A DNA stretch of 64,000 nucleotides from Bacillales bacterium UBA784 (GTDB lineage Bacteria; Bacillota_I; Bacilli_A; RFN20; CAG-288), in contig DBJE01000013.1 of NCBI GenBank assembly GCA_002297045.1, positions 272,509-336,508 of the forward strand. The letters are read 5' to 3'. Each line of letters begins with the position of its first letter. Within the stretch, counting starts at the first letter, position 1. The notes beneath the pieces are model-generated. The model worked only from the letters and a program-made list of their open reading frames with translations, was not told the DNA's origin and searched no databases. Shown here in pieces: positions 1-64,000 of the stretch. The translations under genes were made by a program, and so were the position numbers.

Positions 1-301
1 TCTTCTCCCGGATGACGGCTTCGTATCGTCGGATTACTTGATGGTTCTCGAAGCAATTCTTTAGTCGTGACTGGACTTCTGGTGACTTGGCAAAAACGAG
101 AAGCCCGGAGGTTTCATAGTCTAGCCGATGGACAAGATAGACTCTTTCCTTCTTTTTCCTCAAATACCGATTCAGGTAGTACTGAAGGTTTTGATGGTAT
201 GTCTTTTTGTCGTCTGTAGCGACCGTGAAGACGTTGTAGTTCTTATTGACGACAAGGATGCCGTTGTCTTCGTAGACAAGTGTATAAGGGATTTTTTTCA
301 T
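1..301 (-). CDS. RluA-family pseudouridine synthase, N-terminal part (gene runs off the left window edge)
   Basis: Not in the ORF track because it is truncated by the window edge. The reverse complement from ATG (299-301) reads MKKIPYTLVYEDNGILVVNKNYNVFTVATDD...ERVYLVHRLDYETSGLLVFAKSPEVQSRL. HRLDxxTSG(L/V)L is the catalytic-Asp motif of RluA-type synthases, and its Arg is CGG. Confidence 0.7.
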   Translation of the reverse strand, partial: MKKIPYTLVYEDNGILVVNKNYNVFTVATDDKKTYHQNLQYYLNRYLRKKKERVYLVHRLDYETSGLLVFAKSPEVQSRLKNCFENHQVIRRYEAVIREK

Positions 302-379
302 CTGCAGAAATCTTAGGACTCTTCTTTCTTGTTTGCAAGAAAAAGAAGTATACTGAACAAAACAAGGGAGGATACGGAT

Positions 380-1975
380 ATGGCAGATATAACAAATAAA
401 GTCAGAGTAAATTCATCTACTGAGCTTGAGCTTCTTGAAGCCTGTAACAAAGGGGATGTCATCAATCTGAATGAATTAGCCAAGGTGGACGTCTCTCCTC
501 TTAGGAGAGCTATTGCGGAAGAAAAAGACAAAGTCTACCGGAACAGGCTTGCTTCCGAAAAGGAAAAATGGGAAAAAGACTCTGAGGCAAAGCTATCCAA
601 GGAGACGATTGTCTTAAAAGACGAACAGAGCAAGAAAGAAGACAATCTGAAGAAACAGATTGCTGTTTTAAATACAGCTCTCTCTCTTCTTAAGCAGGAG
701 AACGAAAGCAGGAAGAACAACCTTCCTAAGGAGATTTCTGCTGCAAAAATACAAAGGCAGAACGATCTTAATGAAAAGAGGAAGAACCTAGAAGCCGAAA
801 ACCAGCGTCTTACTAGGGAAAAGGATAACCTAGAAAAAAAGCAGGCCACGGAAAGGCAGCTTTCCCTAAAAGAGCAGGCTGAGAAAAGGAAGGGCGAATC
901 CGATTCCGAACTGAAAGCAAAGGATGGGGAGATTAATTCTCTGAAAAGGGAGATTGCCCAGCTTAAGGCTGCTCATGAGGCAGAAAGGGACAAGAAGATT
1001 ACCCTGATTAAAAGGGAAAAAGACAAGGATATCTCTCAGCTGAAAAACGATATCCTGAGGAAGGAAGGAGAAAGCCGAAACTCCCTTCTTCTTCAGGAGA
1101 AGAAGAGTAAGGAAGATTATCAGAAACTTCTGGATCAGTATAATTCCCTCCGGTATGAGAAATCATCCCATAATGTAAAAAGGCTTGGCGAAGGACTGGA
1201 GAAGTGGTGTAATGACGAATATCAGCATTATTCCCTTTCTGGATTCAATAACTGCCTTTGGCTAAAGGATAATGCCACTGTACGTGACGATGGCTCTCTT
1301 GGCGCAGGGGGAACTAAGGCAGACTATCTCTTTGGTGTTTTTGCAAATGAAAATGACCTAAGAGAAGTAAAGGAAACCTATGATGGGAAGAAGAATCCTT
1401 CCAGGGAAAAAGCGATGACATCTGTTGTAAGGGACAGGAAAAACGAAGATCCCAATTCCGTTAACAGAAAGACAAACGCGAGTTACTTTGCCAAGCTTGA
1501 TTCGGACCGGAAAAAGAAAGGATGCGAATATGCCCTTCTTGTCTCCGAACTGGAAAGGGATAACGAAAACTATTCCTTTATCACAAAAGCCCAGGGATAT
1601 GAGAAAAGGTATGTCGTACGCCCTCCCTATCTGATGACGTTCCTTGGAATGCTCTATTCCCTCACCGACCATTATCGGATTTTGCTTAATCAGAAAGGAG
1701 CAGAAGAAGTACGTTTGAAGAAAAAGCAGGAACTTCTTGATGAGTTCGATGCCTTAAAGGAAACCTATTTTGAAAAACCGCTCGCACAAAGGGAAAAGGA
1801 CAGGGAAGGAATCCTAAAGAACTGTGCACAGATAGAAAAAAGTAATAATGATATCCGTACCCTCGCCAGCGAAACGCTGAATGCCAAGATCAGCAACAGG
1901 AGAAATAAGATTGAAACTTTTGAACTGAAAAAGAGGAAGACGGTTAGGAATAAAGCGGATAAGGTCGAAGAATAG
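380..1975 (+). CDS. DUF2130-like protein (long Lys/Glu coiled-coil N-terminus, conserved C-terminal domain)
   Basis: ORF 329..1975. The likely start is ATG 380 (MADITNK), preceded by GGGAGGA 7 nt upstream. The N-terminal ~250 aa is coiled-coil-like. The C-terminal part (GGTKADYLF...EYALLVSELE...RPPYLMTFL) resembles DUF2130 proteins as I recall them. Confidence 0.55.
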   Translation: MADITNKVRVNSSTELELLEACNKGDVINLNELAKVDVSPLRRAIAEEKDKVYRNRLASEKEKWEKDSEAKLSKETIVLKDEQSKKEDNLKKQIAVLNTALSLLKQENESRKNNLPKEISAAKIQRQNDLNEKRKNLEAENQRLTREKDNLEKKQATERQLSLKEQAEKRKGESDSELKAKDGEINSLKREIAQLKAAHEAERDKKITLIKREKDKDISQLKNDILRKEGESRNSLLLQEKKSKEDYQKLLDQYNSLRYEKSSHNVKRLGEGLEKWCNDEYQHYSLSGFNNCLWLKDNATVRDDGSLGAGGTKADYLFGVFANENDLREVKETYDGKKNPSREKAMTSVVRDRKNEDPNSVNRKTNASYFAKLDSDRKKKGCEYALLVSELERDNENYSFITKAQGYEKRYVVRPPYLMTFLGMLYSLTDHYRILLNQKGAEEVRLKKKQELLDEFDALKETYFEKPLAQREKDREGILKNCAQIEKSNNDIRTLASETLNAKISNRRNKIETFELKKRKTVRNKADKVEE

Positions 1976-2069
1976 CGGCTGTTCCGTATACCGATTGGCA
2001 GATAAAAGGCGGAAAAAGGAAACTACTGAGGGTTTTGTTTTAAGCCAAAAAATTGCGTTCACCAAAAAA

Positions 2070-2092
2070 CGGTCTGCTTTTTTTGCAGACCG
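2070..2092. terminator. Hairpin terminator between convergent genes
   Basis: CGGTCTGC-TTTTTTT-GCAGACCG (8-bp stem). An A-run lies on the plus side, which gives a T-run after the hairpin on the minus strand. It sits between the stop of 380..1975 (+) and the stop of 2143..2613 (-). Confidence 0.6.
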
Positions 2093-2142
2093 CTTATGAC
2101 TCACTATAGTCACAAGAAAAGTGAGAAGAAGCAACGATTGGA

Positions 2143-2613
2143 TTAGCCGATGATTTGCGTCTTGCCTTCGGAAATAAGCCGGTCCAGAGTAGGTTTGACT
2201 GAATCCCATATTTTCCTGATTCCCTCAGGCCTTGTAAAGTAATAGGTTTTATCATAGGCTGTTTTATCCAGAATATAGTTTTCTTTTCCAATGTAGAGTG
2301 ACCGAGTTTGCTCCCCGCTTATGGAATGAAGGGAAAAGCGATAGGTCTGCACTGGCGGATTTCCAAGCTTTGTCTCTTTTTCTTCGAAGACAGCTTCGTT
2401 TCTGATCCGATAGTCCATATTCTCAATTATGGAATTGATATCTTTAGGAAGGGTGACAGTCTGAATAGCCAAGAAATGGTTGATTTTCGCTTCTTCTCTT
2501 ATTACATAGTCAAATTCGCATTTGCCAACTTCCATGCGGCTTCTTTCAAGCCCGCTTTTCTGTTGGCAGGAAAATAATAGAAGAGTAAGGAGAACGAGTT
2601 TTTTCGCTTTCAT
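2143..2613 (-). CDS. small lipoprotein, unknown function
   Basis: The N-terminus MKAKKLVLLTLLLFSCQQ is a signal peptide with lipobox L-F-S-C. GGAGG lies 9 nt upstream of the ATG. Confidence 0.6.
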   Translation of the reverse strand: MKAKKLVLLTLLLFSCQQKSGLERSRMEVGKCEFDYVIREEAKINHFLAIQTVTLPKDINSIIENMDYRIRNEAVFEEKETKLGNPPVQTYRFSLHSISGEQTRSLYIGKENYILDKTAYDKTYYFTRPEGIRKIWDSVKPTLDRLISEGKTQIIG

Positions 2614-3228
2614 TTTCTGTTAACCTCCGATTATTTTGTTAGATAAACCATCTGGTTCAATTGGTCTGACTCAACATAGTAATTTCCTGGCCGGCTTCTC
2701 CAATCATAATGAGTAACCATATAATCTTGAATGTATTGGCTTCCGTGGCGAAATTGTCGAACTGATGAAGAGTAATTTTAGCAAAAACATATTCGTGTTC
2801 CTCCTTTCCGCACAAGCCTAACTAGATAGTTTGATGACAACCATTCCTAAGAGCGTCTTAATCAATGTCTTGCTGACTTTATGATAGTTGAAAAAACAAC
2901 AAATTCAACATTTAAATGGAGAAAATAAAAGTGGTATATAGACATATGAGATATTAGTGTCTAGCTTTGAACAGGACTCTTAACCTATGTATAAAAATGG
3001 TGTTTGGAATCCGTTAAAAGTCTCTACCTTATTTGTGCTTCAGAAAACGACTATATCAAGGCAGGCTTTTTCGGTTAAGCAAACTTTTTCTGCTATAAAC
3101 TTAAGTCAATGTGATTAGCTGTCTTTCTGACTAAGAATCCGGGCAAGGCTTATTCATTTCATTGTTTGAATGATAATGATGCATCAAAAAAGGCAGGATC
3201 TTAATCCCGCCTTTGCACTGGCTTGTTC

Positions 3229-3924
3229 TTAGTCCACGTAAGGAAGGGAGGAGTCTTTCAGGAAGCAGTTTTCGTAAATGAATTCTTTTAGATTTTCTGC
3301 GTTCTCACTCTTATAGTAGGAGAGGAGAAGGTGGAGGAACTTATCGTTCCATTCCGGACGGATAGAGAAGATTCCCTGTCCATGCCGGAGAAGGAACTGA
3401 TTGCAGAGCAGGTTCGCACTCCGTTTATTCCCGTCATAGAAGACTTCACTCTTCCTCAGGTAACAATAGAGGTCAAGACCTCGCTCTACATAGGTCTTTT
3501 TGCTTTCGACAATATCGCGGATTTTGTTGTTCACTTCATAGGAGTCTGGGATTTCCGGCGCATAGTCCGTTCCGGTAATGGTGACAAAGGAATTACGGAT
3601 TCTGCCACCGTCATGGCTGACTCCTCTTCCGTTGATGATTCGGTTGAGTTCACATAATGTCGCAAGGTCGGTCGGCTTATCGATGATGTCTTCGTCTTTC
3701 AGACGGCAATAGGCGGTTTTGAGATTTTTAATCTTTAATAGTCCGATAGGGTAAGGCTTTGTCGGGTCCTTTCCTCCAAGAATGAAGTCTCTTGCTTCGA
3801 CATAGGTCAGCCGTTCTCCTTCTAGGTAGGCTGCATTATAGACTAGGTCGACAAGATTATCGTCAATCAGCTTTCTTCTCTGCTCTTCGCTCCTTGGTTG
3901 CTGGTCCCGATACAACTGAATCAT
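3229..3924 (-). CDS. Fic/Doc-family protein with non-canonical active-site motif (His replaced)
   Basis: 231-aa ORF. The motif region SEVFYDGNKRSANLLCNQFLLRHG aligns to the Fic/Doc core HxFx(D/E)GN(G/K)Rxx(R/L), but with Glu in place of the catalytic His. The upstream GGRIRNSFVTITG resembles the Fic 'G.fR...V.I' element. Confidence 0.5.
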   Translation of the reverse strand: MIQLYRDQQPRSEEQRRKLIDDNLVDLVYNAAYLEGERLTYVEARDFILGGKDPTKPYPIGLLKIKNLKTAYCRLKDEDIIDKPTDLATLCELNRIINGRGVSHDGGRIRNSFVTITGTDYAPEIPDSYEVNNKIRDIVESKKTYVERGLDLYCYLRKSEVFYDGNKRSANLLCNQFLLRHGQGIFSIRPEWNDKFLHLLLSYYKSENAENLKEFIYENCFLKDSSLPYVD

Positions 3925-4129
3925 TTTGGTTTTGCTCCTTTCTTCCTTTGGACTAAGGTTCTAGTTGTATTATAAAGTAAATTAAAGCGCTTTCAAAGAG
4001 AAATTTTAAGAATTAAAGAAAAAGGATTTGTTATTGATAAACTCTTATTTATCTAGGTTTTATAAAGTTTTCTATCTTGTGTTCTCTTTGAAGGAAAGAA
4101 GTGAAAAGCCGAAGAAGAAAACAGCGCTT

Positions 4130-4666
4130 TCAGCGCCGTTTTCTTTCCCTTGTGCGGAAGGAGGATGGGATTTTCTTTAAGAGAAGGGCGTTAATTATGG
4201 CCCTTACGATTCCAGTAAGCAGAGAGAGCGGACCAAGGATGCAGATATAGTAGAAAATATAAGGAGTCGAGAAGAACAAGGCATAGGCAATAAGCTGTCC
4301 TATGGTGTGGAAGAGGGAACCGAATAGGGAAACTGAATAAATCGAAGGGCGGACGAGATAATAAAGGATAAGGGAAATAGTGGTACAAAGAATTGTTCCG
4401 GAGAGTGACATGAAGAAGTTGATGCCAAAGCCGGAGGAAATCAAAGGTACGAGCATTACCTTAACCCTCCTGACAAAGACATAGCTGATTCCTCCATAAT
4501 AATAAAGAACGAACAAAGTGACGATATTGGCTAGTCCTAGCCGAAAGCCGGGGACTGGGAGAAAAGAGGGAATCAGGGATTCAAGAAAATGAAGACCGAC
4601 GGAGAGAGCAATCCTCCTAGCCAAAGATACCCTTCGGATAGTGCTGATATGGAATCTTGTTTTCAT
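4130..4666 (-). CDS. Gx-transporter family membrane protein (Pfam Hpre_diP_synt_I-like)
   Basis: 178 aa and polytopic. HFLESLIPSFLPVPGFRLGLANIVTLFVLYYYG matches the family hallmark (...E..iP.P.PG.kLGLANi..L..L...G) as I recall it. Confidence 0.6.
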   Translation of the reverse strand: MKTRFHISTIRRVSLARRIALSVGLHFLESLIPSFLPVPGFRLGLANIVTLFVLYYYGGISYVFVRRVKVMLVPLISSGFGINFFMSLSGTILCTTISLILYYLVRPSIYSVSLFGSLFHTIGQLIAYALFFSTPYIFYYICILGPLSLLTGIVRAIINALLLKKIPSSFRTRERKRR

Positions 4667-4671
4667 ATTAT

Positions 4672-5220
4672 TCAGTTATCAAACTCCGGGAATCCGCCTT
4701 TTACCGAGATGATCCTTGCCTGCCTCCTATTGGGAAGGCAGACAATCGGAGTGTAGGTACTATAAATCCGTCCCTGCTTTGAACAGTCGTGGTCCTTGCA
4801 AAACACTTCATCGTGCAGTACCTGGATGGAATAATCACTGTAGAGGGTGAAGGTGATGCCTTTGCCGTAAAAGGCAAAATAATTTCCTTCCCCAAGATAG
4901 AGTGGTCCGTCTTCTTTGACAAAAGCGACTTTTTTCTCTCCGGAAGAGGGAAAAGAGATGTTCGTATTCTTCAGTGGATCGTTCTTGTCGTAAAGGAGGG
5001 TGTTCTGATATTTAATCTGGACAAAAAGCGAATCGTTATCTGCTTTTGGCTTAGAGTAGAAGCTGACAAGAAAAACAGCTGCAATAATAAGAAGCGAGAT
5101 AAGAAAAAGGGTTCCGTCTTTAATCGGATGAGGGATGAGGCTCTTTTTCAGTCTATCCGATTCTGTTTCCGGCTGGTTGATTTCTTTGTTTTTCATGACA
5201 ATATTATACGCATAAGCCAA
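4672..5220 (-). CDS. NusG domain II-containing membrane-anchored protein
   Basis: It has an N-terminal TM helix (LFLISLLIIAAVFLVSF). The C-terminal ...VFCKDHDCSKQGRIYSTYTPIVCLPNR... matches the CxxxxC...G.i...g..ivClPn motif of NusG_II proteins. It ends 5 nt before the Gx-transporter gene, a pairing common in Firmicutes. The start (5220 or 5196) is uncertain because neither has a clear SD. Confidence 0.55.
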   Translation of the reverse strand: MAYAYNIVMKNKEINQPETESDRLKKSLIPHPIKDGTLFLISLLIIAAVFLVSFYSKPKADNDSLFVQIKYQNTLLYDKNDPLKNTNISFPSSGEKKVAFVKEDGPLYLGEGNYFAFYGKGITFTLYSDYSIQVLHDEVFCKDHDCSKQGRIYSTYTPIVCLPNRRQARIISVKGGFPEFDN

Positions 5221-5331
5221 AGAAAAAAGAAAAATCCTTCCGGATGTAACGCTTTTTATACATCAATAATGGCTCATGGTGCTATAGTAATGAAGAATAA
5301 GCCAATCCTTAATTGCTCGGAGGGACAAGAG

Positions 5332-6138
5332 ATGTGGACAAGCCAGCCTAAGAAATTCGGAGCCCTTCATCTTACCTTTCTTTTCCTTATCGTAATCAGG
5401 ATGGGAATCAGTATCTTTTTCGGCTACCATTGCCAGGGAGAGAAAAATAAAAAGAAACGGGATCTCATCCTTTCTGCAACTGGGATTTTTCTTGTCCTTT
5501 TTGAAATTGCCAAGATTATCTTTGTCGTTGTGATTCATCAGGCGGATTTCTCCCTTCTTCCTCTTCAGCTTTGTTCGACGGCCCTTCTTATCCTTCCTCT
5601 CCCTTACTTTCTTCCTGATGGAAGATTCAAGGACTGTGTATATGGATATCTGGCCTTTGTCAGGACCACGGCCGGGATTTCCTATTTTGTCAATCCAACG
5701 ACTTTGATAACTCCTCGCTATATCTTCAATTGCCTTCATTCCGGAATCTACCATCTTGTCATTATATCGTCTGGGACGTTTCTGTTTATTTCAATGGAAA
5801 GGTACCGAAAGAAAGGAATTTCCTATTATCTGAAATCTTTCCCTCTTTTTGTTTCTTTTTCCCTTGTTGCCATCCTGGCTAACACCATAGCGATTAGACT
5901 TGATCCTAAAACGAATCTGGATTTTTTCTTTCTGATGCCCAAAGGCCCAGCAACGATCCCTCTCCTCGATACAAGGATTAAGCCCAAAGTTCCCTTTGCC
6001 TGCTATTACCTTATTTATTTAGCTTGCTTCTTTATGAGGAATTTTGTTCCTTTTGGTGTTTTCCACAGGTTGAATTTCATCGTAGAGCAGGCTCAGAAGA
6101 AGAACGCGGGGAACAATATCCAGAAGGCAGATTCCTGA
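5332..6138 (+). CDS. YwaF/TIGR02206-like integral membrane protein
   Basis: This is the C-terminal two thirds of ORF 4789..6138. The 5' part of that ORF is antisense to the NusG_II gene and is not credited. ATG 5332 has GGAGGG 8 nt upstream; 5269 and 5290 are alternatives. The motif FSLLPLQLCSTALLILP is typical of the YwaF family. Confidence 0.5.
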   Translation: MWTSQPKKFGALHLTFLFLIVIRMGISIFFGYHCQGEKNKKKRDLILSATGIFLVLFEIAKIIFVVVIHQADFSLLPLQLCSTALLILPLPYFLPDGRFKDCVYGYLAFVRTTAGISYFVNPTTLITPRYIFNCLHSGIYHLVIISSGTFLFISMERYRKKGISYYLKSFPLFVSFSLVAILANTIAIRLDPKTNLDFFFLMPKGPATIPLLDTRIKPKVPFACYYLIYLACFFMRNFVPFGVFHRLNFIVEQAQKKNAGNNIQKADS

Positions 6139-6223
6139 TTTCCATCGACGAAACCAGGCCAAAGAAATCACTTTTTAAGCAAAAAGGCGCCAATATTTTC
6201 CTTTTGTAGTAGAATGGGACGCA

Positions 6224-6245
6224 ATCAGTTATTCCGATAACTGAT
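6224..6245. promoter_or_regulatory. Perfect 9-bp inverted repeat (candidate operator or 5'-UTR hairpin) upstream of the flavoprotein/rnf cluster
   Basis: ATCAGTTAT-tccg-ATAACTGAT. It lies 9 nt downstream of a TAGAAT -10-like hexamer (6210-6215) and 28 nt upstream of ATG 6273. Confidence 0.3.
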
Positions 6246-6272
6246 GGCATGACCATTGGAGGTTTATCAGAG

Positions 6273-7841
6273 ATGAAGAAGAATACTTTGCTGTTCAGTT
6301 CTGTTTTAGCTTTAAGTCTGTTTGGCTGTGCACCGCGCGGAGGAAGCCTTTCTTCTGCCTCAGAGAGTACAACTATGCAGCCGTCCGGGACAATTGTAGA
6401 TGGAATCCGTGTTGCCTATTCTAGGCATGGAAGCTACCTTCTCCGTGCCGAAGTCCAGATTCAAAATGAGGTTGCCAAATCTGTACATTTCGATGAGGTC
6501 GTTTTTTCTGCCTCACCGGATTCGAGCGGAAATTCAATCGCCAAGGCAGTTGATCAAAAAGAAGGCGATAACGTCATTGCCTTAACTACGGGAAAAGATG
6601 ATAAGGTAACGACTACTTATTATGCAAAGTACCTCACGGTAAACGGAAAAACCTATACTGCCTCGGTTAGCGAAGGCAAGCTTTTCTATAAAAATGGTGA
6701 CGAAGATTATGATGTCCTTGCCAAAGGATATACAAGCCAACAGGACAGGGCCAAACTTTATCATGTTCTGACCACAAACTATGCCTTTGGTTCCGATAAG
6801 GACGGAAAGGAAATCGAGGGACTTGTGGCTCCGATTTATTCAAAGGCCAGCAATAGTTCCACCTATTGGCCTTCCGGTGTATATGGATTAGGCTGGAAGG
6901 CAAATATTGCCAAGATTGAGAAAGCCCTTGTAGGCAAAGATCTTTCTAAGGTCTCTTCCGACTATAAGAAAGCGTCCGACTCGGCAAAGTCGAAGACTGG
7001 ATTTGTCGACAATGTCGACACCGGTGCCACTATTTCTTCTTTCAAGTCCTATATTACAACAGCCGCAAGTGCATTCACCGGTGAATCCCGTGTCGTTGAA
7101 CAATTCGGATTAGATCATAATAATTGCTTCTCCCGTACTGAACTTGTTGTCGGCGAGGACAATAAGGTTGTCTATGCCAACATCAATGAAACCAATCAAT
7201 TCCTTTCTAGGCTTGCCCAGAGAAATTCCGATACGGGAAACGATGCTCCTATTGTCCGATTCCATACCGATGCGACGGATAAAGCCGAGGAAGTCAACAA
7301 TTATTATTCCCAGTTTGTTTCGGTCAACGGAAAAGTCTGGACCGGAACAGCAAAAGATAAGGCGGCAAGCCGGGAATATGTCACCTATTCTAGCGGAAAC
7401 GATCAAGATGCCCTGGCTTACTATTCTTCCAGTGCCTATTTGGCTAATGAGTACTATAATGCCCAGTTCCTGAATCTGATTTCTATTGCCAAGGATGCCA
7501 ATGGCTCCGCTTCTTCCGACAAGGTGACCTATGGAAACAGGACTGCCACGAAAGCCGAAAACGGAAACAACTATTGGACTACCGGCCATGGTGCACCGGA
7601 AGACAAAAAACCGGATAACTATGCGACTTGGTGGAAATGGAATGTCGCTGCAGTCGAGAATGCCTTTGTCGGACTTGATTTTACAAGTCTGACTAAGGAT
7701 AGTGCGGTCACTTCTCAGACCGCAGATGCTGACGGACACAAGTATGTCTCCATTAACGGGGTTAAGACTGGCGCTTCTAGGAGCGAAACGAAGAGCTATG
7801 TCCAGTTTGCCCATGAAGCGTATGCTTATTTGGTTAAGTAG
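6273..7841 (+). CDS. extracytosolic lipoprotein with two FMN-binding-type modules (PplA-like)
   Basis: ORF 6249..7841. The start is taken at ATG 6273 (MKKNTLLFSSVLALSLFGCAP, lipobox L-F-G-C) with GGAGG 9 nt upstream. There is an internal duplication (YAKYLTVNGKTYTAS / YSQFVSVNGKVWTGT; YWPSG...KIEKALVGKD / YWTTG...AVENAFVGLD). Each half ends in a flavinylation-type motif, VDTGATISS and VKTGASRSE. Confidence 0.65.
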   Translation: MKKNTLLFSSVLALSLFGCAPRGGSLSSASESTTMQPSGTIVDGIRVAYSRHGSYLLRAEVQIQNEVAKSVHFDEVVFSASPDSSGNSIAKAVDQKEGDNVIALTTGKDDKVTTTYYAKYLTVNGKTYTASVSEGKLFYKNGDEDYDVLAKGYTSQQDRAKLYHVLTTNYAFGSDKDGKEIEGLVAPIYSKASNSSTYWPSGVYGLGWKANIAKIEKALVGKDLSKVSSDYKKASDSAKSKTGFVDNVDTGATISSFKSYITTAASAFTGESRVVEQFGLDHNNCFSRTELVVGEDNKVVYANINETNQFLSRLAQRNSDTGNDAPIVRFHTDATDKAEEVNNYYSQFVSVNGKVWTGTAKDKAASREYVTYSSGNDQDALAYYSSSAYLANEYYNAQFLNLISIAKDANGSASSDKVTYGNRTATKAENGNNYWTTGHGAPEDKKPDNYATWWKWNVAAVENAFVGLDFTSLTKDSAVTSQTADADGHKYVSINGVKTGASRSETKSYVQFAHEAYAYLVK

Positions 7842-7908
7842 TTTTTTGCCTTACCATGGTCTCTCCATGGGTCAGGCCTCGTCTAGATATTAAATTGAGG
7901 TGAATCAA

Positions 7909-9213
7909 ATGTTTCATTTATTCCGTTCTGATGAATCCGCCCACATTCCAGGATATAAGGAGCAGACGAGGAATCTTCCTGTCTGCTCCTATGATCCGGA
8001 GTTTGTCTATATTCCCTGTGTGGATAATCATGGTAATCCCCTTATTAACGCCCTTCCAATCTCCTCTTCCGTTAAGAAGGGAACGCTCTTAGGCCTTCGT
8101 GCACCGGATGATTTTCCTATCTATTCTTCCGTCTCCGGAAAAATCGAAGGTAGGCAGAAGAGGGTAAGGTCCTCTGGCAGAATCAGGGATTGCTTTGTTA
8201 TCCGTAACGACCACAAGGGAGAATGGGATACCCTTACTCCCTTAAAGCCGGCAAACGAAGTTTCCAGAGAGGAAATCATCAACGCCATTAAGAAGAGCGG
8301 CGTCATCGGATTTGGCGGAGCAGGTTTTCCTACTTACCGGAAGTTCAATTCCGGTAAGGAATGCGATGTCTTAATCCTTAATGCCATCGAGTGCGAACCT
8401 TTCCTTACTACCGACTATGTCTATGGTGCAAAGGAGTGTGAATATGCCTTCCTTGCCATCCCTTATCTTCTTAAGGCAAGCGGTGCGAAGAAGGTTGTCT
8501 TCTGCACGAAGAAGGATAAGCCTGCCCTTATCGATGCCTGCGGGAAATGGAAGGCGAAGTACCCTTCTCTTCCTGTCGAGCTTGTGTTGGCCAAGGATGC
8601 CTATCCTAGGGGGTATGAGCGCAACCTTGTCACTTTAGTTACCGGCAAGGAGTATGCCCACATTCCGATTGAGGCTCAGGCCATCGTCGACAATATTTTC
8701 ACTTTTATTTCCTTAGGCCGCTACTTCACGGAGGGAAAGAGTGCAGACTTACGTTGCATCACCGTATCCGGTGAAGTAAGCAAACCAAGGAATATTTTGA
8801 CTCCTTATGGAGTCTATGCCTTGGACCTTCTGCAAAGGGCAGGATACAAAAACGATTCGTCTCTTAAGATTTTAAACGGCGGTCCAAGGAACGGAAACGT
8901 CCTTGATGACGAAAAGTTCGTTCTGCTTCAGCAGGCCGATGGGATTACGGTAAGGAAAAAGTCGTCTTACCGGGCAGAGCCCTGCTGGCATTGCGGAAAC
9001 TGCGCGGAAGCCTGCCCTAGGGACCTTCAGCCTGTGCAGATTCAGATGGCCTACAAGGCAAACGATCTTCAGCGCAGGATTGAACTGAATGCCGATAGGT
9101 GCGTAGGATGTGGACTTTGTTCTTATTCCTGCCCAAGCCGGATTGAAGTCAGCCAGCATGTCAGGGCCGCTAAGGCCTTAGTCATCAAGGCGAGGAAGGA
9201 GGCAAAGAAGTAA
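7909..9213 (+). CDS. rnfC: RnfC paralog 1 (electron-transport complex subunit C)
   Basis: GVIGFGGAGFPTY (the NADH/FMN-site motif of RnfC/Nqo1-like proteins). There are two ferredoxin motifs, CWHCGNCAEACP and CVGCGLCSYSCP. ATG 7909 has GAGGTG 8 nt upstream; the track's GTG 7900 is the alternative. Confidence 0.85.
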   Translation: MFHLFRSDESAHIPGYKEQTRNLPVCSYDPEFVYIPCVDNHGNPLINALPISSSVKKGTLLGLRAPDDFPIYSSVSGKIEGRQKRVRSSGRIRDCFVIRNDHKGEWDTLTPLKPANEVSREEIINAIKKSGVIGFGGAGFPTYRKFNSGKECDVLILNAIECEPFLTTDYVYGAKECEYAFLAIPYLLKASGAKKVVFCTKKDKPALIDACGKWKAKYPSLPVELVLAKDAYPRGYERNLVTLVTGKEYAHIPIEAQAIVDNIFTFISLGRYFTEGKSADLRCITVSGEVSKPRNILTPYGVYALDLLQRAGYKNDSSLKILNGGPRNGNVLDDEKFVLLQQADGITVRKKSSYRAEPCWHCGNCAEACPRDLQPVQIQMAYKANDLQRRIELNADRCVGCGLCSYSCPSRIEVSQHVRAAKALVIKARKEAKK

Positions 9214-9217
9214 CATT

Positions 9218-10354
9218 ATGGATTATCCGAAACAGTTTACACCTCATATTCGGAGAAAGGCGTCGACCTTCTCGCAGAGGAGGGAGTTCTTCCTTTGCGT
9301 CTGTGTCCTTTGGATTAGCAGTAGGATTTACTATTTCGTCACTGCCGGAAAAGGATATGGATTAGCCGTCATTCTTCTTGGCATCACCGGAATCGTCTTT
9401 GCCATGATTCCTGATATCTTTTGGAACCTTAGCGTATTCTTCTCCAAAGAACATAAACAGGATGCGTTTAAAGAGTTTCTCTATCGGGTCATTCATTCCT
9501 ATTCCTTTGTCACCGGCCTTCTTCTTGCCTTGCTTTGCCCGATCGGTCTCCCCTTCTGGAAACTTGCCATCGGTGCAGTTCTTTCTGTGCTTGTCTTTAA
9601 GCTGTTCTTTGGCGGATTCGGAAAGAACATCCTCAATCCTGCCATCTTCGGACGTGTCTTCCTTCAGCTTGCTTTTACCAGTGACAGGAAGACGTATCTA
9701 GGACAGAAGCCGGATGATTTCACTATTTCAACCGGTGCTTCCGTTACCGGATTAATCAACAATAAGAACGGTTTCTCTCCAATTGTCAGTGGTCTTTCCT
9801 TTAAGGATAGGATTATCGGCAATTACCGAGGAACCTTAGGCGAAACTTTTATCCTTGTCCTTCTTGCCATCTGCGTTTATCTTTGTGTCCGGAAGATCAT
9901 CGACTGGCGTGTCCCTGTCACTTATATCGGAACCCTTTTTATCGCCTTTGTCCTGATGTTCCTTTCTGCCGGCGACGGCGGCTGGGCGTTCAAGGATGCC
10001 TTTAGGTATCTTGCTATCGGCGGCATCTTCTTCGGCGGTATCCTCTGTCTGACTGATCCGGTCACTTCTCCGACTAGCCGCTCTGGCCGGATGAGGTTTG
10101 CCTTGACTAGTGCCCTTATCACCCTTCTTATCCGTCTTTATACCGGGTCTCCGGAAGGCGTCGCCTATTCCATCCTGATTGCCAATGTGATGACTCCCTT
10201 CTTTGACAAGATCAACACTGGCCGGACAAATAAGAAACTCGTCCCTATTGCCGTCAATGCTTCCCTTTTTGCTCTCGTCCTTCTCTCTGCCCTTGTCTAT
10301 GGGTTTAGGAACAAAATCAATCCTTCTACGGGAAGGTTCCTGAAAGGTAGGTAA
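9218..10354 (+). CDS. rnfD: RnfD paralog 1 (NqrB/RnfD family membrane subunit)
   Basis: Polytopic. Motifs are FGKNILNPAIFGRVF, STGASVTG (covalent-FMN motif position) and LTDPVTSP. Confidence 0.85.
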   Translation: MDYPKQFTPHIRRKASTFSQRREFFLCVCVLWISSRIYYFVTAGKGYGLAVILLGITGIVFAMIPDIFWNLSVFFSKEHKQDAFKEFLYRVIHSYSFVTGLLLALLCPIGLPFWKLAIGAVLSVLVFKLFFGGFGKNILNPAIFGRVFLQLAFTSDRKTYLGQKPDDFTISTGASVTGLINNKNGFSPIVSGLSFKDRIIGNYRGTLGETFILVLLAICVYLCVRKIIDWRVPVTYIGTLFIAFVLMFLSAGDGGWAFKDAFRYLAIGGIFFGGILCLTDPVTSPTSRSGRMRFALTSALITLLIRLYTGSPEGVAYSILIANVMTPFFDKINTGRTNKKLVPIAVNASLFALVLLSALVYGFRNKINPSTGRFLKGR

Positions 10355-10356
10355 AG

Positions 10357-10881
10357 ATGAATCAAAGGTTTAAAAACTGGATTATCGGTGCTTCTGCCGC
10401 CCTTATCCTTGGTGCTGCCTCCGTTGGGCTATATTTCGGAATCGTCCCGGAGAAAAGCCCTCTTTCCGATAATGTGATGAGCAGGTTTGAAAAAGATTCC
10501 CCGACCGGGAGGGACTCTCTTGATCTTTCTTCCCTTTCGGCTGATGATTCAAAAATGATTAAGGAAGCCGATAAAGTCTATCTTTCTTCTTCCTCGGTCT
10601 CTGCCTATTATTTTGGTCTGAGTTCTTATGACGGAAGCTATGGTTCGCTTAACTTTGCTATCGGGGTCAAGGACTCCGTCGTCACCTATTATCATTTCAT
10701 CGATGCCGGAGCGGCGGATGATCTTGGCGCCGGACAGGCCCAGGATAACGAAGGGAAAAGGTTTGTCGGCTACACTCTTGGCGGAGACGATGTCAGGGCC
10801 GGAGCGACAGCCGAAGAGACCTATTCCGATAGGAAAAAGGCGGTCGATGCGGCTCTGACTTTTGTGAAAGGAAGGGATTAA
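10357..10881 (+). CDS. rnfG: RnfG paralog 1 (FMN-binding subunit)
   Basis: 174 aa with an N-terminal TM anchor (WIIGASAALILGAASVGLYF). FMN_bind-type C-terminus with VRAGATAEE. The position between rnfD and rnfE is as expected. Confidence 0.7.
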   Translation: MNQRFKNWIIGASAALILGAASVGLYFGIVPEKSPLSDNVMSRFEKDSPTGRDSLDLSSLSADDSKMIKEADKVYLSSSSVSAYYFGLSSYDGSYGSLNFAIGVKDSVVTYYHFIDAGAADDLGAGQAQDNEGKRFVGYTLGGDDVRAGATAEETYSDRKKAVDAALTFVKGRD

Positions 10882-10883
10882 CG

Positions 10884-11594
10884 ATGTCAACTCTTGAAAA
10901 AACCGGTTTTAAGAAAAGCTTCCTCGACGGACTTTTCTATAAGAATCCGTTCTTTGTCCTCTTTCTCGGTCTGACTCTGGTCAGGATCTCCACGACCCGT
11001 CTTGAGACAGCCCTCATTGTCGGGCTGATTGCCGGAATCGAGCTTAGGGTGACTCAGCTTGTCCTCTCCCTTCTCCGTAAACACCTAGATAAGGTCGGCG
11101 CCTATCTTACCGCCCTTATTCTTGCAGCCGGGCTATCCACCATCTTCGGAATGGTGCTTGGACTTCGTTTCTCCTCTTTCCTGAAATATGTCAACGTCAA
11201 TGGGGCTAACGGAAAGTTTCTGACTATCGCCGTCCCCTTCCTCTGTACCTCTTCGTTCATTCTCGATCAGGCTGACGAATCGCTCTTCCATCCTCTTTCC
11301 GATACCAGGGGCTATTCCCTTGGCTCGTTCCTTGGCTTCCTTGCCGCTTTAATCCTTATTTCCCTCTTCCGCGAAGTTCTTTCTACCGGAAGGATTACCT
11401 TCTATGATGCCAAGGGTCAGGAATACGGACCGATTCTCTGGTCGAAGGACGTGTTCTCCCTTCCGATCCTTGATAAGCCTTTCGGCGGTTTCCTCTTTGC
11501 CGGAGTATTCAGGGGAATCTACCGTTCCATCCTTAACTTAGTCCTTAGCCATAAGGATAAGAAGGAAAAGTCCAAACTGAAGGAGGCTGAGTAA
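10884..11594 (+). CDS. divergent RnfE-like membrane subunit (lacks the GxCP Cys and the NC..LGRAE motif)
   Basis: LDGLFYKNPFFVLFLGL... and the C-terminal LFREVLSTGRITF match the RnfE/NqrD ends, and the operon position fits. The protein has only one Cys (FLCTSS). Confidence 0.6.
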   Translation: MSTLEKTGFKKSFLDGLFYKNPFFVLFLGLTLVRISTTRLETALIVGLIAGIELRVTQLVLSLLRKHLDKVGAYLTALILAAGLSTIFGMVLGLRFSSFLKYVNVNGANGKFLTIAVPFLCTSSFILDQADESLFHPLSDTRGYSLGSFLGFLAALILISLFREVLSTGRITFYDAKGQEYGPILWSKDVFSLPILDKPFGGFLFAGVFRGIYRSILNLVLSHKDKKEKSKLKEAE

Positions 11595-11595
11595 T

Positions 11596-12165
11596 ATGCA
11601 GTTCATCGGTGCAATTCTGACGGCGTTCTTCGCCAAGAACCTGATTCTTCAGGGACATGATCTCCGTGATGGCATCCATCTTGGCAATAGACACTACCCT
11701 CACCGTCTTGTTTTTCTTGGTCTTTATGTCCTAGAATCCCTTGTCATCTCTATCGTCGGATATTTAATCTCCAAATATGGAAAAGGAAGGGAGATCCTTT
11801 CCTATCTTGCTTTCTTTATCTATGCCCTCATCGCCGCCTTAAGGACAGGCCTTTTCTCTCTCGCTTTCAAGAAATTCTTCCCCCAGCTTGAAAAGGAACT
11901 CCATGAAGACTGGATTGAACGTGCCTGCTCGACTGCCTTAATCGCCGTCGGTGCCTCTGCCTTGACCTGGGCTAGCGTCTCTGCGGCGGAAAGGGTAGGA
12001 CTTAGGCTTGCGATGCCTATTGGCTTTGCCCTTTCTTCCTTTGTCTTCTCTGCCCTTTATGAGCGGGTAAGGGAAGATGGAGATGCCAAGGGCTTCCGGG
12101 GAATCCCTCTTCTTCTTCTTTCTTTGGCCGGTGCCTCGCTTGGCGTAGTCAGGAGGAGCTTCTGA
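11596..12165 (+). CDS. divergent RnfA-like membrane subunit
   Basis: The N-terminal FIGAILTAFFAKNLILQG and C-terminal YERVREDG..KGFRGIPLLLLSLAGASL resemble RnfA/NqrE ends. The protein has only one Cys (ERACSTA). Its position is after the rnfE-like gene. Confidence 0.55.
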   Translation: MQFIGAILTAFFAKNLILQGHDLRDGIHLGNRHYPHRLVFLGLYVLESLVISIVGYLISKYGKGREILSYLAFFIYALIAALRTGLFSLAFKKFFPQLEKELHEDWIERACSTALIAVGASALTWASVSAAERVGLRLAMPIGFALSSFVFSALYERVREDGDAKGFRGIPLLLLSLAGASLGVVRRSF

Positions 12166-12196
12166 TTTTTTCCTTTGTAGGAATCTGTTAAAATAG

Positions 12197-12223
12197 ATAC
12201 GCTGCCTAGGCAGCGTATTTTTT
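12197..12223 (+). terminator. Intrinsic-terminator-like palindrome plus T5 directly abutting the apbE-1 start codon
   Basis: ATACGCTGC-CTAG-GCAGCGTAT (perfect palindrome) is followed by TTTTT, then ATG at 12224. It lies 32 nt downstream of the rnfA-like stop. Confidence 0.6.
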
Positions 12224-13756
12224 ATGAAAACCAAAATCATCTGTCTGCTTTTTTCCTCTCTTTCCTTTTTCCTTTCTTCTTGCAAGGAAAACAAGGTGGA
12301 AAGAATCGAAACCCTGTCGAATCCCTATCTGTTTTCCACGAAGGGGGAGATACGGATAAACAGCGACGAAAGCCTTTCTCTCTCTCCTTTTGATACTTCC
12401 ATCACCGGAAGCATTTATTATTACGGGGGTGACTTCACGGAAGAAGAACTTGCTTCTATCCATTCTCTTTTTGACTACTCTTTTTCTTATTATCATGCTC
12501 TCTCCGACCGGCATTATTCTTATTCCCGGTATGATGAAAAGGGAAATAAGGCCGAGGAAATCAACAATGTCCGGACAATCAATGAAAGCTACGGTACGGG
12601 AAAAAAGGTAAAAGTTGATTCTTTCCTGTATGACCTACTAAAGAAAAGCTATGAGTTTTCCAGGAACAGCGATGGAAAGTTCAACAGGTTTTTAGGAACG
12701 CTGAACGACCTCTATGAGAATAAGCTTTCCTCTTTGGAAGAGGATGGTTCCTTGGATAGCGAATACAAAAAGAACAGCGTCCTGACCGTCACGACAAAAA
12801 GGAAGTTCTCCTCTTTCTCCGCCAATGAAAAGAACCGGATTTCCTCCCTAGTCTCTTCTCTTCCCCGGACAAAGGAAGAGAGGCAGGGCCTTCTCTCCTT
12901 TGATGATGCAACCTCTTCCGTCACCTTCAACAAATACAAGGACACGAAGAACCTGGAAATTTCCCTCGGGGGAAATGCCAAAGGATATGCCACGGAAAGG
13001 TTCTGCCGGCAGAGGCAGAAGGAATATCCTAATAGGTCCCTTGTCATCAATTCCGGCTCTTCTTCCATCAAGGCAATCGGACAGCGGCCGGACAAACGGG
13101 AATGGAAGATCCAGTATACGAACCCTTGCTATAAGGAAAGTATCGATCTTAGCCGGTACAATCCTTATGAAGTGGTGATTTCCCATAATGGGGCTTTTAA
13201 CCTCTCCACTTCCGGATATTACGAGCAGTATTTCTACTCTTATCTTCCGGACGGAGAGGGCGTTTATGATCCTAATTCTCCCTTTATCCTAAACAGCCAT
13301 ATTCTTAATCCTTCCACTGGGTATTCCACAAGGACGTTCGACCAGGTGTCCGTGTTTCTTAATGACACAGGCCTTGCCGATAGGTACACGACTGCCCTTA
13401 GGAACACTTCTTCCATTAAGGAGGCAGAAGCGCTCTTTGCTTCCCTCAATAAGATTTATTCTGTTTCCGATGCCGGGCTTAGGCTATGCCTTAAGGAAAA
13501 GGACGGCTCCCCTTATTTTTATAAAAGGTCGGACTACTCTCCTCTTCAGAGTAACGGGCTTCCCTGCATTAAAACTGCCAAGGGGGAGTATAGCGGAGAC
13601 TTTTCCGACCTTGACGAAGCACCGCAGGAATACCTCTCCCGATATGTCTCCTCCTTTGAGGAGGTCTATTACCTTACCGGCAATAGGAGGGAGAAGGCTT
13701 CCATGACGGAAGAGAACGGGAAACAAGTGATTTCCCGACTGGAGGAACTGAAATGA
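12224..13756 (+). CDS. apbE: ApbE-family FAD:protein FMN transferase, lipoprotein (copy 1)
   Basis: MKTKIICLLFSSLSFFLSSCKE is a lipobox signal peptide. ApbE motifs present are GGNAKGYATE, INSGSSSI, HILNPSTGYS and GLADRYTTAL. Confidence 0.8.
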   Translation: MKTKIICLLFSSLSFFLSSCKENKVERIETLSNPYLFSTKGEIRINSDESLSLSPFDTSITGSIYYYGGDFTEEELASIHSLFDYSFSYYHALSDRHYSYSRYDEKGNKAEEINNVRTINESYGTGKKVKVDSFLYDLLKKSYEFSRNSDGKFNRFLGTLNDLYENKLSSLEEDGSLDSEYKKNSVLTVTTKRKFSSFSANEKNRISSLVSSLPRTKEERQGLLSFDDATSSVTFNKYKDTKNLEISLGGNAKGYATERFCRQRQKEYPNRSLVINSGSSSIKAIGQRPDKREWKIQYTNPCYKESIDLSRYNPYEVVISHNGAFNLSTSGYYEQYFYSYLPDGEGVYDPNSPFILNSHILNPSTGYSTRTFDQVSVFLNDTGLADRYTTALRNTSSIKEAEALFASLNKIYSVSDAGLRLCLKEKDGSPYFYKRSDYSPLQSNGLPCIKTAKGEYSGDFSDLDEAPQEYLSRYVSSFEEVYYLTGNRREKASMTEENGKQVISRLEELK

Positions 13757-15354
13757 AAAAATCCGCTTTGCTTATTCTCTCTCTTGGCTTTGTCCTTTCC
13801 GGATGCCAAAACGGGAGGAAGGGTTCCTCCTTGTCTTCTTCCCCCTCTTCCTCCCTTCGCCCACAGGAGGATGAAAAAGTGTTTTCCAGGCAGACCATCT
13901 ATATCGGAATCGCTTCCGGCGATATCCGTGTCGTCCCTCCTAGCGAGAACAGCACAAGGGTCGGAGTGAGTCCGTTTAATACATCCATCCAGGGGAAGGT
14001 CTACTATTATGAAGGCGACTATTTCGACGATGACCTTAACGTCATCGCCGAGGATTTTAACTCCCTCTTCTCTCTTTACCATGCCTTAAGCGATAACCAC
14101 TACAACTATAAAGAGGTGACAAAGCGGGATGACAGGGGCAACGCCTTGGAAAGGAAAGACATCGTCAATGTCAAGTACATCAATGATCACCCGGGAGAAA
14201 GGATACAGGTTGATCCCTTCCTTTATGATTTATTGAAGCGGAGCTATGACTTCACCCTGAATTCTTCTTTGATGTTCAATAGGTTCTCCGAGAGTCTCTC
14301 TTCTCTTTATGAGGACAAACTCTCCGAAGACGAATATTCGGGAAAGGCCCTAAACAAGGCTTTCTCCCTCTCAAGGAATGTCCGGTTCAAGGACGATTTT
14401 TCCCCGTCGGATATTCAAAACGCCCTGCTTAGCGTTCCGGAAAGTAAAGAGGAAGCAAAAGGCTGCCTCACCTTTGACGAAGAAAAGAAAGCCGTCCGGC
14501 TGAATAAGAGGGTAAAGGACGGGAAGGAATATACTCCGAGAAGGAATCTCGGGGGATGCGCGAAGGGATTTGCGACTAAGGCGGTCGCCGATTATTTTAA
14601 GGGTCTCTATCCGGACATTTCCCTTAGGATCAACTCCGGCTCTTCCTCCATCCTTGCCGTAGGGAGCCGGCCGGATTCTTTGCCGTGGAAAATCACCTAT
14701 GTCAATCCGATTAGCCATGAAAGAATCAACCAAGGCGGAACAAACCCAAGCGAGCTTTATCTTCAGTTCAAAGGTCCCTTCAACAGGTCGACATCCGGAT
14801 ATTACGAACATTATTTTTATTGTTATGACCCACAGAAGAAGGAAATCTTCCGGAGAGACCATATCTTCAATACGGAAAACGGTTTTTCCGCTCCCTTCTT
14901 CGACCAGGTCTCCGTCCTTTTGGACGATGCCGGGCTTGCCGACAGGTATACCACGGCGATAAGGAACTGCAAGGGGACAGAGGAAGCATTTGCCCTGTTT
15001 GACCGCCTGAACAAGGTCTATTCCACCTCGGGGGAACTATTGGTCTGTTATAAGGGAGAGAAAGGAAACGAGGATAGTCTTTATAGCTATTCTCTTTCGG
15101 ACAGGTCTCCCTTATCCTCTCTAGGATACCCAATCTCCATTCTCAATGACGGAAGCGAATATGACGGTGACTACCTTGATGTTTCCCTTTCGGATATCAA
15201 AGACACGAAGACAAAAAGCAAGTATCGGTTTTCCGAGGTCTACCTAAGGAGCGGGAAGAGGTATCAGGCAAGCCATCTCTTCACGGAAAAGAATGATACG
15301 TTCTTCCCTTATCCGGACAAGGCAATCTCCGTCAGAAAAGAACATAAAGGATAA
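13753..15354 (+). CDS. apbE: ApbE-family FAD:protein FMN transferase, lipoprotein (copy 2)
   Basis: There is an ATGA overlap with copy 1 and GGAGGA upstream. MKKSALLILSLGFVLSGCQN has a lipobox. Motifs are GGCAKGFATK, INSGSSSI, HIFNTENGFS and GLADRYTTAI. It is clearly paralogous to copy 1 (shared SPF(D/N)TSI.G..YYY.GD...). Confidence 0.8.
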   Translation: MKKSALLILSLGFVLSGCQNGRKGSSLSSSPSSSLRPQEDEKVFSRQTIYIGIASGDIRVVPPSENSTRVGVSPFNTSIQGKVYYYEGDYFDDDLNVIAEDFNSLFSLYHALSDNHYNYKEVTKRDDRGNALERKDIVNVKYINDHPGERIQVDPFLYDLLKRSYDFTLNSSLMFNRFSESLSSLYEDKLSEDEYSGKALNKAFSLSRNVRFKDDFSPSDIQNALLSVPESKEEAKGCLTFDEEKKAVRLNKRVKDGKEYTPRRNLGGCAKGFATKAVADYFKGLYPDISLRINSGSSSILAVGSRPDSLPWKITYVNPISHERINQGGTNPSELYLQFKGPFNRSTSGYYEHYFYCYDPQKKEIFRRDHIFNTENGFSAPFFDQVSVLLDDAGLADRYTTAIRNCKGTEEAFALFDRLNKVYSTSGELLVCYKGEKGNEDSLYSYSLSDRSPLSSLGYPISILNDGSEYDGDYLDVSLSDIKDTKTKSKYRFSEVYLRSGKRYQASHLFTEKNDTFFPYPDKAISVRKEHKG

Positions 15355-15390
15355 AAAATGGCTTGAACGATACGGAAAGAGGGAAATCCG

Positions 15391-15418
15391 TTCAATTTCA
15401 GGCAATTTCTGCTAGAAT
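15391..15418 (+). promoter_or_regulatory. candidate sigma-70 promoter with extended -10
   Basis: TTCAAT (15391-96), a 16-nt spacer containing TGc (15410-12), then TAGAAT (15413-18). It lies 34 nt upstream of ATG 15452. Confidence 0.35.
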
Positions 15419-15451
15419 AGAGCAAGTGCGAAAGCATTATCGAGGTTTCAT

Positions 15452-17755
15452 ATGAAAAATTTAAAGCTGTTGACTCTTCTTTCCCTCATTCCTGTTTTCT
15501 CTCTGGCTGGCTGTAAAGGCAATGCCGGGAGCGATTCTTCGTCTGTTTCTTCCTCTGTGCCGGAACAGACTTCTTCCTCCTCTAACGGCAGCCACGAGAT
15601 TTCCCCGGATCCCTATGCCCAGGTCCTGGACGGACTGGATAAGACGAAGGATGTCTTCCGGGATCAGTATAGGCAAACCCATACCTATCTTGGCGGATAT
15701 ACCGAGACGGTGAACGGAGTCAAGGTCTCCTATGGCTGGATCGAGTATACAAGCACCTGGGGAACCTACGGCGTCGCGGTCAAACTGACCATCACCGCCG
15801 AAGGAAAGATTAAGGAAATCAAGCTTGGTGCTCCGGATAAGGACGTCCACAACTTCACTCCGTCCTATGGACAGACTTCCGGGTACGATATTTATAACGA
15901 TTATATTGCCAACTATGAGAAGAATCTGAACGCGGCCTTCGCCAATAAATCGGTCAGGAACGCCTTTAATTCCCTTAAGGACGCTATCTGCGAACCGAAC
16001 CTTAAGCCGACGGAAACAGACAGCGGCACCTTCACCCCATCCAAGAATGATCCGACCGTCAAGGCCGGTGCCACCCAGACGGCAGCCCGCACGGAACGTG
16101 CCATTTTTGCCGCCGCCGGCGCCTATCTTAGCGAGTACAATCCAAACGCCCGCATCTTTGCCCATGTCTATAACAACCTAAAGGCAGAGGATAGGCCTAC
16201 CGATAACAATGTTTCGTTAGGCTATAGGAAGACCACGGACGGAAGTTATGGCTATGCTAGGTATCAGTCCTGGGGCAGCTACTATGGTGCCGCCGTCAAA
16301 ATCAAGGTCAAGGCAAACAACGTCATCGACCATGTCTATTTAGGAACCCCAAGGAAAGGCGCCCATAACTTCACTCCCTGGTACGCTGTCTCCGATCCGA
16401 ATAATTTCATTGAGTTCTACCAGAAGGCCGAAGAACTGGTCAACAACCAGCTTGTCGGCAAGGTGGTGAATGAACAGCTGAGGAATAAGTACAAGTCTGC
16501 CACGCTTGAACCTGGAACCTCTACCTTTACACCGGCTGAAACGATTCTTTCTGCCGGTGCGACACAGACCAATGTCCGTCTGGATCGTGCCATCGCCTCC
16601 GCTAGGGAAGGCATCCTTTCCTCTGTGGAAGCTAAACCGGATGAGGGCGGAGTGGTCGACGAAGTCCTCCCTGGTGCCGACACTATTTCCGGATCGGAAA
16701 TTTATGCCTCCTACAACCATCTTAAATCCGATTATGTCACCCCTGAGGAAAATCAGAACGGATACTATAATGCCCAGACGATGACTGCCTATGGCTGGAG
16801 GCGTTATGAGAATCCCTGGTCCAAGGGCAGCTATTATGGTGCCGCCGTTTCTCTGACCTTTGACAAGAATAAGAACATCACTGATGTCAAAGTCGGTGTC
16901 TCCCAAAAAGGCGATGTCAATAGGACGACAATCTACCGTGCCCACTATGATTCCGACCCACTTTATCTAGATAACTATGCACAGTATTTGATTCAGGATA
17001 GGAAGGCTGCCTTAAGCGGGAAGACCGCAGCCGATGTCTATAAATCCACACTCTCTGCCGGCGTGGAAAATAATGACGGCAATCTTATCTTCACTCCTGG
17101 CGACTATGACTTCCTTGGCGCTGGTGCCACGCAGACGACTAGCCGAATCAATGTCGCCCTCTTCGAGGCGGCCTCTGCCTATAGGCTTGCCACTGATCCC
17201 TTCACAAAGAATGTGTTTGAGGATTTAAAGCTTGTCAAAGGAACGGACATCAAGGACAACACCTTCCACCAGGGCGGAAAGAAAGGCACGGATTCAAAAA
17301 CCGGTACCGCTTATGTCTATGGCTATACCGTTTACTACATCTCGTCCTGGCAGAGCTACTATGGTGCAGCCGTCAAGCTTACTTATGATAGCGACAGGAA
17401 GATTACGGCTGTAGAGACCGGAGAACCGAAAATTGAGGATTCCGCTAAGTCTTGGGCCGCCGCGACGAACTTCACCGCAAGTTATACCTTCACTTCTACC
17501 TCTTCCCGCAGTGACTATCTAAAGTATTACACGACCATCAAGGAGGAAATCGATAAAGCCCTTATCGGAAAGACCATCAACGAAGAACTTGCCCAGCAGT
17601 TTGCTGCCGCCAAGGTCGAATTCGATCCGAATGACAGTGAGAAGAACACCTATACTCCTGCTTCTGTCCGCTTCGTCGGAGCAGGTGCCACGCAGACTGA
17701 TACCCGTGTCGCTGCTTCTATCTATGGTGCCCTTCAGGCTGCCCTGAAAAAGTAA
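15452..17755 (+). CDS. lipoprotein with four tandem FMN-binding-type modules, each with a GATQT flavinylation motif
   Basis: MKNLKLLTLLSLIPVFSLAGCKG has a lipobox. There are four ~170-190-aa repeats of the pattern ...Y.S.WG.YG(A/V)AVK(L/I)....I..(I/V)..G.P....HNFTP.Y......FTP...(A/G)GATQT..R...A. The Thr codons of the four GAT motifs are at 16073-75, 16562-64, 17129-31 and 17690-92. Confidence 0.7.
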   Translation: MKNLKLLTLLSLIPVFSLAGCKGNAGSDSSSVSSSVPEQTSSSSNGSHEISPDPYAQVLDGLDKTKDVFRDQYRQTHTYLGGYTETVNGVKVSYGWIEYTSTWGTYGVAVKLTITAEGKIKEIKLGAPDKDVHNFTPSYGQTSGYDIYNDYIANYEKNLNAAFANKSVRNAFNSLKDAICEPNLKPTETDSGTFTPSKNDPTVKAGATQTAARTERAIFAAAGAYLSEYNPNARIFAHVYNNLKAEDRPTDNNVSLGYRKTTDGSYGYARYQSWGSYYGAAVKIKVKANNVIDHVYLGTPRKGAHNFTPWYAVSDPNNFIEFYQKAEELVNNQLVGKVVNEQLRNKYKSATLEPGTSTFTPAETILSAGATQTNVRLDRAIASAREGILSSVEAKPDEGGVVDEVLPGADTISGSEIYASYNHLKSDYVTPEENQNGYYNAQTMTAYGWRRYENPWSKGSYYGAAVSLTFDKNKNITDVKVGVSQKGDVNRTTIYRAHYDSDPLYLDNYAQYLIQDRKAALSGKTAADVYKSTLSAGVENNDGNLIFTPGDYDFLGAGATQTTSRINVALFEAASAYRLATDPFTKNVFEDLKLVKGTDIKDNTFHQGGKKGTDSKTGTAYVYGYTVYYISSWQSYYGAAVKLTYDSDRKITAVETGEPKIEDSAKSWAAATNFTASYTFTSTSSRSDYLKYYTTIKEEIDKALIGKTINEELAQQFAAAKVEFDPNDSEKNTYTPASVRFVGAGATQTDTRVAASIYGALQAALKK

Positions 17756-17769
17756 AAGGCGAAAAGCAA

Positions 17770-19077
17770 ATGATTAGGAAGACTAAAGTACTTCAGGGAA
17801 GGATGAGAGTGTCTACCGAGCCGACCATCTCGCTTAAGCTCCCTCCCTTCCTTTATATCGAAGCGACGAATGCAAACTGTCCGAAGGCCGACATCTATGT
17901 CCAGCCTGGCGATCAGGTCAAGCTTTACCAGGTTATCGGAAGGCGGCACGGGAAAGGGTTTGACTTACCTATCCATGCCACCTGTTCGGGAACCTATTCC
18001 GGACTGGAAAAGCATTACTATCGGAACGGGAAAAGGGTCGAGTTCAGGAAGATCGAGAACGATGGAAAGGATACTTCTGATCCCGGCTTTGGAAAAGAGC
18101 GTTCCGATGAGGAAGTCTCAAACCTCACCAAAAAGGACAGGGCCGAAATCTTGAAAAACACCGGCTCTGTCGGACTTGGCGGCTCCTGCTATCCTACTTA
18201 TCTCCGTTTTGAATCCGATAAGAAAATCGATACCATCCTGGTTAATGCCGTAGAAAGCGAGCCCTTTGTCTCTGCTGACCATACTCTTGCCCTTGATGAA
18301 AGGGAAAGCGTCATCAAGGGGACAAAGTTACTTAGGCAGGCTTTCTCCTGCCCTAAGGCGGTAATCTGCTTCAAGAAGAAAGACCAAGACCTGCTCCAGG
18401 CCTATGGACAATATCTTTCGGCAAACCAGACTTCTGCCATTTCGGCTAGGACAGTAAGCAATGACTATCCTCAGGGATGGGAGAACGCTCTTGTCAAATC
18501 CGTTACCGGGAAAGTCATCCCTCTAGGTCATCTTCCTAGGGAATACGGAGTCAGGAACTTCAATATTGCCACGGTTGTCAGCATCTATAACGCCATCAAA
18601 TATAACCTTCCTACCATCGAACGTCTGGTTTCCGTTTCCGGCAACGGCGTAAGGAATCCTGCAAACGTGAAGGTCCGAGTCGGTGCTCCGGTCAAATACG
18701 TGATTGCCGCCTGCGGAGGTTATAGCCTTGGCGCAAAGAAGGTTCTTGTTCTTGGCGGCCCTAGGTCGGGGACTTCCCTTCCTAGCGATGATGCCATTGT
18801 CACTAGGGACGTTCCTTCTATCCTCGTCTTCAATGATAAGAAGGTGAAAGTCTCACCTTGCATCCGCTGCGGATCCTGTGTGATGTCCTGTCCTGTCGGC
18901 CTTCAGCCGGTTACCATCAGGAACACGAGGAACACAAGGCCTGTCGACCGGGAAAAAATTAAGCTTCTCCATCCTCAGGATTGCATCGGCTGCGGCCTAT
19001 GCTCCTATTCCTGCACGAGCCATATCGATGTCATGTCTTCCGTCGCCCGTGCCAAAGTCATTGCGAGGTTAAAGTAA
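17770..19077 (+). CDS. rnfC: RnfC paralog 2
   Basis: GSVGLGGSCYPTY. Ferredoxin motifs are CIRCGSCVMSCP and CIGCGLCSYSCT. It is collinear with paralog 1. Confidence 0.85.
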   Translation: MIRKTKVLQGRMRVSTEPTISLKLPPFLYIEATNANCPKADIYVQPGDQVKLYQVIGRRHGKGFDLPIHATCSGTYSGLEKHYYRNGKRVEFRKIENDGKDTSDPGFGKERSDEEVSNLTKKDRAEILKNTGSVGLGGSCYPTYLRFESDKKIDTILVNAVESEPFVSADHTLALDERESVIKGTKLLRQAFSCPKAVICFKKKDQDLLQAYGQYLSANQTSAISARTVSNDYPQGWENALVKSVTGKVIPLGHLPREYGVRNFNIATVVSIYNAIKYNLPTIERLVSVSGNGVRNPANVKVRVGAPVKYVIAACGGYSLGAKKVLVLGGPRSGTSLPSDDAIVTRDVPSILVFNDKKVKVSPCIRCGSCVMSCPVGLQPVTIRNTRNTRPVDREKIKLLHPQDCIGCGLCSYSCTSHIDVMSSVARAKVIARLK

Positions 19078-19078
19078 T

Positions 19079-20224
19079 ATGGAATTCGTCAAAGTTAGTG
19101 GTCCCTTTATCCGCCGGAAGGATTCGGTCTCCCGGAGGATGCTGGATGTTTTAATCGCTCTTCTTCCTGTCGTCATCGCTGCCTTTGTCTACTATCCTAT
19201 CCCTGCCCTTCGCAACATCTCCCTTTCCATTTTGACAAGGTTACTCTGTGAACTTGTCTTTGTCCTGATTTATCATCGCATTCCTTATGACGGAGAGAAG
19301 CACACCTTTAAACAGTGGTGGGATAATTTTAGAAAGTCTTTTACCCTCAATAACATTACGGTTCCTCTTGTCTCGGGTGTCATTTATGGCTTAAGGAGGC
19401 CTGTTGCCACAAAAGACAATCCCAATTTCATCTACTATCCGCTTATCATCGGAGCAATTTTCGGCAGGGTGATTGGTAAGCTTATCTTCGGCGGAACAGG
19501 AAAGAACATCTTCAATCCTGCCCTTGTCGGTTGGGTCTTCGCCAAACTCTGCTTTGGAAGCCATTACGATTATCCTTCTGCCAGTAAGTTCCTCTCCAAT
19601 GAAATCTTCACTGGTGCGACAAGCCTTGACCCTTCCCATTTCTCCCTTGCCAATAAGGTCTATTCCATCAATTCCTCTGCCCTGCTCGACAGGTTCCTCG
19701 GAAAGAGGACCGGCCTTGTCGGAGAGACCTGTAAAATCGCCATCCTTGTCGGGCTTGTCTATCTTATCGTCCGTCATACGATTGACTGGCGTATTCCGGC
19801 TAGGTACCTTGGAACGGTCGCCTTTAGGTCACTGATTCTCGGCACCATCATTTTCGGGGCCAACAAGTCCACTCTTTCTGCTTCCTATCCTTTTGTCTTC
19901 AGGACCTACCAGCTTTTAAGCGGCGGCTTACTCTTTGGGGCGGTCTTCAGGGCGACGGATCCCGTCACTTCCCCGCTCACCCATCCTGACCGTCTGATCT
20001 ATGGCGCCTTCCTTGGCGTCTGCACGAGGATCATCCGTCTTTTCGGTTCCCTTCCGGAAGGTACTGCCTTCTCGATTCTGATGGGCAATGCCCTGACTCC
20101 GGTCATCGGCTACTATAAATGGTCGACTACCCGATATACCTGGAAGAATCTGACCCTGCTTGCTTCAGTCATCCTCGTTCCGACCCTGATTAGGATCTGG
20201 GCAGGATGCAGGAGGGTTTTCTAA
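19079..20224 (+). CDS. rnfD: RnfD paralog 2
   Basis: Motifs are GTGKNIFNPALVGWVF, FTGATSLDP (covalent-FMN motif) and F(AGG)ATDPVTSP. Confidence 0.85.
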   Translation: MEFVKVSGPFIRRKDSVSRRMLDVLIALLPVVIAAFVYYPIPALRNISLSILTRLLCELVFVLIYHRIPYDGEKHTFKQWWDNFRKSFTLNNITVPLVSGVIYGLRRPVATKDNPNFIYYPLIIGAIFGRVIGKLIFGGTGKNIFNPALVGWVFAKLCFGSHYDYPSASKFLSNEIFTGATSLDPSHFSLANKVYSINSSALLDRFLGKRTGLVGETCKIAILVGLVYLIVRHTIDWRIPARYLGTVAFRSLILGTIIFGANKSTLSASYPFVFRTYQLLSGGLLFGAVFRATDPVTSPLTHPDRLIYGAFLGVCTRIIRLFGSLPEGTAFSILMGNALTPVIGYYKWSTTRYTWKNLTLLASVILVPTLIRIWAGCRRVF

Positions 20225-21673
20225 ATGAAATCGAAAATTCTTAAAGTCTCGGTTACCTTAGCCGTGATTGCCGGCGTGTCCGCCGGTCTTATCGGTCTTG
20301 TCAATGCCATTACCGAACCGGTGATTGCCGCCAATGCCTTAAAGAAAGTCGAACAACAGAAAAAAGTTCCCTTTGGAAACGAGGTTGACATCGCCGAAAC
20401 GGAAAACGATCTTAGCTCATACAAGCTAACCTACGTAAAGAAGAGCTGGGATGCTTCACAGGGCGGAAACAAGATCGGAACCCTCTTTCAGGCGGAAGGA
20501 ACCAATCAGTATGGTTCCGTCTCCCTTCTTATCGGGGTCTACACCGATGGCAGTCTGACGGATAGGTCCATTCTGGAAAACACCGAATCCTATAAGACGA
20601 CCTTGGAAGACAACTATATTTCCGTCTATAACCAAGCTGCCAAGGAGAACAAGAAACAGGCCCTAGGTCAGATAAAATGCGGTGCGACCTTCGGAGCTAC
20701 CTTAATCAATAATAGGGTCACCGAGGCCGAGGACCTTGCTTCCGGCAAGGGTTCCTCCGTCACGGCCGGACTTCCTCAGGAGGCGCTTAATCTCTTCGGC
20801 GATCAGGCGGACAACTATTCCGAAGACTCTCTTTCTGCCTATAAGCTCACCTATGTTCAGAATGCCTACACTGCCAATAAGGGAGATAGTAAAGTCGGAA
20901 GGATTTATTCTTCCGCCCTGAAAGCGGACAATGAGACGATTCCGGTCTACCTAGCCATCGACAAGGATAACCAGTATGGGAATAGGTGCTTTGGACCGGA
21001 TTACACGGCTTCTTCCTCGGCCGAAGGCTTTGTCTCCGGATTCAATTCCGCCAAGGACAAAAAGGCCTATCTCGATTCCCTTAAAGGAAACGGAAGCTCG
21101 GACGATGACATTACGGCCGGCCCTACCTGGCCCTATGATGCCAATAAGGATGATGAGGATTCTTCCTCTTCCTCTGCGGCCTTGGATGCCGCGCAGACTG
21201 CCCTTCAGGGCTTTGCCAAGGAGGCGAGGACAATCAGTGACGGAACGGCGACAAGGGATACCCGGTTTGCCTGTTTTGATTCCGGAGAGGTCGATGCCTT
21301 CACCCAGATTAGCAATGCAACCGGGACCTTTATCCAGAAAATCGACAAGGCTACCAAGGGCGGAAAGGATGTCGCCTATGTCTATGACCTAAAGGGTGAA
21401 AACGATACCCAGGGCGGAAAGAAACACAGGGAAATCTCCTTTGCCGTTTATATCGGCGGGGCCCTTGGTAAGATTGCCGTCATCGAAAACGGTCAGACGC
21501 CCAGCTACTATGGAAGGATTAAGAGTAAGTTCATCGATGCCTTTAATACTTCTTCCGACCGGAAAGCCTTCCTGAATCAGAATAGGCAGGAAATTGTCGC
21601 CGGCGCTTCCTCCGGTGCTGACCTCCTTGTCAACAGGAGGAAGGAAGCCATTTTGGATGCGGAGGCCCGTTAA
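20225..21673 (+). CDS. rnfG: enlarged RnfG paralog 2 (482 aa, multi-module FMN-binding subunit)
   Basis: N-terminal TM anchor (VSVTLAVIAGVSAGLIGLV). There are three FMN_bind-like modules beginning SYKLTYVKKSW, AYKLTYVQNAY and FIQKIDKATKGG. Modules 1 and 3 end in IKCGATFGA and VAGASSGA. Module 2 has a degenerate ITAGPT. Confidence 0.7.
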   Translation: MKSKILKVSVTLAVIAGVSAGLIGLVNAITEPVIAANALKKVEQQKKVPFGNEVDIAETENDLSSYKLTYVKKSWDASQGGNKIGTLFQAEGTNQYGSVSLLIGVYTDGSLTDRSILENTESYKTTLEDNYISVYNQAAKENKKQALGQIKCGATFGATLINNRVTEAEDLASGKGSSVTAGLPQEALNLFGDQADNYSEDSLSAYKLTYVQNAYTANKGDSKVGRIYSSALKADNETIPVYLAIDKDNQYGNRCFGPDYTASSSAEGFVSGFNSAKDKKAYLDSLKGNGSSDDDITAGPTWPYDANKDDEDSSSSSAALDAAQTALQGFAKEARTISDGTATRDTRFACFDSGEVDAFTQISNATGTFIQKIDKATKGGKDVAYVYDLKGENDTQGGKKHREISFAVYIGGALGKIAVIENGQTPSYYGRIKSKFIDAFNTSSDRKAFLNQNRQEIVAGASSGADLLVNRRKEAILDAEAR

Positions 21674-21675
21674 TT

Positions 21676-22476
21676 ATGATTGCGGATAAAAATGTTTCGG
21701 CTGTCAGCCAGCCTAGTGAAATGCCGGCAAAGAAAGCAAAACCGAAGAGCGAATCCTCTCTTCGCCATAAGGCTGCCTTTGTCACCGGTATCTTTAAGAA
21801 CAACCCACTCTTCGTCGCCGTTTTAGGAACCTGCCCGGCCTTAGCCGTCACGACCTCCTTGGAGGTTGCCCTTGGCATGGGCCTTCTCTTCACCTTCGTC
21901 CTTGTCTGTTCCAACGTTCTGATTTCCGCCCTTCGTAAGCTCATCCCCGAGGAAATCGAGATTCCTGCCTATATCGTCATCATCGCCGCCTTTGTGACCG
22001 TCGTCAAAAGGAGGACGAACGCCTTCATACCGGAACTGTACTCCTCCCTTGGCGTCTTTCTTTCCCTGATTGTCGTCAACTGCGTCGTCCTTGGGCGGGC
22101 AGAGGCTTTTGCCAAATATAACGGAGTCCTTGACTCCCTTCTTGACGGCCTTGGAAACGGCATCGGCTATACTCTGGCCATTTCTATCATCGGCCTCATC
22201 CGGGAAATCCTCGGCTCTGGTTCCATCACAATCGGCAAGGTCTTTACCTTTATCCATGGAAGCAACAATAGTCCTATTGTCCTTCCGATTCTGAAAGGGA
22301 CCGGATACGACTTCTCCATGTCCGTCTTTACCAATGCCGCAGGCGGCTTTATCGTCTTCGGTCTTGTCTTATTTATCATCAACATCATCACCATGCATAA
22401 GAACAACAAAAAGAAATTCGCCAGGAAGAAGGCTAGGCTCACCGCCGCCTCTCTTAGCGGAAAGAAAGGAGCCTAA
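21676..22476 (+). CDS. rnfE: RnfE paralog 2 (canonical)
   Basis: FKNNPLFVAVLGTCPALAVTTSLE and LGVFLSLIVVNCVVLGRAEAFA are hallmark RnfE/NqrD motifs, with both conserved Cys present. Confidence 0.85.
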   Translation: MIADKNVSAVSQPSEMPAKKAKPKSESSLRHKAAFVTGIFKNNPLFVAVLGTCPALAVTTSLEVALGMGLLFTFVLVCSNVLISALRKLIPEEIEIPAYIVIIAAFVTVVKRRTNAFIPELYSSLGVFLSLIVVNCVVLGRAEAFAKYNGVLDSLLDGLGNGIGYTLAISIIGLIREILGSGSITIGKVFTFIHGSNNSPIVLPILKGTGYDFSMSVFTNAAGGFIVFGLVLFIINIITMHKNNKKKFARKKARLTAASLSGKKGA

Positions 22477-22481
22477 GGAAT

Positions 22482-23120
22482 ATGTCTCAGGCCACACCTT
22501 ACATCGTAACCTTCCTGCTTGCCATTCTGACGGACAGGCTCGTCAATAACGTCGTCCTCAGCCGTTTCTACGGAATCTGCGCCTTTATGGGCGTATCGAC
22601 GAAGGTCAAGAACTCCCTTTCGATGGGACTTGCCGTCGTCTTCGTCATCGTCCTTGCTTCCTTAATCTGTTGGCCGCTTTACTACTTCGTCCTTGTCCCC
22701 TGCCAGATCACCTTCAGGGATACCCTTACCTACATCTTAGTCATTGCCTCCCTTGTCCAGATTGTCGGAAGGTTCATCAAGAAGTTCTCTCCTTCCCTCT
22801 ATAAGGCATTTGGTATCTATCTCCCCTTGATTACGACAAACTGTGCCGTCCTTGGCGTCGTACAGGAGAACACCGCTGTTGCCCTTGAGGCAAATGCCAC
22901 TGCCCTTGAAAGGGCCCAGAACTTCGGTAAGTGCAGGGCAAATGCCCTAGGTACCTCTCTTGGCTACCTCATCAGGATTGTCATCTTCGCCTGTATCCGC
23001 GAGCGGAGGAAGGAGAACACTTCTTCGACTCCTAAGGCCCTTCGGGGAACGGCAGAAGCCCTGATTGTCGCCGGAATCATGGCGATTGCCATCATGGGCT
23101 TAAGGGGAATCGGTGCTTAA
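22482..23120 (+). CDS. rnfA: RnfA paralog 2 (canonical)
   Basis: NNVVLSRFYGICAFMGVSTK and YLPLITTNCAVLGV are hallmark RnfA/NqrE motifs with both conserved Cys. The C-terminal ACIRER motif is also present. Confidence 0.85.
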   Translation: MSQATPYIVTFLLAILTDRLVNNVVLSRFYGICAFMGVSTKVKNSLSMGLAVVFVIVLASLICWPLYYFVLVPCQITFRDTLTYILVIASLVQIVGRFIKKFSPSLYKAFGIYLPLITTNCAVLGVVQENTAVALEANATALERAQNFGKCRANALGTSLGYLIRIVIFACIRERRKENTSSTPKALRGTAEALIVAGIMAIAIMGLRGIGA

Positions 23121-23379
23121 ACTACTTCTTTCCCGGCCTTTGCAGATCACTTTCGGCATTCTCTTTGTCCTTCTTCTTGTCGGTGTGTTTCTTCTTGTCT
23201 GTGTCCTCAACCACCGCACACCGGTTCCGAAAGGATGCGAGAAGCTAAGACCGGATGCCAATCAGTGTGCAGGCTGTCAGCTCTTCTCTTCCTGTCCGAT
23301 CCATCGTGTTCCGGACAAGGAGACGAAGCCTCAGAAAAAGAACAGGGCTGAAACTAAGGAGAAAAAAGATCATGAATAA
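23113..23379 (+). CDS. small membrane-anchored Cys-rich protein (88 aa)
   Basis: GTG start overlapping the rnfA stop, with AAGGGG 6 nt upstream. It has one TM helix (ITFGILFVLLLVGVFLLVCVL), then C-x9-C-x2-C-x5-C (GCEKLRPDANQCAGCQLFSSCP), then a Lys-rich tail. The function is unknown. Confidence 0.45.
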   Translation: MLKLLLSRPLQITFGILFVLLLVGVFLLVCVLNHRTPVPKGCEKLRPDANQCAGCQLFSSCPIHRVPDKETKPQKKNRAETKEKKDHE

Positions 23380-23701
23380 ATACGTAATTGCTTTAATCGC
23401 CCTTGCCGTGCTCCTTTTCATCGGAGCCATCCTTGGCGTCCTTCTCACGATTGCAAGCAAGACGCTTGCGGTGAAGGAAGATCCTCGGATCAAGGTCGTG
23501 GAAAGCAGGCTTCCGAATGCAAACTGCGGAAACTGCGGATATCCCGGCTGCCATGAACTTGCCGCTGCCCTTGTCTCCGGTGAGGAGACGAAGGTCACGA
23601 AGTGCAAGGTCGGGAACAAGGAAAAGAACTTCATTCCGATTATCAACTATCTTAAGGAACACCCGGGAGAAGACGGCAATAGCCACGTTCCTAGTCTGTA
23701 A
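23372..23701 (+). CDS. rnfB: RnfB-like protein, N-terminal module only (TM anchor plus Cys-cluster domain, no polyferredoxin domains)
   Basis: The start is taken at ATG 23372 (AAGGAG upstream) within ORF 23255..23701. MNKYVIALIALAVLLFIGAILGVLL... LPNANCGNCGYPGCHELAAALVSGEETKVTKCKVG matches the RnfB N-terminal Fe-S motif (LP..NCG.CG..GC..(Y/L)A.A...G......C). The protein ends after 109 aa. Confidence 0.7.
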   Translation: MNKYVIALIALAVLLFIGAILGVLLTIASKTLAVKEDPRIKVVESRLPNANCGNCGYPGCHELAAALVSGEETKVTKCKVGNKEKNFIPIINYLKEHPGEDGNSHVPSL

Positions 23702-23715
23702 CGAGGAAGAAAAAA

Positions 23716-23739
23716 GGGGGCCTGGCGGCCTCCTTTTTT
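23716..23739. terminator. bidirectional hairpin terminator between convergent rnfB-like and LD-carboxypeptidase genes
   Basis: AAAAA-GGGGGCC-tggc-GGCCTCC-TTTTTT (7-bp stem with one G:U), with A/T runs on both sides. Confidence 0.65.
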
Positions 23740-24739
23740 AGTCCCTGTAACGGATGAATAGATTATTATCCTTGTAGGAAACAAGAGCCGTGGCCCCGTT
23801 TTTGAAGGGAAGGGATGGAGGGATATGTCCAAGGTCTACGTTGAGGAGAATCGGTTTTTTTAGGTCGGCCAATGCGCTTAAGACTGCCTTATCGGCGTCA
23901 AGTCCCCTGACTTCCCTTTTCTGGCATAGCGGACGCCCAATGAGGAATAGACTGACTTTTTCAAACCAGTGGGCGTGTCTTAGCTGAAAGAGGCCGCGAT
24001 AAATCTGCCTTGGGTTAAGATCGCAGGACTCAAGATAGAAGATAAGTCCATGCTTTGCCTCTTCCCCAAAGCGGCTTACTCTGTCAAACTCTGTCCCGCA
24101 GAGCGTCAATAGGCAGTCTAGGCAGCCTCCTATCCTGACGCCTTTGACCGGCGAAGAGTACCTATAGGGAGTAATGATCTTCTTTTCCTTCCTAGCTAAG
24201 GGGGCTAAAGGGTTATCCGTTTCCCTAGGCGGGGAAAAGAAGGGATAGCCCTTGAACTCTTTTTCCCCTTTTAGCCTTCTTAGGGCGTCCTTTTCGCTAT
24301 AGGAGGGAGGGTAAGAGAAAAAGGAGGGTGCGTTAGAGGAATAGACTGTCCTGACCTTGGACAAGGTGGTAAGAAGAAAGGCAAGGTTTGTATTGTCGCT
24401 TGATCCCCTGAACCACTTTGGCTTCAGGCCTTCGATGAAGGAAAAGTCAAGGTAAGGGAGAATGTCCCTTTCCCTCTCTCCTCCACCGACGGAGAGAAGG
24501 AGGGAGGAATCGCTCTGATAGGCATCGAGGAATTCCTCTGCCCGCTCTTTCCCTCCGGAAGAGGCGAGAAGACCTTCGGCACGGTAAACGTTCTTTCCAA
24601 GATGAACTTTATATCCTAGTCTCTTGAATGTGTTAAGAGAATGGGAAAAACGGGTGATATAAGGCTCACTTGTTATTCCGAAAGATGGTGCAATAAGGGA
24701 GATATCCTCTCCCCCTTTAAGGAACGGGGGCTGTTTCAT
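23738..24739 (-). CDS. LD-carboxypeptidase (peptidase S66, LdcA/MccF-like)
   Basis: ISLIAPSFG..., the nucleophile motif RGSSDNTNL (G(Y/F)SD.T.L), and the C-terminal NVDLGHIPPSLPFKNGA (fGH....lP.G) are as in the S66 family. Confidence 0.7.
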   Translation of the reverse strand: MKQPPFLKGGEDISLIAPSFGITSEPYITRFSHSLNTFKRLGYKVHLGKNVYRAEGLLASSGGKERAEEFLDAYQSDSSLLLSVGGGERERDILPYLDFSFIEGLKPKWFRGSSDNTNLAFLLTTLSKVRTVYSSNAPSFFSYPPSYSEKDALRRLKGEKEFKGYPFFSPPRETDNPLAPLARKEKKIITPYRYSSPVKGVRIGGCLDCLLTLCGTEFDRVSRFGEEAKHGLIFYLESCDLNPRQIYRGLFQLRHAHWFEKVSLFLIGRPLCQKREVRGLDADKAVLSALADLKKPILLNVDLGHIPPSLPFKNGATALVSYKDNNLFIRYRD

Positions 24740-24861
24740 GTTTTTATTTTATCATGGGAGAGAACGGAAACAAAAGAGTGGGTCCTTTTTGCCTGGCAAA
24801 AGCAGGAAGAAGAGGAGAAAAAAGGAGGGAAAGAGGAGTCTTTCTCCTTTTTTCGTTTATA

Positions 24862-25776
24862 ATGATGAAAGAAGCAGGCATGAATATGATTCTTGTTATC
24901 GGTGAAATCCTAGTCGATAGGATTGGGGAGAAGAAGAAGGGTGCTCTTTCCCTCACGGCAAAAAGGGGAGGGGCTCCGTTGAATGTGGCAAGCGACCTTG
25001 CCGATTTGAAATGTGAATCCTTTTTCTATGGTGTAATCGGAAAGGACATTTTAGGGCGCTTTCTTCTTTCCTCGCTCAAGGAATGTTCCCCTTTCCTTCA
25101 TTATTCCCTAGGCGAACGGGCGGATAGAGAGACAAGTATTGCCTTCTATAGGAAGGAAGATAGTTCCTTCCAATTTATCCGGAAACAGGGTGCCGATTTC
25201 TCTTTTTCCCTTAAGGAAAGGAACTCCCTTCCTTATCAGAAGGCGAAAAGGATCCATTTCGGTTCTCTCTTCCTTTCTTCGCCTGAAGCTAGAAAAACAA
25301 TCCTTTCCTTTGCCGGAAAGAGGAAGAAAAAAGGCAAGATCCTTTCTTTTGATGTCAATTTCCGAAGCGATATCTTCGCCAAGGGGGAAAACTTTGTTCC
25401 TTATTATCAGGAAAGGATATCCCTATGCGACATCGTCAAGTTCACTAAAGAGGAAATGCTCATGCTTTCGAAAAAGCCGGACAGGGAAGAGGCAAGGAAG
25501 TTTTATTCTTCCTCGGTGAAGAGGATTCTTGTCACGGACGGGGAAGAAGGCTCCTTTGCCTTCTACAAGGGAAAGAAGTTCCGTCAGCCGGTTAAAAAGG
25601 TCAAGCCTAAGGATACAATCGGTGCCGGGGATTCCTTTAGGGCCGGGTGTCTTTCTTTCCTAGCGGAAAAGGACAGGGATTCTCTTACCGAGGAGGATAT
25701 TTCCTTAAGGCTGAAGAGAGGAAACGGGTGCGGAAGAAAGACCTGCCTTATAAGCGGTGCGCTGCATGCCTACTAA
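24862..25776 (+). CDS. PfkB-family carbohydrate kinase (fructokinase-like)
   Basis: ILVIGEILVDRIG... and the C-terminal DTIGAGDSFRAG are PfkB signature motifs. The start is ambiguous (ATG 24862, 24880 or 24886). Confidence 0.7.
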   Translation: MMKEAGMNMILVIGEILVDRIGEKKKGALSLTAKRGGAPLNVASDLADLKCESFFYGVIGKDILGRFLLSSLKECSPFLHYSLGERADRETSIAFYRKEDSSFQFIRKQGADFSFSLKERNSLPYQKAKRIHFGSLFLSSPEARKTILSFAGKRKKKGKILSFDVNFRSDIFAKGENFVPYYQERISLCDIVKFTKEEMLMLSKKPDREEARKFYSSSVKRILVTDGEEGSFAFYKGKKFRQPVKKVKPKDTIGAGDSFRAGCLSFLAEKDRDSLTEEDISLRLKRGNGCGRKTCLISGALHAY

Positions 25777-25865
25777 AGAGGAATGGCTATCTAGAAAAAG
25801 CAGATAGAAAGAAGAAACGGTCTTGAAGGAAAAGACCGGTTCTGTTTTGCCATTTCATTGACCGA

Positions 25866-25874
25866 TGGTATAAT
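25866..25874 (+). promoter_or_regulatory. extended -10 promoter element (TGgTATAAT)
   Basis: TGGTATAAT lies 26 nt upstream of ATG 25900. A weak hairpin terminator for the kinase gene lies just upstream (CGGTCTT-gaaggaa-AAGACCG, 25818-25838). Confidence 0.4.
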
Positions 25875-25899
25875 GTTTTTGCTTGATTGGAGATAACGT

Positions 25900-28017
25900 A
25901 TGAAAAAAAGACTACCTTATTTATTTGTTTTGTGCCTGCCCTGTTTTCTTATGGCCTGTCAGGGGAATCCTTCGAATGGAAAGCCTAGCGGGACAGGCTG
26001 GAACACAAACACGGCAGAAAAGCCGACGGCAGCCCCGGGGGATAATAAGCCGAGTGTTTCTTCCGGAAAGGAAAGCGAGTCGACAAGCCAGGAAACGGAC
26101 CCCGAGAAAAGGAAAATCGTTCTTCCTGTTGAACCGGTTCTTAATCGCAGCATCCCGATTTTTGCTATCCTTCCCGAAGGAAAAAGCGGTATTGTTACCT
26201 GGACCTCTTCCAATAAGGATATTATTTCCGTTTCTTCCCGGCCTTCTCTGACCGATTCCAATGACCCGACAAAGAACTGGAAGACGGAAGGATCGTTAAG
26301 GACCAAACAAAGCGGAGAAGTGACGATTACCGCTACCCTTGCTTCCGATCCGAGTGTCACTGCCTCTATCTCAGTCGGCCTTGGGGAAAGATACGGGGAA
26401 AGGGATAAGGCATTGTATGATTCTCTTTCCGGTTCCCTTAAGGCGGTTTCCGTTGAGACGAATAAGACGTTTGACAATTCTCTGAATGAAACCTCGAGTG
26501 AGGAATCCTATGAGATTACCACTGTCTTTGAGGAAAATGCAGCGCCTGTCGATCCTTCCAGTGTGAACTATACCGATGCCTTTCAGCTGAAGGAAAAGGA
26601 TCTTAAGACCGGAAAAGAGACCATTAATAATTCCCGTGTCAAAGGCAATTCCTCTCAGGTGGCTAAAGAGGAAATCGACATCAACAATAAGGTCATCAAG
26701 ACTCCGGTCAAGAACGATGACGGCGAACAGTTCAAATTCGATTCCTCTTACTATATTAATTTGCTTAAGGATTCAGAGGCATTCGGAAACGATAAGTTTG
26801 TCTCCTATGACGGAGGAAATACCTATCATTATATTTCCGGTTATATAGGAAGGGATGAGCTTGCCCTTAATTACACGAGGAATTCTTCCTTCTCGCCCGA
26901 TGATGTCTACTTCGAGGTCAAGGACGGAAAAGTTGTTTCCCTGAATAGGGTCTCCGCCCCATATAAAAGGAACGAGACCGATACGGTTTATAATGGCCGC
27001 GTGCTGAAGACGACCTTCTCTGAACTAGGCACGGCAAAAATCGACCACCTTACTCCCTATGCCTCTGATCCGAATGTCTCTCCTCTCTTTGCCAAGGCGA
27101 AAAAGAATCTTCTTGACGGCAGGAACTATACCAATACGACGACGATATTCTCTTCAACTGAACAGACAACGAAGAAACTTGTCATCAAGTACACTTCCGA
27201 TGCCATTGATCAGAGGATTTACGATACCGACGGCACTGTTTCCTCCCATGAGGGAGTGAAAGTCCTTGACGGAAAGCTGATTCAGTATTCCTACGACGAA
27301 GAAAAGAATGTGCTGACCAAGATCAAGGATAGGGAAGGAACGATTGCGAATCAATATCCGACGTTTACTTTCTCCGATGATATTTTCTATGTGGACGGAG
27401 ATAACTATAAAACCTATCAGGACTTCGGAAGCGAAATCCTCTTCTATAGCGGATATCTGACTAACGATGTGAAATCTGGGTCGGCAAAGAATAAGGCAAG
27501 TGTTTCCTTTGAAGGGGAGAACTTTAAAACCAGGGAAGGCACTTTTTCTTCTGAACTTACACAGGAAAATTATGATGTGAAGAGGGATTTTTCTGCTATC
27601 GGGACAACGACGATTGATCTTGACTTCTCTAAGCTTGAAACCCCCAAAGCGGATTCCTGGGAAAGTGATCCTGAATTAACAGAGATCGCCAAGGAAAGGG
27701 AGGCCTGCCATAGGCTCGATAAGCTTCCGTATAGGAAGTGTTCTGTTGGTTATAGAGGCGTGTTCCAGAACGTTAAAGATGATAACAAAATCAAAAAAGC
27801 AGACGGAACGGAAGAAGATATTACCGGAAAATGCAGTTATCTTAAAACGAAAAACTTTGGAACAGTAGAAGAGGTTAATCAATTTGTGCAGTCTTATAAG
27901 GATCTGATTGTCAGTAAAGGCTTTGCCTTAACCAGTGCAACACTAGGCTCAGGAAACATCCCTCTTTATCAAAAGAGCGGAAGTGATTACTATATCGGCG
28001 TTGCTGCTGGTGGCTAA
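25900..28017 (+). CDS. large surface lipoprotein with Big_2-like Ig domain
   Basis: MKKRLPYLFVLCLPCFLMACQG has a lipobox. IVTWTSSNKDIISVSS...GEVTITATLASDPSVTASISV is typical of bacterial Ig-like group 2 domains. The C-terminal motif SYKDLIVSKGFALT...YYIGV is shared with the lipoproteins at 42732 and 44863. Confidence 0.6.
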   Translation: MKKRLPYLFVLCLPCFLMACQGNPSNGKPSGTGWNTNTAEKPTAAPGDNKPSVSSGKESESTSQETDPEKRKIVLPVEPVLNRSIPIFAILPEGKSGIVTWTSSNKDIISVSSRPSLTDSNDPTKNWKTEGSLRTKQSGEVTITATLASDPSVTASISVGLGERYGERDKALYDSLSGSLKAVSVETNKTFDNSLNETSSEESYEITTVFEENAAPVDPSSVNYTDAFQLKEKDLKTGKETINNSRVKGNSSQVAKEEIDINNKVIKTPVKNDDGEQFKFDSSYYINLLKDSEAFGNDKFVSYDGGNTYHYISGYIGRDELALNYTRNSSFSPDDVYFEVKDGKVVSLNRVSAPYKRNETDTVYNGRVLKTTFSELGTAKIDHLTPYASDPNVSPLFAKAKKNLLDGRNYTNTTTIFSSTEQTTKKLVIKYTSDAIDQRIYDTDGTVSSHEGVKVLDGKLIQYSYDEEKNVLTKIKDREGTIANQYPTFTFSDDIFYVDGDNYKTYQDFGSEILFYSGYLTNDVKSGSAKNKASVSFEGENFKTREGTFSSELTQENYDVKRDFSAIGTTTIDLDFSKLETPKADSWESDPELTEIAKEREACHRLDKLPYRKCSVGYRGVFQNVKDDNKIKKADGTEEDITGKCSYLKTKNFGTVEEVNQFVQSYKDLIVSKGFALTSATLGSGNIPLYQKSGSDYYIGVAAGG

Positions 28018-28333
28018 AGTGGAAAAGAAGCCCGTCTCTATGCCGCAGGAGGCAATGTCACGATACCCACGACATATTAGAGTCTGGCTGTTTTCCGTAA
28101 TCAAATACCGCCGCACAGATTTTTCTATGTGGCGGTTTTCTGGTAAAAATTGTTTTGCTTCTTCCCCGGTTTGTACAAAAAGAAAGGGGATAAGGGCGAG
28201 GCTTATTACCCAGGTTCCGCCCTTCCGCTTTTTACGGCGGTAATCTCTTTCTATGCAAAACACGAATAATAGAAATCTTCTTATTTTTTCCTCATTGTTT
28301 ATCAAAAGGAGTAAAATCTTTGATAGAGGCTAA

Positions 28334-29773
28334 ATGGAAAACATCATTGAATTACTTCTTCAAGCGGTCAAAGAAGTTCCTGAACTGGTTCTTTTTTCGG
28401 ATTCGGAAAAAGAAGTTACTTATGCCAAGGCTCTTTGTAGGGTAAAATCCATTGCCCTGTACTTGAAGAAAAAGAAGATTGTCCATCAGCCAATCCTCGT
28501 TCCGGTCGACCGGAATGTCGAGACTCCTCTTCTTTTCCTTGGAATTGCCGCTTCTTCCAATTACTATGTTCCTATCGATAAAGGGGCAAAGGAAGAAAGA
28601 TGGAAAGACAGGATAGAAAGGGGCTCAATCCGTTATGGTTTCACTTCCCGGGAGGGACTTCTTTCCCTTTCTTTTTCGGAAGCAAGGGAAATAAATCCTA
28701 GCGCAAATGAATTCAATGCCATGGCCGAAGAATACCGGAAAGAGGAACCTCTTTATCTCAGGTTTACCTCTGGTTCGACAGGGAAGCCGAAAGGTGTCCT
28801 GAAATCCCATGAAAATGTTCTCTCTTTTGCTGAGAACTTCCGAAAGACCTTTCCGGAAATTCCTGACGGCCAAAGAATCGCCAATCAGACGCCTTTCTTT
28901 TTTGACGCCTCAGCCAAGGACATTTATCTCACCCTTAAGCTAAAAGGGACCCTTTTTATTCCGCCTAAGGAAGCATTTGTGCTGCCGAATAAATCCGTTG
29001 AGTACCTTAACGAAAAGAAAATCACGAGGATCAGGTGGGTTCCTTCTGCTTTGATTCTGATTGCCAGACTCCGCGTCCTTGCTTTTGTCAAACCTCTCTA
29101 TCTTCGTTATGTCTTCTTTATCGGAGAAGTCTTCCCGGTGAAATACTTCAACAGCTGGATTACCTATCTGCCCGACGTTAGGTATGTGAACTGGTATGGC
29201 TCGACGGAAATCGCCGGTGCCTGCCTATGTGCACGGCTTACCCATCCCTATCCGGAAGATAAGCCTCTTCCTCTCGGCAAACCTCTCTTTGGCAATGATG
29301 TCCGCCTTGTCGATGGTGAAATTGTTGTCTCTTCGAAACAGGTGGCACTTGGCTACCTTCATGACGAAGAAAGAAACAGGAAGACATTCGTTCCGGCTAA
29401 TGATGGAAGTACCCTTCTCCATACTGGTGATTTTGGCCATTATGATGAAAAAGGAAATATTATCTTCTCCTCCCGGAAGGATTTCCAGATTAAGCATCTT
29501 GGGTATCGGATTGAACTACAGGACATCGAAGCCCATGCGATGGAGCTTAGCTATAGGTCAGCTTGCTGCTGCCTCTACAAAAAGGATAAAATCATTCTTA
29601 TCGCCTGCCTGAATAAGGGGATTGATAAAACCATAGGGGAGGTAAAAACGGATCTAAGCAAGGTCCTTGCCGACTATAGGAGGCCAAGTAAGATTGTTTT
29701 CCTCGATTCCCTTCCCTTGAACGGGAATGGTAAGATTGACCGTACGCTTCTAGAACAAGAAAGGACTGACTGA
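28334..29773 (+). CDS. dltA: DltA-like adenylating enzyme (D-alanine--carrier protein ligase family)
   Basis: ANL-superfamily motifs are present: Y(L)(AGG)FTSGSTGKPKGV, YGSTE, GDFGHYDEKGN, QIKHLGYRIELQDIE and NGKIDR. The ~480-aa size and the adjacent carrier protein and MBOAT genes fit. Substrate specificity is not determinable from sequence. Confidence 0.7.
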   Translation: MENIIELLLQAVKEVPELVLFSDSEKEVTYAKALCRVKSIALYLKKKKIVHQPILVPVDRNVETPLLFLGIAASSNYYVPIDKGAKEERWKDRIERGSIRYGFTSREGLLSLSFSEAREINPSANEFNAMAEEYRKEEPLYLRFTSGSTGKPKGVLKSHENVLSFAENFRKTFPEIPDGQRIANQTPFFFDASAKDIYLTLKLKGTLFIPPKEAFVLPNKSVEYLNEKKITRIRWVPSALILIARLRVLAFVKPLYLRYVFFIGEVFPVKYFNSWITYLPDVRYVNWYGSTEIAGACLCARLTHPYPEDKPLPLGKPLFGNDVRLVDGEIVVSSKQVALGYLHDEERNRKTFVPANDGSTLLHTGDFGHYDEKGNIIFSSRKDFQIKHLGYRIELQDIEAHAMELSYRSACCCLYKKDKIILIACLNKGIDKTIGEVKTDLSKVLADYRRPSKIVFLDSLPLNGNGKIDRTLLEQERTD

Positions 29774-29775
29774 TT

Positions 29776-30015
29776 ATGGAAGAGACACAGAATAAGATTC
29801 TTGCCATCCTTAAGGACAGGCATCCGGAAGTGGAGGATTTCCTCTCTGTCAAGGAACTTGTCCACCAAGGGATTCTCAATTCGCTTGACATTGTCAGGCT
29901 TGTCGGTGAACTTTCCGATACCTTTGATATTCAGATTCCTCCGTCCGAAATCAACTATGATAATTTCGACACGGTCGAGGGACTGACGAAGATGGTCGAA
30001 CGGCTCAAAGACTGA
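29776..30015 (+). CDS. dltC: DltC-like carrier protein (79 aa)
   Basis: GILNSLDIVRLVGELSDTFDIQIP matches the G(L/I)LDS(M/L) phosphopantetheine-Ser motif and the size of DltC. Confidence 0.7.
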   Translation: MEETQNKILAILKDRHPEVEDFLSVKELVHQGILNSLDIVRLVGELSDTFDIQIPPSEINYDNFDTVEGLTKMVERLKD

Positions 30016-30016
30016 A

Positions 30017-31633
30017 ATGTCGCTTCCACCTTTTTCTTTTGCCGGCTTCACCTCTCTGTACTTTATCCCATTTTTTCTATTGACCTTAGTTCTCTATTAT
30101 CTGACCAAGAAGAAGTATCGTTACATCACTCTTCTTGTCTGTTCTCTTGCCTTTTATGGAAGGATCAGCTGGAATTCCCTTTTCTTTATCGCGAGTACAA
30201 TCGTTTCGATGTACTTCTTTGCCAGAGCGATATCCTCCAATCTGAAGCGACAGAAAGAGTATTTGCAGGCAAACAAGGAAGTGAGGACAAGGGAAGAAAA
30301 GAAAGCCTATAAGGAAAAGGAGAAGAAAAAGAGAAAGAGGTTCCTGATCCTTGGTATTGTCTTTAATCTTGCCCTTTTGGCTATTAGGAAATACAGGAAC
30401 TTCTTTATTCTTAACCTGAATGGCATTATCCATTGGTTTAACAAAGATGTCACAATAGGCAGTCTTAATCTTTTTCTTCCTCTCGGTATTTCCTTTTATG
30501 TTTTCCAGGCTATCGGATATCTTGTCGATGTCTACTGGCAGAAAATCGAGGCGGAAGAGAACTTTTTGAAGTTTGCCCTCTTCCTCTGCTATTTTCCTAA
30601 GGTCATGCAAGGGCCGATTGTCCGATACGGCGAAAGGAAGGACGCCCTTTTCGGGGAACATGATTTCGACTATACCACCTTCACGGACGGACTTAAGCGT
30701 ACCCTATATGGATATAGGAAGAAACTGGTGATCGCCGATACTCTGCTTGGTTTTATCCGCTTTGGATTCGGTAATCCGGAAGTTCTGTCCGGACTAGAGG
30801 CCAGGCTTGTCGTTGTGTTCTATTTCATCCAGGATTACTGTGATTTCTCCGGCTATAGGGACATTGCCATCGGACTATCCAATACAAGGGGAATCAAACT
30901 GCCTGAGAACTTCAACCATCCTTATTTTGCCATCGGCATCGATGACTATTGGCGGAGATGGCATTCCACTTTAGGAAGCTGGTTTAAGGATTATCTTTTC
31001 TATCCTTTGTCTCTTTCCCGCTTCTCCCTTAAACTTGGCAAGGCGGGGAAGAAGCTATTTAAGAACTTTGGCAAGAAGGTACCGGCCGTTTTCGGTCTGA
31101 CGGTCGTCTGGTTTAGGACCGGTTTATGGCATGGGGCTAGCTGGAACTATGTGCTCTGGGGCCTTTACTACGGCTTTATCATCATCCTATCCGTCTGCTT
31201 CCAGCCTCTGATTGGAAAATTCTACGAAAAGAGTAAACTGAAGGACAATCCTTTCTGGATAGCCTTTCAGCATATCCGTACCCTTTTCCTCCTTGCCATC
31301 GGAAAGATTCTCTTTAGGGCCCCTTCCTTAAAGGATGCCTATACGCTGTTTATCAAATGTTTTTCCTATTCCCCCTCCTATTGCTCCATCACCAATCTGA
31401 ACAATCAGCTAGGTTATATTTCAAGGATTGCCGCACTCGCCCTGTCCCTTGCCGTACTTATTGTCGATATCATCCAGGAGAAAAAGCCGGATACCTCCTT
31501 GCTCGCGAAGTTAAACCGCAAACCTCTTGCCCTTCAGTGGTCTTTGCTTATCCTGCTTGTCGTTTCCGTTGTCTGGTTTGGCTTCTATGGTTCCGGACTT
31601 CCCCATTATGACTTCGGCTACATTCAGTTCTAG
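30017..31633 (+). CDS. dltB: MBOAT-family membrane O-acyltransferase (DltB/AlgI-like)
   Basis: Polytopic and 538 aa. The MBOAT core is YWRRWHSTLGSWFKDYLFYPL...WHGASWNYVLWG, containing the conserved His. Confidence 0.75.
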   Translation: MSLPPFSFAGFTSLYFIPFFLLTLVLYYLTKKKYRYITLLVCSLAFYGRISWNSLFFIASTIVSMYFFARAISSNLKRQKEYLQANKEVRTREEKKAYKEKEKKKRKRFLILGIVFNLALLAIRKYRNFFILNLNGIIHWFNKDVTIGSLNLFLPLGISFYVFQAIGYLVDVYWQKIEAEENFLKFALFLCYFPKVMQGPIVRYGERKDALFGEHDFDYTTFTDGLKRTLYGYRKKLVIADTLLGFIRFGFGNPEVLSGLEARLVVVFYFIQDYCDFSGYRDIAIGLSNTRGIKLPENFNHPYFAIGIDDYWRRWHSTLGSWFKDYLFYPLSLSRFSLKLGKAGKKLFKNFGKKVPAVFGLTVVWFRTGLWHGASWNYVLWGLYYGFIIILSVCFQPLIGKFYEKSKLKDNPFWIAFQHIRTLFLLAIGKILFRAPSLKDAYTLFIKCFSYSPSYCSITNLNNQLGYISRIAALALSLAVLIVDIIQEKKPDTSLLAKLNRKPLALQWSLLILLVVSVVWFGFYGSGLPHYDFGYIQF

Positions 31634-31642
31634 GAGGAAAAC

Positions 31643-32731
31643 ATGGATAGACAGAAACTAAAAAAACCTCTTCGGTTCTTTTCTTTCTTTACCTTAGCCG
31701 CCCTTGTCCTTGCCCTCATTGATCATTTCCTGTTCTTTCCGTTAGGACCGGAGACCACCTCCTATGGCACCTTCTACCAGGAAAAGAAGGACTCCCTGGA
31801 TTTGGTCATGGTCGGTTCTTCAACTGTCCGGGATGGATATATTCCAAGGGAAAGGTATAAGGAATACGGAATCACTTCCCATTCCGTCGATTCCTCCCCC
31901 ACCCATCTGGAAGTCATTAAAATCGCCATCGACGAAATCGGAAGAACCCAGAAGCCGAAGGTCGTCTACATCGACCTTAACGGACTGAATAATCAGACTA
32001 AGGATAATGCCCCGACTTTCGTCAAAGACTATTTTTCCTCTAGGCCGGACGACGAAGAGACAAGGAAGGTGAAGGAAGGACTGAGGAGAAAATACCCTTA
32101 TCTGAAACAGGAGAAATCCTGGGAGCCATTTAGCGGACATAATTCTTTCCGACAGCAGATATACTGGGAATCCTTTGTCTACAACAAACAGTTCTATACG
32201 AAAGGCTATTTCCCTCACACCCGGGTAAAAGAGGTAAAGTTGACTAAAGTCGATCCGGATAAGACTCTTCCTTTAAGCAAAGATGCGGAAGAATACCTTG
32301 AGGAAATCCTTCTTCTGTGCAAGAAGTACCCTTCCATCCGTTTTCTTTTCGGACAGAGGCCTAGATATCTTTCTGACGAGATTTCCTCTTTCGACAGGTA
32401 CCAGATCCATTCGCCGCTAGAAGCAAGTTACAGGGTCCGTTCGGCCAAGAAGAAGGTTGAGGAGAATGGCTATACTTTCCTTGACTACACCAGCAACGAG
32501 TTTTTAAAAGAGGTAATCGGACTTGATCCGAAAAAGGACCAGTACGATGCCGAACACCTCAATCATCGCGGAGCGAAGAAGTTCACGAAGTATTTCGGAA
32601 GATACCTCAGGGATAATTTCTTCAAGGAAAAGCCGAAGCACTCTTCCGCCGTGACGGAAGAATTCGACAAGACCTATGAAGGATATCGGAAGATTGCACA
32701 AAAGGCAGAGAAGAAGCTTGGTAGGAAGTAA
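31643..32731 (+). CDS. DltD-like / SGNH-like membrane-anchored protein
   Basis: It has an N-terminal TM helix, then LVMVGSSTVRDG (a GSS nucleophile-like block). The position after the MBOAT gene matches dltD. Sequence similarity is judged from memory only. Confidence 0.45.
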   Translation: MDRQKLKKPLRFFSFFTLAALVLALIDHFLFFPLGPETTSYGTFYQEKKDSLDLVMVGSSTVRDGYIPRERYKEYGITSHSVDSSPTHLEVIKIAIDEIGRTQKPKVVYIDLNGLNNQTKDNAPTFVKDYFSSRPDDEETRKVKEGLRRKYPYLKQEKSWEPFSGHNSFRQQIYWESFVYNKQFYTKGYFPHTRVKEVKLTKVDPDKTLPLSKDAEEYLEEILLLCKKYPSIRFLFGQRPRYLSDEISSFDRYQIHSPLEASYRVRSAKKKVEENGYTFLDYTSNEFLKEVIGLDPKKDQYDAEHLNHRGAKKFTKYFGRYLRDNFFKEKPKHSSAVTEEFDKTYEGYRKIAQKAEKKLGRK

Positions 32732-32934
32732 GTGATTAAGCCCCGGTGAATAAGAAAGACCCTTATGGAACGAGAAGTCGTTTCTTCTATTTTCTGTTAT
32801 ATACCGCAGAAAAAATCACAAGGATTGAATTAAGGAAACAGAAAAATCTTTGCTCTGCCTATTTTGAAAAGGTCCTTCTTCTTTTTATCCGCTTAAAACT
32901 ATTTATTCGGCAAAGGGGTCTAGGACAACCCTTG

Positions 32935-34653
32935 TTAAGGATGCAGTGTGATGTTGCTTTCTTCGCTTCTTGGAAGGATATCCTGGCAGGATCTTTCCGC
33001 AATAAAATTAAGATGGTCTCCGCAGCGCTCGAGGTTTCCTACCAAGTTGATATAGACATTGGAGCTTTGCGGTTTACATTCCCCCTTCTCTAGGCGCAGC
33101 AGGTGTCCATGGACCCTTTTTGTCCGTAATTCGTCAATTCCTTCCTCCCTTTCGCGGACCCTTGCAAGTTCGCCAAGGGAAGGAAAGTCGACAATCCGGT
33201 CCACCTTGATAAACCTTGTGTTGATCTTTTCCCGCCTTTCCTTTAGCTCTTCGATGACTATGCCAGAGAAGACTAGATTGTCTTCTACCTCATGCCGGGT
33301 ATAGCCTACGATATTGTCAGCCACTTCCGTCAGGCGGACAATGTCGGCAAGATCCAAATGCCTTCGGGATATCCGCTTCTGTGATTTCTCGCTTACTCCC
33401 TTTGCGGATATCTGGACTAAAAACCCGCTTAATTCCTTTGACCTATGGAGGACTTTACTTTCCCTTTGGTCTATCTGTTCCTTCTTTCCTTCGTCCTGGC
33501 TAAGAAATGCCTCAAGGGCAAGGTTTAAATCGTTAAGTGCCCTATCCGCCCTTTTGTGATAAAAGCGTACCGCCTGATTTAAGGCAAGTTCCGGCGTAGA
33601 AAGAAGCCGGACTTCGAGTAAGTCCGCCTTGTCCTTTCCCTTTTCCGGAATGATCTTCCTTGCTAGAAGGACAAGAAGCTTTGTCCTTGGCAGGAAAAGG
33701 ATGGTGGTCAGGACATTGAAGAAGGTGTGGAACATGGCAATCTGAGTTGCCGGAGAGGAGAACCATTTTGCGAAGGTCCTCTCCCTTGCCTTAGGCCAGG
33801 CTAGGAGGATGGCAAAGAAGAAAAGGGAGCCAAAGACATTGAAGAGAAGATGGATGATGGATGCCCGCTTCCCGTTCGTCGACGAGCCGATGGCGGAAAG
33901 AAGCGCCGTGGAGCAGGAGCCGATGTTCGATCCAAGAATCAGATAAAGGACACCGTTTCCGCTTCCCCCAACGACGGCCCCCGCCCTTGCTAAGGCAAGG
34001 ATGATGGAGGTCACTGCGCTTGAAGACTGCGCTAGGACAGTCAAGCCTATGCCGATAAGGAGAAGAAGGAATGGATTGCTAAGGTTTATCAGCCCGTCTT
34101 TTAATCCTTCATTGGACAGGAACAGGCCTTGCCTGTTCTCTGTCCTTGTTTCTAGCCCCAAAAAAAGCAGCCCCAGGCCGGAAATCCTGTTTCCGGCAAA
34201 GGCTGCCTTCGGGTACTTCTTTTTCACAAAGAGACTGACAAGGACACCGACAAGCGTTAAGGAAATGATGACTTCCGTTAAAGGAAAGGAAGAAGAGGAA
34301 AGGCCGCCTAAGGCGACAATCTGTGCCGTGATGGTCGTTCCGATATTCGCTCCCCTGATATAAGTGGCCGCCTGGGTCAGGGTCCTTACTCCGGCGTTGA
34401 CAAAGCCGACAACCATGATGGTCGTTGCCCCGCTTGACTGCCTGATCCTTGTGGCAAGCGTTCCTATTCCTACTCCAGCGAGCTTTGAGTTGGCCGTACG
34501 GGCGAAAAGCTTCTTTAATCCGCCTGTCGCTAGCCGTTCTGTCGCTTCCTGAAGCCTGTTCCTTCCGATGAACAGAGCCCCTAGGCCTCCGATCCTTAAG
34601 AGTACGGCAATTAACGTAGACGTTGCTTCCTGGGCTTGGGTAAGAAAGAACAT
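32935..34653 (-). CDS. Na/Pi cotransporter family protein with C-terminal PhoU-like domain
   Basis: 572 aa. The N-terminal half is polytopic, with GANIGTT.TA and GSNIGSC.TA repeats typical of NaPi_cotrn_rel proteins. The C-terminal helical region ends ...GNLERCGDHLNFIAE (PhoU-like). Confidence 0.75.
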   Translation of the reverse strand: MFFLTQAQEATSTLIAVLLRIGGLGALFIGRNRLQEATERLATGGLKKLFARTANSKLAGVGIGTLATRIRQSSGATTIMVVGFVNAGVRTLTQAATYIRGANIGTTITAQIVALGGLSSSSFPLTEVIISLTLVGVLVSLFVKKKYPKAAFAGNRISGLGLLFLGLETRTENRQGLFLSNEGLKDGLINLSNPFLLLLIGIGLTVLAQSSSAVTSIILALARAGAVVGGSGNGVLYLILGSNIGSCSTALLSAIGSSTNGKRASIIHLLFNVFGSLFFFAILLAWPKARERTFAKWFSSPATQIAMFHTFFNVLTTILFLPRTKLLVLLARKIIPEKGKDKADLLEVRLLSTPELALNQAVRFYHKRADRALNDLNLALEAFLSQDEGKKEQIDQRESKVLHRSKELSGFLVQISAKGVSEKSQKRISRRHLDLADIVRLTEVADNIVGYTRHEVEDNLVFSGIVIEELKERREKINTRFIKVDRIVDFPSLGELARVREREEGIDELRTKRVHGHLLRLEKGECKPQSSNVYINLVGNLERCGDHLNFIAERSCQDILPRSEESNITLHP

Positions 34654-34910
34654 GCTGTTTTGTTTCCTTTGGCTTAATAGTATAGAAAAACTTACAATTA
34701 CGCCATCTTAAATTGATAGAAAGCGCTACCAATAAAGTTTATGAACCTAGAATGTATAGATACATTGACAATTTAAAAACCTTAATCCCTTGCCTGTAGG
34801 GGGAACAACGCATCGTTTTTTCTGTTTGGCGGTTCTTTCTAGGCTATTGAGGGAAAAGGTCTCTGCAAGGGAAAATCCTTTCCAAGCCTGCCAATGCCGT
34901 TTGTCTTTCT

Positions 34911-36491
34911 CTATTTGGAAAGAGGAGTGAAGGTGACAACGTCGGTCAGATCCTTATCATCGTAATAGATTCTGAATCCGTCTGTATAGGAACTATAGTT
35001 GATTTCCCAGGTGTGGCCGTCAGAGGTAAAGGAAAAGTTTCCGTAGGCGTTGATGGTTGCATCGACTTCCTTCCCTCCGTTAAGGGTAGCCTTTCCGTTA
35101 TTGGCGACAATCGTTGTCGTTGTCCCGGGTGTTGCTTCAAAGGTGTAGGTTCCGTTAAAGATCTCCCTCTTTGACCTTTGCTGGATGTTGTCATACTGAC
35201 TATAGGCTTCCCTGGAATAATCATAGGTGAAAGTGATTGAAATCCCGCTGCCGGAGAATTTGATGACCGAGACTTGGCTGTTGCTGTTTAAGCTGACCGT
35301 TGTCTTCGTGACGGAAGAAGAGGCGATAAGGAAAGGAGTGATATTTTCGGCAAACACGGTGTTGGCGTTAAGGTTTTCGATGACATAGTCATTCTCATCC
35401 TTAATGAAGAATTCCGGCGCAATGGCGAATTTGATTTCGGTAGGATTAGGATAGGCTGCCTCTTCCCTGCTGTAGTAATACTTATCCTGTTTTGGCAGCT
35501 TTTTGATATCGTAATATTTTCCGTCCTTCAGATAGTATCCGTCCGCACTATAGACTTCTCCCTCTTCCGTGGAAGAAGTCTTTTTCCTTTTGACGTTATC
35601 ACTCTGGTAATAGTCTCCGATATAGTCATAGTTCCTTCCGTTAATATGATACTGGTAGCTGACTTTGTATTTTCCGCTTTCCAGTACCTTGAAGGCATTG
35701 GATAAGGTGTCATGGTAGTCATAGTGCTTAAGAGGGGTGGGAATGGCCGTGGTGTGGTCGGTCAAAGGACTGATATCGATGGAAAAGTGATAGGAAATAG
35801 TCCTGTCCCTCCAATCTATGGCTACTTTATTTGTCACTAAATCAAAAGATAAAAGACCATCGGAAAGGGTGAAAGAGGCACTTGCAAAATCAGTAAGGTT
35901 ATAAAGAGTTGTCAGGCTTGCCGTATGGGCTAAGGCACTCAGAGTGGTTTTGTCTGATAAGTTGAACGAAAGACTATCTTCCCCCTCTTTGGTAAAACTC
36001 GTTGCCTTATAGGTGCTGAAGGGGTTTGAAAAGAAGGAGAACTCAGCTGTGGTTCCATCCGAAGAAAGGGTGACATCCTTCTTAACGACTTTGTTATCCG
36101 TGTCGATAGAATAGTTCACGGCCTTTCCGTTGTCGTCATAGGCTGCATATTCAAGAGGATTAGGACCTGTTGCCTTTAGACTGTAGCTTGATGGAGAGAA
36201 TTTGACTACCCTGTTATCGGTTTCCTTCGAGCCATCGGAATAGGTTCGTGTGCCTGTCCCAGTCAGAGTAAGACCTGTGGCGGAGGCAACATCGGAAAAG
36301 ACTTGCTCGATTGTCTTAGAAGTTTCGCTTGCGGAAGAAGATGGACTTACTGATGAAGGTTCACTTAAGGAGGGTGAATCGCTTTCCGACGGGAACAGGG
36401 AACCTTGTTCCGAAGCTGAAGTCTTTGCCTGCCCGCAGGCTGCAACCATAGACAAAGAAGCTAAAAATGTAAGAAACTGGACTCTTTTCAT
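34911..36491 (-). CDS. surface lipoprotein, unknown function
   Basis: The start is taken at ATG 36491 (MKRVQFLTFLASLSMVAACGQ, lipobox V-A-A-C) with AGAGGA upstream. A Ser-rich linker is followed by a beta-rich region. Confidence 0.55.
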   Translation of the reverse strand: MKRVQFLTFLASLSMVAACGQAKTSASEQGSLFPSESDSPSLSEPSSVSPSSSASETSKTIEQVFSDVASATGLTLTGTGTRTYSDGSKETDNRVVKFSPSSYSLKATGPNPLEYAAYDDNGKAVNYSIDTDNKVVKKDVTLSSDGTTAEFSFFSNPFSTYKATSFTKEGEDSLSFNLSDKTTLSALAHTASLTTLYNLTDFASASFTLSDGLLSFDLVTNKVAIDWRDRTISYHFSIDISPLTDHTTAIPTPLKHYDYHDTLSNAFKVLESGKYKVSYQYHINGRNYDYIGDYYQSDNVKRKKTSSTEEGEVYSADGYYLKDGKYYDIKKLPKQDKYYYSREEAAYPNPTEIKFAIAPEFFIKDENDYVIENLNANTVFAENITPFLIASSSVTKTTVSLNSNSQVSVIKFSGSGISITFTYDYSREAYSQYDNIQQRSKREIFNGTYTFEATPGTTTTIVANNGKATLNGGKEVDATINAYGNFSFTSDGHTWEINYSSYTDGFRIYYDDKDLTDVVTFTPLSK

Positions 36492-36673
36492 ATTTTTGTA
36501 TTCCTCTGTACACATTATATAAGTTGGAATCTTAAAAACAATCAACTAGTTTCTTCCCGCCTCTATGGATGATAGGAAAGTCCTTACATTGCTGATAGAA
36601 TAGATTTGGTGGAATGGATATGGGCTGACTAAGACAGAAAAATCCCTGCCGGGAAAGAAAGGAGCAGATTAGG

Positions 36674-37294
36674 ATGACCGAAGAAGAACGCATTTTCAGC
36701 GGGAAGCTTTTTGCTTCCGAAGACAAAGAGCTGATTGCCAGGAAAGAGAAGGCACATAGACTAAACCAGGACTACAACAACTTATACGAAAAAGACGAAA
36801 AGAGCAGAAAAGAAGTGCTTCGGCAGCTTTTAGGCGGCATTGGCGAAGGAACATGGAGGTTAGGTCCGATCCACTTTCACTATGGGTGCCACACTATTGT
36901 GGGAGAAGGCTGTTTCATGAACTTTAATTTCACTGTCCAGGATGATGCGAAGGTGACTATCGGGAATCATAACAATTTCGGCCCGAATGTGACCATTGTG
37001 ACGCCTTTGCATCCTATGCTGGCAAGTGAGCGACGGGGAAGGGTCTGCAGCGATGGTAAGACACGTTTTTTATGTTATGCAAAACCCGTAACCATTGGCA
37101 ATGACTGCTGGTTCGGGGCAAATGTCGTTGTCTGTCCGGGCGTAACTATCGGAGACAACTGTGTGATAGGCGCCGGTGCAGTAGTGACAAAGGACATTCC
37201 GATGAACTCCTTTGCCGCTGGGGTTCCTGCACGGGTGATTCGGACAATCACGGAAGAAGATTCAGTCCGGAATTTGTTTGACGAGATTCATTGA
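36674..37294 (+). CDS. maltose/galactoside O-acetyltransferase-like (left-handed beta-helix) enzyme
   Basis: N-terminal Mac domain (MTEEERIFSGKLF...). Hexapeptide-repeat core IGNDCWFGANVVVCPGVTIGDNCVIGAGAVVTKDIP. Confidence 0.75.
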   Translation: MTEEERIFSGKLFASEDKELIARKEKAHRLNQDYNNLYEKDEKSRKEVLRQLLGGIGEGTWRLGPIHFHYGCHTIVGEGCFMNFNFTVQDDAKVTIGNHNNFGPNVTIVTPLHPMLASERRGRVCSDGKTRFLCYAKPVTIGNDCWFGANVVVCPGVTIGDNCVIGAGAVVTKDIPMNSFAAGVPARVIRTITEEDSVRNLFDEIH

Positions 37295-37424
37295 GCCAGG
37301 CTCTTTTGCTTGATGGAAAGAAACGGTCTTCTTTTTAAAATTGGAAACAAAATGTTTTCTCAGACAAAGAAAAAATCCAAGCCCTTTTCCGACTAGCGGA
37401 TATTCGGCTTGGATTATTCGGATC

Positions 37425-37510
37425 TGGTGCCGGCGGTGGGAGTCGAACCCACACGCCCTCACGGGCATTGGATTTTGAGTCCAACGCGGCTGCCATTACG
37501 CCACGCCGGC
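37425..37510 (-). tRNA. tRNA-Leu (anticodon CAA), class II with long variable arm, CCA encoded
   Basis: The reverse complement is GCCGGCG-TG-...-TTGGA-CTCAAAA-TCCAA-TGCCCGTGAGGGCGT-GTGGG-TTCGACT-CCCAC-CGCCGGC-A-CCA (86 nt). The cloverleaf folds by hand. A downstream hairpin AATCCAAGCC...GGCTTGGATT plus a T-run (about 37370-37420) is a likely terminator. Confidence 0.85.
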
Positions 37511-37583
37511 AACAGATAAAATTATAGCGGATTAGAAAGATAATTGGAAGAAAGAAAAGCGTTGATGGATGAGGATAAGGAGG

Positions 37584-38033
37584 CTAGATTTCTCCTTTTT
37601 CATGTGCCAGGATGATTTTGTCAATAGGGCCGAAGATGCAGTAATAGGCAGGAATGGAGAGCAGGATGACCCAATAAGGATGCCATAAACCAAAGTACCT
37701 TCCGATGAAAAGGAAGGCGAAGAGGGCCAATGACCAGATGGGGAAAAGGCTGAACCGGTGCTTATAGATTGCCTCGAATAGGCCTGAGGGGACAAAACCG
37801 AGAAAGATAATCGGCCAGAACACGGCCCAGGATCCGTATCCTGAAGGGACTTCCTTCTTAGCTAAAAGTAGGCTGAGAAGGATGTACAAGAAGATAGCCA
37901 GACCGGAGAAGGAGGAATTCCTCACGTTCTTAATCAGATTCCTCTTTCGCTTTTTTGCCGCATCCGTAACAATTAACTTATTTTTCTCACCTGTCACATT
38001 GATTCCGTCAGAGTTGATATTTATGTTCATCAT
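37584..38033 (-). CDS. hypothetical membrane protein
   Basis: 149 aa. AAAGGAG lies 6 nt upstream. There are 3-4 predicted TM helices after a basic N-terminal segment. I do not recognise the family. Confidence 0.4.
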   Translation of the reverse strand: MMNININSDGINVTGEKNKLIVTDAAKKRKRNLIKNVRNSSFSGLAIFLYILLSLLLAKKEVPSGYGSWAVFWPIIFLGFVPSGLFEAIYKHRFSLFPIWSLALFAFLFIGRYFGLWHPYWVILLSIPAYYCIFGPIDKIILAHEKGEI

Positions 38034-38094
38034 CGAGTCTCCTTTTTTATTCCTGTTCTATAATAATAGCAGAATTTAAGGAGGAAATTCTCTT

Positions 38095-39849
38095 TTGCCG
38101 ATGTTTCAGATAAAAGAACCTAAGAATCCAAAGAAGATTTCCTCATATTTTCTTCTCCGTGTTCCTCTTTTAATTTTGGTTACCATAACCGGAATTGTTT
38201 ATAACGTCGGAAGGCTCGCCAATCCGATATTTTTAGGAAGACTTGTTGATGTTGTCGCCTTAAAAGACAGTAAGGCTTCTTCTGCTTTTCTTTTACTTGG
38301 TGTTTATCTTAGTGTCATCCTTCTTGTCCAGACTGCCCGGGCCTTAAAGCGTTATTTTGTCCGCCGCTTTGCTTATGAGACAATTGCCTCTAGGCGTTCC
38401 GGTATCTTTTCTGCCCTTAGGCAGAAAAGTCTTCCGGAACTGTCAAAAAGGGATATCGGAAGCCTTTCATCAAAAAGGAGGGGAGATGTCGCAAAGGCAG
38501 TGGAAGGAAGGCGGAAAGTGACGACAGAGATTTTCGATACCATCGTTCTTTTTCTTGTCTACATTATTTACCTTTTCCTTTTTGACGTCCGGATTACTTC
38601 TTTCTCCCTTCTGCCCGTCTTTTTTGCCGTACTTGCCTCTTTTCTTTTCCGGAAGGCCATTTATTTAACTAGTGAAAAAGCCCGGAGAGATAATTCCCTT
38701 CTTAGCCAAAGGACCTATGAGGACTGCGATAAAGCCCTTCTTTACCGGATTTACGGCAGGGAAAAGGAAAATGACAGGTCCTATCTTCAGGCTCTTTCTT
38801 CTTATGAGAAGTCTTCCCGTCTGTCTCAGATACTTACGGATATCTCCCTTCCGCTTACCCAAGGAATTGCCCTTATCGGACTTCTTCCTCTTAGGAGGAT
38901 GGGAACAGACTATGTTAGGACGGGCAAGTCTCTTCCTTCCTTCGCTCTTGGAAGGAGTGAGAATGTCTGGACCGTGGGGGTGTTTACCACTTATCTTGAC
39001 ACCTTTGTCCTCTTAAGCACTAAGGCATGTCATACCTCCCGGCTTTTCTCTTCGAGGGAAAGCGGACTTGTGTCTTATCGCCGGATAGTCCCTCTTAGGG
39101 AAGAAACTACTTCCTTCAAGTCTTCTTCAGCCTATCAGGGACATGTCGTCCTCTCTTTTTCCCATTTTTCCCTTTCCGGGGAAAACAAGGTACTCGTGAA
39201 GGATTTGGATCTTACTCTCCACGACGGGGAAAAAGTAGGAATCTGTGGGCCGATTGCCAGTGGAAAGAGCCTGTTTTTCAAAGCCAGGAGGAAAGAAGCA
39301 GACTATGAAGGATCATTGACCATCAATGGAAAAGAAGTGAGAGACCTTAGCCGGGAAGAATTAGCCTCCTATCTTGTCTATAGGGGCCATAAGCCCGACT
39401 TGTTTACGGACAGCATTGAAAACAACATCGCCCTAGGCGAAAAGAAGAACGTAAGGCCCTATCTTGAAAAAGTGGATTTCCTTTCTGACCTAGGCGAAAG
39501 GAAGGAAAAGGAAAAAACGATTATCGGAAACCGGGGAATCAAGCTTTCCGGCGGCCAGCAGCAACGTCTTAGCCTGGCGAGAACACTCTATCATCAAAAG
39601 AGAATCAGGGTTCTTGACGATCCGTTCAGCAGGGTGGATCTTTCCACGGAGGACATCATTCTGGAAAACAGGAAGAAGGAAAGGGAATCTTCCCTTGTCC
39701 TTATTTCCTCCCACCGTCTAAGTAACTTTGCAAGGAGGGATGAAATCCTCCTTTTTGACGGAAAAGGAAACGTTCAGGTGGGAAATGAAAAAGAACTTCG
39801 TTCCAGCCAGCTTTATCAAAATTTAAAAAAAGGGGATGAGGAAAAATGA
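38095..39849 (+). CDS. ABC transporter permease/ATP-binding protein (exporter type, subunit 1)
   Basis: N-terminal 6-TM domain. Walker A GPIASGKS, signature LSGGQQQRLSLAR, Walker B RVLDDPFS. The start is TTG 38095 (AAGGAGG 10 nt upstream) or ATG 38101. Confidence 0.8.
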   Translation: MPMFQIKEPKNPKKISSYFLLRVPLLILVTITGIVYNVGRLANPIFLGRLVDVVALKDSKASSAFLLLGVYLSVILLVQTARALKRYFVRRFAYETIASRRSGIFSALRQKSLPELSKRDIGSLSSKRRGDVAKAVEGRRKVTTEIFDTIVLFLVYIIYLFLFDVRITSFSLLPVFFAVLASFLFRKAIYLTSEKARRDNSLLSQRTYEDCDKALLYRIYGREKENDRSYLQALSSYEKSSRLSQILTDISLPLTQGIALIGLLPLRRMGTDYVRTGKSLPSFALGRSENVWTVGVFTTYLDTFVLLSTKACHTSRLFSSRESGLVSYRRIVPLREETTSFKSSSAYQGHVVLSFSHFSLSGENKVLVKDLDLTLHDGEKVGICGPIASGKSLFFKARRKEADYEGSLTINGKEVRDLSREELASYLVYRGHKPDLFTDSIENNIALGEKKNVRPYLEKVDFLSDLGERKEKEKTIIGNRGIKLSGGQQQRLSLARTLYHQKRIRVLDDPFSRVDLSTEDIILENRKKERESSLVLISSHRLSNFARRDEILLFDGKGNVQVGNEKELRSSQLYQNLKKGDEEK

Positions 39850-41573
39850 AAAAAACGACCTTTATCTCTTATAGGAAACGTTTTATCCTTTGTCACCCCT
39901 GGCTTAGCTTCCTTCTTCTTTTGACTATCCTTTGTTCCTCCCTTTCTTCCCTGCTTCCGCCATTAATTCTTAGACAGAGGATTGATAACGTCTTTCTCTC
40001 TTCCCTATCTAAGCAGGACCACCTTCTCCTTTTTTCCTCCCTGACCTATTTTCTTTCCTATCTTCTTATTTCCCTTTTTGACATTCTTAACAGCGTCCTT
40101 ATCGATTATTTCGGTTCTAAGCTGATTTATTCTCTTCGCCTAGATAGGAGGAAGAAAAGGCATGTTCTTCCTGCTTCCTATTTCCGCAGAAATGGCTCAG
40201 GAAGGATTTCTAGCCGTATTAGGGACGATGTCTCTTCCTTGGAGTCTCTCTTCAGCGACGGACTGATTTCCCTTCTTGTCTCCCTTCTTAAGATTATCTC
40301 TATCCTTGTCTCGGTTTTCCTTTTCAGCTACCTTCTTGGCCTTCTCCTGCTTGTTTCGATTCCTCTTGTCTTCCTTCTGACGATGTTCTTCCGCAAAAGA
40401 AGGTTGCTTGAGCAACTTGCCGTCCGGAAGAAGGAGAATAGGATTGCCAACGGATTAAGCGAAAGCCTTTCTTCCTTCCAGACCTTAGAGAACCTCAATA
40501 AGGAGGAATACGCAAAAGAGAATCTCGACTCGCTTCTTGTCGACAATAGGAAGCTGCGGGACAGAAGCGCTATCTATGATGCCCTCTTTTCCCCGCTAGT
40601 CAGGCTTCTCCGGGCGATTAGGATTGCCATTGTTACTTTTCTTGTTGTTTCCTTTAAAGACACTTCCTCTCTTTTTGGCTTGTCCGTCGGGACTTTTGCC
40701 GCCTCTTTGACGATGATCAGCAATCTTTTTGCCCCGATTCAGGAGCTAGGCCAGGAAATCCAGGTCAGGCAGGAAGGGACTTCCGGTGCCAAGCGGGCAA
40801 GGGATTTCCTTAATCTCCCGGAAAGAAAGAAATTTTCCGGGAAAAGGAATCCTCTTCTTCTTGATGCCTCTCTCCCTCCGGTCATTGAGGCCAAGAATCT
40901 TTCTTTTTCCTATCAGGACGGAAAAGAACCGGTTTTCTCCTCGTCTTCCTTTGTCCTTCAGGGAAAAGAGAGAGTCCTTCTCCTTGGACGGACAGGGGCA
41001 GGAAAGACGACCCTTTTCCGGATGCTTTTAGGAAGGGAATATCCTACCCACGGCTCCCTGACCCTCAACGGACAGGATATCTTTGATCTCGATGATAATA
41101 GGAAGAAGAAAGTCTTCGGCTATGTCACCCAGGGCTTTCTTTCCGTTCCCGGGACAATCCTTGACCAGATTACCCTTCATGACAAAAGCGTCTCGTTATC
41201 GGAGGCAAGAAAGGCCAGGCAGGAATGCTTCCTGGATGAGTATGTCAGGAAGGAAATCGACGGAGGATATTCGGCACACTTTGATAGTTCCCTTTTCTCC
41301 CAGGGTCAGCTTGAGCTTCTCTCTCTTGCCCGTGCCCTTGTCCATAATCCGAAAATCCTCCTTCTTGACGAACTTTCGTCAAGTATCGACACTCTGACCG
41401 AGAAGAGACTGTTGTCCGCTTTGGACAAGGCGGGCAAAGGAAGAAGGAGGATTTCCATCACCCACCGCTATTCTTCTCTTCTCGCCTTTAACCGTGCCTT
41501 ACGCATCGAAGAGGGAAAGATCAAGGAAGTGGATATCACTTCCCTTTCCTTGGCACAGGGGAAGGAATTATAA
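39846..41573 (+). CDS. ABC transporter permease/ATP-binding protein (exporter type, subunit 2)
   Basis: There is a 4-nt ATGA overlap with subunit 1. Walker [10 protein letters not shown], degenerate signature [13 protein letters not shown], Walker [10 protein letters not shown] heterodimeric exporter with one degenerate site is likely. Confidence 0.8.
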
Positions 41574-41586
41574 TCTAAACGCCAAC

Positions 41587-42417
41587 ATGAACAGGAAAGA
41601 ATATACCAGTAGTCTCTATAGTCAGTACAAAAAGGAACCGATTAAGACGAGGATTATCCCAAAAGAGGAAATACTTTTCAGCCTGAAAAACATCTCCCAG
41701 CTTCTTACTCTTGATGTCCTTAAACCGGACTACACCTATCAGGACAGGGAAAGACTTGTCCTGAACAGGAAGGAAGGCCTTCTCGCCCTGTTTACTAAAA
41801 GGGGCCGGAAGGATCCGAAAAAGGACGTGGAGGATTTCCTAAATTCTCTAGGAGGAATAAGAACCCTTCTCCTTTCGACCATCAAAATCATCCGGGAAGG
41901 AGATCCGGCAAGTGACAACGACGGGGAAATCGTTGCCACCTATCCCGGCTTTAAAGCCATTCTCTGCTATCGGATCGGACATCTTTTCTATCAAAAGGGG
42001 AGGAAGGAGGCAGCCCGGGTCATCAGTGAATATGCCCACTCCCTGACCGGAATCGACATTCATCCCGGTGCGAAAATCGGCAAAAGCTTCTTCATCGACC
42101 ATGGGACAGGAATCGTCATCGGAGAGACCTGCATCATCGGAGACAATGTCCGGCTTTACCAGGGGGTGACCCTTGGCGCCCTGTCCTTGTCCAAGGGACG
42201 GAGGCTTAAGTCGGTTAAGCGCCATCCGACCATCCAGGATAACGTCACCATCTATTCCAACGCCTCGATTTTCGGAGGAGAGACAGTCATCGGGGAGGAT
42301 TCCACAATCGGGGCAAATGTCTATCTTACTAAGTCGGTGGACAGAGACTCGGTTGTGTTCCTTTCGGACAAGGGGATTACGTTCAGCAAAAAGAACACCA
42401 AAAAAGGGGAGCACTGA
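41587..42417 (+). CDS. cysE: serine O-acetyltransferase
   Basis: [43 protein letters not shown] is the CysE hexapeptide core. The start is taken at ATG 41587 (MNRKEY), after the stop of the upstream gene. Confidence 0.8.
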
Positions 42418-42434
42418 TGTGCTCCCTTTATTTT
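42406..42434 (+). terminator. intrinsic terminator of cysE (stop codon in the loop)
   Basis: GGGAGCAC-TGAT-GTGCTCCC followed by TTTATTTT. Confidence 0.7.
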
Positions 42435-42439
42435 GCAAA

Positions 42440-42516
42440 TGGTTGAAGCGATGGGATTTGAACCCATGACCTCTTGGTCCCGAACCAAGCGTGCTACCAA
42501 GCTGCACCACGCCTCA
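42440..42516 (-). tRNA. tRNA-Pro (anticodon CGG), CCA encoded
   Basis: The reverse complement is TGAGGCG-TG-GTGC-AGCTTGGTA-GCAC-G-CTTGG-TTCGGGA-CCAAG-AGGTC-ATGGG-TTCAAAT-CCCAT-CGCTTCA-A-CCA (77 nt). The D-arm and anticodon arm resemble E. coli proK as I recall it. It has an unusual U1:A72 first pair. Confidence 0.8.
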
Positions 42517-42731
42517 ATGTCAGCTAAGTAAGTATAATCACTCCTTTCCTGGAATGCAAGAACTTTTACGCATAGGAAAGAGAACGGAACGTAAGAAATC
42601 AAATAAAGAGAAACCGCTTACATAAAGAAAAAGGGCAATTTTAACTTTATGCTTAGCCTTAATTTATTTAATAAGATTAAAATAATCGTTAGTGCTATTA
42701 GTGATAAAAGCGCTGAAAGAGAGAAAACTGA

Positions 42732-44714
42732 ATGAAAAAATTAAAACGGATTCTTCCTTTGCTGTTTGTTGTTGCCTTGGTTTCGTGCAAAGGCGGGGAA
42801 GATAGCTCGAATTCTTCTTCTGTCCCTGGATCTTCTGTCTCTGAGCCGAATGAGCCGTCAACTTCAACTTCGGCGAAACCTAAGCCGATTGCCTTGACCC
42901 AGGCTAGGATTAATAGCTATTCCACGGTCAAGTCTGTTTCCGTCATTGATGGGCAGAGTACCTTTACCTACAAGGGAGAAACAGAGACCACAAAATCCTT
43001 ATTTAAGACTGAAACTGCTTATAAAGATGATGTAAGGGCGGTTAGCCAATATGAGGAGACCGAGTATACCGATAATAAGAAGCCTTCCGCTCCTTCGGAC
43101 ACACTTGTCAGTAAAGGACAGTTTAAGAAGGCTGATGATTCCACGATTGTTGTCCAGTATCTCGGACTCAACAATAAGCTCAGCAGCCAGTCCACTTCCT
43201 ATAATTGGGATGATAGGGGCTTTGGCAATCCTTTTGCCGCAAGGAAGGCGACTTATTTCCAGCGCAATGCTGATAAATCCACGGATACGGAAAAGGTCTA
43301 TGATAGGAAGAGGAAGGATGTCTCCAGTGCCGACGAGCAGCTTTTGAATCAGATTGTCACCTTCTTCGGTGGCAGGATGATTTCTCCCAAGACCGAATAT
43401 TTTACTAGGAACGGCGGGCTTACCTCTTTCTCTCTGACCATTAGCTCTTCTGCCATTCTCTCCTATTCTGCGACGATCAATTATTCTTATTCCGCTAGTG
43501 GCCTTACACTGGCCCTTGACTATGAAATCACCGGAACCCTGGTGAAAGATGAGGCAGGTGTCTCGGCTCAGTTCTTCACTCCGAAGACCGGAAGCGAAGA
43601 CGCTACGTTTAAGGCAGCTAGGAATAAACTTGCCACTGGCAACTATACCGAGACGAATACAAGGGCTCAGTATGCTTCTTCCACCGCAACTACCGCTACC
43701 CCTGTGTATCAGACTAAGGTTGAACGTGCAGGCGATGGTGTTCGTGGTACTGTCTCTAAATATAGTGGCACTACATTGACGGAAGTCGGGTCTGCATTAT
43801 TTAAAAAGGAAAATAGCGGCAAATATACTCCCATCACAAAATTCGGCGATAAGGGGTACTATGTCGACGGTGCCTCTAGCTCTCTTTTCCCTGATTATGA
43901 TATTTCCTCCCTTTTATTTACTAAGAACGGCAACTCCTATACCTTCGACACTTCCGCTGGTGTTGAATTTGCGTCTTACGATTATTCTTTCGGTTCAGTT
44001 CTTGATGGTTTCTATCAGTCTACCTTCACTTCATTAGTCGTAACCATTGCCGATGATTCCATAACTTTCAAGGCTGATGGCACCTATTCGACTACGAATG
44101 GGCAAGCTTTGGTTTGCTATACTACCGTCTTCTCTCTTAGGGGAACGACTCCGGATGTTTTCACGGGAATCATGGTGAAAGAAAACGGAAGTGATCTTGT
44201 CAGGTCTGATATTTTCTCCGGACAGGATGATTATGATGATTTTGTCACTAGGTTAGGCGGAAAAGACTTCTTCGATGCCATCCCGACCTTAGGCGGCATC
44301 TATAACAGCGGGAATAGGCAGTATACGGCTGCCTCTGGCAACACGGCTGCCTCCGGTCTGCTTTATTGGGATGTCGGAATCAATGATAGGATGAGCAATA
44401 GCACGACCACAACGGAAGAACTTCAGACCTATATCAATTCTTTGTATTCTTCCTACAAAGCCCGTCTGGAAGAAGCGGGATTTACCGTTACGGACACGGA
44501 TGAGGCCTCTTATGGCACCAAGGATATCGAAAAAGACGGAAAGACCTATACCCTTCTAGTCAATTACGGGCTCTTATCTGGAACGGACAGCTCTGGAAAC
44601 AAAAGTTACTATTTTGGTGTCATTCCTTCCGTTTCCGAAAAGACAACGACTGGCAGCGATACCGGAAAGACTTCCTCTGCCGGCAAAAACCTTCTTCTCT
44701 CCTCTGCCTTCTAA
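42732..44714 (+). CDS. surface lipoprotein, paralog family member A
   Basis: MKKLKRILPLLFVVALVSCKG has a lipobox. It shares blocks with the next gene (NPF..R.A..F..N....EK..DRKRKD; IPT(L/F)GG; (S/A)YK...E(A/E)GFTV). Confidence 0.6.
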   Translation: MKKLKRILPLLFVVALVSCKGGEDSSNSSSVPGSSVSEPNEPSTSTSAKPKPIALTQARINSYSTVKSVSVIDGQSTFTYKGETETTKSLFKTETAYKDDVRAVSQYEETEYTDNKKPSAPSDTLVSKGQFKKADDSTIVVQYLGLNNKLSSQSTSYNWDDRGFGNPFAARKATYFQRNADKSTDTEKVYDRKRKDVSSADEQLLNQIVTFFGGRMISPKTEYFTRNGGLTSFSLTISSSAILSYSATINYSYSASGLTLALDYEITGTLVKDEAGVSAQFFTPKTGSEDATFKAARNKLATGNYTETNTRAQYASSTATTATPVYQTKVERAGDGVRGTVSKYSGTTLTEVGSALFKKENSGKYTPITKFGDKGYYVDGASSSLFPDYDISSLLFTKNGNSYTFDTSAGVEFASYDYSFGSVLDGFYQSTFTSLVVTIADDSITFKADGTYSTTNGQALVCYTTVFSLRGTTPDVFTGIMVKENGSDLVRSDIFSGQDDYDDFVTRLGGKDFFDAIPTLGGIYNSGNRQYTAASGNTAASGLLYWDVGINDRMSNSTTTTEELQTYINSLYSSYKARLEEAGFTVTDTDEASYGTKDIEKDGKTYTLLVNYGLLSGTDSSGNKSYYFGVIPSVSEKTTTGSDTGKTSSAGKNLLLSSAF

Positions 44715-44729
44715 GTCTTAAGTCCAATC

Positions 44730-44760
44730 AAAGGGGGCGATTTGTCCGCCCCCTTTTTCT
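44730..44760 (+). terminator. intrinsic terminator
   Basis: AAA-GGGGGCG-atttgtc-CGCCCCC-TTTTT, 16 nt after the stop at 44714. Confidence 0.8.
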
Positions 44761-44862
44761 GTGAGCGTTTACACTGCCGATTTCTTCTCTTTTCTAAGCA
44801 TGGGAGGAAACAAAGCTTTTCTAACCATGTAAACTCTTCAAAGCAGACAAGCGGAGGCATTC

Positions 44863-46695
44863 ATGAAAATCCAGAAACTGACACTTTTGATGATTTCCCT
44901 TCTTTCCCTTCTTGCCGGATGCGGAAAGGAAGAGAGTTCTTCCCTTCCCGACTCTACAAGCCCTAACATCAGCCAAAAAGAAGATCCGACCCCACATCCT
45001 TCCTCTGATTCCCAGGCAGGAAGCAATAGTAGTTCAGGCATTGCCCTTCGCTCCTCCCTTTTGAAGAAGTACGCAAAAAACGTTTTGCTTGATATTATCG
45101 AGGAAGAGAAGAAGGAAGAGGGATATACCGCCTATGCCATTGAAGTCGCTTCGAAAGAGGACACCTCCACGGCCTTCCTGAAGTATAAGGGGGTCTCCTA
45201 TAAGGACGCCTCCTCACCCGTGGTTCCGACAAAGGATGGACTTGTTTCCCGTACGGAATGGTATGGGAAGGACGTCGATGACCAAAAGGCGGTCTATTTT
45301 CGCACAGGACTTGATTTGTCTAATCAGATCACAGAACAGGGCGGAAAGTACCAGTTCACTTATTATGTCAATCCGTTTGAAGATAGGCAGGCCTCTCTTT
45401 TCGAGAAAAACAAGGAATTGTCAAACGAAGAGAAAGCCTGTTTCGACAGGAAGAGGAAGGATGCCGAGTCTAGAGAACCTGGCCTTCTTCTGACAAGGCG
45501 GCGCTTTTTCGGCTATGACCATAGCGCTGATGCCGCGATTTCCTCTTTCCGCCTTTATATCAATCAGGACTCCCTTCTTTCCTTTGAGAGGAAGAGGACT
45601 CCGAAAGAGGAAGGAAGCAAGGAAGAATACACCTATAAAGGGACTTTTGTATCCACTGATCCCTCGACTTTCTCCGACAAGTTCCTCTCCCCTATCAAAG
45701 GTGAGGAAGACGCCAAGCTGAAAAGCGCCCTGGAAAGAATTTATTCCGCGAAAAACGTCAAGGAAGAAAGGACCGTCTCTTCCTCCAGTAACGGACAGGA
45801 TTCTATCCTGCTTTCTGCCGAAAACGACACCAGCGAACATGCCAGGGAAGGCAGCTACACTAAGGAGGATGGGACAAACGGAAGCTATTCCTTCTATAAA
45901 CCAGGCACTCACAGCTACCAGAGCTATGTGGACTATCAGACCAAAGGCAGGTATCTCTACGGAGAAGAACAGGAGAGGAAACAAAAGAGCCTCTCTCCCC
46001 TTCTTTTCGATAAAACGGCAGAAGATGTCTATGTCCTCAAAGATAGGAAAGAGTACTCCCTCTCTGGGACGATTGCCGACTATTCCAAATGTTTCGACCT
46101 TCTTGGCTCAGCCTCTTATCCGCTTCTTGGACTCAAGGTGACGCTTTCCGATGATAAGACAGTCCTTGAAGCTTCTTCCGAGAGGACAAAACAGGACGGG
46201 ACAAAACAGCCGCTTACCATCAAAACAACCTATTCCTCGTTTGGAAGCGTCGTTCCGAAGGTGGATCTGTCCCAAAGGAAGATGACCTGTGATGATTTGA
46301 CCTGGAAGGACAGGATTGGGACGGACGAGGGTTATTCCCAAGTGATCATGGCTATCGGCGGAGAAACGGTCCTAAACAGGATTCCTACCTTTGGTGGGAC
46401 AAGGTCTTGGGCGGAGATTCTCTCCGAACCTAGCGATAGTAGGCCATGCGGCAAGATTGGATTCCTTGTCGACAGGTCCAAGGCCGAAAGCCAGAACAGC
46501 TATTCTATCTCCCTAGCTTCGGCTTACAAGAAAAAGTTCACTGCAGAAGGCTTTACCGTTAACATTGATGGAATAAAGAGGAACCAATTCAAGGCGACTA
46601 AGGCAGTAGGAGATAACAAGACTCTTTCCCTTTCCGTCGGCTTCCAGACCATCGACAATTCCGTCTATCTTGTCCTTATTCCTTCTCTTTCCTAA
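44863..46695 (+). CDS. surface lipoprotein, paralog family member B
   Basis: MKIQKLTLLMISLLSLLAGCGK has a lipobox. It is paralogous to 42732..44714 (see the shared blocks listed there). Confidence 0.6.
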   Translation: MKIQKLTLLMISLLSLLAGCGKEESSSLPDSTSPNISQKEDPTPHPSSDSQAGSNSSSGIALRSSLLKKYAKNVLLDIIEEEKKEEGYTAYAIEVASKEDTSTAFLKYKGVSYKDASSPVVPTKDGLVSRTEWYGKDVDDQKAVYFRTGLDLSNQITEQGGKYQFTYYVNPFEDRQASLFEKNKELSNEEKACFDRKRKDAESREPGLLLTRRRFFGYDHSADAAISSFRLYINQDSLLSFERKRTPKEEGSKEEYTYKGTFVSTDPSTFSDKFLSPIKGEEDAKLKSALERIYSAKNVKEERTVSSSSNGQDSILLSAENDTSEHAREGSYTKEDGTNGSYSFYKPGTHSYQSYVDYQTKGRYLYGEEQERKQKSLSPLLFDKTAEDVYVLKDRKEYSLSGTIADYSKCFDLLGSASYPLLGLKVTLSDDKTVLEASSERTKQDGTKQPLTIKTTYSSFGSVVPKVDLSQRKMTCDDLTWKDRIGTDEGYSQVIMAIGGETVLNRIPTFGGTRSWAEILSEPSDSRPCGKIGFLVDRSKAESQNSYSISLASAYKKKFTAEGFTVNIDGIKRNQFKATKAVGDNKTLSLSVGFQTIDNSVYLVLIPSLS

Positions 46696-46716
46696 TAAAA
46701 AATCCTGGGATAAGGA

Positions 46717-46751
46717 AAAGGGGCTGCCATATCGTGGCAGCCCCTTTTTTA
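46717..46751. terminator. bidirectional intrinsic terminator between convergent genes
   Basis: AAAA-GGGGCTGCCA-tatcg-TGGCAGCCCC-TTTTTT (10-bp perfect stem). Confidence 0.85.
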
Positions 46752-46759
46752 CTGATTCC

Positions 46760-49216
46760 CTATTTCTTTTTGGCGAGAGGGTCGACCGGCTTGATTTCCG
46801 GACGTTTGCTAGGCTTTTTGTTGATTGGCGCTAGAGGATGGAAGAAAGGAGCAGGAGATGGATGGACATCCTTCTTTTCTTCCGGAACAGACGTATTCCC
46901 GTTCCTCTTCATCGGTTCGACCGGCTTAAGAGGAGTAATCGGTTTCATGACGGAAGGCTTCTTCTCTTCGTTTTCCGGCGCTTTCTCCTCTGCTGCCTTT
47001 GCCTTTTCGGCCTTTAAGGCATTACGCCTCTCTCGGATGGACAGACCATTGGGCGTAAGAGGAGAAGCGGCTTCGACCTTGCCGTTAAGCTTGTCGACTT
47101 TGGTGACATCGGAATACCCGTTTTTCCGGATTTCTTCTTCACGGCGCTTCTGTTTCCAGGCGGATTCGTTGCCTTGGTTGGCGAAGATTGGGCGGGCAGT
47201 AGGCTGGACTTTAGTGACACCCCTGAAGAAGGCCTGCTCAGGCGTAAGGTCTCCCTTGTAAGTCTTGAGCTGGTAGTTTTGGAGGACGAAGGGAACCCGA
47301 CGTGCCTTGACGGCTTGGATCTTCTCGTGTTTGCTCTTTGCAGTGGAATGGAGAGGACCGGCAAGAGGGGCGATGATTTTCGGCTCTGGCGTTGCTTCTT
47401 CCGGCTCTTCTTTTTTCGGTTCCGCTACAGGGGTAACGGGCTTAATCGGAGTAATCGGCTTCCTTGTTCCTGTCGTATTGAGTCCGCTAGGCTTGCCGAC
47501 AGGAGCCAAATCAACCTTCTTGACGCTTCCCCTGGGCTTTGGAGCAATATAGGTAGGAAGATTCCAGGTGTTGTCGATGGCGCTTTCCTGGCTTTCAATG
47601 GCGGTATGGGAGTTGTCCTGAATGGTTGTTCTTTCTTCGTAGCGCGATGTCTTTTCTTCCGGCAAGGACTTCTCGTGTTCTTCTTCCTGCGGACGGAGAT
47701 TGTCAATCGGAAGGGAATTGATAGAAAGGATGACCGGACCGGATTTCTTCGCTTCTTCCCTTACATTGACCGGCTCGCCTTTCTCTTCATAATCAGGCAG
47801 AATCCAAGTGGAGTTGAATCCGACCGGTTTGGTTTCGACCTGCTGATGCGTATTGTCGGTAAGGAGGGTTCTTTCTTCGTATCGGGATTTCTTCTCTTCC
47901 TTCGGCAGGACATCCTGCATAAGCTCCTGAGGCCGCTTGCCGTCATTAAGGTCGTCGTTGATGGCAAGGATAATCGGAACGCAGGGTTTCTTCGTTTCTT
48001 CTTTTTCTTCTTTCCTGACAACATTGACTTCTTTGTCGGTTTCCGGCTCGGCGGCGGAAGTGATGTCATTGATAGGTTCGCCAGGTTTGACTGCCTCTTC
48101 GGAAGAAGGCATTTCGGCTACCGGCTTAATGGTTTCCACCCTGTCAGGAGTGACTTCCTTTTCCTCTTTCCACGGATCTGCCTTCCATTCGTCAATACCA
48201 GGAAGAACCTGGACGGCGGCAGAGAGATGGTCGATCCTATGAAGAATCTTTTCGCCTTCGACATTCTCCTTAGGGACGATTCCTTCATTTCCTAAGGTAG
48301 TTACAATTTGACTGATATCGGTGCTTTCGATGCCAGGGAGGTCGCTAATCGGATCAGGATGGATATTTTCCAGACGGTCAAGGAGTTTGACGTCATGATA
48401 AGTGGCTTCCCTCTTTTCGCCCTTCTGCTTTTCAGCTTCTTTGGCGGCTAAGGCAACCTTGGACGGAAGATAAGGAACGGCCTCAGCACTAGTCTCTTCC
48501 TCGAGAGGAGCATTAGCTTCCCCTTTCTCTGCATTTACAGCCTGGACTTCCTCTTTGCCTTTTCCTAATCCACAGATCCTGAGCCTGATGATTTCCAGGG
48601 CCAGAAGAATAAAGAAGGCATACGAGAAGGCATTGAAATAGGCATTCTTGCTGATGGCGGAGAGCTTTAAAGGACTTAACCTTCCTTTTTCGAAGCTCAG
48701 TGCGACTTTGTCGACTAAATCATTAAACCATGAATAGGCTGAGCCGAAGATCTTGGCCCTCTGTTCACGATATAACTGAGCAAATAAGGCACAGCCACAG
48801 ATAAGGATGACAAAGAAGGAAAGCCAGCCGAACACTTTCCGGTAGGCTTGCTTCTTTCCCTTGGCTTTGTTCGCAGACCTGACAGAGAAGGGGACATAGA
48901 GAAGAAAGAGGAAAATAACAGCAATAAGGAATAGAAGCCAGAAGAAGAAAGCAATGGTAAATGGCTTAGAGGGGAAACCTTGAAGGTTGACACGCCTTGA
49001 CCTATTAAAGGGGATAAGAATGTGTGAATTGACCCATTCATAAAGGGTGTTGACAAGTTCCTTGGCAGGACTAGGCAGCCTGTTCTGAAGCGGGGTGAAA
49101 AGAAGAACTGCACCAACTACCAGCAGGAGAGAAAAGAGGAGAAAAAGGATGTCAAAGACAACGATTGCCTTTGACTTTTTGTTGCCTTTCCCGGCAACGA
49201 CTTTGGATTTCGCCAT
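46760..49216 (-). CDS. large membrane protein: conserved ~220-aa 4-5-TM N-terminal domain plus long Lys/Glu/Pro-rich repeat-containing tail; unknown function
   Basis: 818 aa. N-terminus MAKSKVVAGKGNKKSKAIVVFDILFLLFSLLLVVGAVLLFTP... The first ~220 aa are clearly paralogous to 49558..50424. Confidence 0.6.
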   Translation of the reverse strand: MAKSKVVAGKGNKKSKAIVVFDILFLLFSLLLVVGAVLLFTPLQNRLPSPAKELVNTLYEWVNSHILIPFNRSRRVNLQGFPSKPFTIAFFFWLLFLIAVIFLFLLYVPFSVRSANKAKGKKQAYRKVFGWLSFFVILICGCALFAQLYREQRAKIFGSAYSWFNDLVDKVALSFEKGRLSPLKLSAISKNAYFNAFSYAFFILLALEIIRLRICGLGKGKEEVQAVNAEKGEANAPLEEETSAEAVPYLPSKVALAAKEAEKQKGEKREATYHDVKLLDRLENIHPDPISDLPGIESTDISQIVTTLGNEGIVPKENVEGEKILHRIDHLSAAVQVLPGIDEWKADPWKEEKEVTPDRVETIKPVAEMPSSEEAVKPGEPINDITSAAEPETDKEVNVVRKEEKEETKKPCVPIILAINDDLNDGKRPQELMQDVLPKEEKKSRYEERTLLTDNTHQQVETKPVGFNSTWILPDYEEKGEPVNVREEAKKSGPVILSINSLPIDNLRPQEEEHEKSLPEEKTSRYEERTTIQDNSHTAIESQESAIDNTWNLPTYIAPKPRGSVKKVDLAPVGKPSGLNTTGTRKPITPIKPVTPVAEPKKEEPEEATPEPKIIAPLAGPLHSTAKSKHEKIQAVKARRVPFVLQNYQLKTYKGDLTPEQAFFRGVTKVQPTARPIFANQGNESAWKQKRREEEIRKNGYSDVTKVDKLNGKVEAASPLTPNGLSIRERRNALKAEKAKAAEEKAPENEEKKPSVMKPITPLKPVEPMKRNGNTSVPEEKKDVHPSPAPFFHPLAPINKKPSKRPEIKPVDPLAKKK
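47537..48019 (-). repeat. intragenic tandem duplication, 2 x 240 nt (2 x 80 aa)
   Basis: Residues ~400-480 and ~480-560 of the 818-aa protein repeat with an exact 80-aa period: P(I/V)IL(A/S)IN at 414/494, SRYEERT at 444/524, W(I/N)LP(D/T)Y at 471/551. Confidence 0.8.
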
Positions 49217-49502
49217 TTTCCAATAGGCCTCCTTCGTTGATACTGAAAAACTACAATCCTTTCAGTTTGATAACATTCTAACACCATATTTTGATTCAGT
49301 TCAATTGTTTTCTTAATATCTTTAACAGAAAGTTAGGGAAACAACTTTCATTATTAATAGTGTGCAACCATGTATTTGGAACAGAAATTAAGGAATTCGG
49401 CCCATAAAATAGACACACTGCCAGAATCTGTCCATTAACAAGCGAAAAAACAAAGTAGACAACGATAAGTTGCTTAGAGGAAGATGAACGAGAGTGAACA
49501 CA

Positions 49503-49540
49503 AAAAGATAAAGAAAAAGCCAGGGCAGATGCCCTGGCTT
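49503..49540 (-). terminator. intrinsic terminator of the 49558..50424 gene
   Basis: On the minus strand: GCCAGGGC-atct-GCCCTGGC followed by TTTTTCTTTATCTTTTT. Confidence 0.8.
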
Positions 49541-49557
49541 TGTTTAGCTAAGTATGA

Positions 49558-50424
49558 TTATCGGGAAACGTGGATAGGCTCTAAGGAAGCAAGAAGCTGA
49601 AGATCACGTAGGCACGCATCGACTTTTGTTTCGCCAAGGACACGCTGAGGCTCGGAATCCTTTTCCTTGGCCCTTACGGCAACTGTGGCAACAGGGATTG
49701 CTTTTTCTTCCGTCTTTTCCCTGATGGGTGCGGTCTCTTCTTTGGCGGCAACAGCGACTTTTCCTTTGCCGGCACCGGCGATGGCAAGCCTGATGATTTC
49801 AAAGGCTACTAGGATGATGGTCGCCCAGGCTAATGCATTAAAGGCACCGTTACGAGAGATGAACGTTATGGCAATGACGGATAACTGTCCGGAAACAAAG
49901 CTTTTTGCTACTTTGTTGAAGAAGTCAGGCCACCAGGAATAGGCGGAACCGAACCACTTTTCGAAACGATATTGGAAAACAAGAGACCTTAGACCGAAGA
50001 TGCAGACAAAGAGAATGACGAAGGTCAGCCAGCAGACAACTTTCCGGTAGACCTGGTTCTTTCCCTTGGCCTTGTTGTTGGCAAGGAGGACGAAGGGCTG
50101 GTAGAGGAGGTAGAAGAGGAAGACTACGCAGAATGCCATGATGAAGAGGAAGAAAGCAACAGTGAATCCTTTGGAAGCGACTCCGCTAGGCCCAATCCGC
50201 CTTCCCCTGCCAAACGGGCGGAGGGCGTGCCATTCAACCCAGTCATACAGAGGGGAAATCCAGGATTGCGGCAAGGAATAGAGAACCTTGTTCCTTGGAG
50301 TGAAGACGAGTAATGCACTCACGACTAGAAGAACGGCGAGAACGATGAAGATGATGTCAAAGACAAGTATTGCCTTTGATTTTTTGCTGCTCTTTTTTTG
50401 GGCAGCTACTTCGGATTTTGCCAT
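49558..50424 (-). CDS. membrane protein, short paralog of the N-terminal domain of 46760..49216
   Basis: MAKSEVAAQKKSSKKSKAILVFDIIFIVLAVLLVVSALLVFTP...GSAYSWWPDFFNKVAKSF... is collinear with the 818-aa protein (GSAYSWFNDLVDKVALSF). Confidence 0.6.
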   Translation of the reverse strand: MAKSEVAAQKKSSKKSKAILVFDIIFIVLAVLLVVSALLVFTPRNKVLYSLPQSWISPLYDWVEWHALRPFGRGRRIGPSGVASKGFTVAFFLFIMAFCVVFLFYLLYQPFVLLANNKAKGKNQVYRKVVCWLTFVILFVCIFGLRSLVFQYRFEKWFGSAYSWWPDFFNKVAKSFVSGQLSVIAITFISRNGAFNALAWATIILVAFEIIRLAIAGAGKGKVAVAAKEETAPIREKTEEKAIPVATVAVRAKEKDSEPQRVLGETKVDACLRDLQLLASLEPIHVSR

Positions 50425-50716
50425 TTCAATAGGCCCCCTTCCTTTTAAAACAATATTGTTTTTTGTTCAGTATTCATTGTATCACTCAGGCAAATCACTT
50501 GACAATGAGGAAAAGACACAAAATAAGTCTTTTTCCTCCCGTCACAGAAAAACCCGGTTGCTCATGGAAGAATCAACCGGGTTTCCCTGTGTGTTATTCA
50601 ATAGGATTAACTATCAATTTGACAAAAATATTTTATCGTTTTCTGTTGTCAAAGGCAAACGAAAAAAAGAGGTTATTCTTTTTGGATGGTAAAATAATCA
50701 TCTGGAGGTAAATCCT

Positions 50717-51448
50717 ATGGCCAAACTGATGGTGTTTTTTGATTGCTGGGACACTCTAATCCGGTTCAAAACGAAAGACGAGAGATGGACGTTCCTTCCT
50801 TTAAGGGACCATGCACTAAACCGTGACCAGGTAGACTGGGACAAGGTGGCTGCCTTCGCCAAGAGATACGAAGAACTCTATTATTCCTCCCATAGCAGGT
50901 ATGAGACTTCCTCCCTTGCCTACTGCCGTCTGCTTGTGACTCTTTTCCATATCCGTCTCGACTGCCCGCTTTCTTTTGCCGCTTCACAGATTAGGGATTA
51001 TCTTGATCCCTCTCCTGTCGAAGGCATCGAGGATTTCCTTGCCTTCCTGGAAAAGAAGGCAGTACCTTATGCCTGTCTTTCCAATACGATTTATACGGAA
51101 GAAGACACCAGAAAAGCCATCACCAGGCATATTCCTGCCCACCATCTTTCCTTCGTCCTTGCTTCGAGTGAAATCGGTGTGAAGAAACCAAATCCCGACT
51201 TTTTCCTCGCCGGTCTTTCCAGGGCGGATGTCACCCCTGAGAATGCTGTTTATATCGGTGACTCCTTCCTTCAGGATGTCTATGGTTCTTTTAACGCAGG
51301 ATTTAGTAAGTCCTATTGGCTTAATCATAAACATGCTTCTCCGTTCTTCCTTCCTGAATTCCCCGGAAGGAAAACAAGGAAATATAGGGAGGTCTCCGGC
51401 TATCGGCAGATTCAGGATGACTTAGAAGAGAGGCTTAACCATGATTAA
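50717..51448 (+). CDS. HAD-superfamily hydrolase
   Basis: Motif I variant FFDCWDTL, motif II CLSNT, motif III GVKKPNPDFF, motif IV YIGDSFLQDV. Confidence 0.65.
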   Translation: MAKLMVFFDCWDTLIRFKTKDERWTFLPLRDHALNRDQVDWDKVAAFAKRYEELYYSSHSRYETSSLAYCRLLVTLFHIRLDCPLSFAASQIRDYLDPSPVEGIEDFLAFLEKKAVPYACLSNTIYTEEDTRKAITRHIPAHHLSFVLASSEIGVKKPNPDFFLAGLSRADVTPENAVYIGDSFLQDVYGSFNAGFSKSYWLNHKHASPFFLPEFPGRKTRKYREVSGYRQIQDDLEERLNHD

Positions 51449-52196
51449 CCCGAATTATCCAAACCCGTCGGAGGGCGATGTCCGTTACCAGAAGAGGAAC
51501 TACCAGGCAAAAAGGGACTCACTAGGAAGAGTTGACCTGAAAAGCCTTCTTGAGGTTTTTCAGAATGCGGCAGGAAGGCAGATTGAGAAGCTTAATATTG
51601 GGAAATCCTTTCAGGAAAAGGAAAATTTCCTCTATGTCGTCTGCCGGGTGAAAGGAAGGATCAGGCGGAAGAGGAAAAAAGAAGAAAGCCTTTGCCTAGT
51701 CACGTATCCACTTTCCTTTTCCTCGATTCAGAGCGAACGTTTCTGCTACCTGCTTGACGAGGATCTTAATCCGGTTTTCTCCCTTTCGTCCCTATGGGTC
51801 TATAGGGATCCTCTTACCCGGAGAAGGAAACCGGTAAGAGCGGCAAAGAACCAGTTGATGGCTTCCGCACCGGAAATCAGCGAACTTACCCCGCTCCCTG
51901 GCTTTGAACGGCTAAATGGACTTGATAGGCCCGATGGACCATATGAAAAAGTCCTTACTCACAAAGTCAGCAGGGAAGACATTGATTCCAACCACCATAG
52001 GAACAATACCGTCTATCTTTCTCTTGCCCAGCAGGTCTGCGACCTTAACTTTTCCACCTTTGAAATCAATTTTGAGAAGGAATGTGTCCTAGGCGAAGAA
52101 CTTTCCCTCTTTATCTTAAAGGAGAGAAACGTTCAGCTGATTAAAGGAATAAAAGAAGATGGGACGTTATCTTTTAAAGTAAGATTTTCTCTCTGA
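51441..52196 (+). CDS. acyl-ACP thioesterase-like protein
   Basis: 251 aa with a two-hotdog layout. DIDSNHH(AGG)NNTVY matches the D.D.N.HVNN..Y block of acyl-ACP thioesterases. Confidence 0.55.
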   Translation: MINPNYPNPSEGDVRYQKRNYQAKRDSLGRVDLKSLLEVFQNAAGRQIEKLNIGKSFQEKENFLYVVCRVKGRIRRKRKKEESLCLVTYPLSFSSIQSERFCYLLDEDLNPVFSLSSLWVYRDPLTRRRKPVRAAKNQLMASAPEISELTPLPGFERLNGLDRPDGPYEKVLTHKVSREDIDSNHHRNNTVYLSLAQQVCDLNFSTFEINFEKECVLGEELSLFILKERNVQLIKGIKEDGTLSFKVRFSL

Positions 52197-52228
52197 TTGG
52201 AAAAGACTCTTTTTTCTTCCCATATGAA

Positions 52229-53389
52229 GTGATGGAAGAAAAAGAGAAGTATATCTGTCCGATCTGTAAAGCTTCCTCTTGGCCGTATATTGCTAACCGA
52301 AATGGTAAGCCTTATTGCCGGAGATGCCTTTCCTTTCAAGGAAAAAGTGCTGATAATTCCTATCTTCCAAATAAAAATATTAGACTTTGCTTGAATTATC
52401 CCTTGAGCAAAGAACAGGAAGCAATCAGCCTGCAAACAAAAAAAGCGGTAGAGGAAGGAAGAAATGTTCTTCTTCATGCGGTCACGGGGGCAGGGAAAAC
52501 GGAACTTGTCTATCCGGCAAGGGAAAGGAGGCTTAAAAAGCGCCTCCGGGTAGGGTTCGCCACCCCAAGAAGAGACGTGGTCGTCGACCTTTATCCCCGG
52601 ATAAAGGAAGCATTTCCTTTGGCCAAGGTCGTCTCGGTTTATGGCGGACATCATCAGATAAGGGAGGGGGATATCCTCCTTGCCACGACCCATCAGCTTT
52701 TCCGCTATCCCTCGTATTTTGATTTGCTGATTCTTGATGAAATCGATGCCTTCCCTTTTAAGGGTGATCCGGTTCTGCAGTCTTTTTTCCGCCGAAGCGT
52801 CAAAGGCAACTATATCCTACTTTCCGCCACCCCATCGGAAGAACAAAGGAATGAGGTGAAAAAGGACAACGGAGTCATCTTAAAACTCTATTCCCGCTAC
52901 CACGGCCACCCTCTTCCCGTGCCGGAGAGGAGGACGAAGACAAGACCTGGACTTTATCTTGCCTGTTATCGCATCCTAAAGGATTTCCTGACCGAAGGCA
53001 AGCCGGTTTTTGTTTTCGTTCCGACGATTGAAATCGGCAAGAAGCTTTTTCTTTTTCTTTCCCTTTTTCTGAAAAATGGCGCCTTTGTCTCTTCAAAAGA
53101 GGAGCAAAGAAGACTGCTCATCGAGGCATTTAAGGAGAAAAAGCTCTCTTATCTTGTCACGACTTCCATTCTTGAACGGGGCGTTACCGTCTTTGACCTT
53201 CAGGTGATTGTCTTCAGGGCTGACCACCCTTTGTACGACTGCGCAGGCTTGGTGCAGATTTCCGGACGGGTAGGAAGAAAAATCCATGCCGAAAAAGGAA
53301 AAGTGTTTTTTATCTCTGAGGTCGAAACAAGGGAAAGGAAACGTGCAAGAAATGAGATTGAGAAATACAACAGAAGCCTATTGTCTTAA
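52229..53389 (+). CDS. comFA: ComFA-like DEAD/DEAH-box helicase (competence protein)
   Basis: N-terminal Zn-finger CPIC...CRRC. Helicase motifs AVTGAGKTE, LILDEIDAFP, LSATP and SGRVGR. It is followed by comFC. Confidence 0.75.
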   Translation: MMEEKEKYICPICKASSWPYIANRNGKPYCRRCLSFQGKSADNSYLPNKNIRLCLNYPLSKEQEAISLQTKKAVEEGRNVLLHAVTGAGKTELVYPARERRLKKRLRVGFATPRRDVVVDLYPRIKEAFPLAKVVSVYGGHHQIREGDILLATTHQLFRYPSYFDLLILDEIDAFPFKGDPVLQSFFRRSVKGNYILLSATPSEEQRNEVKKDNGVILKLYSRYHGHPLPVPERRTKTRPGLYLACYRILKDFLTEGKPVFVFVPTIEIGKKLFLFLSLFLKNGAFVSSKEEQRRLLIEAFKEKKLSYLVTTSILERGVTVFDLQVIVFRADHPLYDCAGLVQISGRVGRKIHAEKGKVFFISEVETRERKRARNEIEKYNRSLLS

Positions 53390-53999
53390 TTGCCTGAAAA
53401 GATTTTATCTTTCTCCAATACGGGAGAGGATAGAAAGAAAGCCTCTCCTTTGCCCGGAATGTCTGAAAAACAGGAGAAAAGAAAGGAAGAAAAGAAGATT
53501 GTTTGCTACCCCTATTCTTTTTCTGTCCAAATACGATGGACAAAGGAAGGAAAGGCTGATGAAATTCAAGGAGTACGGAGATATCGTCCTTGGAGAAGCC
53601 TTCCTTTATTATTTTCTTCCCTGGATCAGACTTTTTTGCCGCTCTTCTATAATTGTCCCCCTTCCTTCTTCGAATAAGCGGAATAGGAAAAGAGGCTTTG
53701 TCCACCTAGAGGAAAGGCTTAAGCCTCATTCTCTCCCTTTTCTTTCCTGCCTAAGAAAACAATCGGACAAAGAACAGAAGGAAAAAAAGGCAATAGAGAG
53801 AAGGGAAGAGAAGAGTATTTTCTTTTGCGGAAATAAGGAAGATATCGAGGGAAAGAAAATTGTCCTTTTTGACGATGTCCTGACAACAGGGGCCACCTTT
53901 CTTCAGTCCCTTGACGAATTGAAACAGCTCCATCCTAAGTCCATAAAAGGCCTTATCCTCATGGATAATCACAAATACGAGGAGAAACTTACCGATTAA
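53352..53999 (+). CDS. comFC: ComFC-like phosphoribosyltransferase-domain protein
   Basis: N-terminal CLNC...CPEC Zn ribbon. C-terminal PRT motif IVLFDDVLTTGATF. The start is uncertain (53286 or 53352); either overlaps the comFA 3' end. Confidence 0.7.
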   Translation: MRLRNTTEAYCLNCLKRFYLSPIRERIERKPLLCPECLKNRRKERKKRRLFATPILFLSKYDGQRKERLMKFKEYGDIVLGEAFLYYFLPWIRLFCRSSIIVPLPSSNKRNRKRGFVHLEERLKPHSLPFLSCLRKQSDKEQKEKKAIERREEKSIFFCGNKEDIEGKKIVLFDDVLTTGATFLQSLDELKQLHPKSIKGLILMDNHKYEEKLTD

Positions 54000-54065
54000 G
54001 GATTAAATAAAACATGGTTTAATATATAATATTTATTGTTTACTGAACTACCTGCGGAGGCGAAC

Positions 54066-56078
54066 ATGAACCGACTATTGAAAACTCACCAAATCTGGCT
54101 CGCCATCACTCTCCTTGTCGAAGCATTGGCGAGGATTGTCCTGATTGCCTGCTGGGCTTCCTTTCCATCGTTCCCCTATTTTTTCTATATCAGTTTCGGC
54201 CTAGCCGGTCTTTTCCTTGTCTATGACTTCATCGGCAACTATGCCTTTAATGCCAAGGCTTTCCATAAGAAAGGACAAAGCGATTTAAAGGCGGGGGAAA
54301 TCATCGGAGCCGATTTTAACGATGCCTATAATTTCGGACAGATCGGCATTGCGGTGTGTGATAATCAGAACATTGTTCTTATGGTCAACGATTTCCTCGG
54401 CAAACGTTTTGACAACCTTGTGGATCAGAATATTTATCAGGTATTCCCCTCACTTACCCGCTTTGCCGCCGGACAGGATAGGAGCCCTATTCGGATAGAG
54501 GAAGATAATTATTCTTATGACGTCCAATTGATTCCCGATGCCCGTCTTTTCGTCTTCCGTGACGTAACCGATTTTGCTGCTGTCTATAATTACAATGCCA
54601 GTCAGTCACCTGTTGTCGGCTACCTTGTCGTCGATAACTTCAGTGATGTCCAGGAATCGTTCAAGAATGATATCCGTCTTGCCGATTCCGTCACTCGCTT
54701 GCAGAACCTGATTTCCGAAACGGCCGAGAACTTCGGCGCTAGGATCCGTCCGATCCGTGATGACCGTTTTTTCTTCATTACGACCAAGGAAAACTACCTA
54801 AAAAGGTATGCCGATAAGTTTTCTATCGTCGACAAGGTGCGGAATATGTTTCCTAACCAATATACGATTTCCATCGGTGTGGCCCTTGGATTTCCGGACT
54901 ATTCCCGTCTTGCCGAGAGGGCTTCTTCTGCCCTTGACGTCGCCCTTTCCCGGGGCGGTGACCAGACCGTCGTTTCCCCCTTTGGCCAGCCTAGGAGGTA
55001 TTTCGGCGGAAAGAGCGAACTTCTTCCTTCCCGTAACCGGGTTAAGATTCGGACCGTGTCGAATTCTTTTGTCTCGATTCTGAAAAATTACAGCCAGATT
55101 GTAGTCATGGGCCATTCTATCGCCGACTTTGACGCAGTCGGAGCAGCCCTTGCCGTCTACTATCTCTGCCGACTGGAAAAAGTCCCTTGCAAAATCTGCT
55201 GGGAAGACCAGCTTGTCGAGGACAAGGCAAGAATTGCCGTGGAGAGCTCCTTTACCAAGGAGGAGAGGGAAGACACCTTTGTCTCTAGGCGTGATGTCGG
55301 AAGCCTGATTTCCAATTATGCCCTCCTTGTCCTTGTCGACCACTCTGACCCACGTCGTTCTATCTTCCCTGACCAGGCAAAGAAATTTGACCACATTGCC
55401 GTTATTGACCATCATCGTCTTGGCTCGGTTAGGGTAAACAACGCCATCTTCAGCCATATCGACACTTCCGCAAGTTCCGCCTCCGAGATCCTCGCCACCT
55501 TCTTCAGGTATAACCAGAAAGAACTGAAAAGGGATCCGAGAACGGCTACCTTTGTCCTTACCGGTATTTCCCTTGATACCCACAATTTCAAAGAACATAC
55601 GACAGAATCCACCTTCGAGGCTGCGGCAGCCCTTGAGAACTGCGGCGCGTCCAATTCCCGTGCCGTCGACTTCCTAAAGGATGATTTCGATGACTATCGC
55701 AGGCAGATTTCAATTCTGAACCACTCCGAAACGCCTTATTATGGCACGGTTGTCTCTCTTTCCCCCGATGATGACATTGTTTCTTCCGTCACTCTTTCCA
55801 AAGTCGCCAATAGGGCAATCAATCTCCGTGGCGTTTCTCTTTCTTTCGCTATCGGACGCACAGGTCCTCATGAAGTGAAAGTTTCGGCCCGGAGCGATGG
55901 CAGTGTCAATTGCCAGACAATCAGGGAGAAAATGGGCGGGGGCGGACATCTTGTCAGGGCTGCGGCAGTCTTCGGAAATAGGAATGTGGACGAAGTGAAG
56001 AAAAAGCTCTATGCTGTTCTAGAGGAAAACCTTGACTCTTCGCGAGTCAAAGACGAAAACCATTCGAAAGGAGAATAA
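54066..56078 (+). CDS. gdpP: GdpP-like cyclic-di-AMP phosphodiesterase (2 TM, PAS-like, degenerate GGDEF-like, DHH/DHHA1)
   Basis: ATG 54066 has GGAGG 6 nt upstream. DHH-family motifs are MGHSIADFDAVGA, VLVDHS, VIDHHR, SLDTHNF and GGGGH. The conserved gdpP-rplI-dnaB synteny is present. Confidence 0.8.
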   Translation: MNRLLKTHQIWLAITLLVEALARIVLIACWASFPSFPYFFYISFGLAGLFLVYDFIGNYAFNAKAFHKKGQSDLKAGEIIGADFNDAYNFGQIGIAVCDNQNIVLMVNDFLGKRFDNLVDQNIYQVFPSLTRFAAGQDRSPIRIEEDNYSYDVQLIPDARLFVFRDVTDFAAVYNYNASQSPVVGYLVVDNFSDVQESFKNDIRLADSVTRLQNLISETAENFGARIRPIRDDRFFFITTKENYLKRYADKFSIVDKVRNMFPNQYTISIGVALGFPDYSRLAERASSALDVALSRGGDQTVVSPFGQPRRYFGGKSELLPSRNRVKIRTVSNSFVSILKNYSQIVVMGHSIADFDAVGAALAVYYLCRLEKVPCKICWEDQLVEDKARIAVESSFTKEEREDTFVSRRDVGSLISNYALLVLVDHSDPRRSIFPDQAKKFDHIAVIDHHRLGSVRVNNAIFSHIDTSASSASEILATFFRYNQKELKRDPRTATFVLTGISLDTHNFKEHTTESTFEAAAALENCGASNSRAVDFLKDDFDDYRRQISILNHSETPYYGTVVSLSPDDDIVSSVTLSKVANRAINLRGVSLSFAIGRTGPHEVKVSARSDGSVNCQTIREKMGGGGHLVRAAAVFGNRNVDEVKKKLYAVLEENLDSSRVKDENHSKGE

Positions 56079-56081
56079 ACT

Positions 56082-56540
56082 ATGAAAGTACTCAGGAAAC
56101 GTGATTTACGTAAGGTAGGAAAGCGCGGAGAAGTCGTCGATGTCTCCGACGGATATGGGGCGAATTATATTATTCCTTACGGATACGGCGTCCTTTTCAC
56201 CAAGGAAGCACAGGCTGATTTTGCCAAAGAGCAGGCTGAAGAAAAGCGTCAGCATGACCTTAAGGTGGAGGAGGCGAAGAAAATCGCCAAGCAGAGGGAG
56301 AATATCACTCTCGAGTTTTCTGCTCCGGCCGGCCGGAACGGCGACAGGATCGGAACCGTGTCCTTTAAAAAAGCAAGTGAAGCGAGGAAGAAGCAGTACG
56401 GCATCTCTCTGAACAAGGAAAGGCTCATCGACAAAGACGTCCTTGTGAACGGCTTTGGACTCACTACCTTGAAAGTCGATCTTTTTGACGGAGTGATTGC
56501 CTCTCTTCGCATCCATGTTTCGTTAAAGGAGAACAAGTAA
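56082..56540 (+). CDS. rplI: 50S ribosomal protein L9
   Basis: MKVL.K.D....GK.GEVVDVSDGYG.NY..P.G matches the L9 N-terminal domain. The 152-aa size and position upstream of dnaB fit. Confidence 0.9.
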   Translation: MKVLRKRDLRKVGKRGEVVDVSDGYGANYIIPYGYGVLFTKEAQADFAKEQAEEKRQHDLKVEEAKKIAKQRENITLEFSAPAGRNGDRIGTVSFKKASEARKKQYGISLNKERLIDKDVLVNGFGLTTLKVDLFDGVIASLRIHVSLKENK

Positions 56541-56541
56541 C

Positions 56542-58008
56542 TTGGCGGACGATTCCCTTGACCTGAACGAGGTTTCCGTTCTCGGCAACATTCTTCTTGA
56601 TTCTAGTTCGGATTCAAGGCTGACGGCCAATCAGGCCTTAACTCCGGATGATTTCTCTGATTCCCGTAATCGGATTATTTTCGAGACGAGGCAGGAAAGG
56701 ATGCTGACGAACATCAAGCCGGATTTGGCTACCTTGAAGGATGCCTTGACGAACAAGAAGGTTCTTGATGCCGCCGGAGGAAGGGAATACCTTCAGCTGA
56801 TTCTGGCTAAGACCGTTTCCATTACCTCGATTGAAAACTATGTCAATGCTATCCGCGACCGCTCCCTTCTCAATAGTTTTCTTGGTCTTCTTAGCCGGAT
56901 TGAGAGCGATGCGAAGACCAAACCGATCAGCGATGTCTCTGATTTCATCGGTAAGGCCGAGGTGGATATTCTTGGCATTACCCATCAAAGACGGATTAAG
57001 CAGGCTTTTAAGCTTAGCGATATCAATGATCAGCTTGTGACAAAGCTTGTCAGGCAGTCCGAGCGGTTCAAGAAAGAAGGAATCCGTCCTGACGGAATAA
57101 CGGGAATCCGGACAGGCTATGGGGATCTTGACAAACTGACCAAGGGTTTCCAGAAAGGGGAAAGGATTATTATCGGTGCCCGTCCTTCCGTCGGAAAGAC
57201 GGCTTTCGCCCTTAACCTTCTCTATAACATTGCCAGTCAGAATATCCCGGTCATCTTCTTTTCCCTTGAAAGGAATGCCGTGTCGATTAACAAACGTCTT
57301 CTCGAAAGGGCTTCGAGCCTTTCCGCTAGCGAAATCGACTCAAGGATGTTTCAGCCTGGTTCCACCCAGTCCCGTCTTCTTGTCGAAACAAAGGGCGATC
57401 CCGACCTTACTTCTAAGGTAAAAAGGCTTCAAAACGGAAGGAACACTCTTCGGAACAGGCCCTTTTATATCGACGACAACACCTCTTCCAAGAGGAACGA
57501 CATCGTCACCCGCTGCCAGAAGCTGAAGAACCAGATTAACAATGTCGGACTTATTGCGATTGACTATCTTGGCCTTATCACTTCTCCGAGCAAACGTGCA
57601 CAGGAAAACCGTCAGTCCGAAGTGGCAGAGATTTCCCGCCAGATTAAGCAGATGGCCAGAGACCTTGACGTCCCTGTCATCGCCTTAAGTCAGCTTTCCC
57701 GTGAGTCCGCTAAACGGAACGCCGATCATACTCCTCAGCTTTCCGATTTGCGTGATTCCGGTACCATTGAGCAGGATGCCGACAGGATTTTTAGGATCGA
57801 CCGTCCGGATTACTTCAATAAGCCAGGTGTTCAGGCGGAAGGAGGACAGCCGCCGAGGAGGGAACAGCAGCAAAGCCCCTTTTCCAAGACGATTTTAATG
57901 CTACAGAAAAACCGTAACGGTCCTATAGGAAACTGCGCCTTTAGGTTCGATAAGGAGCATCAGCGCTTCTCGGCCCTGGACGAGAATGCCGATGAAAGTG
58001 CCTTCTGA
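56542..58008 (+). CDS. dnaB: replicative DNA helicase (DnaB/DnaC-Bsu type)
   Basis: TTG start (AAGGAG upstream). Motifs are GARPSVGKTAFALN (Walker A), FSLE(AGG), IAIDYLGLI, EISRQIKQMARDLDVPVIALSQLSRE and LRDSGTIEQDAD. Confidence 0.9.
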   Translation: MADDSLDLNEVSVLGNILLDSSSDSRLTANQALTPDDFSDSRNRIIFETRQERMLTNIKPDLATLKDALTNKKVLDAAGGREYLQLILAKTVSITSIENYVNAIRDRSLLNSFLGLLSRIESDAKTKPISDVSDFIGKAEVDILGITHQRRIKQAFKLSDINDQLVTKLVRQSERFKKEGIRPDGITGIRTGYGDLDKLTKGFQKGERIIIGARPSVGKTAFALNLLYNIASQNIPVIFFSLERNAVSINKRLLERASSLSASEIDSRMFQPGSTQSRLLVETKGDPDLTSKVKRLQNGRNTLRNRPFYIDDNTSSKRNDIVTRCQKLKNQINNVGLIAIDYLGLITSPSKRAQENRQSEVAEISRQIKQMARDLDVPVIALSQLSRESAKRNADHTPQLSDLRDSGTIEQDADRIFRIDRPDYFNKPGVQAEGGQPPRREQQQSPFSKTILMLQKNRNGPIGNCAFRFDKEHQRFSALDENADESAF

Positions 58009-58766
58009 TGCTTTACGATGTCATTTCATCCGGCTCCAGCGGAAATGCGACAGCCGTATTTTCCAACAATCAGGTAATTCTTCTTGACTTTGGTATTTCG
58101 AAAAAAAGAATTACAAAAGCACTAAATGGCTATGGAAGGACTTTTGATTCCCTTCTTGCCGTTTTTATTTCCCATAACCACTCGGATCATGTCAGCAATG
58201 CCTTTAACACTCCTAGAGAGAAGCTTTTCGCTTCCACTCCTACCTTGCCCAAGGTGGATTTCGTCATCCAAGGCGACCATCTTCTTGTTCCGTTCAAGAA
58301 AGTCAAAATCGGATGCTTTACCATCACTCCTCTTCCAATCAGCCACGATGCCCCTAACCCGGTCGGCTTCCTTGTCGAAGACGGAAAGGAATCCCTTGTC
58401 TATCTTACCGACACCGGGTTTGTCCCGGAAAAGGACTTTCCGTTCCTTAGGGGGAAGACTTACTATATTTTCGAATCAAACCATGATCCAAAGAGGCTCT
58501 TTGAGTCCAAACGTCCGGATTATCTTATCCGCCGGATTACTTCCGACAAAGGACATCTTGCCAACTGCGACAGCGGATATTATCTTTCCCAGTTTGTCAC
58601 TTCGGCAACAAAGGAGGTCGTCCTTGCCCATCTTTCCGATGAGTGCAACACGCCCGATCTTGCCTTGGATACCTGTCTTGGGGTAAGGCAAAGACAGCTT
58701 GGCTATATTCCGGAGTGTTCCCTTGTCTGCGCAAGCGACAAAAAAGAAACCAAGGGGGGAAGATGA
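58008..58766 (+). CDS. MBL-fold metallo-hydrolase (YycJ-like)
   Basis: ISHNHSDHV (HxHxDH motif). There is a 1-nt overlap with the dnaB stop and a 4-nt ATGA overlap with rlmH. Confidence 0.7.
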   Translation: MLYDVISSGSSGNATAVFSNNQVILLDFGISKKRITKALNGYGRTFDSLLAVFISHNHSDHVSNAFNTPREKLFASTPTLPKVDFVIQGDHLLVPFKKVKIGCFTITPLPISHDAPNPVGFLVEDGKESLVYLTDTGFVPEKDFPFLRGKTYYIFESNHDPKRLFESKRPDYLIRRITSDKGHLANCDSGYYLSQFVTSATKEVVLAHLSDECNTPDLALDTCLGVRQRQLGYIPECSLVCASDKKETKGGR

Positions 58767-59239
58767 ACATCCGCTTTCTTATCCCGGGCAAGGCAAGAGA
58801 GCCTTTCCTTCTTTCCGGATACCAGGAATACCTTAAACGCCTTTCCCGTTTTGGCAAGATAGAAATCATTTCCCTTCCGGAAGAACCTAGGGGAAAGAAA
58901 CCATCCGAAAAGGAGATTTCCTCCGGACTGAAAAAGGAAGCAGAGAGAAGGCTTAAGCAGATTAAGGCGGACGACTTTGTCTTCCTCGTCGACATTCACG
59001 GAAAACAGATCGATTCTTCCTCTTTTGCCTTGGAAAGGAAGAAGGCCTTAAGCAAGAAAGGGAATCTCGACTTTGTCTTCGGCTCTTCCTATGGGCTAGA
59101 CGATTCTCTTCGTAAGCGGGCAGACTATTCTCTTTCCCTCTCTTCCCTGACCTTCACCCATTATAGGGCCCTCCTGCTTGCCATCGAACAGGTTTACCGG
59201 GCAAGGAAGATTCTTTCCGGAGAGACCTATGACAAGTGA
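58763..59239 (+). CDS. rlmH: 23S rRNA (pseudouridine1915-N3)-methyltransferase RlmH
   Basis: The start is taken at ATG 58763 (MNIRFLIPGKAREPFL...), giving 158 aa. The C-terminal LSLSSLTFTH...IEQVYRA matches the SPOUT RlmH C-terminus. The track ORF (58643) is extended upstream inside the MBL gene. Confidence 0.85.
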   Translation: MNIRFLIPGKAREPFLLSGYQEYLKRLSRFGKIEIISLPEEPRGKKPSEKEISSGLKKEAERRLKQIKADDFVFLVDIHGKQIDSSSFALERKKALSKKGNLDFVFGSSYGLDDSLRKRADYSLSLSSLTFTHYRALLLAIEQVYRARKILSGETYDK

Positions 59240-59304
59240 AGAGCCGGGAATCGAAAAAAAGAATTGACAAATAGAAAGGGAATATCTAAACTATTTAACG
59301 CCCT

Positions 59305-59379
59305 TGGGATATAGTCAAGCGGTAAGACAACGGTCTCTGAAACCGTGATGCCTTGGTTCGAATCCAAGTATCCCAGCCA
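59305..59379 (+). tRNA. tRNA-Gln (anticodon CUG), CCA encoded
   Basis: TGGGATA-TA-GTC-AAGCGGTAA-GAC-A-ACGGT-CTCTGAA-ACCGT-GATGC-CTTGG-TTCGAAT-CCAAG-TATCCCA-G-CCA. U1:A72 and G73 are typical of bacterial tRNA-Gln. Confidence 0.9.
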
Positions 59380-59388
59380 TTGAATGAA

Positions 59389-59421
59389 ACGCCCGCCTTC
59401 CGGCGGGTTTTTTCTTTTTTT
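59389..59421 (+). terminator. intrinsic terminator after tRNA-Gln
   Basis: CCCGCC-ttcc-GGCGGG followed by TTTTTTCTTTTTTT. Confidence 0.8.
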
Positions 59422-59521
59422 CCTTTCTGCCAAGGCAAATCCCAATCCTAGACAAGGGACGACAAGCAACCTTTTTTCAGCTTGAAAGTTTCTTACTTTC
59501 CTCATAATATCCTATCCTATT

Positions 59522-59530
59522 TGGTATAAT
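59522..59530 (+). promoter_or_regulatory. extended -10 promoter element (TGgTATAAT) upstream of pcrA
   Basis: TGGTATAAT lies 27 nt upstream of ATG 59557. The RBS GGAGGAG is at 59541-59547. Confidence 0.4.
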
Positions 59531-59556
59531 TTTCTTCGACGGAGGAGAACCTTTCC

Positions 59557-63884
<4,328 letters not shown>

Positions 63885-63986
63885 GCTCCCGTCTTCTTTA
63901 TCTTGTTAATTTACTAGAGTATAATAACTAAATGCATTTCCCCTATTTCTTAATGGAATAGGAAACCCTAATCAAGGAGCGACAAA

Positions 63987-64000
63987 ATGATAAAAGTAAC
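63987..64000 (+). CDS. start of an unidentified gene (only 14 nt in window)
   Basis: AAGGAG lies 8 nt upstream of ATG 63987 (MIKV...). In many Bacillota gatC follows ligA, but 4 codons cannot support that call. Confidence 0.2.

Follow-up and report, generated by a model that had tools for sequence, protein, structure and literature searches.

Electron transfer from Rnf complexes to flavins outside the cytoplasmic membrane has been described previously as a kind of system (Meheust 2021, Huang 2024). Multi-flavinylated RnfG proteins in RNF clusters that feed extracytosolic acceptors are a published precedent, as are proteins with up to 13 flavinylation sites (PMC8238504). The eetB family (PF07456) has the role of exporting FAD for extracytosolic flavinylation (PMC9973259). 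In the Rnf complex itself the membrane [2Fe-2S] cluster requires four cysteines, and the domain layout of RnfB includes a C-terminal domain that is required to accept ferredoxin (PMC12174285).

The locus described here carries two Rnf sets and belongs, in the reading we favor at a probability of roughly 0.55, with these systems: set 1 would move electrons one way, from NADH to a lipoprotein, and set 2 would be an altered Rnf from which a branch leads outward. We counted 11 candidate flavinylation sites and one degenerate site across the array, close to the ten or so of an initial annotation, which had called their density unusual; the published precedents do not bear that out.

Organization of the locus

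Sixteen genes on one strand, with intergenic spacing of -8 to 97 nt, run from position 6273, the methionine of MKKNT in the first lipoprotein (g1), to position 23701, the stop of rnfB, within a window (the whole stretch of DNA analyzed) of 64,000 nucleotides. The gene order and open reading frames that had been proposed are real, and profiles, repeats and motifs likewise bear out two Rnf sets, two lipoprotein ApbE proteins and multi-module lipoproteins with (S/T)GA(T/S)-type motifs. AGG was translated as methionine throughout for this gut bacterium, since 153 of 5782 codons are AGG and only 43 are ATG, and AGG occupies conserved methionine positions. With this code, Pfam and NCBIfam profiles confirmed two RnfC, two RnfD, RnfE2 and RnfA2, and two ApbE proteins of ~520 aa. 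The features are as follows.

4130-4666, minus strand: eetB homologue, ECF-S-like FAD-binding subunit (Pfam PF07456, 9.5e-30)
4672-5196, minus strand: membrane protein with a NusG_II domain, paired with eetB (Pfam PF07009, 4.4e-9)
6273-7841, plus strand: g1, 530-aa lipoprotein that starts operon A; two modules of ~240 aa, each ending TGA(T/S)
7900-9213, plus strand: rnfC1, NADH/FMN-binding subunit (Complex1_51K, 2.1e-25; RnfC_N; Fer4)
9218-10354, plus strand: rnfD1, membrane subunit (PF03116, 3.2e-65)
10357-10881, plus strand: rnfG1, 174 aa, assigned to RnfG by position only
10884-11594, plus strand: rnfE1, divergent RnfE (PF02508, 3.1e-17, weak)
11596-12165, plus strand: rnfA1, very divergent RnfA (PF02508, 9e-5; 23.0 bits against a gathering score of 23.8)
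12224-13756, plus strand: apbE1, 510-aa lipoprotein FAD:protein FMN transferase, last in operon A (PF02424, 1.7e-29; lipobox FLSSC)
13753-15354, plus strand: apbE2, 533-aa lipoprotein FMN transferase, first in operon B (PF02424, 1e-22)
15452-17755, plus strand: g9, 767-aa lipoprotein with four FMN-bind2-like modules (internal repeats; indirect FMN_bind link)
17770-19077, plus strand: rnfC2 (Complex1_51K, 1.6e-31; SLBB; Fer4)
19079-20224, plus strand: rnfD2 (PF03116, 1.6e-77)
20225-21673, plus strand: rnfG2 (TIGR01947, 2.6e-8, residues 10-122; FMN_bind, E 0.026)
21676-22476, plus strand: rnfE2, canonical, with both Cys (PF02508, 1.1e-61; NF009070, 234.5, above cutoff)
22482-23120, plus strand: rnfA2, canonical, with both Cys (PF02508, 1.7e-48)
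23113-23379, plus strand: Cys micro-protein, 88 aa, one TM helix, tail C-x10-C-x2-C-x5-C
23372-23701, plus strand: short rnfB, 109 aa from MNKYV (PF04060, 2e-12, sole domain)
from 23738, convergent to rnfB: S66 peptidase gene, directly after the short rnfB

Operon A (g1, rnfC1-D1-G1-E1-A1, apbE1) and operon B (apbE2, g9, rnfC2-D2-G2-E2-A2, micro-protein, short rnfB) meet at the two apbE genes, which overlap by 4 nt. The eetB/NusG_II pair (4130-5196, minus strand) lies upstream of g1, outside the span that had been annotated; in L014 a PF07456 and NusG_II pair adjoins a g1-like gene and apbE. The soluble proteins had been predicted to carry signal peptides, and all four have a lipobox (LFGC, LSSC, LSGC, LAGC) whose Cys is kept in homologues.

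Operon A

RnfC1 and RnfD1 look intact. RnfC1 scores 262.9 against TIGR01945 (cutoff 245.95) and has two CxxCxxCxxxCP motifs and canonical GGAGFP and ECEP motifs, and RnfD1 has a candidate covalent-FMN site at S175 (STGAS). Because both are only ~28-31% identical to their set 2 counterparts, the split between the two sets is old. RnfG1 is anchored by an N-terminal TM segment and carries an AGAT motif (T151) ahead of its C-terminal helix, and it is kept in L022, motif included; it had no sequence match in Pfam, NCBIfam or the PDB, hhalign was negative, and no flavoprotein was matched.

Alignment to the RnfE proteins of 9ERI and 7ZC6 revealed that RnfE1 is without both canonical [2Fe-2S] cysteines (GMCP is replaced by GLTL, and NC by SS), and the L022 orthologue has identical residues at both positions. 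One Cys of RnfE1 lies a helical turn from a canonical position. RnfA1 is colinear with the RnfA of 9ERI (E 0.23); its first Cys region is deleted and its second Cys is displaced or ambiguous, one Cys being placed at the second canonical position in a MAFFT alignment with RnfA2. These Cys features of RnfE1 and RnfA1 are conserved in the sister species, and the two proteins may hold a non-canonical metal site. Set 1 contains no rnfB.

Operon B

Set 2 includes all six Rnf subunit types, all four [2Fe-2S] cysteines (LGTCP and VNCVV in RnfE2, GICAF and TNCAV in RnfA2) and, like a true Rnf, a complete set of membrane cofactor sites. RnfC2 scores 306 against TIGR01945, above the cutoff, and matches the RnfC of 9ERI at 1e-63; RnfD2 has a candidate covalent-FMN site at T181 (FTGATS). 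In RnfG2 a TM anchor leads into three RnfG-type domains that are homologous to one another (inter-domain hhalign 3e-14, 1e-10 and 1e-8), with candidate sites at T155 (CGAT), T301 (AGPT, which is degenerate here and GAT in outgroups) and S462 (AGAS).

The peculiarity of set 2 is on the input side. Its RnfB consists of a TM helix and the small [4Fe-4S] domain and lacks the C-terminal polyferredoxin domain that accepts ferredoxin. This short form is a family of ~43 clusters, 69-125 aa in length, that carry PF04060 only. The micro-protein has three invariant cysteines and no Pfam match, and it also sits between rnfA and rnfB in L007, L008 and L016. Both of these, the truncated RnfB and the micro-protein, are conserved traits of set 2.

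Lipoproteins with repeated modules

Neither lipoprotein matched FMN_bind, or any other profile, directly in Pfam or NCBIfam searches, and the expected profile matches also failed for RnfG1. An indirect link to FMN_bind is convincing for g9 and tentative for g1.

The four modules of g9 are ~170 aa each and end in AGATQTxxR, with candidate FMN sites at T208, T371, T560 and T747; the modification motif is invariant. A profile search with g9 yielded 66 representatives; FMN_bind was matched by 33 of the 63 scanned, and in P0024 the match falls on the same region as the g9 profile. This transitive link makes a convincing case that the modules are divergent FMN_bind domains, and g9 agrees with the published description of the "FMN-bind2" subtype (PMC11334425). 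The AF2 model of a g9 module (pLDDT 88) was not grouped with RnfG by Foldseek, the best E being 0.1 and 8RB9_G ranking 41 with a TM score of 0.39.

The two modules of g1 are homologous to each other (hhalign 2.5e-38) and carry candidate sites at T261 and S510. The g1 family comprises 33 clusters in which G-A-T of the TGAT motif is invariant and the lipobox Cys conserved, and TGAT precedes the C-terminal helix of each module. The AF2 model (pLDDT 90) has no fold neighbor in the PDB by Foldseek, and no profile, PDB-sequence or Foldseek search matched g1 directly to a flavoprotein. When a predicted insertion was excised, the g1 core matched the FMN_bind2-like profile with a probability of 91% (E 9e-7; shuffles ≤0.5%), a value that depends on the segment, which was picked by the analyst: two of three excisions gave 91% and one gave 16%. 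By sequence comparison g1 is a separate family whose likeness to FMN_bind appears only once the predicted insertion is removed, and homology of its modules to FMN_bind is tentative.

Conservation and selection

The array is a juxtaposition of two operons, each conserved separately and joined only in the present species. The initial annotation had taken it for one apparent operon array, but the join is species-specific and the halves are independent operons elsewhere. Operon B recurs in the standard-code relatives L007, L008 and L019 and in L016-L018, which read AGG as methionine, with an apbE2 orthologue upstream of the four-module gene in all six. Operon A stands alone, without operon B, in L022 and L025, where an apbE1 orthologue follows rnfA1, and in L022 it has its own lipoprotein. 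In each operon the lipoprotein gene holds a conserved place, first or second, across species and adjoins apbE.

All six genes of set 1 are intact, with 67-84% protein identity to sister-species orthologues at saturated synonymous divergence. The dN/dS of every gene in the array is between 0.05 and 0.22, and of set 1 between 0.05 and 0.16, values that are qualitative only because dS is saturated (>1); rnfE1 is at ~0.07, rnfG1 and rnfA1 at ~0.16, and the micro-protein at ~0.22. The low ratios indicate that set 1 is under purifying selection.

Interpretation

FAD exported by the upstream EetB homologue would be a supply shared by both operons. ApbE1 and ApbE2 would use it to place FMN on Thr or Ser of (S/T/A)GA(T/S) sites, the predicted acceptors being RnfD, RnfG and the lipoproteins.

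In operon A, which has neither RnfB nor any intramembrane [2Fe-2S] Cys, the Rnf loop cannot work on its ferredoxin side. With RnfC and RnfD apparently intact, an outward route fed by NADH, as had been proposed for the whole locus, is therefore the most economical reading of set 1, which probably does no more than pass electrons from NADH across the membrane to its outer side. Electrons would run, through presumed contacts between partners, from RnfC (NADH, FMN, two [4Fe-4S]) to the flavins of RnfD, to FMN on RnfG1 and to the lipoprotein FMNs. Operon A would then be a one-way NADH:extracytosolic-flavoprotein oxidoreductase in which RnfE1 and RnfA1 are retained as a scaffold.

Set 2 is not simply such a conduit, because none of the membrane cofactor sites of a true Rnf has been lost from it. 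Most likely operon B has retained ion-translocating electron transfer between NAD(H) and a low-potential donor in the cytoplasm. The three-domain RnfG2 and the predicted four-flavin lipoprotein g9 would branch off from this route and lead electrons outward from the membrane surface, and, speculatively, the micro-protein may stand in for part of the missing ferredoxin-docking domain of RnfB.

The lipoproteins might supply electrons to extracytosolic repair or detoxification (reduction of peroxide, oxygen or oxidized envelope proteins, for example) and not to a respiratory-type acceptor. Such functions are tied to flavinylated systems in other bacteria (PMC8238504), and operon A of L022 has a rubrerythrin gene ahead of it. 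That neighbor is not conserved in the window, and MsrQ, DsbD and thioredoxin-like genes are absent from the cluster and the window ORFs scanned; we consider this use of the electrons rather unlikely.

It is unlikely that each set is a conventional Rnf ion pump of the ferredoxin:NAD+ type, the two being isoenzymes, and that the lipoproteins carry no electrons but are accessory (serving, for example, assembly, the storage or scavenging of flavins, or some unrelated role at the surface). The full subunit complement of set 2 with its four [2Fe-2S] cysteines would fit, as would a g1 without direct similarity to any flavoprotein. This explanation has to contend, however, with the loss of rnfB and the [2Fe-2S] ligands from set 1, the missing ferredoxin-accepting domain in set 2, lipoprotein genes placed first or second beside apbE across species, and g9 modules that are FMN_bind homologues with an invariant modification motif.

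Surplus NADH that needs disposal is normal for a fermentative gut organism, which makes it quite improbable that the flow is inward, with surface flavoproteins that collect electrons from a reduced donor outside the cell (H2-derived carriers, reduced flavins or a partner organism) and pass them through RnfG, RnfD and RnfC to NADH or, in set 2, also to a low-potential acceptor with the ion gradient as driving force. Rnf is reversible (PMC12174285), direction is not fixed by sequence, and no acceptor gene is found among the window ORFs scanned, but the published Gram-positive systems with flavinylated lipoproteins run outward (PMC8238504, PMC9973259).

Finally, it is highly improbable that set 1 is a decaying, non-functional duplicate beside a working set 2, as RnfE1 and RnfA1 far below family cutoffs, an unrecognizable RnfG1 and the missing rnfB might suggest, given six intact genes with such identities and dN/dS values, the canonical FMN/NADH and Fe-S motifs kept in RnfC1, a sister-species operon with its own lipoprotein and apbE, and the old split of RnfC1 and RnfD1 from set 2.

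In the preferred reading, outward transfer through Rnf-linked flavins, possible final acceptors are metals, oxygen, soluble flavins and a flavinylated reductase whose gene lies elsewhere; as had been noted initially, the window ORFs scanned include no recognizable terminal reductase, cytochrome or quinone enzyme. In this reading the region encodes two separate Rnf-derived membrane redox modules, each with its own flavinylation enzyme and multi-flavin lipoprotein, that here lie head to tail.

Genetic code and organization of the gene array

Codon usage and alignments indicate that AGG is read as a methionine codon across the whole window. In 16 same-strand genes AGG accounts for 153 of 5782 codons and ATG for 43, and the frequencies in the long ORFs of the window are about 3.0% and 0.65%. 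AGG occupies conserved methionine positions, for example in the GGPM motif of RnfC and the FMATDP motif of RnfD, and this pattern holds over the whole window (e.g. 6249-23701). The related contigs L016 ('Bacillales bacterium UBA4682'), L017 and L022 (from the sister species) display the same AGG/ATG pattern, and AGG makes up 0.2-0.5% in more distant relatives. The usage agrees with a published AGG-to-Met clade, genus UBA7642 of the order RFN20. All translations used here read AGG as Met; because of this reassignment, about 2.5-3% of residues appear as Arg in the standard-code versions of these proteins in public databases.

We refer to the two parts of the array as operon A and operon B, whose members are:

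6273-7841, g1, two-module lipoprotein (operon A)
7900-12165, rnfC1-D1-G1-E1-A1 (set 1, operon A), followed by apbE1
15452-17755, g9, four-module lipoprotein (operon B), preceded by apbE2
17770-23701, rnfC2-D2-G2-E2-A2, a micro-protein gene and a short rnfB (set 2, operon B)

The ORF positions of the initial annotation are correct, and Pfam and NCBIfam searches (RnfC1/C2, RnfD1/D2, strong matches for RnfE2/A2, and the two ApbE proteins) confirmed its gene identities. Intergenic spacing runs from -8 to 97 nt throughout the array. A promoter scan of the window returned counts equal to those of shuffled sequence, and the list of terminators consisted mostly of intragenic matches. Around the 58-nt gap between rnfA1 and apbE1, at 12147-12218, there are a hairpin with a T-run behind it, at the end of rnfA1, and a perfect 22-nt palindrome, ATACGCTGCCTAGGCAGCGTAT; these could form a terminator or attenuator within operon A.

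The description of the array as a single 'supercluster' stands as far as the gene order is concerned, but the only contigs in which the joined form was seen are those of the window's own species. Operon B is conserved in gene order in standard-code Bacilli MAGs (L007/L019 and L008), and also in the AGG-to-Met relatives L016-L018, where two apbE genes lie ahead of the operon. Operon A (g1, rnfC1D1G1E1A1 and apbE) stands alone amid unrelated genes in L022 and in a further related contig, L025. Relative to L016 and L017, the window carries an extra segment of about 6 kb, from g1 to rnfA1, between the upstream gene and apbE1. The restriction of the joined form to one species thus indicates that the 'supercluster' is a recent juxtaposition of two operons.

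Set 2 is an Rnf gene set with a probably altered input side

Each of the six subunits of canonical Rnf (7ZC6, 8AHX/8RB9, 9ERI) has a homologue in set 2, and the genes follow the usual C-D-G-E-A-B order. Further likenesses are the four cysteines of the [2Fe-2S] cluster, the TGAT site of RnfD and a first domain of RnfG type. RnfC2 matches Complex1_51K (1.6e-31) and TIGR01945 (306, against a cutoff of 246), aligns to 9ERI_C at 1e-63, and carries the NADH/FMN domain and two 4Fe-4S motifs. RnfD2 (PF03116, 1.6e-77) retains the covalent-FMN motif FTGATS, with T181 as the candidate site. RnfE2 and RnfA2 match PF02508 at 1e-61 and 2e-48, and all four [2Fe-2S] cysteines are present in LGTCP/VNCVV and GICAF/TNCAV.

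Set 2 differs from canonical Rnf in its three-domain RnfG, a short RnfB and a cysteine-containing micro-protein encoded ahead of rnfB. RnfG2 consists of a TM anchor and three mutually homologous domains (hhalign 3e-14, 1e-10 and 1e-8). Domain 1 matches TIGR01947 at 2.6e-8, below the curated cutoff, and FMN_bind at E 0.026, and its CGAT site is invariant in four orthologues; the anchored FMN_bind domain and SGAT-type site of an RnfG are thus recognizable. The domain 3 site is conserved as AGAS, AGAT or SGST; at the domain 2 site the standard-code relatives have GAT and the AGG-to-Met clade has GPT.

The RnfB of set 2, at 109 aa, comprises a TM helix and a small [4Fe-4S] domain (PF04060 only). 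It is not a full RnfB, being without the C-terminal poly-[4Fe-4S] domain, which in RnfB accepts ferredoxin (PMC12174285). This short form is conserved: about 43 clusters of 69-125 aa carry PF04060 only, and it recurs in L007 and L008. A convergent gene starts 37 nt past the set 2 rnfB stop. We reject an assembly truncation or frameshift as the source of the short form, since many contigs, independent of one another, encode the same 105-125-aa form, and a convergent gene lies downstream. The micro-protein, an 88-aa ORF between rnfA2 and rnfB, has one TM helix and three invariant cysteines, is conserved in L007 and L008, and has a dN/dS of about 0.22, a value that is qualitative with dS saturated.

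Set 1 retains RnfC and RnfD and lacks RnfB

Set 1 is like canonical Rnf in its clear RnfC and RnfD. RnfC1 scores 263 with TIGR01945, above the cutoff (246), and has canonical FMN/NADH and Fe-S motifs; RnfD1 (PF03116, 3e-65) carries an STGAS motif at S175. The set differs in being without RnfB, without canonical [2Fe-2S] ligands, and in having an unrecognizable RnfG. No rnfB was found in operon A of the window, L022 or L025, which represent three lineages. RnfE1 is weakly matched (3e-17), and RnfA1, at 23.0 bits, falls short of the gathering score of 23.8. When RnfE1 is aligned to the RnfE of 9ERI and 7ZC6, Thr and Ser occupy the two Cys positions; RnfA1 has a deletion in place of the first Cys region, and its remaining Cys aligns ambiguously. 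RnfA1 and RnfE1 do not have the four canonical ligands, and the sister-species orthologues show the same pattern. In canonical Rnf these four RnfA/E cysteines coordinate the intramembrane [2Fe-2S] cluster that links RnfB to RnfG (PMC12174285).

RnfG1 has no Pfam, NCBIfam or PDB-sequence match, and hhalign comparisons with the RnfG2 domains, the g1 modules and the FMN_bind2 family were negative, with its own orthologues alone detectable. The protein is named RnfG only from its gene position, TM anchor and conserved AGAT motif.

Identity between the set 1 proteins and their sister-species orthologues is 67-84%, and the dN/dS ratios are 0.05-0.16, qualitative since dS is saturated; these values indicate that the set is not decaying. 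A recent tandem duplication of set 2 is rejected, as the proteins of the two sets are only about 28-31% identical. A metagenome scan for remoter relatives of set 1 recovered nothing beyond the window's own species and a single sister species.

Set 1 invites comparison with two other reduced systems. A review traces Na+-NQR to a duplicate of the rnf operon from which rnfB was lost (PMC12174285), and set 1 is likewise a second, diverged rnf operon without rnfB; it differs in having no replacement input subunit such as NqrF, and in having lost the [2Fe-2S] site as well. The NQR/RNF-like two-subunit systems described by Meheust et al. 2021 and Huang et al. 2024 join an RnfD-like domain to an NAD-binding domain of NqrF type and are without the RnfD flavinylation site. 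Their proposed logic, in which one of two transmembrane paths is kept and electrons move one way from NAD(P)H to extracytosolic flavin, may be shared by set 1. Set 1 differs from the systems so described in its separate RnfC, its intact RnfD site and its vestigial RnfE/A; RnfD1 and RnfD2 (378 and 381 aa) match PF03116 only and are not fused to an NqrF-type PF00175 domain.

Two lipoprotein families below profile detection

The initial annotation proposed HMM searches on code-corrected translations, and these recovered the Rnf subunits and ApbE but gave no direct FMN_bind match for g1, g9 or RnfG1. Direct Pfam and NCBIfam scans of these three proteins and the micro-protein, extended to E=10, yielded nothing useful, and PDB sequence searches with RnfG1 and the lipoprotein module profiles A1, A2 and A5 found no match.

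The g9 protein comprises four repeats of about 170 aa with 31-39% mutual identity, each closing in AGATQTxxR. It has no direct Pfam match (even at E<=10) and none to NCBIfam or PDB sequences, and a word-indexed search returned only 11 clusters. When a 20-module alignment served as the profile for an exhaustive search, 66 representatives were retrieved at E<=1e-3, and many of them have 2-7 repeats. Pfam FMN_bind is matched by 33 of the 63 representatives scanned (best 2.4e-15), and in one homologous protein, P0024, the matches to the g9 module profile (positions 43-171) and to FMN_bind span the same residues. Transitive homology of this kind supports the view that the g9 modules are divergent FMN_bind domains; single-sequence hhalign comparisons with the module profile gave no useful information. 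An AF2 model of the module (pLDDT 88) has a four-stranded sheet and helices, with the GAT motif opening the last helix. A Foldseek search of the PDB with this module gave no significant neighbour, and the RnfG chain 8RB9_G appeared only at rank 41. In domain size, copy number and host group g9 fits the 'FMN-bind2' subtype of Huang et al. 2024 (PMC11334425), whose proteins are Gram-positive lipoproteins with two or four domains of about 160-170 aa; the motif ahead of a C-terminal helix is a further likeness, seen in g9 and its two-module relatives. The g9 modules differ from FMN-bind2 in being themselves below Pfam detection. One two-module relative, P0010 (664-2573 of contig L010), stands by itself, convergent with a gene for a cytoplasmic Flavin_Reduct protein (PF01613), with no rnf or apbE nearby.

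The g1 protein belongs to a separate family of 33 clusters, none of which has a Pfam domain. It has two modules, each of about 240 aa, that hhalign shows to be homologous (2.5e-38), and each closes in an invariant G-A-T whose extended form is V-x-TGAT(M/I)(T/S). Direct Pfam and NCBIfam scans, a PDB profile search and Foldseek all left g1 without a match. The AF2 model of the C module (pLDDT 90) consists of an N-terminal sheet of three strands, a beta-rich insertion, and helices, with the motif ahead of the last helix. Compared by hhalign with the FMN_bind2-like family, the full module reaches a probability of 12-24%, over the last (C-terminal) third only; with the predicted insertion excised, the values are 91%, E 9e-7 and 101 columns, and shuffled controls reach at most 0.5%. 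We grade the link between g1 and this family no higher than probable because excising the insertion was our own choice. In the standard-code contig L014 a NusG_II/PF07456 pair is followed by a g1-like gene and then directly by a long apbE, a neighbourhood that adds support.

Neither of the two high-confidence AF2 models had a Foldseek match in the PDB at E<=0.001; matches to IscU and ketosteroid isomerase (E about 0.1-0.4) were rejected as noise.

Proposed flavinylation supply

Genes expected to supply flavinylation are found within the array and upstream of it, and are listed here with the neighbour of the upstream gene:

4130-4666 (-), eetB homologue (PF07456, 9.5e-30)
adjoining the eetB homologue, NusG_II protein (PF07009, 4.4e-9)
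apbE1, 510 aa (PF02424, 103.6 bits against a gathering score of 25.6)
apbE2, 533 aa (PF02424, 81.4 bits against the same gathering score)

Both ApbE proteins are predicted FAD:protein FMN transferases, and their lipoboxes (LSSC and LSGC) place them outside the cytosol. The lipoprotein signals that had been read on four soluble proteins of the array are borne out, with lipoboxes present and the cysteine kept across their families. PF07456 is the EetB family, and EetB has been shown in Listeria to bind FAD as a subunit of an ECF-type exporter serving extracytosolic flavinylation (PMC9973259). A 449-aa ORF at 4789-6138 (+) overlaps the NusG_II gene on the opposite strand; only its C-terminal 280 aa or so look genuine, as a TMEM164-family membrane protein (3.6e-12).

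The estimate of about ten candidate flavinylation sites in the initial annotation agrees with our count of 11 (S/T/A)GA(T/S) motifs and one degenerate AGPT. Motifs of the (S/T)GA(S/T) type in extracytosolic domains encoded near apbE mark these proteins as candidate ApbE substrates on sequence grounds. The candidate motifs are invariant across homologues, and apbE adjoins in all contexts but two.

Other genes in the window

Four large predicted lipoproteins (544-705 aa) have Ser-rich linkers past the lipobox and no Pfam domain:

25900-28017 (+), large lipoprotein
34911-36545 (-), large lipoprotein
42732-44714 (+), large lipoprotein
44863-46695 (+), large lipoprotein

The last two are adjacent, have motifs such as FDMKMKD in common, and are probably paralogues. 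The membrane proteins at 46760-49216 (-) and 49558-50424 (-) have near-identical N-termini (MAKS.V.A.K...KKSKAI.VFDI.F...) and no Pfam match, and the longer of the two (46760-49216) has a long Lys/Glu/Pro-rich tail. A 220-aa ORF at 41848-42510 (-) is probably not a gene, as tRNA-Pro (42440-42516) lies partly within it and its translation is of low complexity, rich in Gly, Arg and Pro. An AMP-binding enzyme and then an MBOAT protein, a DltA/DltB-like pair, are encoded at 28334-31633 (+), and an S66 LD-carboxypeptidase at 23738-24739 (-). Together these genes suggest a host cell wall bearing polymers of the teichoic-acid type, in which case the 'surface' lipoproteins would lie beneath or within the wall.

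Discussion

Flavinylated extracytosolic proteins have been proposed as a cytochrome-free route for electrons beyond the membrane in Gram-positive and gut bacteria, and to our knowledge few membrane machines that feed them have been described. The locus fits Rnf-fed extracytosolic flavin electron transfer, for which we infer the direction of flow, flavinylation, ion coupling and acceptor. The Listeria flavin-based EET locus (PplA, FmnB, EetA/B, FmnA, Ndh2 and DmkA/B) is similar in its multi-FMN lipoprotein, lipoprotein ApbE/FmnB and EetB homologue for FAD export. It differs in its electron source, which is Ndh2 and demethylmenaquinone in Listeria and a Rnf-type membrane complex here. No Ndh2, DmkA/B or quinone-synthesis genes, EetA or FmnA were found among the window ORFs scanned, so that the locus is not of the Listeria type, and the scan likewise bore out the reported absence of a reductase, cytochrome or quinone enzyme.

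The general class is already outlined by Meheust et al. 2021 (PMC8238504), who note RNF clusters with multi-flavinylated RnfG and propose a second, outward electron path branching at RnfG. As there, Rnf genes are clustered here with a multi-site RnfG, another multi-site extracytosolic protein and apbE. That survey found substrates through Pfam FMN_bind, a profile which both lipoproteins and RnfG1 here escape. The available text makes no mention of tandem Rnf sets, of a set without RnfB or [2Fe-2S] ligands, or of a short RnfB, and its supplementary text, as far as available, has none of RFN20, UBA7642, CAG-288 or UBA4682. What appears new is a second, anciently diverged Rnf set of which the RnfC-D-G path is left; a family of lipoproteins, probably flavinylated, that is invisible to current profiles; an input side made up of a short RnfB and a micro-protein; and long lipoprotein ApbE enzymes.

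A further-reaching reading of the two operons, which we hold tentatively and with a probability of roughly 0.4, is that operon A encodes a previously undescribed 'half-Rnf' exporter and operon B an Rnf whose ferredoxin-docking domain has been replaced. In operon A, RnfB and the intramembrane [2Fe-2S] cluster would have been lost and RnfC, RnfD and RnfG kept, with RnfE/A as a cofactor-less scaffold; electrons would pass from NADH to flavinylated lipoproteins of the Pfam-invisible g1 family. In operon B the short RnfB and the membrane-anchored Cys micro-protein would take the place of the ferredoxin-docking domain, and if this is true its cytoplasmic partner differs from that of textbook Rnf.

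The two likely ApbE-substrate families and the short-RnfB set are missed or mis-scored in profile-based surveys, in the AGG-to-Met organisms of this family partly because of mistranslation under the standard code. The host belongs to an uncultured gut lineage with reduced genomes, and we know of essentially nothing published on its energy metabolism. The locus would represent a natural dissection of Rnf, in which set 2 keeps the full loop with an altered input and set 1 keeps only the half that leads from NADH to the outer surface, and a direct outward hand-off by RnfG thereby becomes testable.

Follow-up and report, generated by a model that had tools for sequence, protein, structure and literature searches.

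A conserved Rnf-type gene set of Candidatus Enterosoma without RnfB and without ligands for the intramembrane [2Fe-2S] cluster

Introduction

In canonical Rnf, the FMN of RnfG exchanges electrons with the cluster held by RnfA and RnfE. The complex (RnfCDGEAB; structures 7ZC6, 8AHX and 9ERI) is a Na+/H+-translocating ferredoxin:NAD+ oxidoreductase, and according to reviews, strict conservation in Rnf and Nqr covers both the four membrane subunits and the intramembrane [2Fe-2S] cluster, which is seen as the core of the pump (PMC12174285, PMC11889175). Na+-NQR (NqrABCDEF) is characterized by a cofactor-less NqrA and an NqrF with FAD and a [2Fe-2S] cluster. In the two-subunit NQR/RNF-like systems (PMC8238504, PMC11334425), electrons are proposed to move along one route and in one direction: cytosolic NAD(P)H donates them to a membrane protein of the RnfD/NqrB type, which hands them on to an extracytosolic flavin domain of the RnfG/NqrC type. 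In these systems, an RnfD-like domain is joined to an NAD-binding domain of the NqrF type (PF00175), an RnfG-like protein is the only partner (PMC8238504), and the RnfD flavinylation site, RnfC, RnfA and RnfE are all absent. For the Listeria system (2018; Meheust et al. 2021), electron exit to acceptors outside the membrane has been proposed. Published multi-flavinylated Rnf clusters had RnfB as their defining member, and they were interpreted as complete Rnf complexes to which a bifurcated path had been added. No description of an Rnf lacking RnfB, or of RnfA/RnfE lacking the cluster cysteines, was found in the literature searchable here.

The window analysed in this work, a stretch of 64,000 nucleotides from a gut bacterium, encodes two Rnf-type gene sets. 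Set 1 shares with canonical Rnf the gene order C-D-G-E-A, the RnfC NADH/FMN site with two [4Fe-4S] clusters, the RnfD flavinylation motif and riboflavin ligands, a predicted RnfG-type FMN domain, the RnfE and RnfA folds, and ApbE and eetA/eetB neighbours, but it lacks RnfB, the four cysteine ligands of the [2Fe-2S] cluster and the ion pair of the RnfE Na+ pathway. As both RnfB and the cluster ligands are missing, the known route of ferredoxin oxidation is closed to set 1, and only half of the semicircular electron path is left. The logic proposed for set 1 is that of the NQR/RNF-like systems, from which set 1 differs in that it keeps RnfC as a protein of its own, an RnfD with a flavinylation motif and a cluster-less A/E pair. 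With the Listeria system it shares putatively ApbE-flavinylated extracytosolic proteins, an eetA/eetB-type flavin-trafficking pair and the proposed exit of electrons, whereas Ndh2 and demethylmenaquinone set that system apart. The features of Na+-NQR were not found: C1 scored at most 58 bits against nqrA models (cut-offs above 320) and is of the RnfC type with Fe-S motifs, and the set 1 cluster contains no NqrF-like gene.

Subunits encoded by set 1

The NADH/FMN-binding subunit is encoded by rnfC1 (7900..9213, plus strand), whose product carries two [4Fe-4S] motifs (CWHCGNCAEACP and CVGCGLCSYSCP), surpasses the TIGR01945 rnfC cut-off (262.9 against 245.95 bits) and matches the Pfam domains Complex1_51K, RnfC_N and, twice, Fer4. 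The membrane flavoprotein encoded by rnfD1 (9218..10354, plus strand) matches Pfam NQR2_RnfD_RnfE (PF03116, 220.9 bits) only, with PF00175 absent, and aligns with 7zc6_D at 1e-37 and with 9eri_D at 5e-33; its score against TIGR01946 (168 bits) is below the cut-off of 207. The TGAS flavinylation motif aligns to T156 with an offset of at most one residue, and both riboflavin ligands are conserved, as the Asn of NPA and the Asp of TDP (equivalents of N123 and D249); the congener G015 has SGAT at the flavinylation site. The product of rnfG1 (10357..10881, plus strand) is a predicted membrane-anchored extracytosolic FMN-binding subunit with an AGAT motif. Single-sequence searches with the window protein gave no Pfam or PDB match, and the family profile was needed to recover RnfG 7zc6_G as the best, weak PDB match (E 0.009) with the flavinylated threonine aligned. 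Within the family, Gly149 and Thr151 are invariant, and Pfam FMN_bind recognizes the orthologue of G015 above threshold (27.4 bits); in several relatives the motif is reduced to G-x-T, and the flavinylation site is a predicted one. The cofactor motifs expected by the original prediction (two [4Fe-4S], TGAS and GAT) are retained in all three subunits.

Two further open frames are packed tightly behind rnfC1-D1-G1, with gaps of 1–4 nt, and encode E1 (10884..11594, plus strand, 236 residues) and A1 (11596..12165, plus strand, 189 residues), which are intact, diverged homologues of RnfE and RnfA, strongly so in the case of A1. Against the Pfam Rnf-Nqr model, E1 scores 63.6 bits versus 208 for its set 2 counterpart E2, and A1 scores 23.0 bits, below the cut-off of 23.8, versus 165 for A2. 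Residues 9–211 of E1 align with A. woodii RnfE (9eri_E), and the AlphaFold2 model (pLDDT 74.7) has RnfE/NqrD structures as its top 11 Foldseek matches (E 2e-6 to 1.4e-4, TM 0.65–0.79), so that the earlier view of proteins keeping only family-like termini was overstated for E1. The A1 family aligned with A2 in hhalign over 173 columns (90.5% probability, E 1.4e-6), and RnfA 7zc6_A and 9eri_A were the two best Foldseek matches of the A1 model, with non-significant E-values; because confidence in that model is low (pLDDT 58.7), the assignment of A1 rests on hhalign and synteny. These results indicate that E1 and A1 retain the RnfE/RnfA fold, with weak structural support for A1. The reading of AGG as methionine, part of the original prediction and already published for Ca. 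Enterosoma (PMC13092985), is supported by the orthologue alignments, in which columns with a window AGG codon hold AGG 54 times, ATG 14, Leu 9, Ile 8 and Arg once.

Genomic neighbourhood and absence of rnfB

As predicted, no rnfB follows A1, which is separated from the next gene, an apbE, by just 58 nt. This interval contains a perfect 9-bp hairpin followed by T5 (12197..12223, plus strand), read from the sequence and recovered as a palindrome in a consensus scan, which could possibly mark the end of the operon or an attenuator; the promoter and terminator scan gave nothing informative besides this hairpin. Downstream, two tandem genes encode ApbE flavin-transferase lipoproteins (12224-13756 and 13753-15354, plus strand; Pfam ApbE 103.6 and 81.4 bits), which are 41% identical to each other. 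On the minus strand lie an eetB-like gene of the FAD-exporter ECF-S type (4130-4666, PF07456, 104 bits) and an eetA-like NusG_II gene (4672-5220, PF07009, 36.8 bits), a pair with a role in FAD export (PMC9973259) that is found directly 3' of the A1-like gene in G015. The two apbE and the eetA/eetB-like genes beside set 1 were counted in favour of the halved, one-way electron path discussed below.

Directly 5' of rnfC1, the lipoprotein LP0 (6249..7841, plus strand) has TGAT and TGAS motifs and would be a candidate extracytosolic flavoprotein partner whose linkage to set 1 is not constant: in G018 and L025, set 1 is preceded by an orthologue, and homologues also occur in congeners with canonical Rnf alone. 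The four-module FMN lipoprotein LP3 (15452-17755, plus strand) belongs to set 2 and travels with set 2, not set 1, in G009. Neither LP0 nor LP3 had a Pfam or PDB match in single-sequence searches, and their distribution does not support either as a dedicated partner of set 1. When nine Enterosoma genomes were searched with PF00890 for extracytosolic flavin reductases of the FrdA type, only weak Rossmann-type matches came up.

The remainder of set 2 comprises, all on the plus strand, rnfC2 (17770-19077), rnfD2 (19079-20224), a long rnfG2 (20225-21673), E2 (21676-22476), A2 (22482-23120) and a short rnfB (about 23372-23701), the last encoding the sole RnfB N-terminal domain of the source genome. 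The position of both sets on one strand within 17 kb, and the presence of both types in G009 and G018 as well, would fit mixed complexes in which C1, D1 and G1 work with E2, A2 and B2, or in which E1 and A1 are alternative set 2 subunits. Such mixing is nonetheless very improbable. In G009 each set has a contig of its own, E1 and A1 are co-translated and conserved with C1D1G1, and the identity between sets is only 22–31%; six congeners carry the set 1 type alone, and their whole genomes contain neither a canonical PF02508 pair nor an RnfB N-terminal domain. The suggestion that set 1 borrows E, A and B from set 2 is therefore not required, and it is impossible in those six, although such borrowing is conceivable as an addition in the source genome.

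Loss of the cluster ligands

For E1, ligand positions were assigned by alignment to 9eri_E, with the numbering of A. woodii RnfE (C25 and C108) taken from PMC11889175. At the ligand positions, E1 has Thr31 (in LGLTLV) and Ser124 (in FLCTSS) and A1 has Arg24 and Ala114, whereas E2 (C53 and C136) and A2 (C33 and C121) have all four cysteines. The original prediction, which called set 2 canonical and the E/A pair of set 1 degenerate at its Fe-S ligands, is therefore correct on both counts, and the loss is complete. It also extends to the family, whose E members have Thr, Ala or Ser at the first site and Ser at the second, and whose A members have Arg, Asn or Ser and Ala or Ser, with cysteine in none. 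Across lineages, the replacements differ and are often hydrophobic (Phe, Val, Ile, Met, Pro or Gly), which argues against a substitute metal site.

The sole cysteines of E1 (C121) and A1 (C111) both lie three residues before a ligand position, and a shifted pair of ligands was considered, which the original prediction had named as grounds for abandoning the claim of degeneracy. This idea was rejected because the lone cysteine is not conserved, being missing from P0007, P0011 and more distant congeners, and because it occupies the −3 position in both pseudo-symmetric subunits. The same residues could be taken to mean that another cytoplasmic partner or cofactor replaces RnfB and the cluster, so that a second transmembrane electron path persists. 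We consider this highly improbable: besides their patchy occurrence, the cysteines would, judging from the published architecture, lie on either side of the place that the cluster once occupied, the ligand-site residues differ between lineages, and no gene is consistently adjacent across the B-less operons examined.

Conservation and origin of set 1

About 42 Candidatus Enterosoma genomes were sampled, and 15 of them carry the conserved C-D-G-E-A operon. E1-like genes score 225–327 bits in these 15, and other matches among 301 genomes of the order reach at most 115 bits. The low scores of E1 and A1 against the Rnf-Nqr model might suggest a decaying duplicate of set 2, the first option of the original prediction, which would have been favoured by pseudogenized orthologues. 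No stops or frameshifts were found in more than 15 orthologous operons. Relative to an 83%-identical orthologue, pN/pS values were 0.103/0.712 for E1 and 0.178/0.642 for A1, so that pN is far below pS (ratio about 0.14–0.28), as in C1 and D1; pN and pS are given instead of a precise dN/dS because dS is saturated (1.4–3.2). C1 and E1 fall in deep starred clades apart from C2 and E2, with identities of 31% (C1/C2) and 28% (E1/E2), and sequence comparison indicates that set 1 diverged anciently from set 2. Intact frames, low pN/pS, a conserved operon and this ancient split together render decay scarcely credible: set 1 is intact and under purifying selection.

Recurrence in other lineages

The 149 RnfE-like cluster representatives that matched best include 61 with similar losses of cysteine ligands. 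Among lineages with usable gene context, none of the seven with a Cys-deficient RnfE (Enterosoma set 1, L035/L036, L037-L041, L042, L043, L046 and L051) has an adjacent rnfB, whereas all five Cys-complete operons examined do (set 2 of the window, G009, G018, L054 and L055), in a small sample of raw lineage counts that ignore phylogeny and were mostly judged from the neighbourhood. The A-like proteins of the Cys-deficient lineages likewise lack the ligands. This association supports the remaining option of the original prediction, a neofunctionalized module with an altered transmembrane electron path.

Beyond Enterosoma, the B-less operons have extended extracytosolic flavin modules. L035 has a D-G fusion with three SGAT modules, L051 a D-FMN_bind fusion of 630 residues, and the G subunits of L046 and L037 measure 344 and 431 residues. 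The L043 lineage has a stand-alone RnfD-RnfE-RnfA-like trio, whose RnfE-like and RnfA-like proteins are Cys-deficient as in set 1 and whose RnfE-like member (P0058) falls in the same 35-row Cys-deficient RnfE clade as E1; it misses both RnfC and RnfG, whereas set 1 keeps the full NADH-to-RnfG chain.

Proposed function

Set 1 (rnfC1-D1-G1-E1-A1) is probably a stand-alone Rnf derivative. With moderate confidence, we read it as half of an Rnf, in which electrons would pass one way from NADH through RnfC, RnfD and the FMN of RnfG to extracytosolic acceptors, with E and A kept as a scaffold. The ferredoxin branch would have been given up together with RnfB and the [2Fe-2S] cluster between RnfA and RnfE, and ion pumping would have been lost. 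The NADH branch would persist, with electrons passing from NADH to the FMN and two [4Fe-4S] clusters of RnfC, then to the riboflavin and covalent FMN of RnfD, and finally to a covalent FMN on extracytosolic RnfG. This last flavin would be without its membrane partner, and electrons would therefore have to be passed on to extracytosolic acceptors or, with lower probability, be received from them; ApbE-flavinylated lipoproteins, free flavins and other soluble acceptors are candidates. E1 and A1 would most likely serve as a structural cradle for the docking of RnfG and RnfD. In A. woodii Rnf, the major contact of RnfG lies inside the cavity enclosed by RnfA/E (PMC11889175), which fits a retained scaffold role.

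The E/A proteins of the family have conserved motifs (KNP, GLTL, PF, RE and PFGG), and this strong conservation may exceed the needs of a passive scaffold and leaves room for a role in ion or substrate handling. Strong conservation of these family-specific motifs, together with selection on E1 as strong as that on D1, speaks for E1 and A1 as a cluster-less alternating-access translocator of ions or small solutes, with the electron flow from NADH through RnfD/RnfG to the outside coupled to Na+/H+ movement or driven by the ion gradient. Hau et al. 2023 reportedly assigned Na+ translocation in Nqr to NqrB; if so, the A/E cluster would not be a prerequisite for pumping, a point that was counted for the translocator. 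We nevertheless hold it to be unlikely, given that set 1 lacks the A/E cluster and that the RnfE R67/E115 ion pair is not conserved in the E1-like family, which has Ala or Ser at the first position and a variable residue (D, E, Q or K) at the second. One review describes the conformational switching of NqrD/E as redox-controlled.

Implications

A conserved lineage that has dispensed with the cluster and RnfB while keeping A/E proteins contrasts with the strict conservation stated in the reviews. In gut Firmicutes, many genes that carry an Rnf annotation cannot encode ferredoxin:NAD+ pumps, and metabolic models that assign them this role would therefore be wrong. What set 1 offers instead is probably an Rnf-derived, quinone-independent export of NADH electrons to extracytosolic flavoproteins. 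The cluster-less variant also provides natural material to probe the disputed site of ion translocation. It is doubtful, though conceivable, that B-less, cluster-less RnfCDGEA complexes are widespread and make up a third functional class in the Rnf/Nqr superfamily, as yet undescribed, that could still translocate ions. If ions were still moved, nature would have knocked out the cluster-gated RnfA/E switch and so uncoupled it from electron transfer through RnfD and RnfG, which would allow a direct test of the site of Na+ pumping in Rnf and Nqr.

Locus organization and genetic code

The source genome of the window comprises 1.52 Mb in 14 contigs. Set 1 consists of rnfC1 (7900–9213), rnfD1 (9218–10354), rnfG1 (10357–10881) and the diverged RnfE and RnfA homologues E1 (10884–11594) and A1 (11596–12165), with intergenic gaps of 1–4 nt and a perfect 9-bp hairpin plus T5 directly 3′ of A1. 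It is preceded by the gene for the lipoprotein LP0 (6249–7841), and followed by two apbE genes (12224–15354), the four-module flavin lipoprotein LP3 (15452–17755), and set 2, i.e. rnfC2-D2-G2-E2-A2 and a short rnfB (17770–23701), all on the strand of set 1. Divergent eetB-like (PF07456) and eetA-like (NusG_II) genes lie upstream of the set 1-strand genes. EetB is an FAD-export component and a frequent neighbour of Rnf and ApbE genes (PMC9973259).

Within 6249–13756, AGG was the commonest "Arg-box" codon (63 codons). In orthologues it faced AGG 54 times, ATG 14 times, Leu nine times, Ile eight times and Arg once; the remaining Arg codons faced Arg 62 times. These counts indicate that AGG is decoded as Met in the genus, as it reads as Met or another hydrophobic residue and not as Arg, a reassignment already published for Ca. 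Enterosoma (PMC13092985). The proteins analysed here were thus translated with AGG as Met.

Loss of the cluster ligands in E1 and A1

The intramembrane [2Fe–2S] cluster of A. woodii is held by C25 and C108 of RnfE and by C25 and C113 of RnfA (PMC11889175). All four ligands are present in E2 and A2, so set 2 is canonical at this site, as originally predicted. The loss predicted for half of the set 1 cysteines was borne out and extends to all four ligand positions, with replacement by Thr31 (LGLTLV) and Ser124 (FLCTSS) in E1, and by Arg24 and Ala114 in A1. Each protein has a single cysteine, again as anticipated: C121 in E1, three residues ahead of the second ligand position, and C111 in A1, likewise at –3.

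The further claim that only the termini resemble the family was too strong for E1. Its Pfam Rnf-Nqr score was 63.6 bits, against 208 for E2, but it could be aligned to A. woodii RnfE across residues 9–211, and the 11 best PDB matches of its AlphaFold model (pLDDT 74.7) were RnfE/NqrD chains (E-values 2e-6 to 1.4e-4, TM scores 0.65–0.79). A1 scored 23.0 bits, narrowly below the Pfam cut-off; its length and operon position match RnfA, and the A1-family profile matched A2 over 173 columns (90.5% probability, E-value 1.4e-6). Its model was poor (pLDDT 58.7), although RnfA chains nonetheless ranked first and second. Together, the alignments and structural matches point to a retained fold with a lost cluster site.

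The R67–E115 ion pair of A. woodii RnfE is implicated in Na+ entry and reported to be essential for Na+-dependent growth (PMC11889175). The corresponding positions in the E1-like family hold Ala/Ser and a variable residue, which might fit loss of cluster-gated pumping. This argument is weak, since E2 (21676–22476) also lacks the arginine and carries Glu (PEEIEIP) in place of R67, so that even the canonical set differs at the ion-pair site.

The remaining set 1 subunits

Judged by their sequences, C1, D1 and G1 look functional, which agrees with the expectation that they are intact. C1 scored above the NCBIfam rnfC threshold and contains both [4Fe–4S] motifs. D1 matched a solved RnfD at 1e-37 and has counterparts of N123 and D249, the riboflavin ligands. 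A TGAS motif lies within its loop corresponding to that of flavinylated T156, where the orthologue from congener G015 reads SGAT. G1 searched alone gave no match. A profile of seven G1 orthologues had RnfG (7zc6_G) as its best PDB match (E-value 0.009), whose flavinylated Thr lined up with an invariant Thr of the profile, and the G015 orthologue exceeded the Pfam FMN_bind threshold. The G1-type motif varies as AG-A/M/T/V-T (loci L017, L018, L019, L021 and L024) with only Gly and Thr invariant, so the canonical [S/T]GA[S/T] motif is lost in most congeners; as several relatives retain merely G-x-T, G1 flavinylation is putative.

Conservation of set 1 and its relationship to set 2

The original prediction left three options: a decaying duplicate, a complex borrowing E, A and B from set 2, or a neofunctionalised module. 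Contig L025, whose E1 is 83% identical, has the same LP0-C-D-G-E-A-ApbE order. Compared with it, pN and pS were 0.103 and 0.712 for E1, 0.178 and 0.642 for A1, 0.125 and 0.739 for C1, and 0.090 and 0.633 for D1, where only the contrast is meaningful because dS is saturated. Many congeners possess open-frame orthologous C-D-G-E-A operons, in which E1 identity falls from 61% to 33%. The order was sampled with 301 genomes; E1-like proteins scored 225–327 bits in 15 of them, all of the window's genus, whose other members carry the labels Candidatus Enterosoma, "uncultured Mollicutes" or "Bacilli bacterium", and all other matches reached at most 115 bits. KNP, GLTL, PF, RE and PFGG are invariant motifs specific to the E1 family. 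Subunit by subunit, sets 1 and 2 are just 22–31% identical, and in trees C1 and E1 fall in starred clades distant from C2 and E2. The comparison across related genomes proposed at the outset thus yielded a purifying contrast, and pN far below pS, open frames, low identity and distant clades led us to reject a decaying or recent duplicate.

Borrowing was weighed against gene content. In six congeners (G002, G004, G010, G014, G015 and G021; 84–93% complete), the E1-like gene is the sole Rnf-Nqr match, the RnfB N-terminal domain had no match genome-wide, and generic ferredoxin motifs occur only within unrelated large proteins. In G009, sets 1 and 2 lie on separate contigs. Borrowing is therefore not how the family works and was rejected as its explanation; mixed assemblies of the two sets may form within the window genome. 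The neofunctionalised module was supported, probably in the form of a re-purposed half-Rnf.

Recurrence of cysteine-deficient RnfE without rnfB

A search with the E1-like family profile over 1.84 billion cluster representatives yielded 12 at E ≤ 1e-30 and then a gap. One or both ligand cysteines are missing in 61 of the best 149 representatives, which is not a frequency estimate because the query favours cysteine-deficient sequences. The residues that replace the cysteines among these 149 vary widely, with T, S, A, F, V, I, M, P or G at the first ligand position and S, G, T, A, Y, L, I, V or P at the second. In a FastTree phylogeny of these proteins, the cysteine state changes at least 14 times, at least six of them forced by well-supported branches. 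E1 belongs to an 11-member clade with zero ligand cysteines, within a 35-member clade in which 25 lack both, nine have one and one has both.

No rnfB adjoins a cysteine-deficient operon wherever context was readable (7/7 lineages including set 1), whereas it directly follows rnfA in all five cysteine-complete operons examined (window set 2, G009, G018, L054 and L055). This contrast of 7/7 with 0/5, from a small sample counted irrespective of phylogeny, is expected if the RnfB-to-[2Fe–2S] branch is lost as a unit. The A-like partners in the B-less operons also lack both ligands. The other lineages are L035 and L036 (a Bacillota MAG and Ca. Darwinibacter acetoxidans), with C, a D–G fusion bearing three SGAT modules, E, A, comEA and comEC; L037–L041 (Clostridiales), with ApbE, C, D, a 431-aa G, E, A and an unrelated gene; L042, with ApbE, C, D, G, E and A; L046, with C, D, a 344-aa G, E and A; L051, with ApbE, C, a D–FMN_bind fusion, G, E and A; and L043, with D, E and A-like genes only.

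In the L035 fusion (5413–7401; 662 aa), RnfD is joined to extracytosolic FMN-binding modules; that of L051 (2976–4868) has 630 aa. L043 (6947–10619) encodes an RnfD-like protein, a Cys-less RnfE-like protein (305 aa), a 219-aa RnfA-like protein and an uncharacterised 300-aa protein, without RnfC, G or B. The locus represents a still smaller relative of the membrane core of Rnf. RnfE-like proteins P0024, P0030 and those of L037–L041 keep the first ligand cysteine, whereas the second is replaced by Ser, Leu or Asp. Both ligands are gone from the RnfA partners, rnfB is missing from the operons, and these proteins may be intermediates.

Accessory features of set 2

The set 2 rnfB (within 23113–23701) is reduced, encoding ~106–109 aa, namely a membrane helix and a PF04060 Fe–S domain (profile positions 5–81 of 190), with no ferredoxin-type domains. 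It is kept in two congeners (G009:C23:58573–58803 and G018:C92:19373–19606) and in two other metagenomic operons with cysteine-complete RnfE (L054:8291–8811 and L055:6908–7457), where a 65–75-aa ORF precedes it. LP3 has a four-module GATQT counterpart directly upstream of set 2 in G009 (C23:50665–52968), on another contig than set 1, and hence belongs with the canonical set. Two-module homologues (~390 aa) occupy separate loci in G015, G016 and G021.

Proposed function

Canonical electron flow runs from ferredoxin through RnfB, the A/E [2Fe–2S] cluster, RnfG-FMN, RnfD-FMN, riboflavin, RnfC Fe–S and FMN to NAD+ (PMC12174285; PMC11889175). Without RnfB and the cluster, an unbroken chain would still link NADH to the flavin of extracytosolic RnfG. 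This is most simply read as a one-way conduit by which a quinone-less fermenter would pass NADH electrons to acceptors beyond the membrane, given the adjoining ApbE and eetA/eetB genes, the lipoproteins with flavinylation motifs, and the extracytosolic flavin modules that are enlarged or fused in other B-less operons. In A. woodii, the main contact of RnfG is inside the RnfA/E cavity (PMC11889175), which offers a reason to keep E1/A1, probably as a scaffold for RnfG.

Among published models, the two-subunit "NQR/RNF-like" system comes nearest; it is proposed to carry electrons in one direction, from NAD(P)H to an extracytosolic flavin (PMC8238504, PMC11334425). It differs in having an RnfD–NqrF fusion, in lacking RnfC, A and E, and in an RnfD devoid of a flavinylation site. 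As the survey in PMC8238504 defined "RNF" clusters by RnfB presence, B-less operons such as set 1 fall outside its class, and our literature search found no published description of B-less rnfCDGEA or of RnfA/E without the cysteines. Set 1 is best interpreted as a re-purposed half-Rnf, a reading that is somewhat likely to be correct. It would not be a new principle, but would be of real interest to Rnf/Nqr researchers and modellers of gut anaerobes.

Follow-up and report, generated by a model that had tools for sequence, protein, structure and literature searches.

What could a lipid-anchored protein with four modules resembling FMN-binding domains contribute to the cell when its gene stands at the head of an rnf operon? 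This question is raised by a locus of Bacillales bacterium UBA784, which was analysed within a stretch of 64,000 nucleotides (the window). The features of the gene and of its surroundings are collected in Table 1.

Table 1. Features of the four-module lipoprotein gene and its neighbourhood, in positions of the window.
Feature	Position	Strand	Evidence
EetB-like ECF-S component, putative FAD exporter supplying ApbE	4130..4666	-	Pfam PF07456 E 6.9e-29
NusG_II-domain membrane protein adjoining eetB, putatively EetA-like	4672..5220	-	Pfam PF07009 E 3.5e-9
Second lipoprotein, two internal repeats each ending [S/T]GA[T/S], preceding rnf operon 1	6273..7841	+	Internal repeat E 4e-16
rnf operon 1 (C, D, short G-like, E, A)	7900..12165	+	Pfam
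ApbE-1, lipoprotein flavin transferase, 510 aa	12224..13756	+	Pfam ApbE E 5.6e-28; lipobox LSSC
ApbE-2, lipoprotein flavin transferase, 533 aa, directly upstream	13753..15354	+	Pfam ApbE E 1.1e-16; lipobox LSGC
Four-module lipoprotein gene	15452..17755	+	Single 767-aa ORF and translation
Signal peptide with lipobox L-A-G-C, aa 1-21	15452..15514	+	Read from sequence
Ser-rich flexible tether, aa 22-50	15515..15601	+	Low-complexity S-rich sequence; pLDDT <50 at residues 1-46
Module 1 (type A), aa 51-229, putative acceptor Thr208 at 16073-16075	15602..16138	+	A2 HMM E 1e-59; A4 HMM E 2.5e-15
Module 2 (type B), aa 230-392, putative acceptor Thr371 at 16562-16564	16139..16627	+	A4 HMM E 5.9e-15; AF2 model
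Inter-pair linker (aa ~393-431) and module 3 (type A') to aa 581, putative acceptor Thr560 at 17129-17131	16628..17194	+	A4 HMM E 6.2e-16
Module 4 (type B'), aa 582-767, putative acceptor Thr747 at 17690-17692	17195..17752	+	A4 HMM E 1.6e-12
rnfC (operon 2)	17770..19077	+	Pfam Complex1_51K, RnfC_N, SLBB, Fer4
rnfD (operon 2), FTGAT flavinylation motif	19079..20224	+	Pfam NQR2_RnfD_RnfE E 7.5e-72
Elongated three-module RnfG-like subunit, 482 aa	20225..21673	+	Weak TIGR01947 rnfG match at N-terminus; three internal repeats
rnfE and rnfA (operon 2)	21676..23120	+	Pfam Rnf-Nqr E 2.4e-60, 4.7e-46
Minimal RnfB-like protein, TM helix and PF04060 FeS domain	23255..23701	+	Pfam FeS E 3.5e-12; likely start Met40 (23372)

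The encoded protein begins with the signal peptide MKNLKLLTLLSLIPVFSLAGC, which closes in the lipobox LAGC at Cys21. Across 10 homologs this cysteine is invariant, and Leu18 and Gly20 are nearly so, which bears out the lipoprotein nature given in the preliminary description. Four collinear repeats of 163-189 aa follow in a single chain, as had also been proposed, and they align along their entire length with 29-36% pairwise identity and 29 invariant columns. Every repeat carries AGATQT, with GATQT at aa 206-210, 369-373, 558-562, and 745-749, and the putative flavin acceptor of each is the Thr of G-A-T; the four acceptor codons lie exactly where they had been placed before. Homologs with the same architecture measure 767-828 aa, and two-module relatives 377-431 aa.

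At the DNA level, the only repeats still detectable are about 36 nt around GATQT and about 33 nt around SYYGAAV. Since they are confined to these motif-coding stretches of about 35 nt, a recent repeat expansion is ruled out. In a neighbor-joining tree, module 1, module 3, and the first module of the two-module proteins separate from module 2, module 4, and the second module. The modules thus cluster by position across species, in agreement with the old duplication that had been suggested. Judged from these sequence relationships, the A-B-A'-B' grouping reflects a two-domain unit that was duplicated long ago.

The relationship of the modules to known flavin-binding domains is a distant one. Membership of the Pfam FMN_bind family (PF04205) is defined by an HMM match at or above the gathering score of 22 bits, and the whole protein has no match at E<=0.1. 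Scoring each module separately against this profile, the check suggested in the preliminary description, was likewise negative for all four isolated modules, even at E<=10. NCBIfam scoring of the whole protein and of the single modules returned nothing relevant, and phmmer and hmmsearch against PDB sequences gave only chance antibody matches. An exhaustive profile search with the module alignment (A2) recovered only 71 proteins in 1.84 billion. At one end stand relatives with four, two, or one module, and at the other multi-domain proteins whose matching regions Pfam assigns to FMN_bind (2.4e-15 for P0024, 6.3e-14 for P0025, and 3.4e-14 for P0032). Pfam's 77 FMN_bind positions stretch over 100-115 residues in the intermediate proteins.

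A second alignment (A4) was composed of 16 single-domain TGATQ[ST] lipoproteins and holds no sequence from the window; Pfam FMN_bind matches 15 of its 16 members. By hhalign, A2 and A4 are related with a probability of 99.1% (E 7e-19), and the A4 HMM matches each of the four modules (E 1e-12 to 1e-16). This chain of intermediate profiles upholds the earlier view of the modules as FMN_bind-type domains, in the form of remote relatives, and the assignment to the FMN_bind superfamily is well supported by profile comparison. In the search of the A4 profile against the PDB, the FMN_bind structures 8P2A, 8P2B, and 3O6U stand in the top eight at E 0.27-0.41, which is not significant.

Structure prediction gave an AF2 model for module 2 (pLDDT 88.8, pTM 0.88), which runs from a beta-sheet through helices and short strands to a final helix that starts at the acceptor Thr. 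The last helices are predicted to begin at that residue in module 1 (helix 208-229) and in module 2 (helix 371-389), and Thr72 and Thr67 hold the same placement in the crystal structures of SaFMN3-D2 and CbFMN4-D1. Compared by fold description, the module model has four long strands and extra helices, whereas the FMN-bind1 crystal structures have three strands and two helices. Foldseek found no PDB match at E<=0.001 for either the module model or the full-length model, and structures of FMN_bind, NqrC, and RnfG proteins are missing from its top 50 matches. IscU ranked highest at E 0.024; this likeness (TM 0.33-0.51) was judged to be a generic similarity of small alpha+beta proteins and was set aside. 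No linker occurs within the pairs of modules 1 and 2 or 3 and 4, while a disordered linker (aa 398-431, with pLDDT <50 at residues 398-402 and 413-431) lies between the pairs. The full-length model has a further low-confidence segment at the junction of modules 1 and 2 (aa 231-235). Because this model reaches a pTM of only 0.50 and the linker between modules 2 and 3 is disordered, a fixed chain of flavins, such as the surface wire suggested earlier would need, is not predicted.

The sequences around the putative acceptor sites leave room for a different account of the modules. The canonical pattern D-x-x-[S/T]-G-A-[S/T] does not occur in them: each of the four modules has Ala at -3 and lacks the Asp at -6. 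Together with the failure of Pfam to match them and of Foldseek to find a flavinylated domain, this could mean that the modules are not ApbE substrates but bind flavin non-covalently, bind another ligand, or have a structural or adhesive role, with GATQT retained for helix capping or ligand binding in a diverged fold derived from FMN_bind. We regard this account as highly improbable. G-A-T and the Thr at +2 are kept in essentially all homolog modules, with one G-A-S and one G-G-T as exceptions, and homologs carry Thr in place of Ala at -3. The +2 Thr itself is invariant among 24 modules, and in the crystal structures of SaFMN3-D2 and CbFMN4-D1 it hydrogen-bonds the flavin. Moreover, replacing the Asp by Ala had only minor effects in a mutational study, as that study is cited in a review (PMC12052999). 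The adjacent genes include two for ApbE and one of the eetB type, and the motif is absent from other lipoproteins: as an internal control, [STAG]GA[TS] occurs 0 times in four other lipoprotein-like ORFs of the window (2,519 aa in total). The missing canonical motif lowers the likelihood that the modules belong among ApbE substrates, yet it remains compatible with that function.

Two further blocks had been described as conserved upstream of the acceptor sites, and each holds for half of the modules. The first, W(G/Q)(T/S)YYGAAVK, is exact in modules 2 and 4 (WxSYYGAAVK) but reads WGTYGVAVK in module 1 and SKGSYYGAAVS in module 3. The second, HNFTPxY, is exact in modules 1 and 2 but is replaced by VNRTTIY in module 3 and TNFTASY in module 4.

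Among published proteins, the anatomy of the lipoprotein fits the FMN-bind2 subtype as that subtype is described. According to this description (Huang et al., 2024, mSystems; PMC11334425), FMN-bind2 domains are about 160 aa long, occur in twos or fours, were found by BLAST, and are invisible to Pfam. They differ from FMN-bind1 by insertions between beta1 and beta2 and between beta3 and alpha1, and adjacent domains are joined at their beta-sheet faces to give a pseudo-symmetric pair with two flavins (PMC11334425). The modules studied here are of similar length (163-189 aa against about 160 aa), occur in even copy number (four here, two in relatives), and likewise escape Pfam, being found only through BLAST or profile searches. 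They also seem to be paired, as the want of an intra-pair linker and the A-B-A'-B' ancestry suggest, and both groups come from Bacilli-type Firmicutes. An example from Table S1 of that paper, NTW96865.1 from an Erysipelotrichaceae bacterium, was not found among the named cluster members. One difference is the fixed place of the gene at the head of an rnf operon whose RnfG has three modules, an arrangement absent from the accessible part of the FMN-bind2 description.

SaFMN3 and CbFMN4 (Tong et al., 2023; PMC10339131; PDB 8P2A/8P2B) are similar in being extracytosolic and in having three or four ApbE-type FMN domains. Their domains, however, are compact (about 85 aa), share more than 80% identity, and are strung like beads on flexible linkers; SaFMN3 shows a single potential of -184 mV. 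The modules of the lipoprotein are twice as large, about 30% identical, position-specific, and fused in pairs.

In the surroundings of the gene, Pfam matches establish that two ApbE genes lie immediately upstream, as had been reported, and the lipoprotein stop codon precedes the rnfC start by 14 nt. PF07456, found in the ECF-S component, is the eetB family, and co-localisation of eetA with eetB has been reported (PMC9973259). The order [ApbE-sized ORF]-[gene]-rnfC-D-(long G)-E-A is kept in five related loci, down to 39% identity, with gene identities confirmed by Pfam in L008 and L009 and read from ORF sizes in the others. An ORF of 536-548 aa occupies the ApbE-2 position in all related loci and matches Pfam ApbE in L008 and L009, while L008 also encodes a 110-aa counterpart of the minimal RnfB-like protein. 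Elsewhere in the window, a search for a terminal reductase or acceptor revealed only housekeeping genes and unannotated lipoproteins that lack GA[TS] motifs.

The RnfG-like proteins are themselves unusual. The three-module subunit of operon 2 carries the motifs GAT, AGPT, and AGAS, and operon 1 encodes a G-like protein with AGAT next to an RnfD1 with STGAS. Pfam FMN_bind matches neither RnfG-like protein nor the second lipoprotein, and comparisons of both RnfG-like proteins with the modules by the A2 and A4 HMMs and hhalign yielded no significant similarity. RnfG and NqrC share with the four-module lipoprotein an extracytosolic FMN_bind-type domain, a G-A-T acceptor, and an origin within an rnf operon. 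They differ in having one domain anchored by an N-terminal transmembrane helix, where the lipoprotein has a lipid anchor and four domains; operon 2 also encodes an RnfG-like protein of its own. The second lipoprotein had been credited with two more modules of the same kind. The internal repeat and a conserved motif in each half stand, with the [S/T]GA[T/S] motifs kept across 10 homologs, but FMN_bind homology does not, as none is detectable by Pfam, by the A2 and A4 HMMs, or by hhalign (probability <10%).

Strict synteny, with the lipoprotein gene heading the rnf operon in 5/5 related loci, could also indicate an integral accessory of Rnf that has no part in long-distance export. Its flavins would then buffer or shuttle electrons between RnfA/E and RnfD beside RnfG, or carry the electrons of an external donor inward. 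RnfG homologs that are highly aberrant and escape the FMN_bind profile, and a neighbourhood devoid of an acceptor gene, would suit such an accessory. We nevertheless think it improbable: the operon still encodes a complete RnfG-like subunit whose GAT motif is conserved, two-module relatives exist away from rnf (P0010 is not linked to Rnf), and the 30-aa Ser-rich tether and 35-aa inter-pair linker suggest reach from the membrane rather than a fixed subunit.

On balance, the lipoprotein is probably an ApbE-flavinylated electron outlet from Rnf to an external acceptor, lipid-anchored and built from four FMN-bind2-type domains, each predicted to present its GATQT Thr where the final helix begins. 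The nearby EetB-type ECF exporter would supply FAD, from which the two ApbE lipoproteins encoded upstream would transfer FMN onto Thr208, 371, 560, and 747. The lipoprotein would be co-transcribed with rnfCDGEA(B); scans for promoters and terminators gave promoter-like counts at background. With ferredoxin or NADH as the ultimate electron source, the flavins of the three-module RnfG would pass electrons to the lipoprotein at the outer face of the membrane, and the lipoprotein would hand them to an acceptor in the envelope or outside the cell. A branching of electrons to external acceptors has been proposed for Rnf clusters that include multi-flavinylated components (PMC8238504).

A respiratory function is not the only use to which such flavins could be put. 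Reduced covalent flavins on the cell surface would react with O2, other oxidants, or quinones, and the lipoprotein might be a surface redox buffer or oxygen scavenger that protects a strict anaerobe, without feeding a respiratory acceptor through a defined electron-transfer chain. MAGs are the only source of this lineage of gut anaerobes, no dedicated acceptor is encoded nearby, and the multi-FMN protein SaFMN3 is reoxidised by dioxygen (PMC10339131). Bulk flavin loading would, however, sit poorly with four position-specific modules that are conserved across species at about 30% mutual identity and point to distinct roles of the sites, and we consider protection quite improbable.

An electron outlet from Rnf invites comparison with the flavin-based pathway of Listeria. 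Light and colleagues are said to have described PplA of Listeria monocytogenes in 2018 as a two-domain lipoprotein of extracellular electron transfer. Like PplA, the protein studied here is a lipoprotein with multiple domains of ApbE/FmnB type (their flavinylation being predicted here), and eetB- and eetA-type genes are close by. PplA is fed by Ndh2 through demethylmenaquinone, whereas this lipoprotein sits in an rnf operon and has four modules of an extended subtype instead of two, with no sequence-level match between the proteins. Clusters for PplA-type extracellular electron transfer are recognised by a membrane type-II NADH dehydrogenase (PMC8238504); the cluster here consists of rnfCDGEA(B), apbE, and an eetB-like gene, and the ORFs scanned from 4.1 to 23.7 kb included no Ndh2.

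The multi-flavinylated class is defined by more than one FMN-binding domain, a signal peptide or lipidation site, and ApbE in the gene cluster (Meheust et al., 2021; PMC8238504). The lipoprotein shares these features through its four modules, its lipobox, and the two ApbE genes beside it. It would have escaped the census in that study because the method was Pfam-based and Pfam finds no match here. Multi-flavinylated proteins have already been proposed as flavin analogues of multihaem cytochromes, and FMN-bind2 proteins of two and four domains have been published (PMC8238504; PMC11334425; PMC10339131). The lipoprotein thus belongs to a protein class described in 2021-2024, of which it is a useful and unsurprising example.

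The wider value of the family lies in its clean genetic setting, in which a four-site protein is encoded together with presumed flavin transferases, an FAD exporter, and the presumed electron source Rnf. Unlike the near-identical domains of SaFMN3 and CbFMN4, its sites are diverged and position-specific; they might therefore have graded potentials, and the direction of electron flow would hence be measurable. Furthermore, the lipoprotein, both RnfG-like subunits, and the second lipoprotein all lack an FMN_bind match, so that a part of the flavinylated proteome escapes censuses that rely on Pfam. A more far-reaching possibility, which we put forward only tentatively and hold to be rather unlikely, is that the lipoprotein docks on the three-module RnfG of a dedicated Rnf, and that seven or more covalent flavins together act as a conduit for Rnf-driven, flavin-only extracellular electron transfer. 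To such a conduit RnfD would contribute its flavin, RnfG two or three, and the lipoprotein four. If this is true, a small-genome, fermentative lineage of gut Bacilli would send electrons of ferredoxin or NADH from Rnf directly to extracellular acceptors, by a flavin-based route distinct from the Ndh2/quinone/PplA pathway.

The lipoprotein with four GATQT-bearing repeats proposed in the preliminary description is correct in outline, and chance is excluded. The four motifs and their Thr codons (16073-75, 16562-64, 17129-31, and 17690-92) match exactly, at residues 208, 371, 560, and 747. The four segments (modules m1-m4) can be aligned end to end, with pairwise identities of 29-36% and 29 invariant columns; at the DNA level, the only repeats still detectable are coding stretches of about 36 nt (GATQT) and about 33 nt (SYYGAAV). 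Of the two upstream blocks described as conserved, WxSYYGAAVK is exact only in m2 and m4, and HNFTPxY only in m1 and m2; the remaining modules carry recognizable variants. The N-terminus is a typical lipoprotein signal, MKNLKLLTLLSLIPVFSLAGC, with Cys21 invariant in the ten homologs compared, and is followed by a Ser-rich stretch; disorder is predicted for residues 1-46 (pLDDT <50 in the full-length model). The [STAG]GA[TS] motif is absent from four other lipoprotein-like ORFs of the window (2,519 aa). These large ORFs (25900-28017, 34911-36545 on the minus strand, 42732-44714, and 44863-46695; 544-705 aa) have Ser/Pro-rich tethers, and gave no Pfam match.

The suggested scoring of the modules against the FMN_bind profile was negative, as PF04205 matched neither the whole protein nor, even at E<=10, any of the isolated modules, and NCBIfam and PDB sequence searches returned nothing. 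Members of the family are few and lack annotation. Among 5.8 billion proteins, a word-indexed search turned up 11 clusters (a Pfam domain in 0/11), and when an alignment of 24 modules (A2) was run as an HMM exhaustively against 1.84 billion representatives, just 71 proteins reached E<=1e-3. These matches form a gradient from the four-module family (767-828 aa), with about a dozen two-module relatives (377-431 aa) and a one-module form, down to distant multi- and single-domain lipoproteins. The distant matches are Pfam FMN_bind proteins in which the matched regions coincide (P0024, 2.4e-15; P0025, 6.3e-14; P0032, 3.4e-14). Furthermore, A2 aligns to A4, an alignment of 16 single-domain lipoproteins with the motif TGATQ[S/T], 15 of them FMN_bind-positive, with a probability of 99.1% and an E-value of 7e-19 (hhalign). 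An HMM from A4 only, built without any sequence of the four-module family, detects all four modules (E 1e-12 to 1e-16). This chain of profiles places the modules in the FMN_bind superfamily, as remote and extended members. The A4 proteins belong to a clade of ~160-aa single-domain lipoproteins (P0034-P0072) with weak Pfam FMN_bind scores, and have the signature TGATQ[S/T]xxR (Gln at +1) in common with the modules of the window. It appears that GATQ is the mark of a broader FMN_bind subfamily with poor annotation.

Multi-flavinylated proteins have already been described (2,081 proteins, up to 13 domains) and proposed to act like multihaem cytochromes (Meheust et al., 2021; PMC8238504), and three- and four-FMN proteins have been produced and characterized (Tong et al., 2023; PMC10339131). 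An FMN-bind2 subtype has been defined as having about 160 aa, insertions at beta1/beta2 and beta3/alpha1, and typically two or four copies that pair via beta-sheet faces; it was identified by BLAST, not Pfam (Huang et al., 2024; PMC11334425). The size and number of the domains in the four-module lipoprotein, their lack of a Pfam match, and their inferred pairing all agree with this description of FMN-bind2, whose reference protein is NTW96865.1. The lipoprotein thus adds a new member, missed by Pfam, to a class that is itself already published.

The acceptor motif of canonical ApbE substrates is D-x-x-[S/T]-G-A-[S/T] (PMC12052999). G-A-T is retained in all four modules, but none has Asp at position -6, and position -3 is Ala in each. 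Thr at -3 is frequent in homologs, and the same review reports only minor effects of an Asp-to-Ala change; flavinylation of the four modules is therefore plausible. We consider it very probable that the protein is a four-domain FMN-bind-type ApbE substrate. Both ApbE lipoproteins encoded upstream, whose reading frames share 4 nt (13753-13756), are unusually long relative to the 266 positions of the matching Pfam ApbE model, and may, we infer, be adapted to the A-G-A-T variant.

Features of the flavin-transfer and Rnf region of the window
Feature	Position	Strand	Remarks
eetB homolog (PF07456) and adjoining NusG_II-domain protein	4130-5220	-	
Two-motif lipoprotein and rnfCDGEA unit (operon 1)	6249-12165	+	Between TMEM164-like gene and ApbE-1
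RnfG-like protein, operon 1	10357-10881	+	174 aa; N-terminal transmembrane helix; C-terminal VRAGATAEE
Tandem ApbE paralogs (ApbE-1, ApbE-2)	12224-15354	+	510 and 533 aa; lipobox in both
Four-module lipoprotein gene	15452-17755	+	Single ORF, 767 aa
RnfG-like subunit, operon 2	20225-21673	+	482 aa; three internal repeats
Minimal RnfB-like ORF	23255-23701	+	TM helix and PF04060 Fe-S domain only; likely start Met40 (23372)

In a neighbor-joining tree, modules from different species group according to their place in the protein; the four-module state is therefore older than the divergence of these species. A deeper split separates m1, m3, and the first module of two-module proteins from m2, m4, and the second module, which indicates that an ancestral A-B unit was duplicated to A-B-A'-B'. 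The full-length model accords with this, as m1/m2 and m3/m4 are directly contiguous and m2 and m3 are separated by ~35 low-confidence residues (aa 398-431).

The AlphaFold2 model of module 2, made with the module alignment, is confident (pLDDT 88.8, pTM 0.88) and comprises four beta-strands followed by three helices (short, long, short), two short strands, and a long final helix. In the full-length model the last helix of every module (H208-229, H371-389, H560-580, and H744-765) begins at the acceptor Thr or within 3 residues of it; the +2 Thr is invariant in the 24 modules. Foldseek searches of the PDB with both models gave no significant match, and FMN_bind, NqrC, and RnfG were missing from the top 50. 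Since the pTM of the full-length model is 0.50, the relative placement of units is not predicted, and the model does not support a rigid wire. The tethered domains of NqrC and RnfG are known to move, and by analogy such movement would be an equally good way of passing electrons.

The stop codon of the four-module lipoprotein gene lies 14 nt ahead of rnfC, at the head of operon 2 (rnfC, rnfD, RnfG-like, rnfE, rnfA, and minimal RnfB). The rnfD product carries an FTGAT motif. The RnfG-like subunit has no Pfam FMN_bind match; G-A-T-F is invariant in its module 1, module 2 has AGPT in the window and GAT in two homologs (L004 and L008), and module 3 has AGAS, AGSS, AGAT, or SGST by homolog. It looks like a predicted multi-flavinylated RnfG of divergent type. 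Typical RnfB has ferredoxin-type 4Fe-4S domains, whereas the window ORF lacks them; locus L008 holds a 110-aa counterpart. Meheust et al. (2021; PMC8238504) regard Rnf clusters with multi-flavinylated RnfG as places where electrons probably branch off to external acceptors.

The order [ApbE-sized ORF]-[gene]-rnfC-D-(G ~500 aa)-E-A is found again in four GTDB genomes, where the comparison was by the size and order of ORFs, and on the contig of a 39% identical relative (P0009), where gene identities are Pfam-confirmed. The four genomes are uncultured gut Bacilli, 'Mollicutes'-labelled MAGs, and relatives of neighboring proteins carry the name Candidatus Enterosoma. Further upstream of the ApbE genes lie the eetB homolog, the FAD-exporting ECF-S component, and its NusG_II neighbor, a pair tied in the literature to FAD export to ApbE (PMC9973259) and also found upstream of the ApbE genes in two relatives (L001 and L002). 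In both, the lipoprotein-operon 1 unit is absent from the syntenic position, and a single short ORF separates the eetA/eetB-like pair from the two ApbE genes; this suggests gain or loss of the whole lipoprotein-Rnf module. Operon 1 has no rnfB, and its RnfG-like protein has no match in Pfam or NCBIfam. The lipoprotein ahead of it (6273-7841), mirroring the four-module lipoprotein ahead of operon 2, had been credited with two more modules. It has a genuine internal repeat (E 4e-16), and in both halves [S/T]GA[T/S] precedes a helix-like segment, conserved across ten homologs, but no profile connects it to FMN_bind (Pfam, A2/A4 HMMs, hhalign). Two FMN modules in it remain a reasonable suggestion.

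We propose, as the most likely mechanism, that the ApbE lipoproteins would draw on FAD exported by EetB to attach flavin to each of the four Thr, and that the tethered protein would take electrons from the outward-facing Rnf flavins and hand them to some acceptor. The protein might instead be an internal accessory of Rnf or bring electrons into it, might be an oxygen or redox buffer, or might consist of domains without flavinylation. The two-module relative P0010 (L005, 664-2573) is not linked to rnf or apbE, and neighbors a convergently oriented Flavin_Reduct gene (PF01613) and a GGDEF gene. We lean only slightly toward the full proposal of flavin attachment and transfer, including the Rnf-to-outside direction of flow. 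If true, an Rnf-coupled, all-flavin export route would make the four-module lipoprotein of greater interest.
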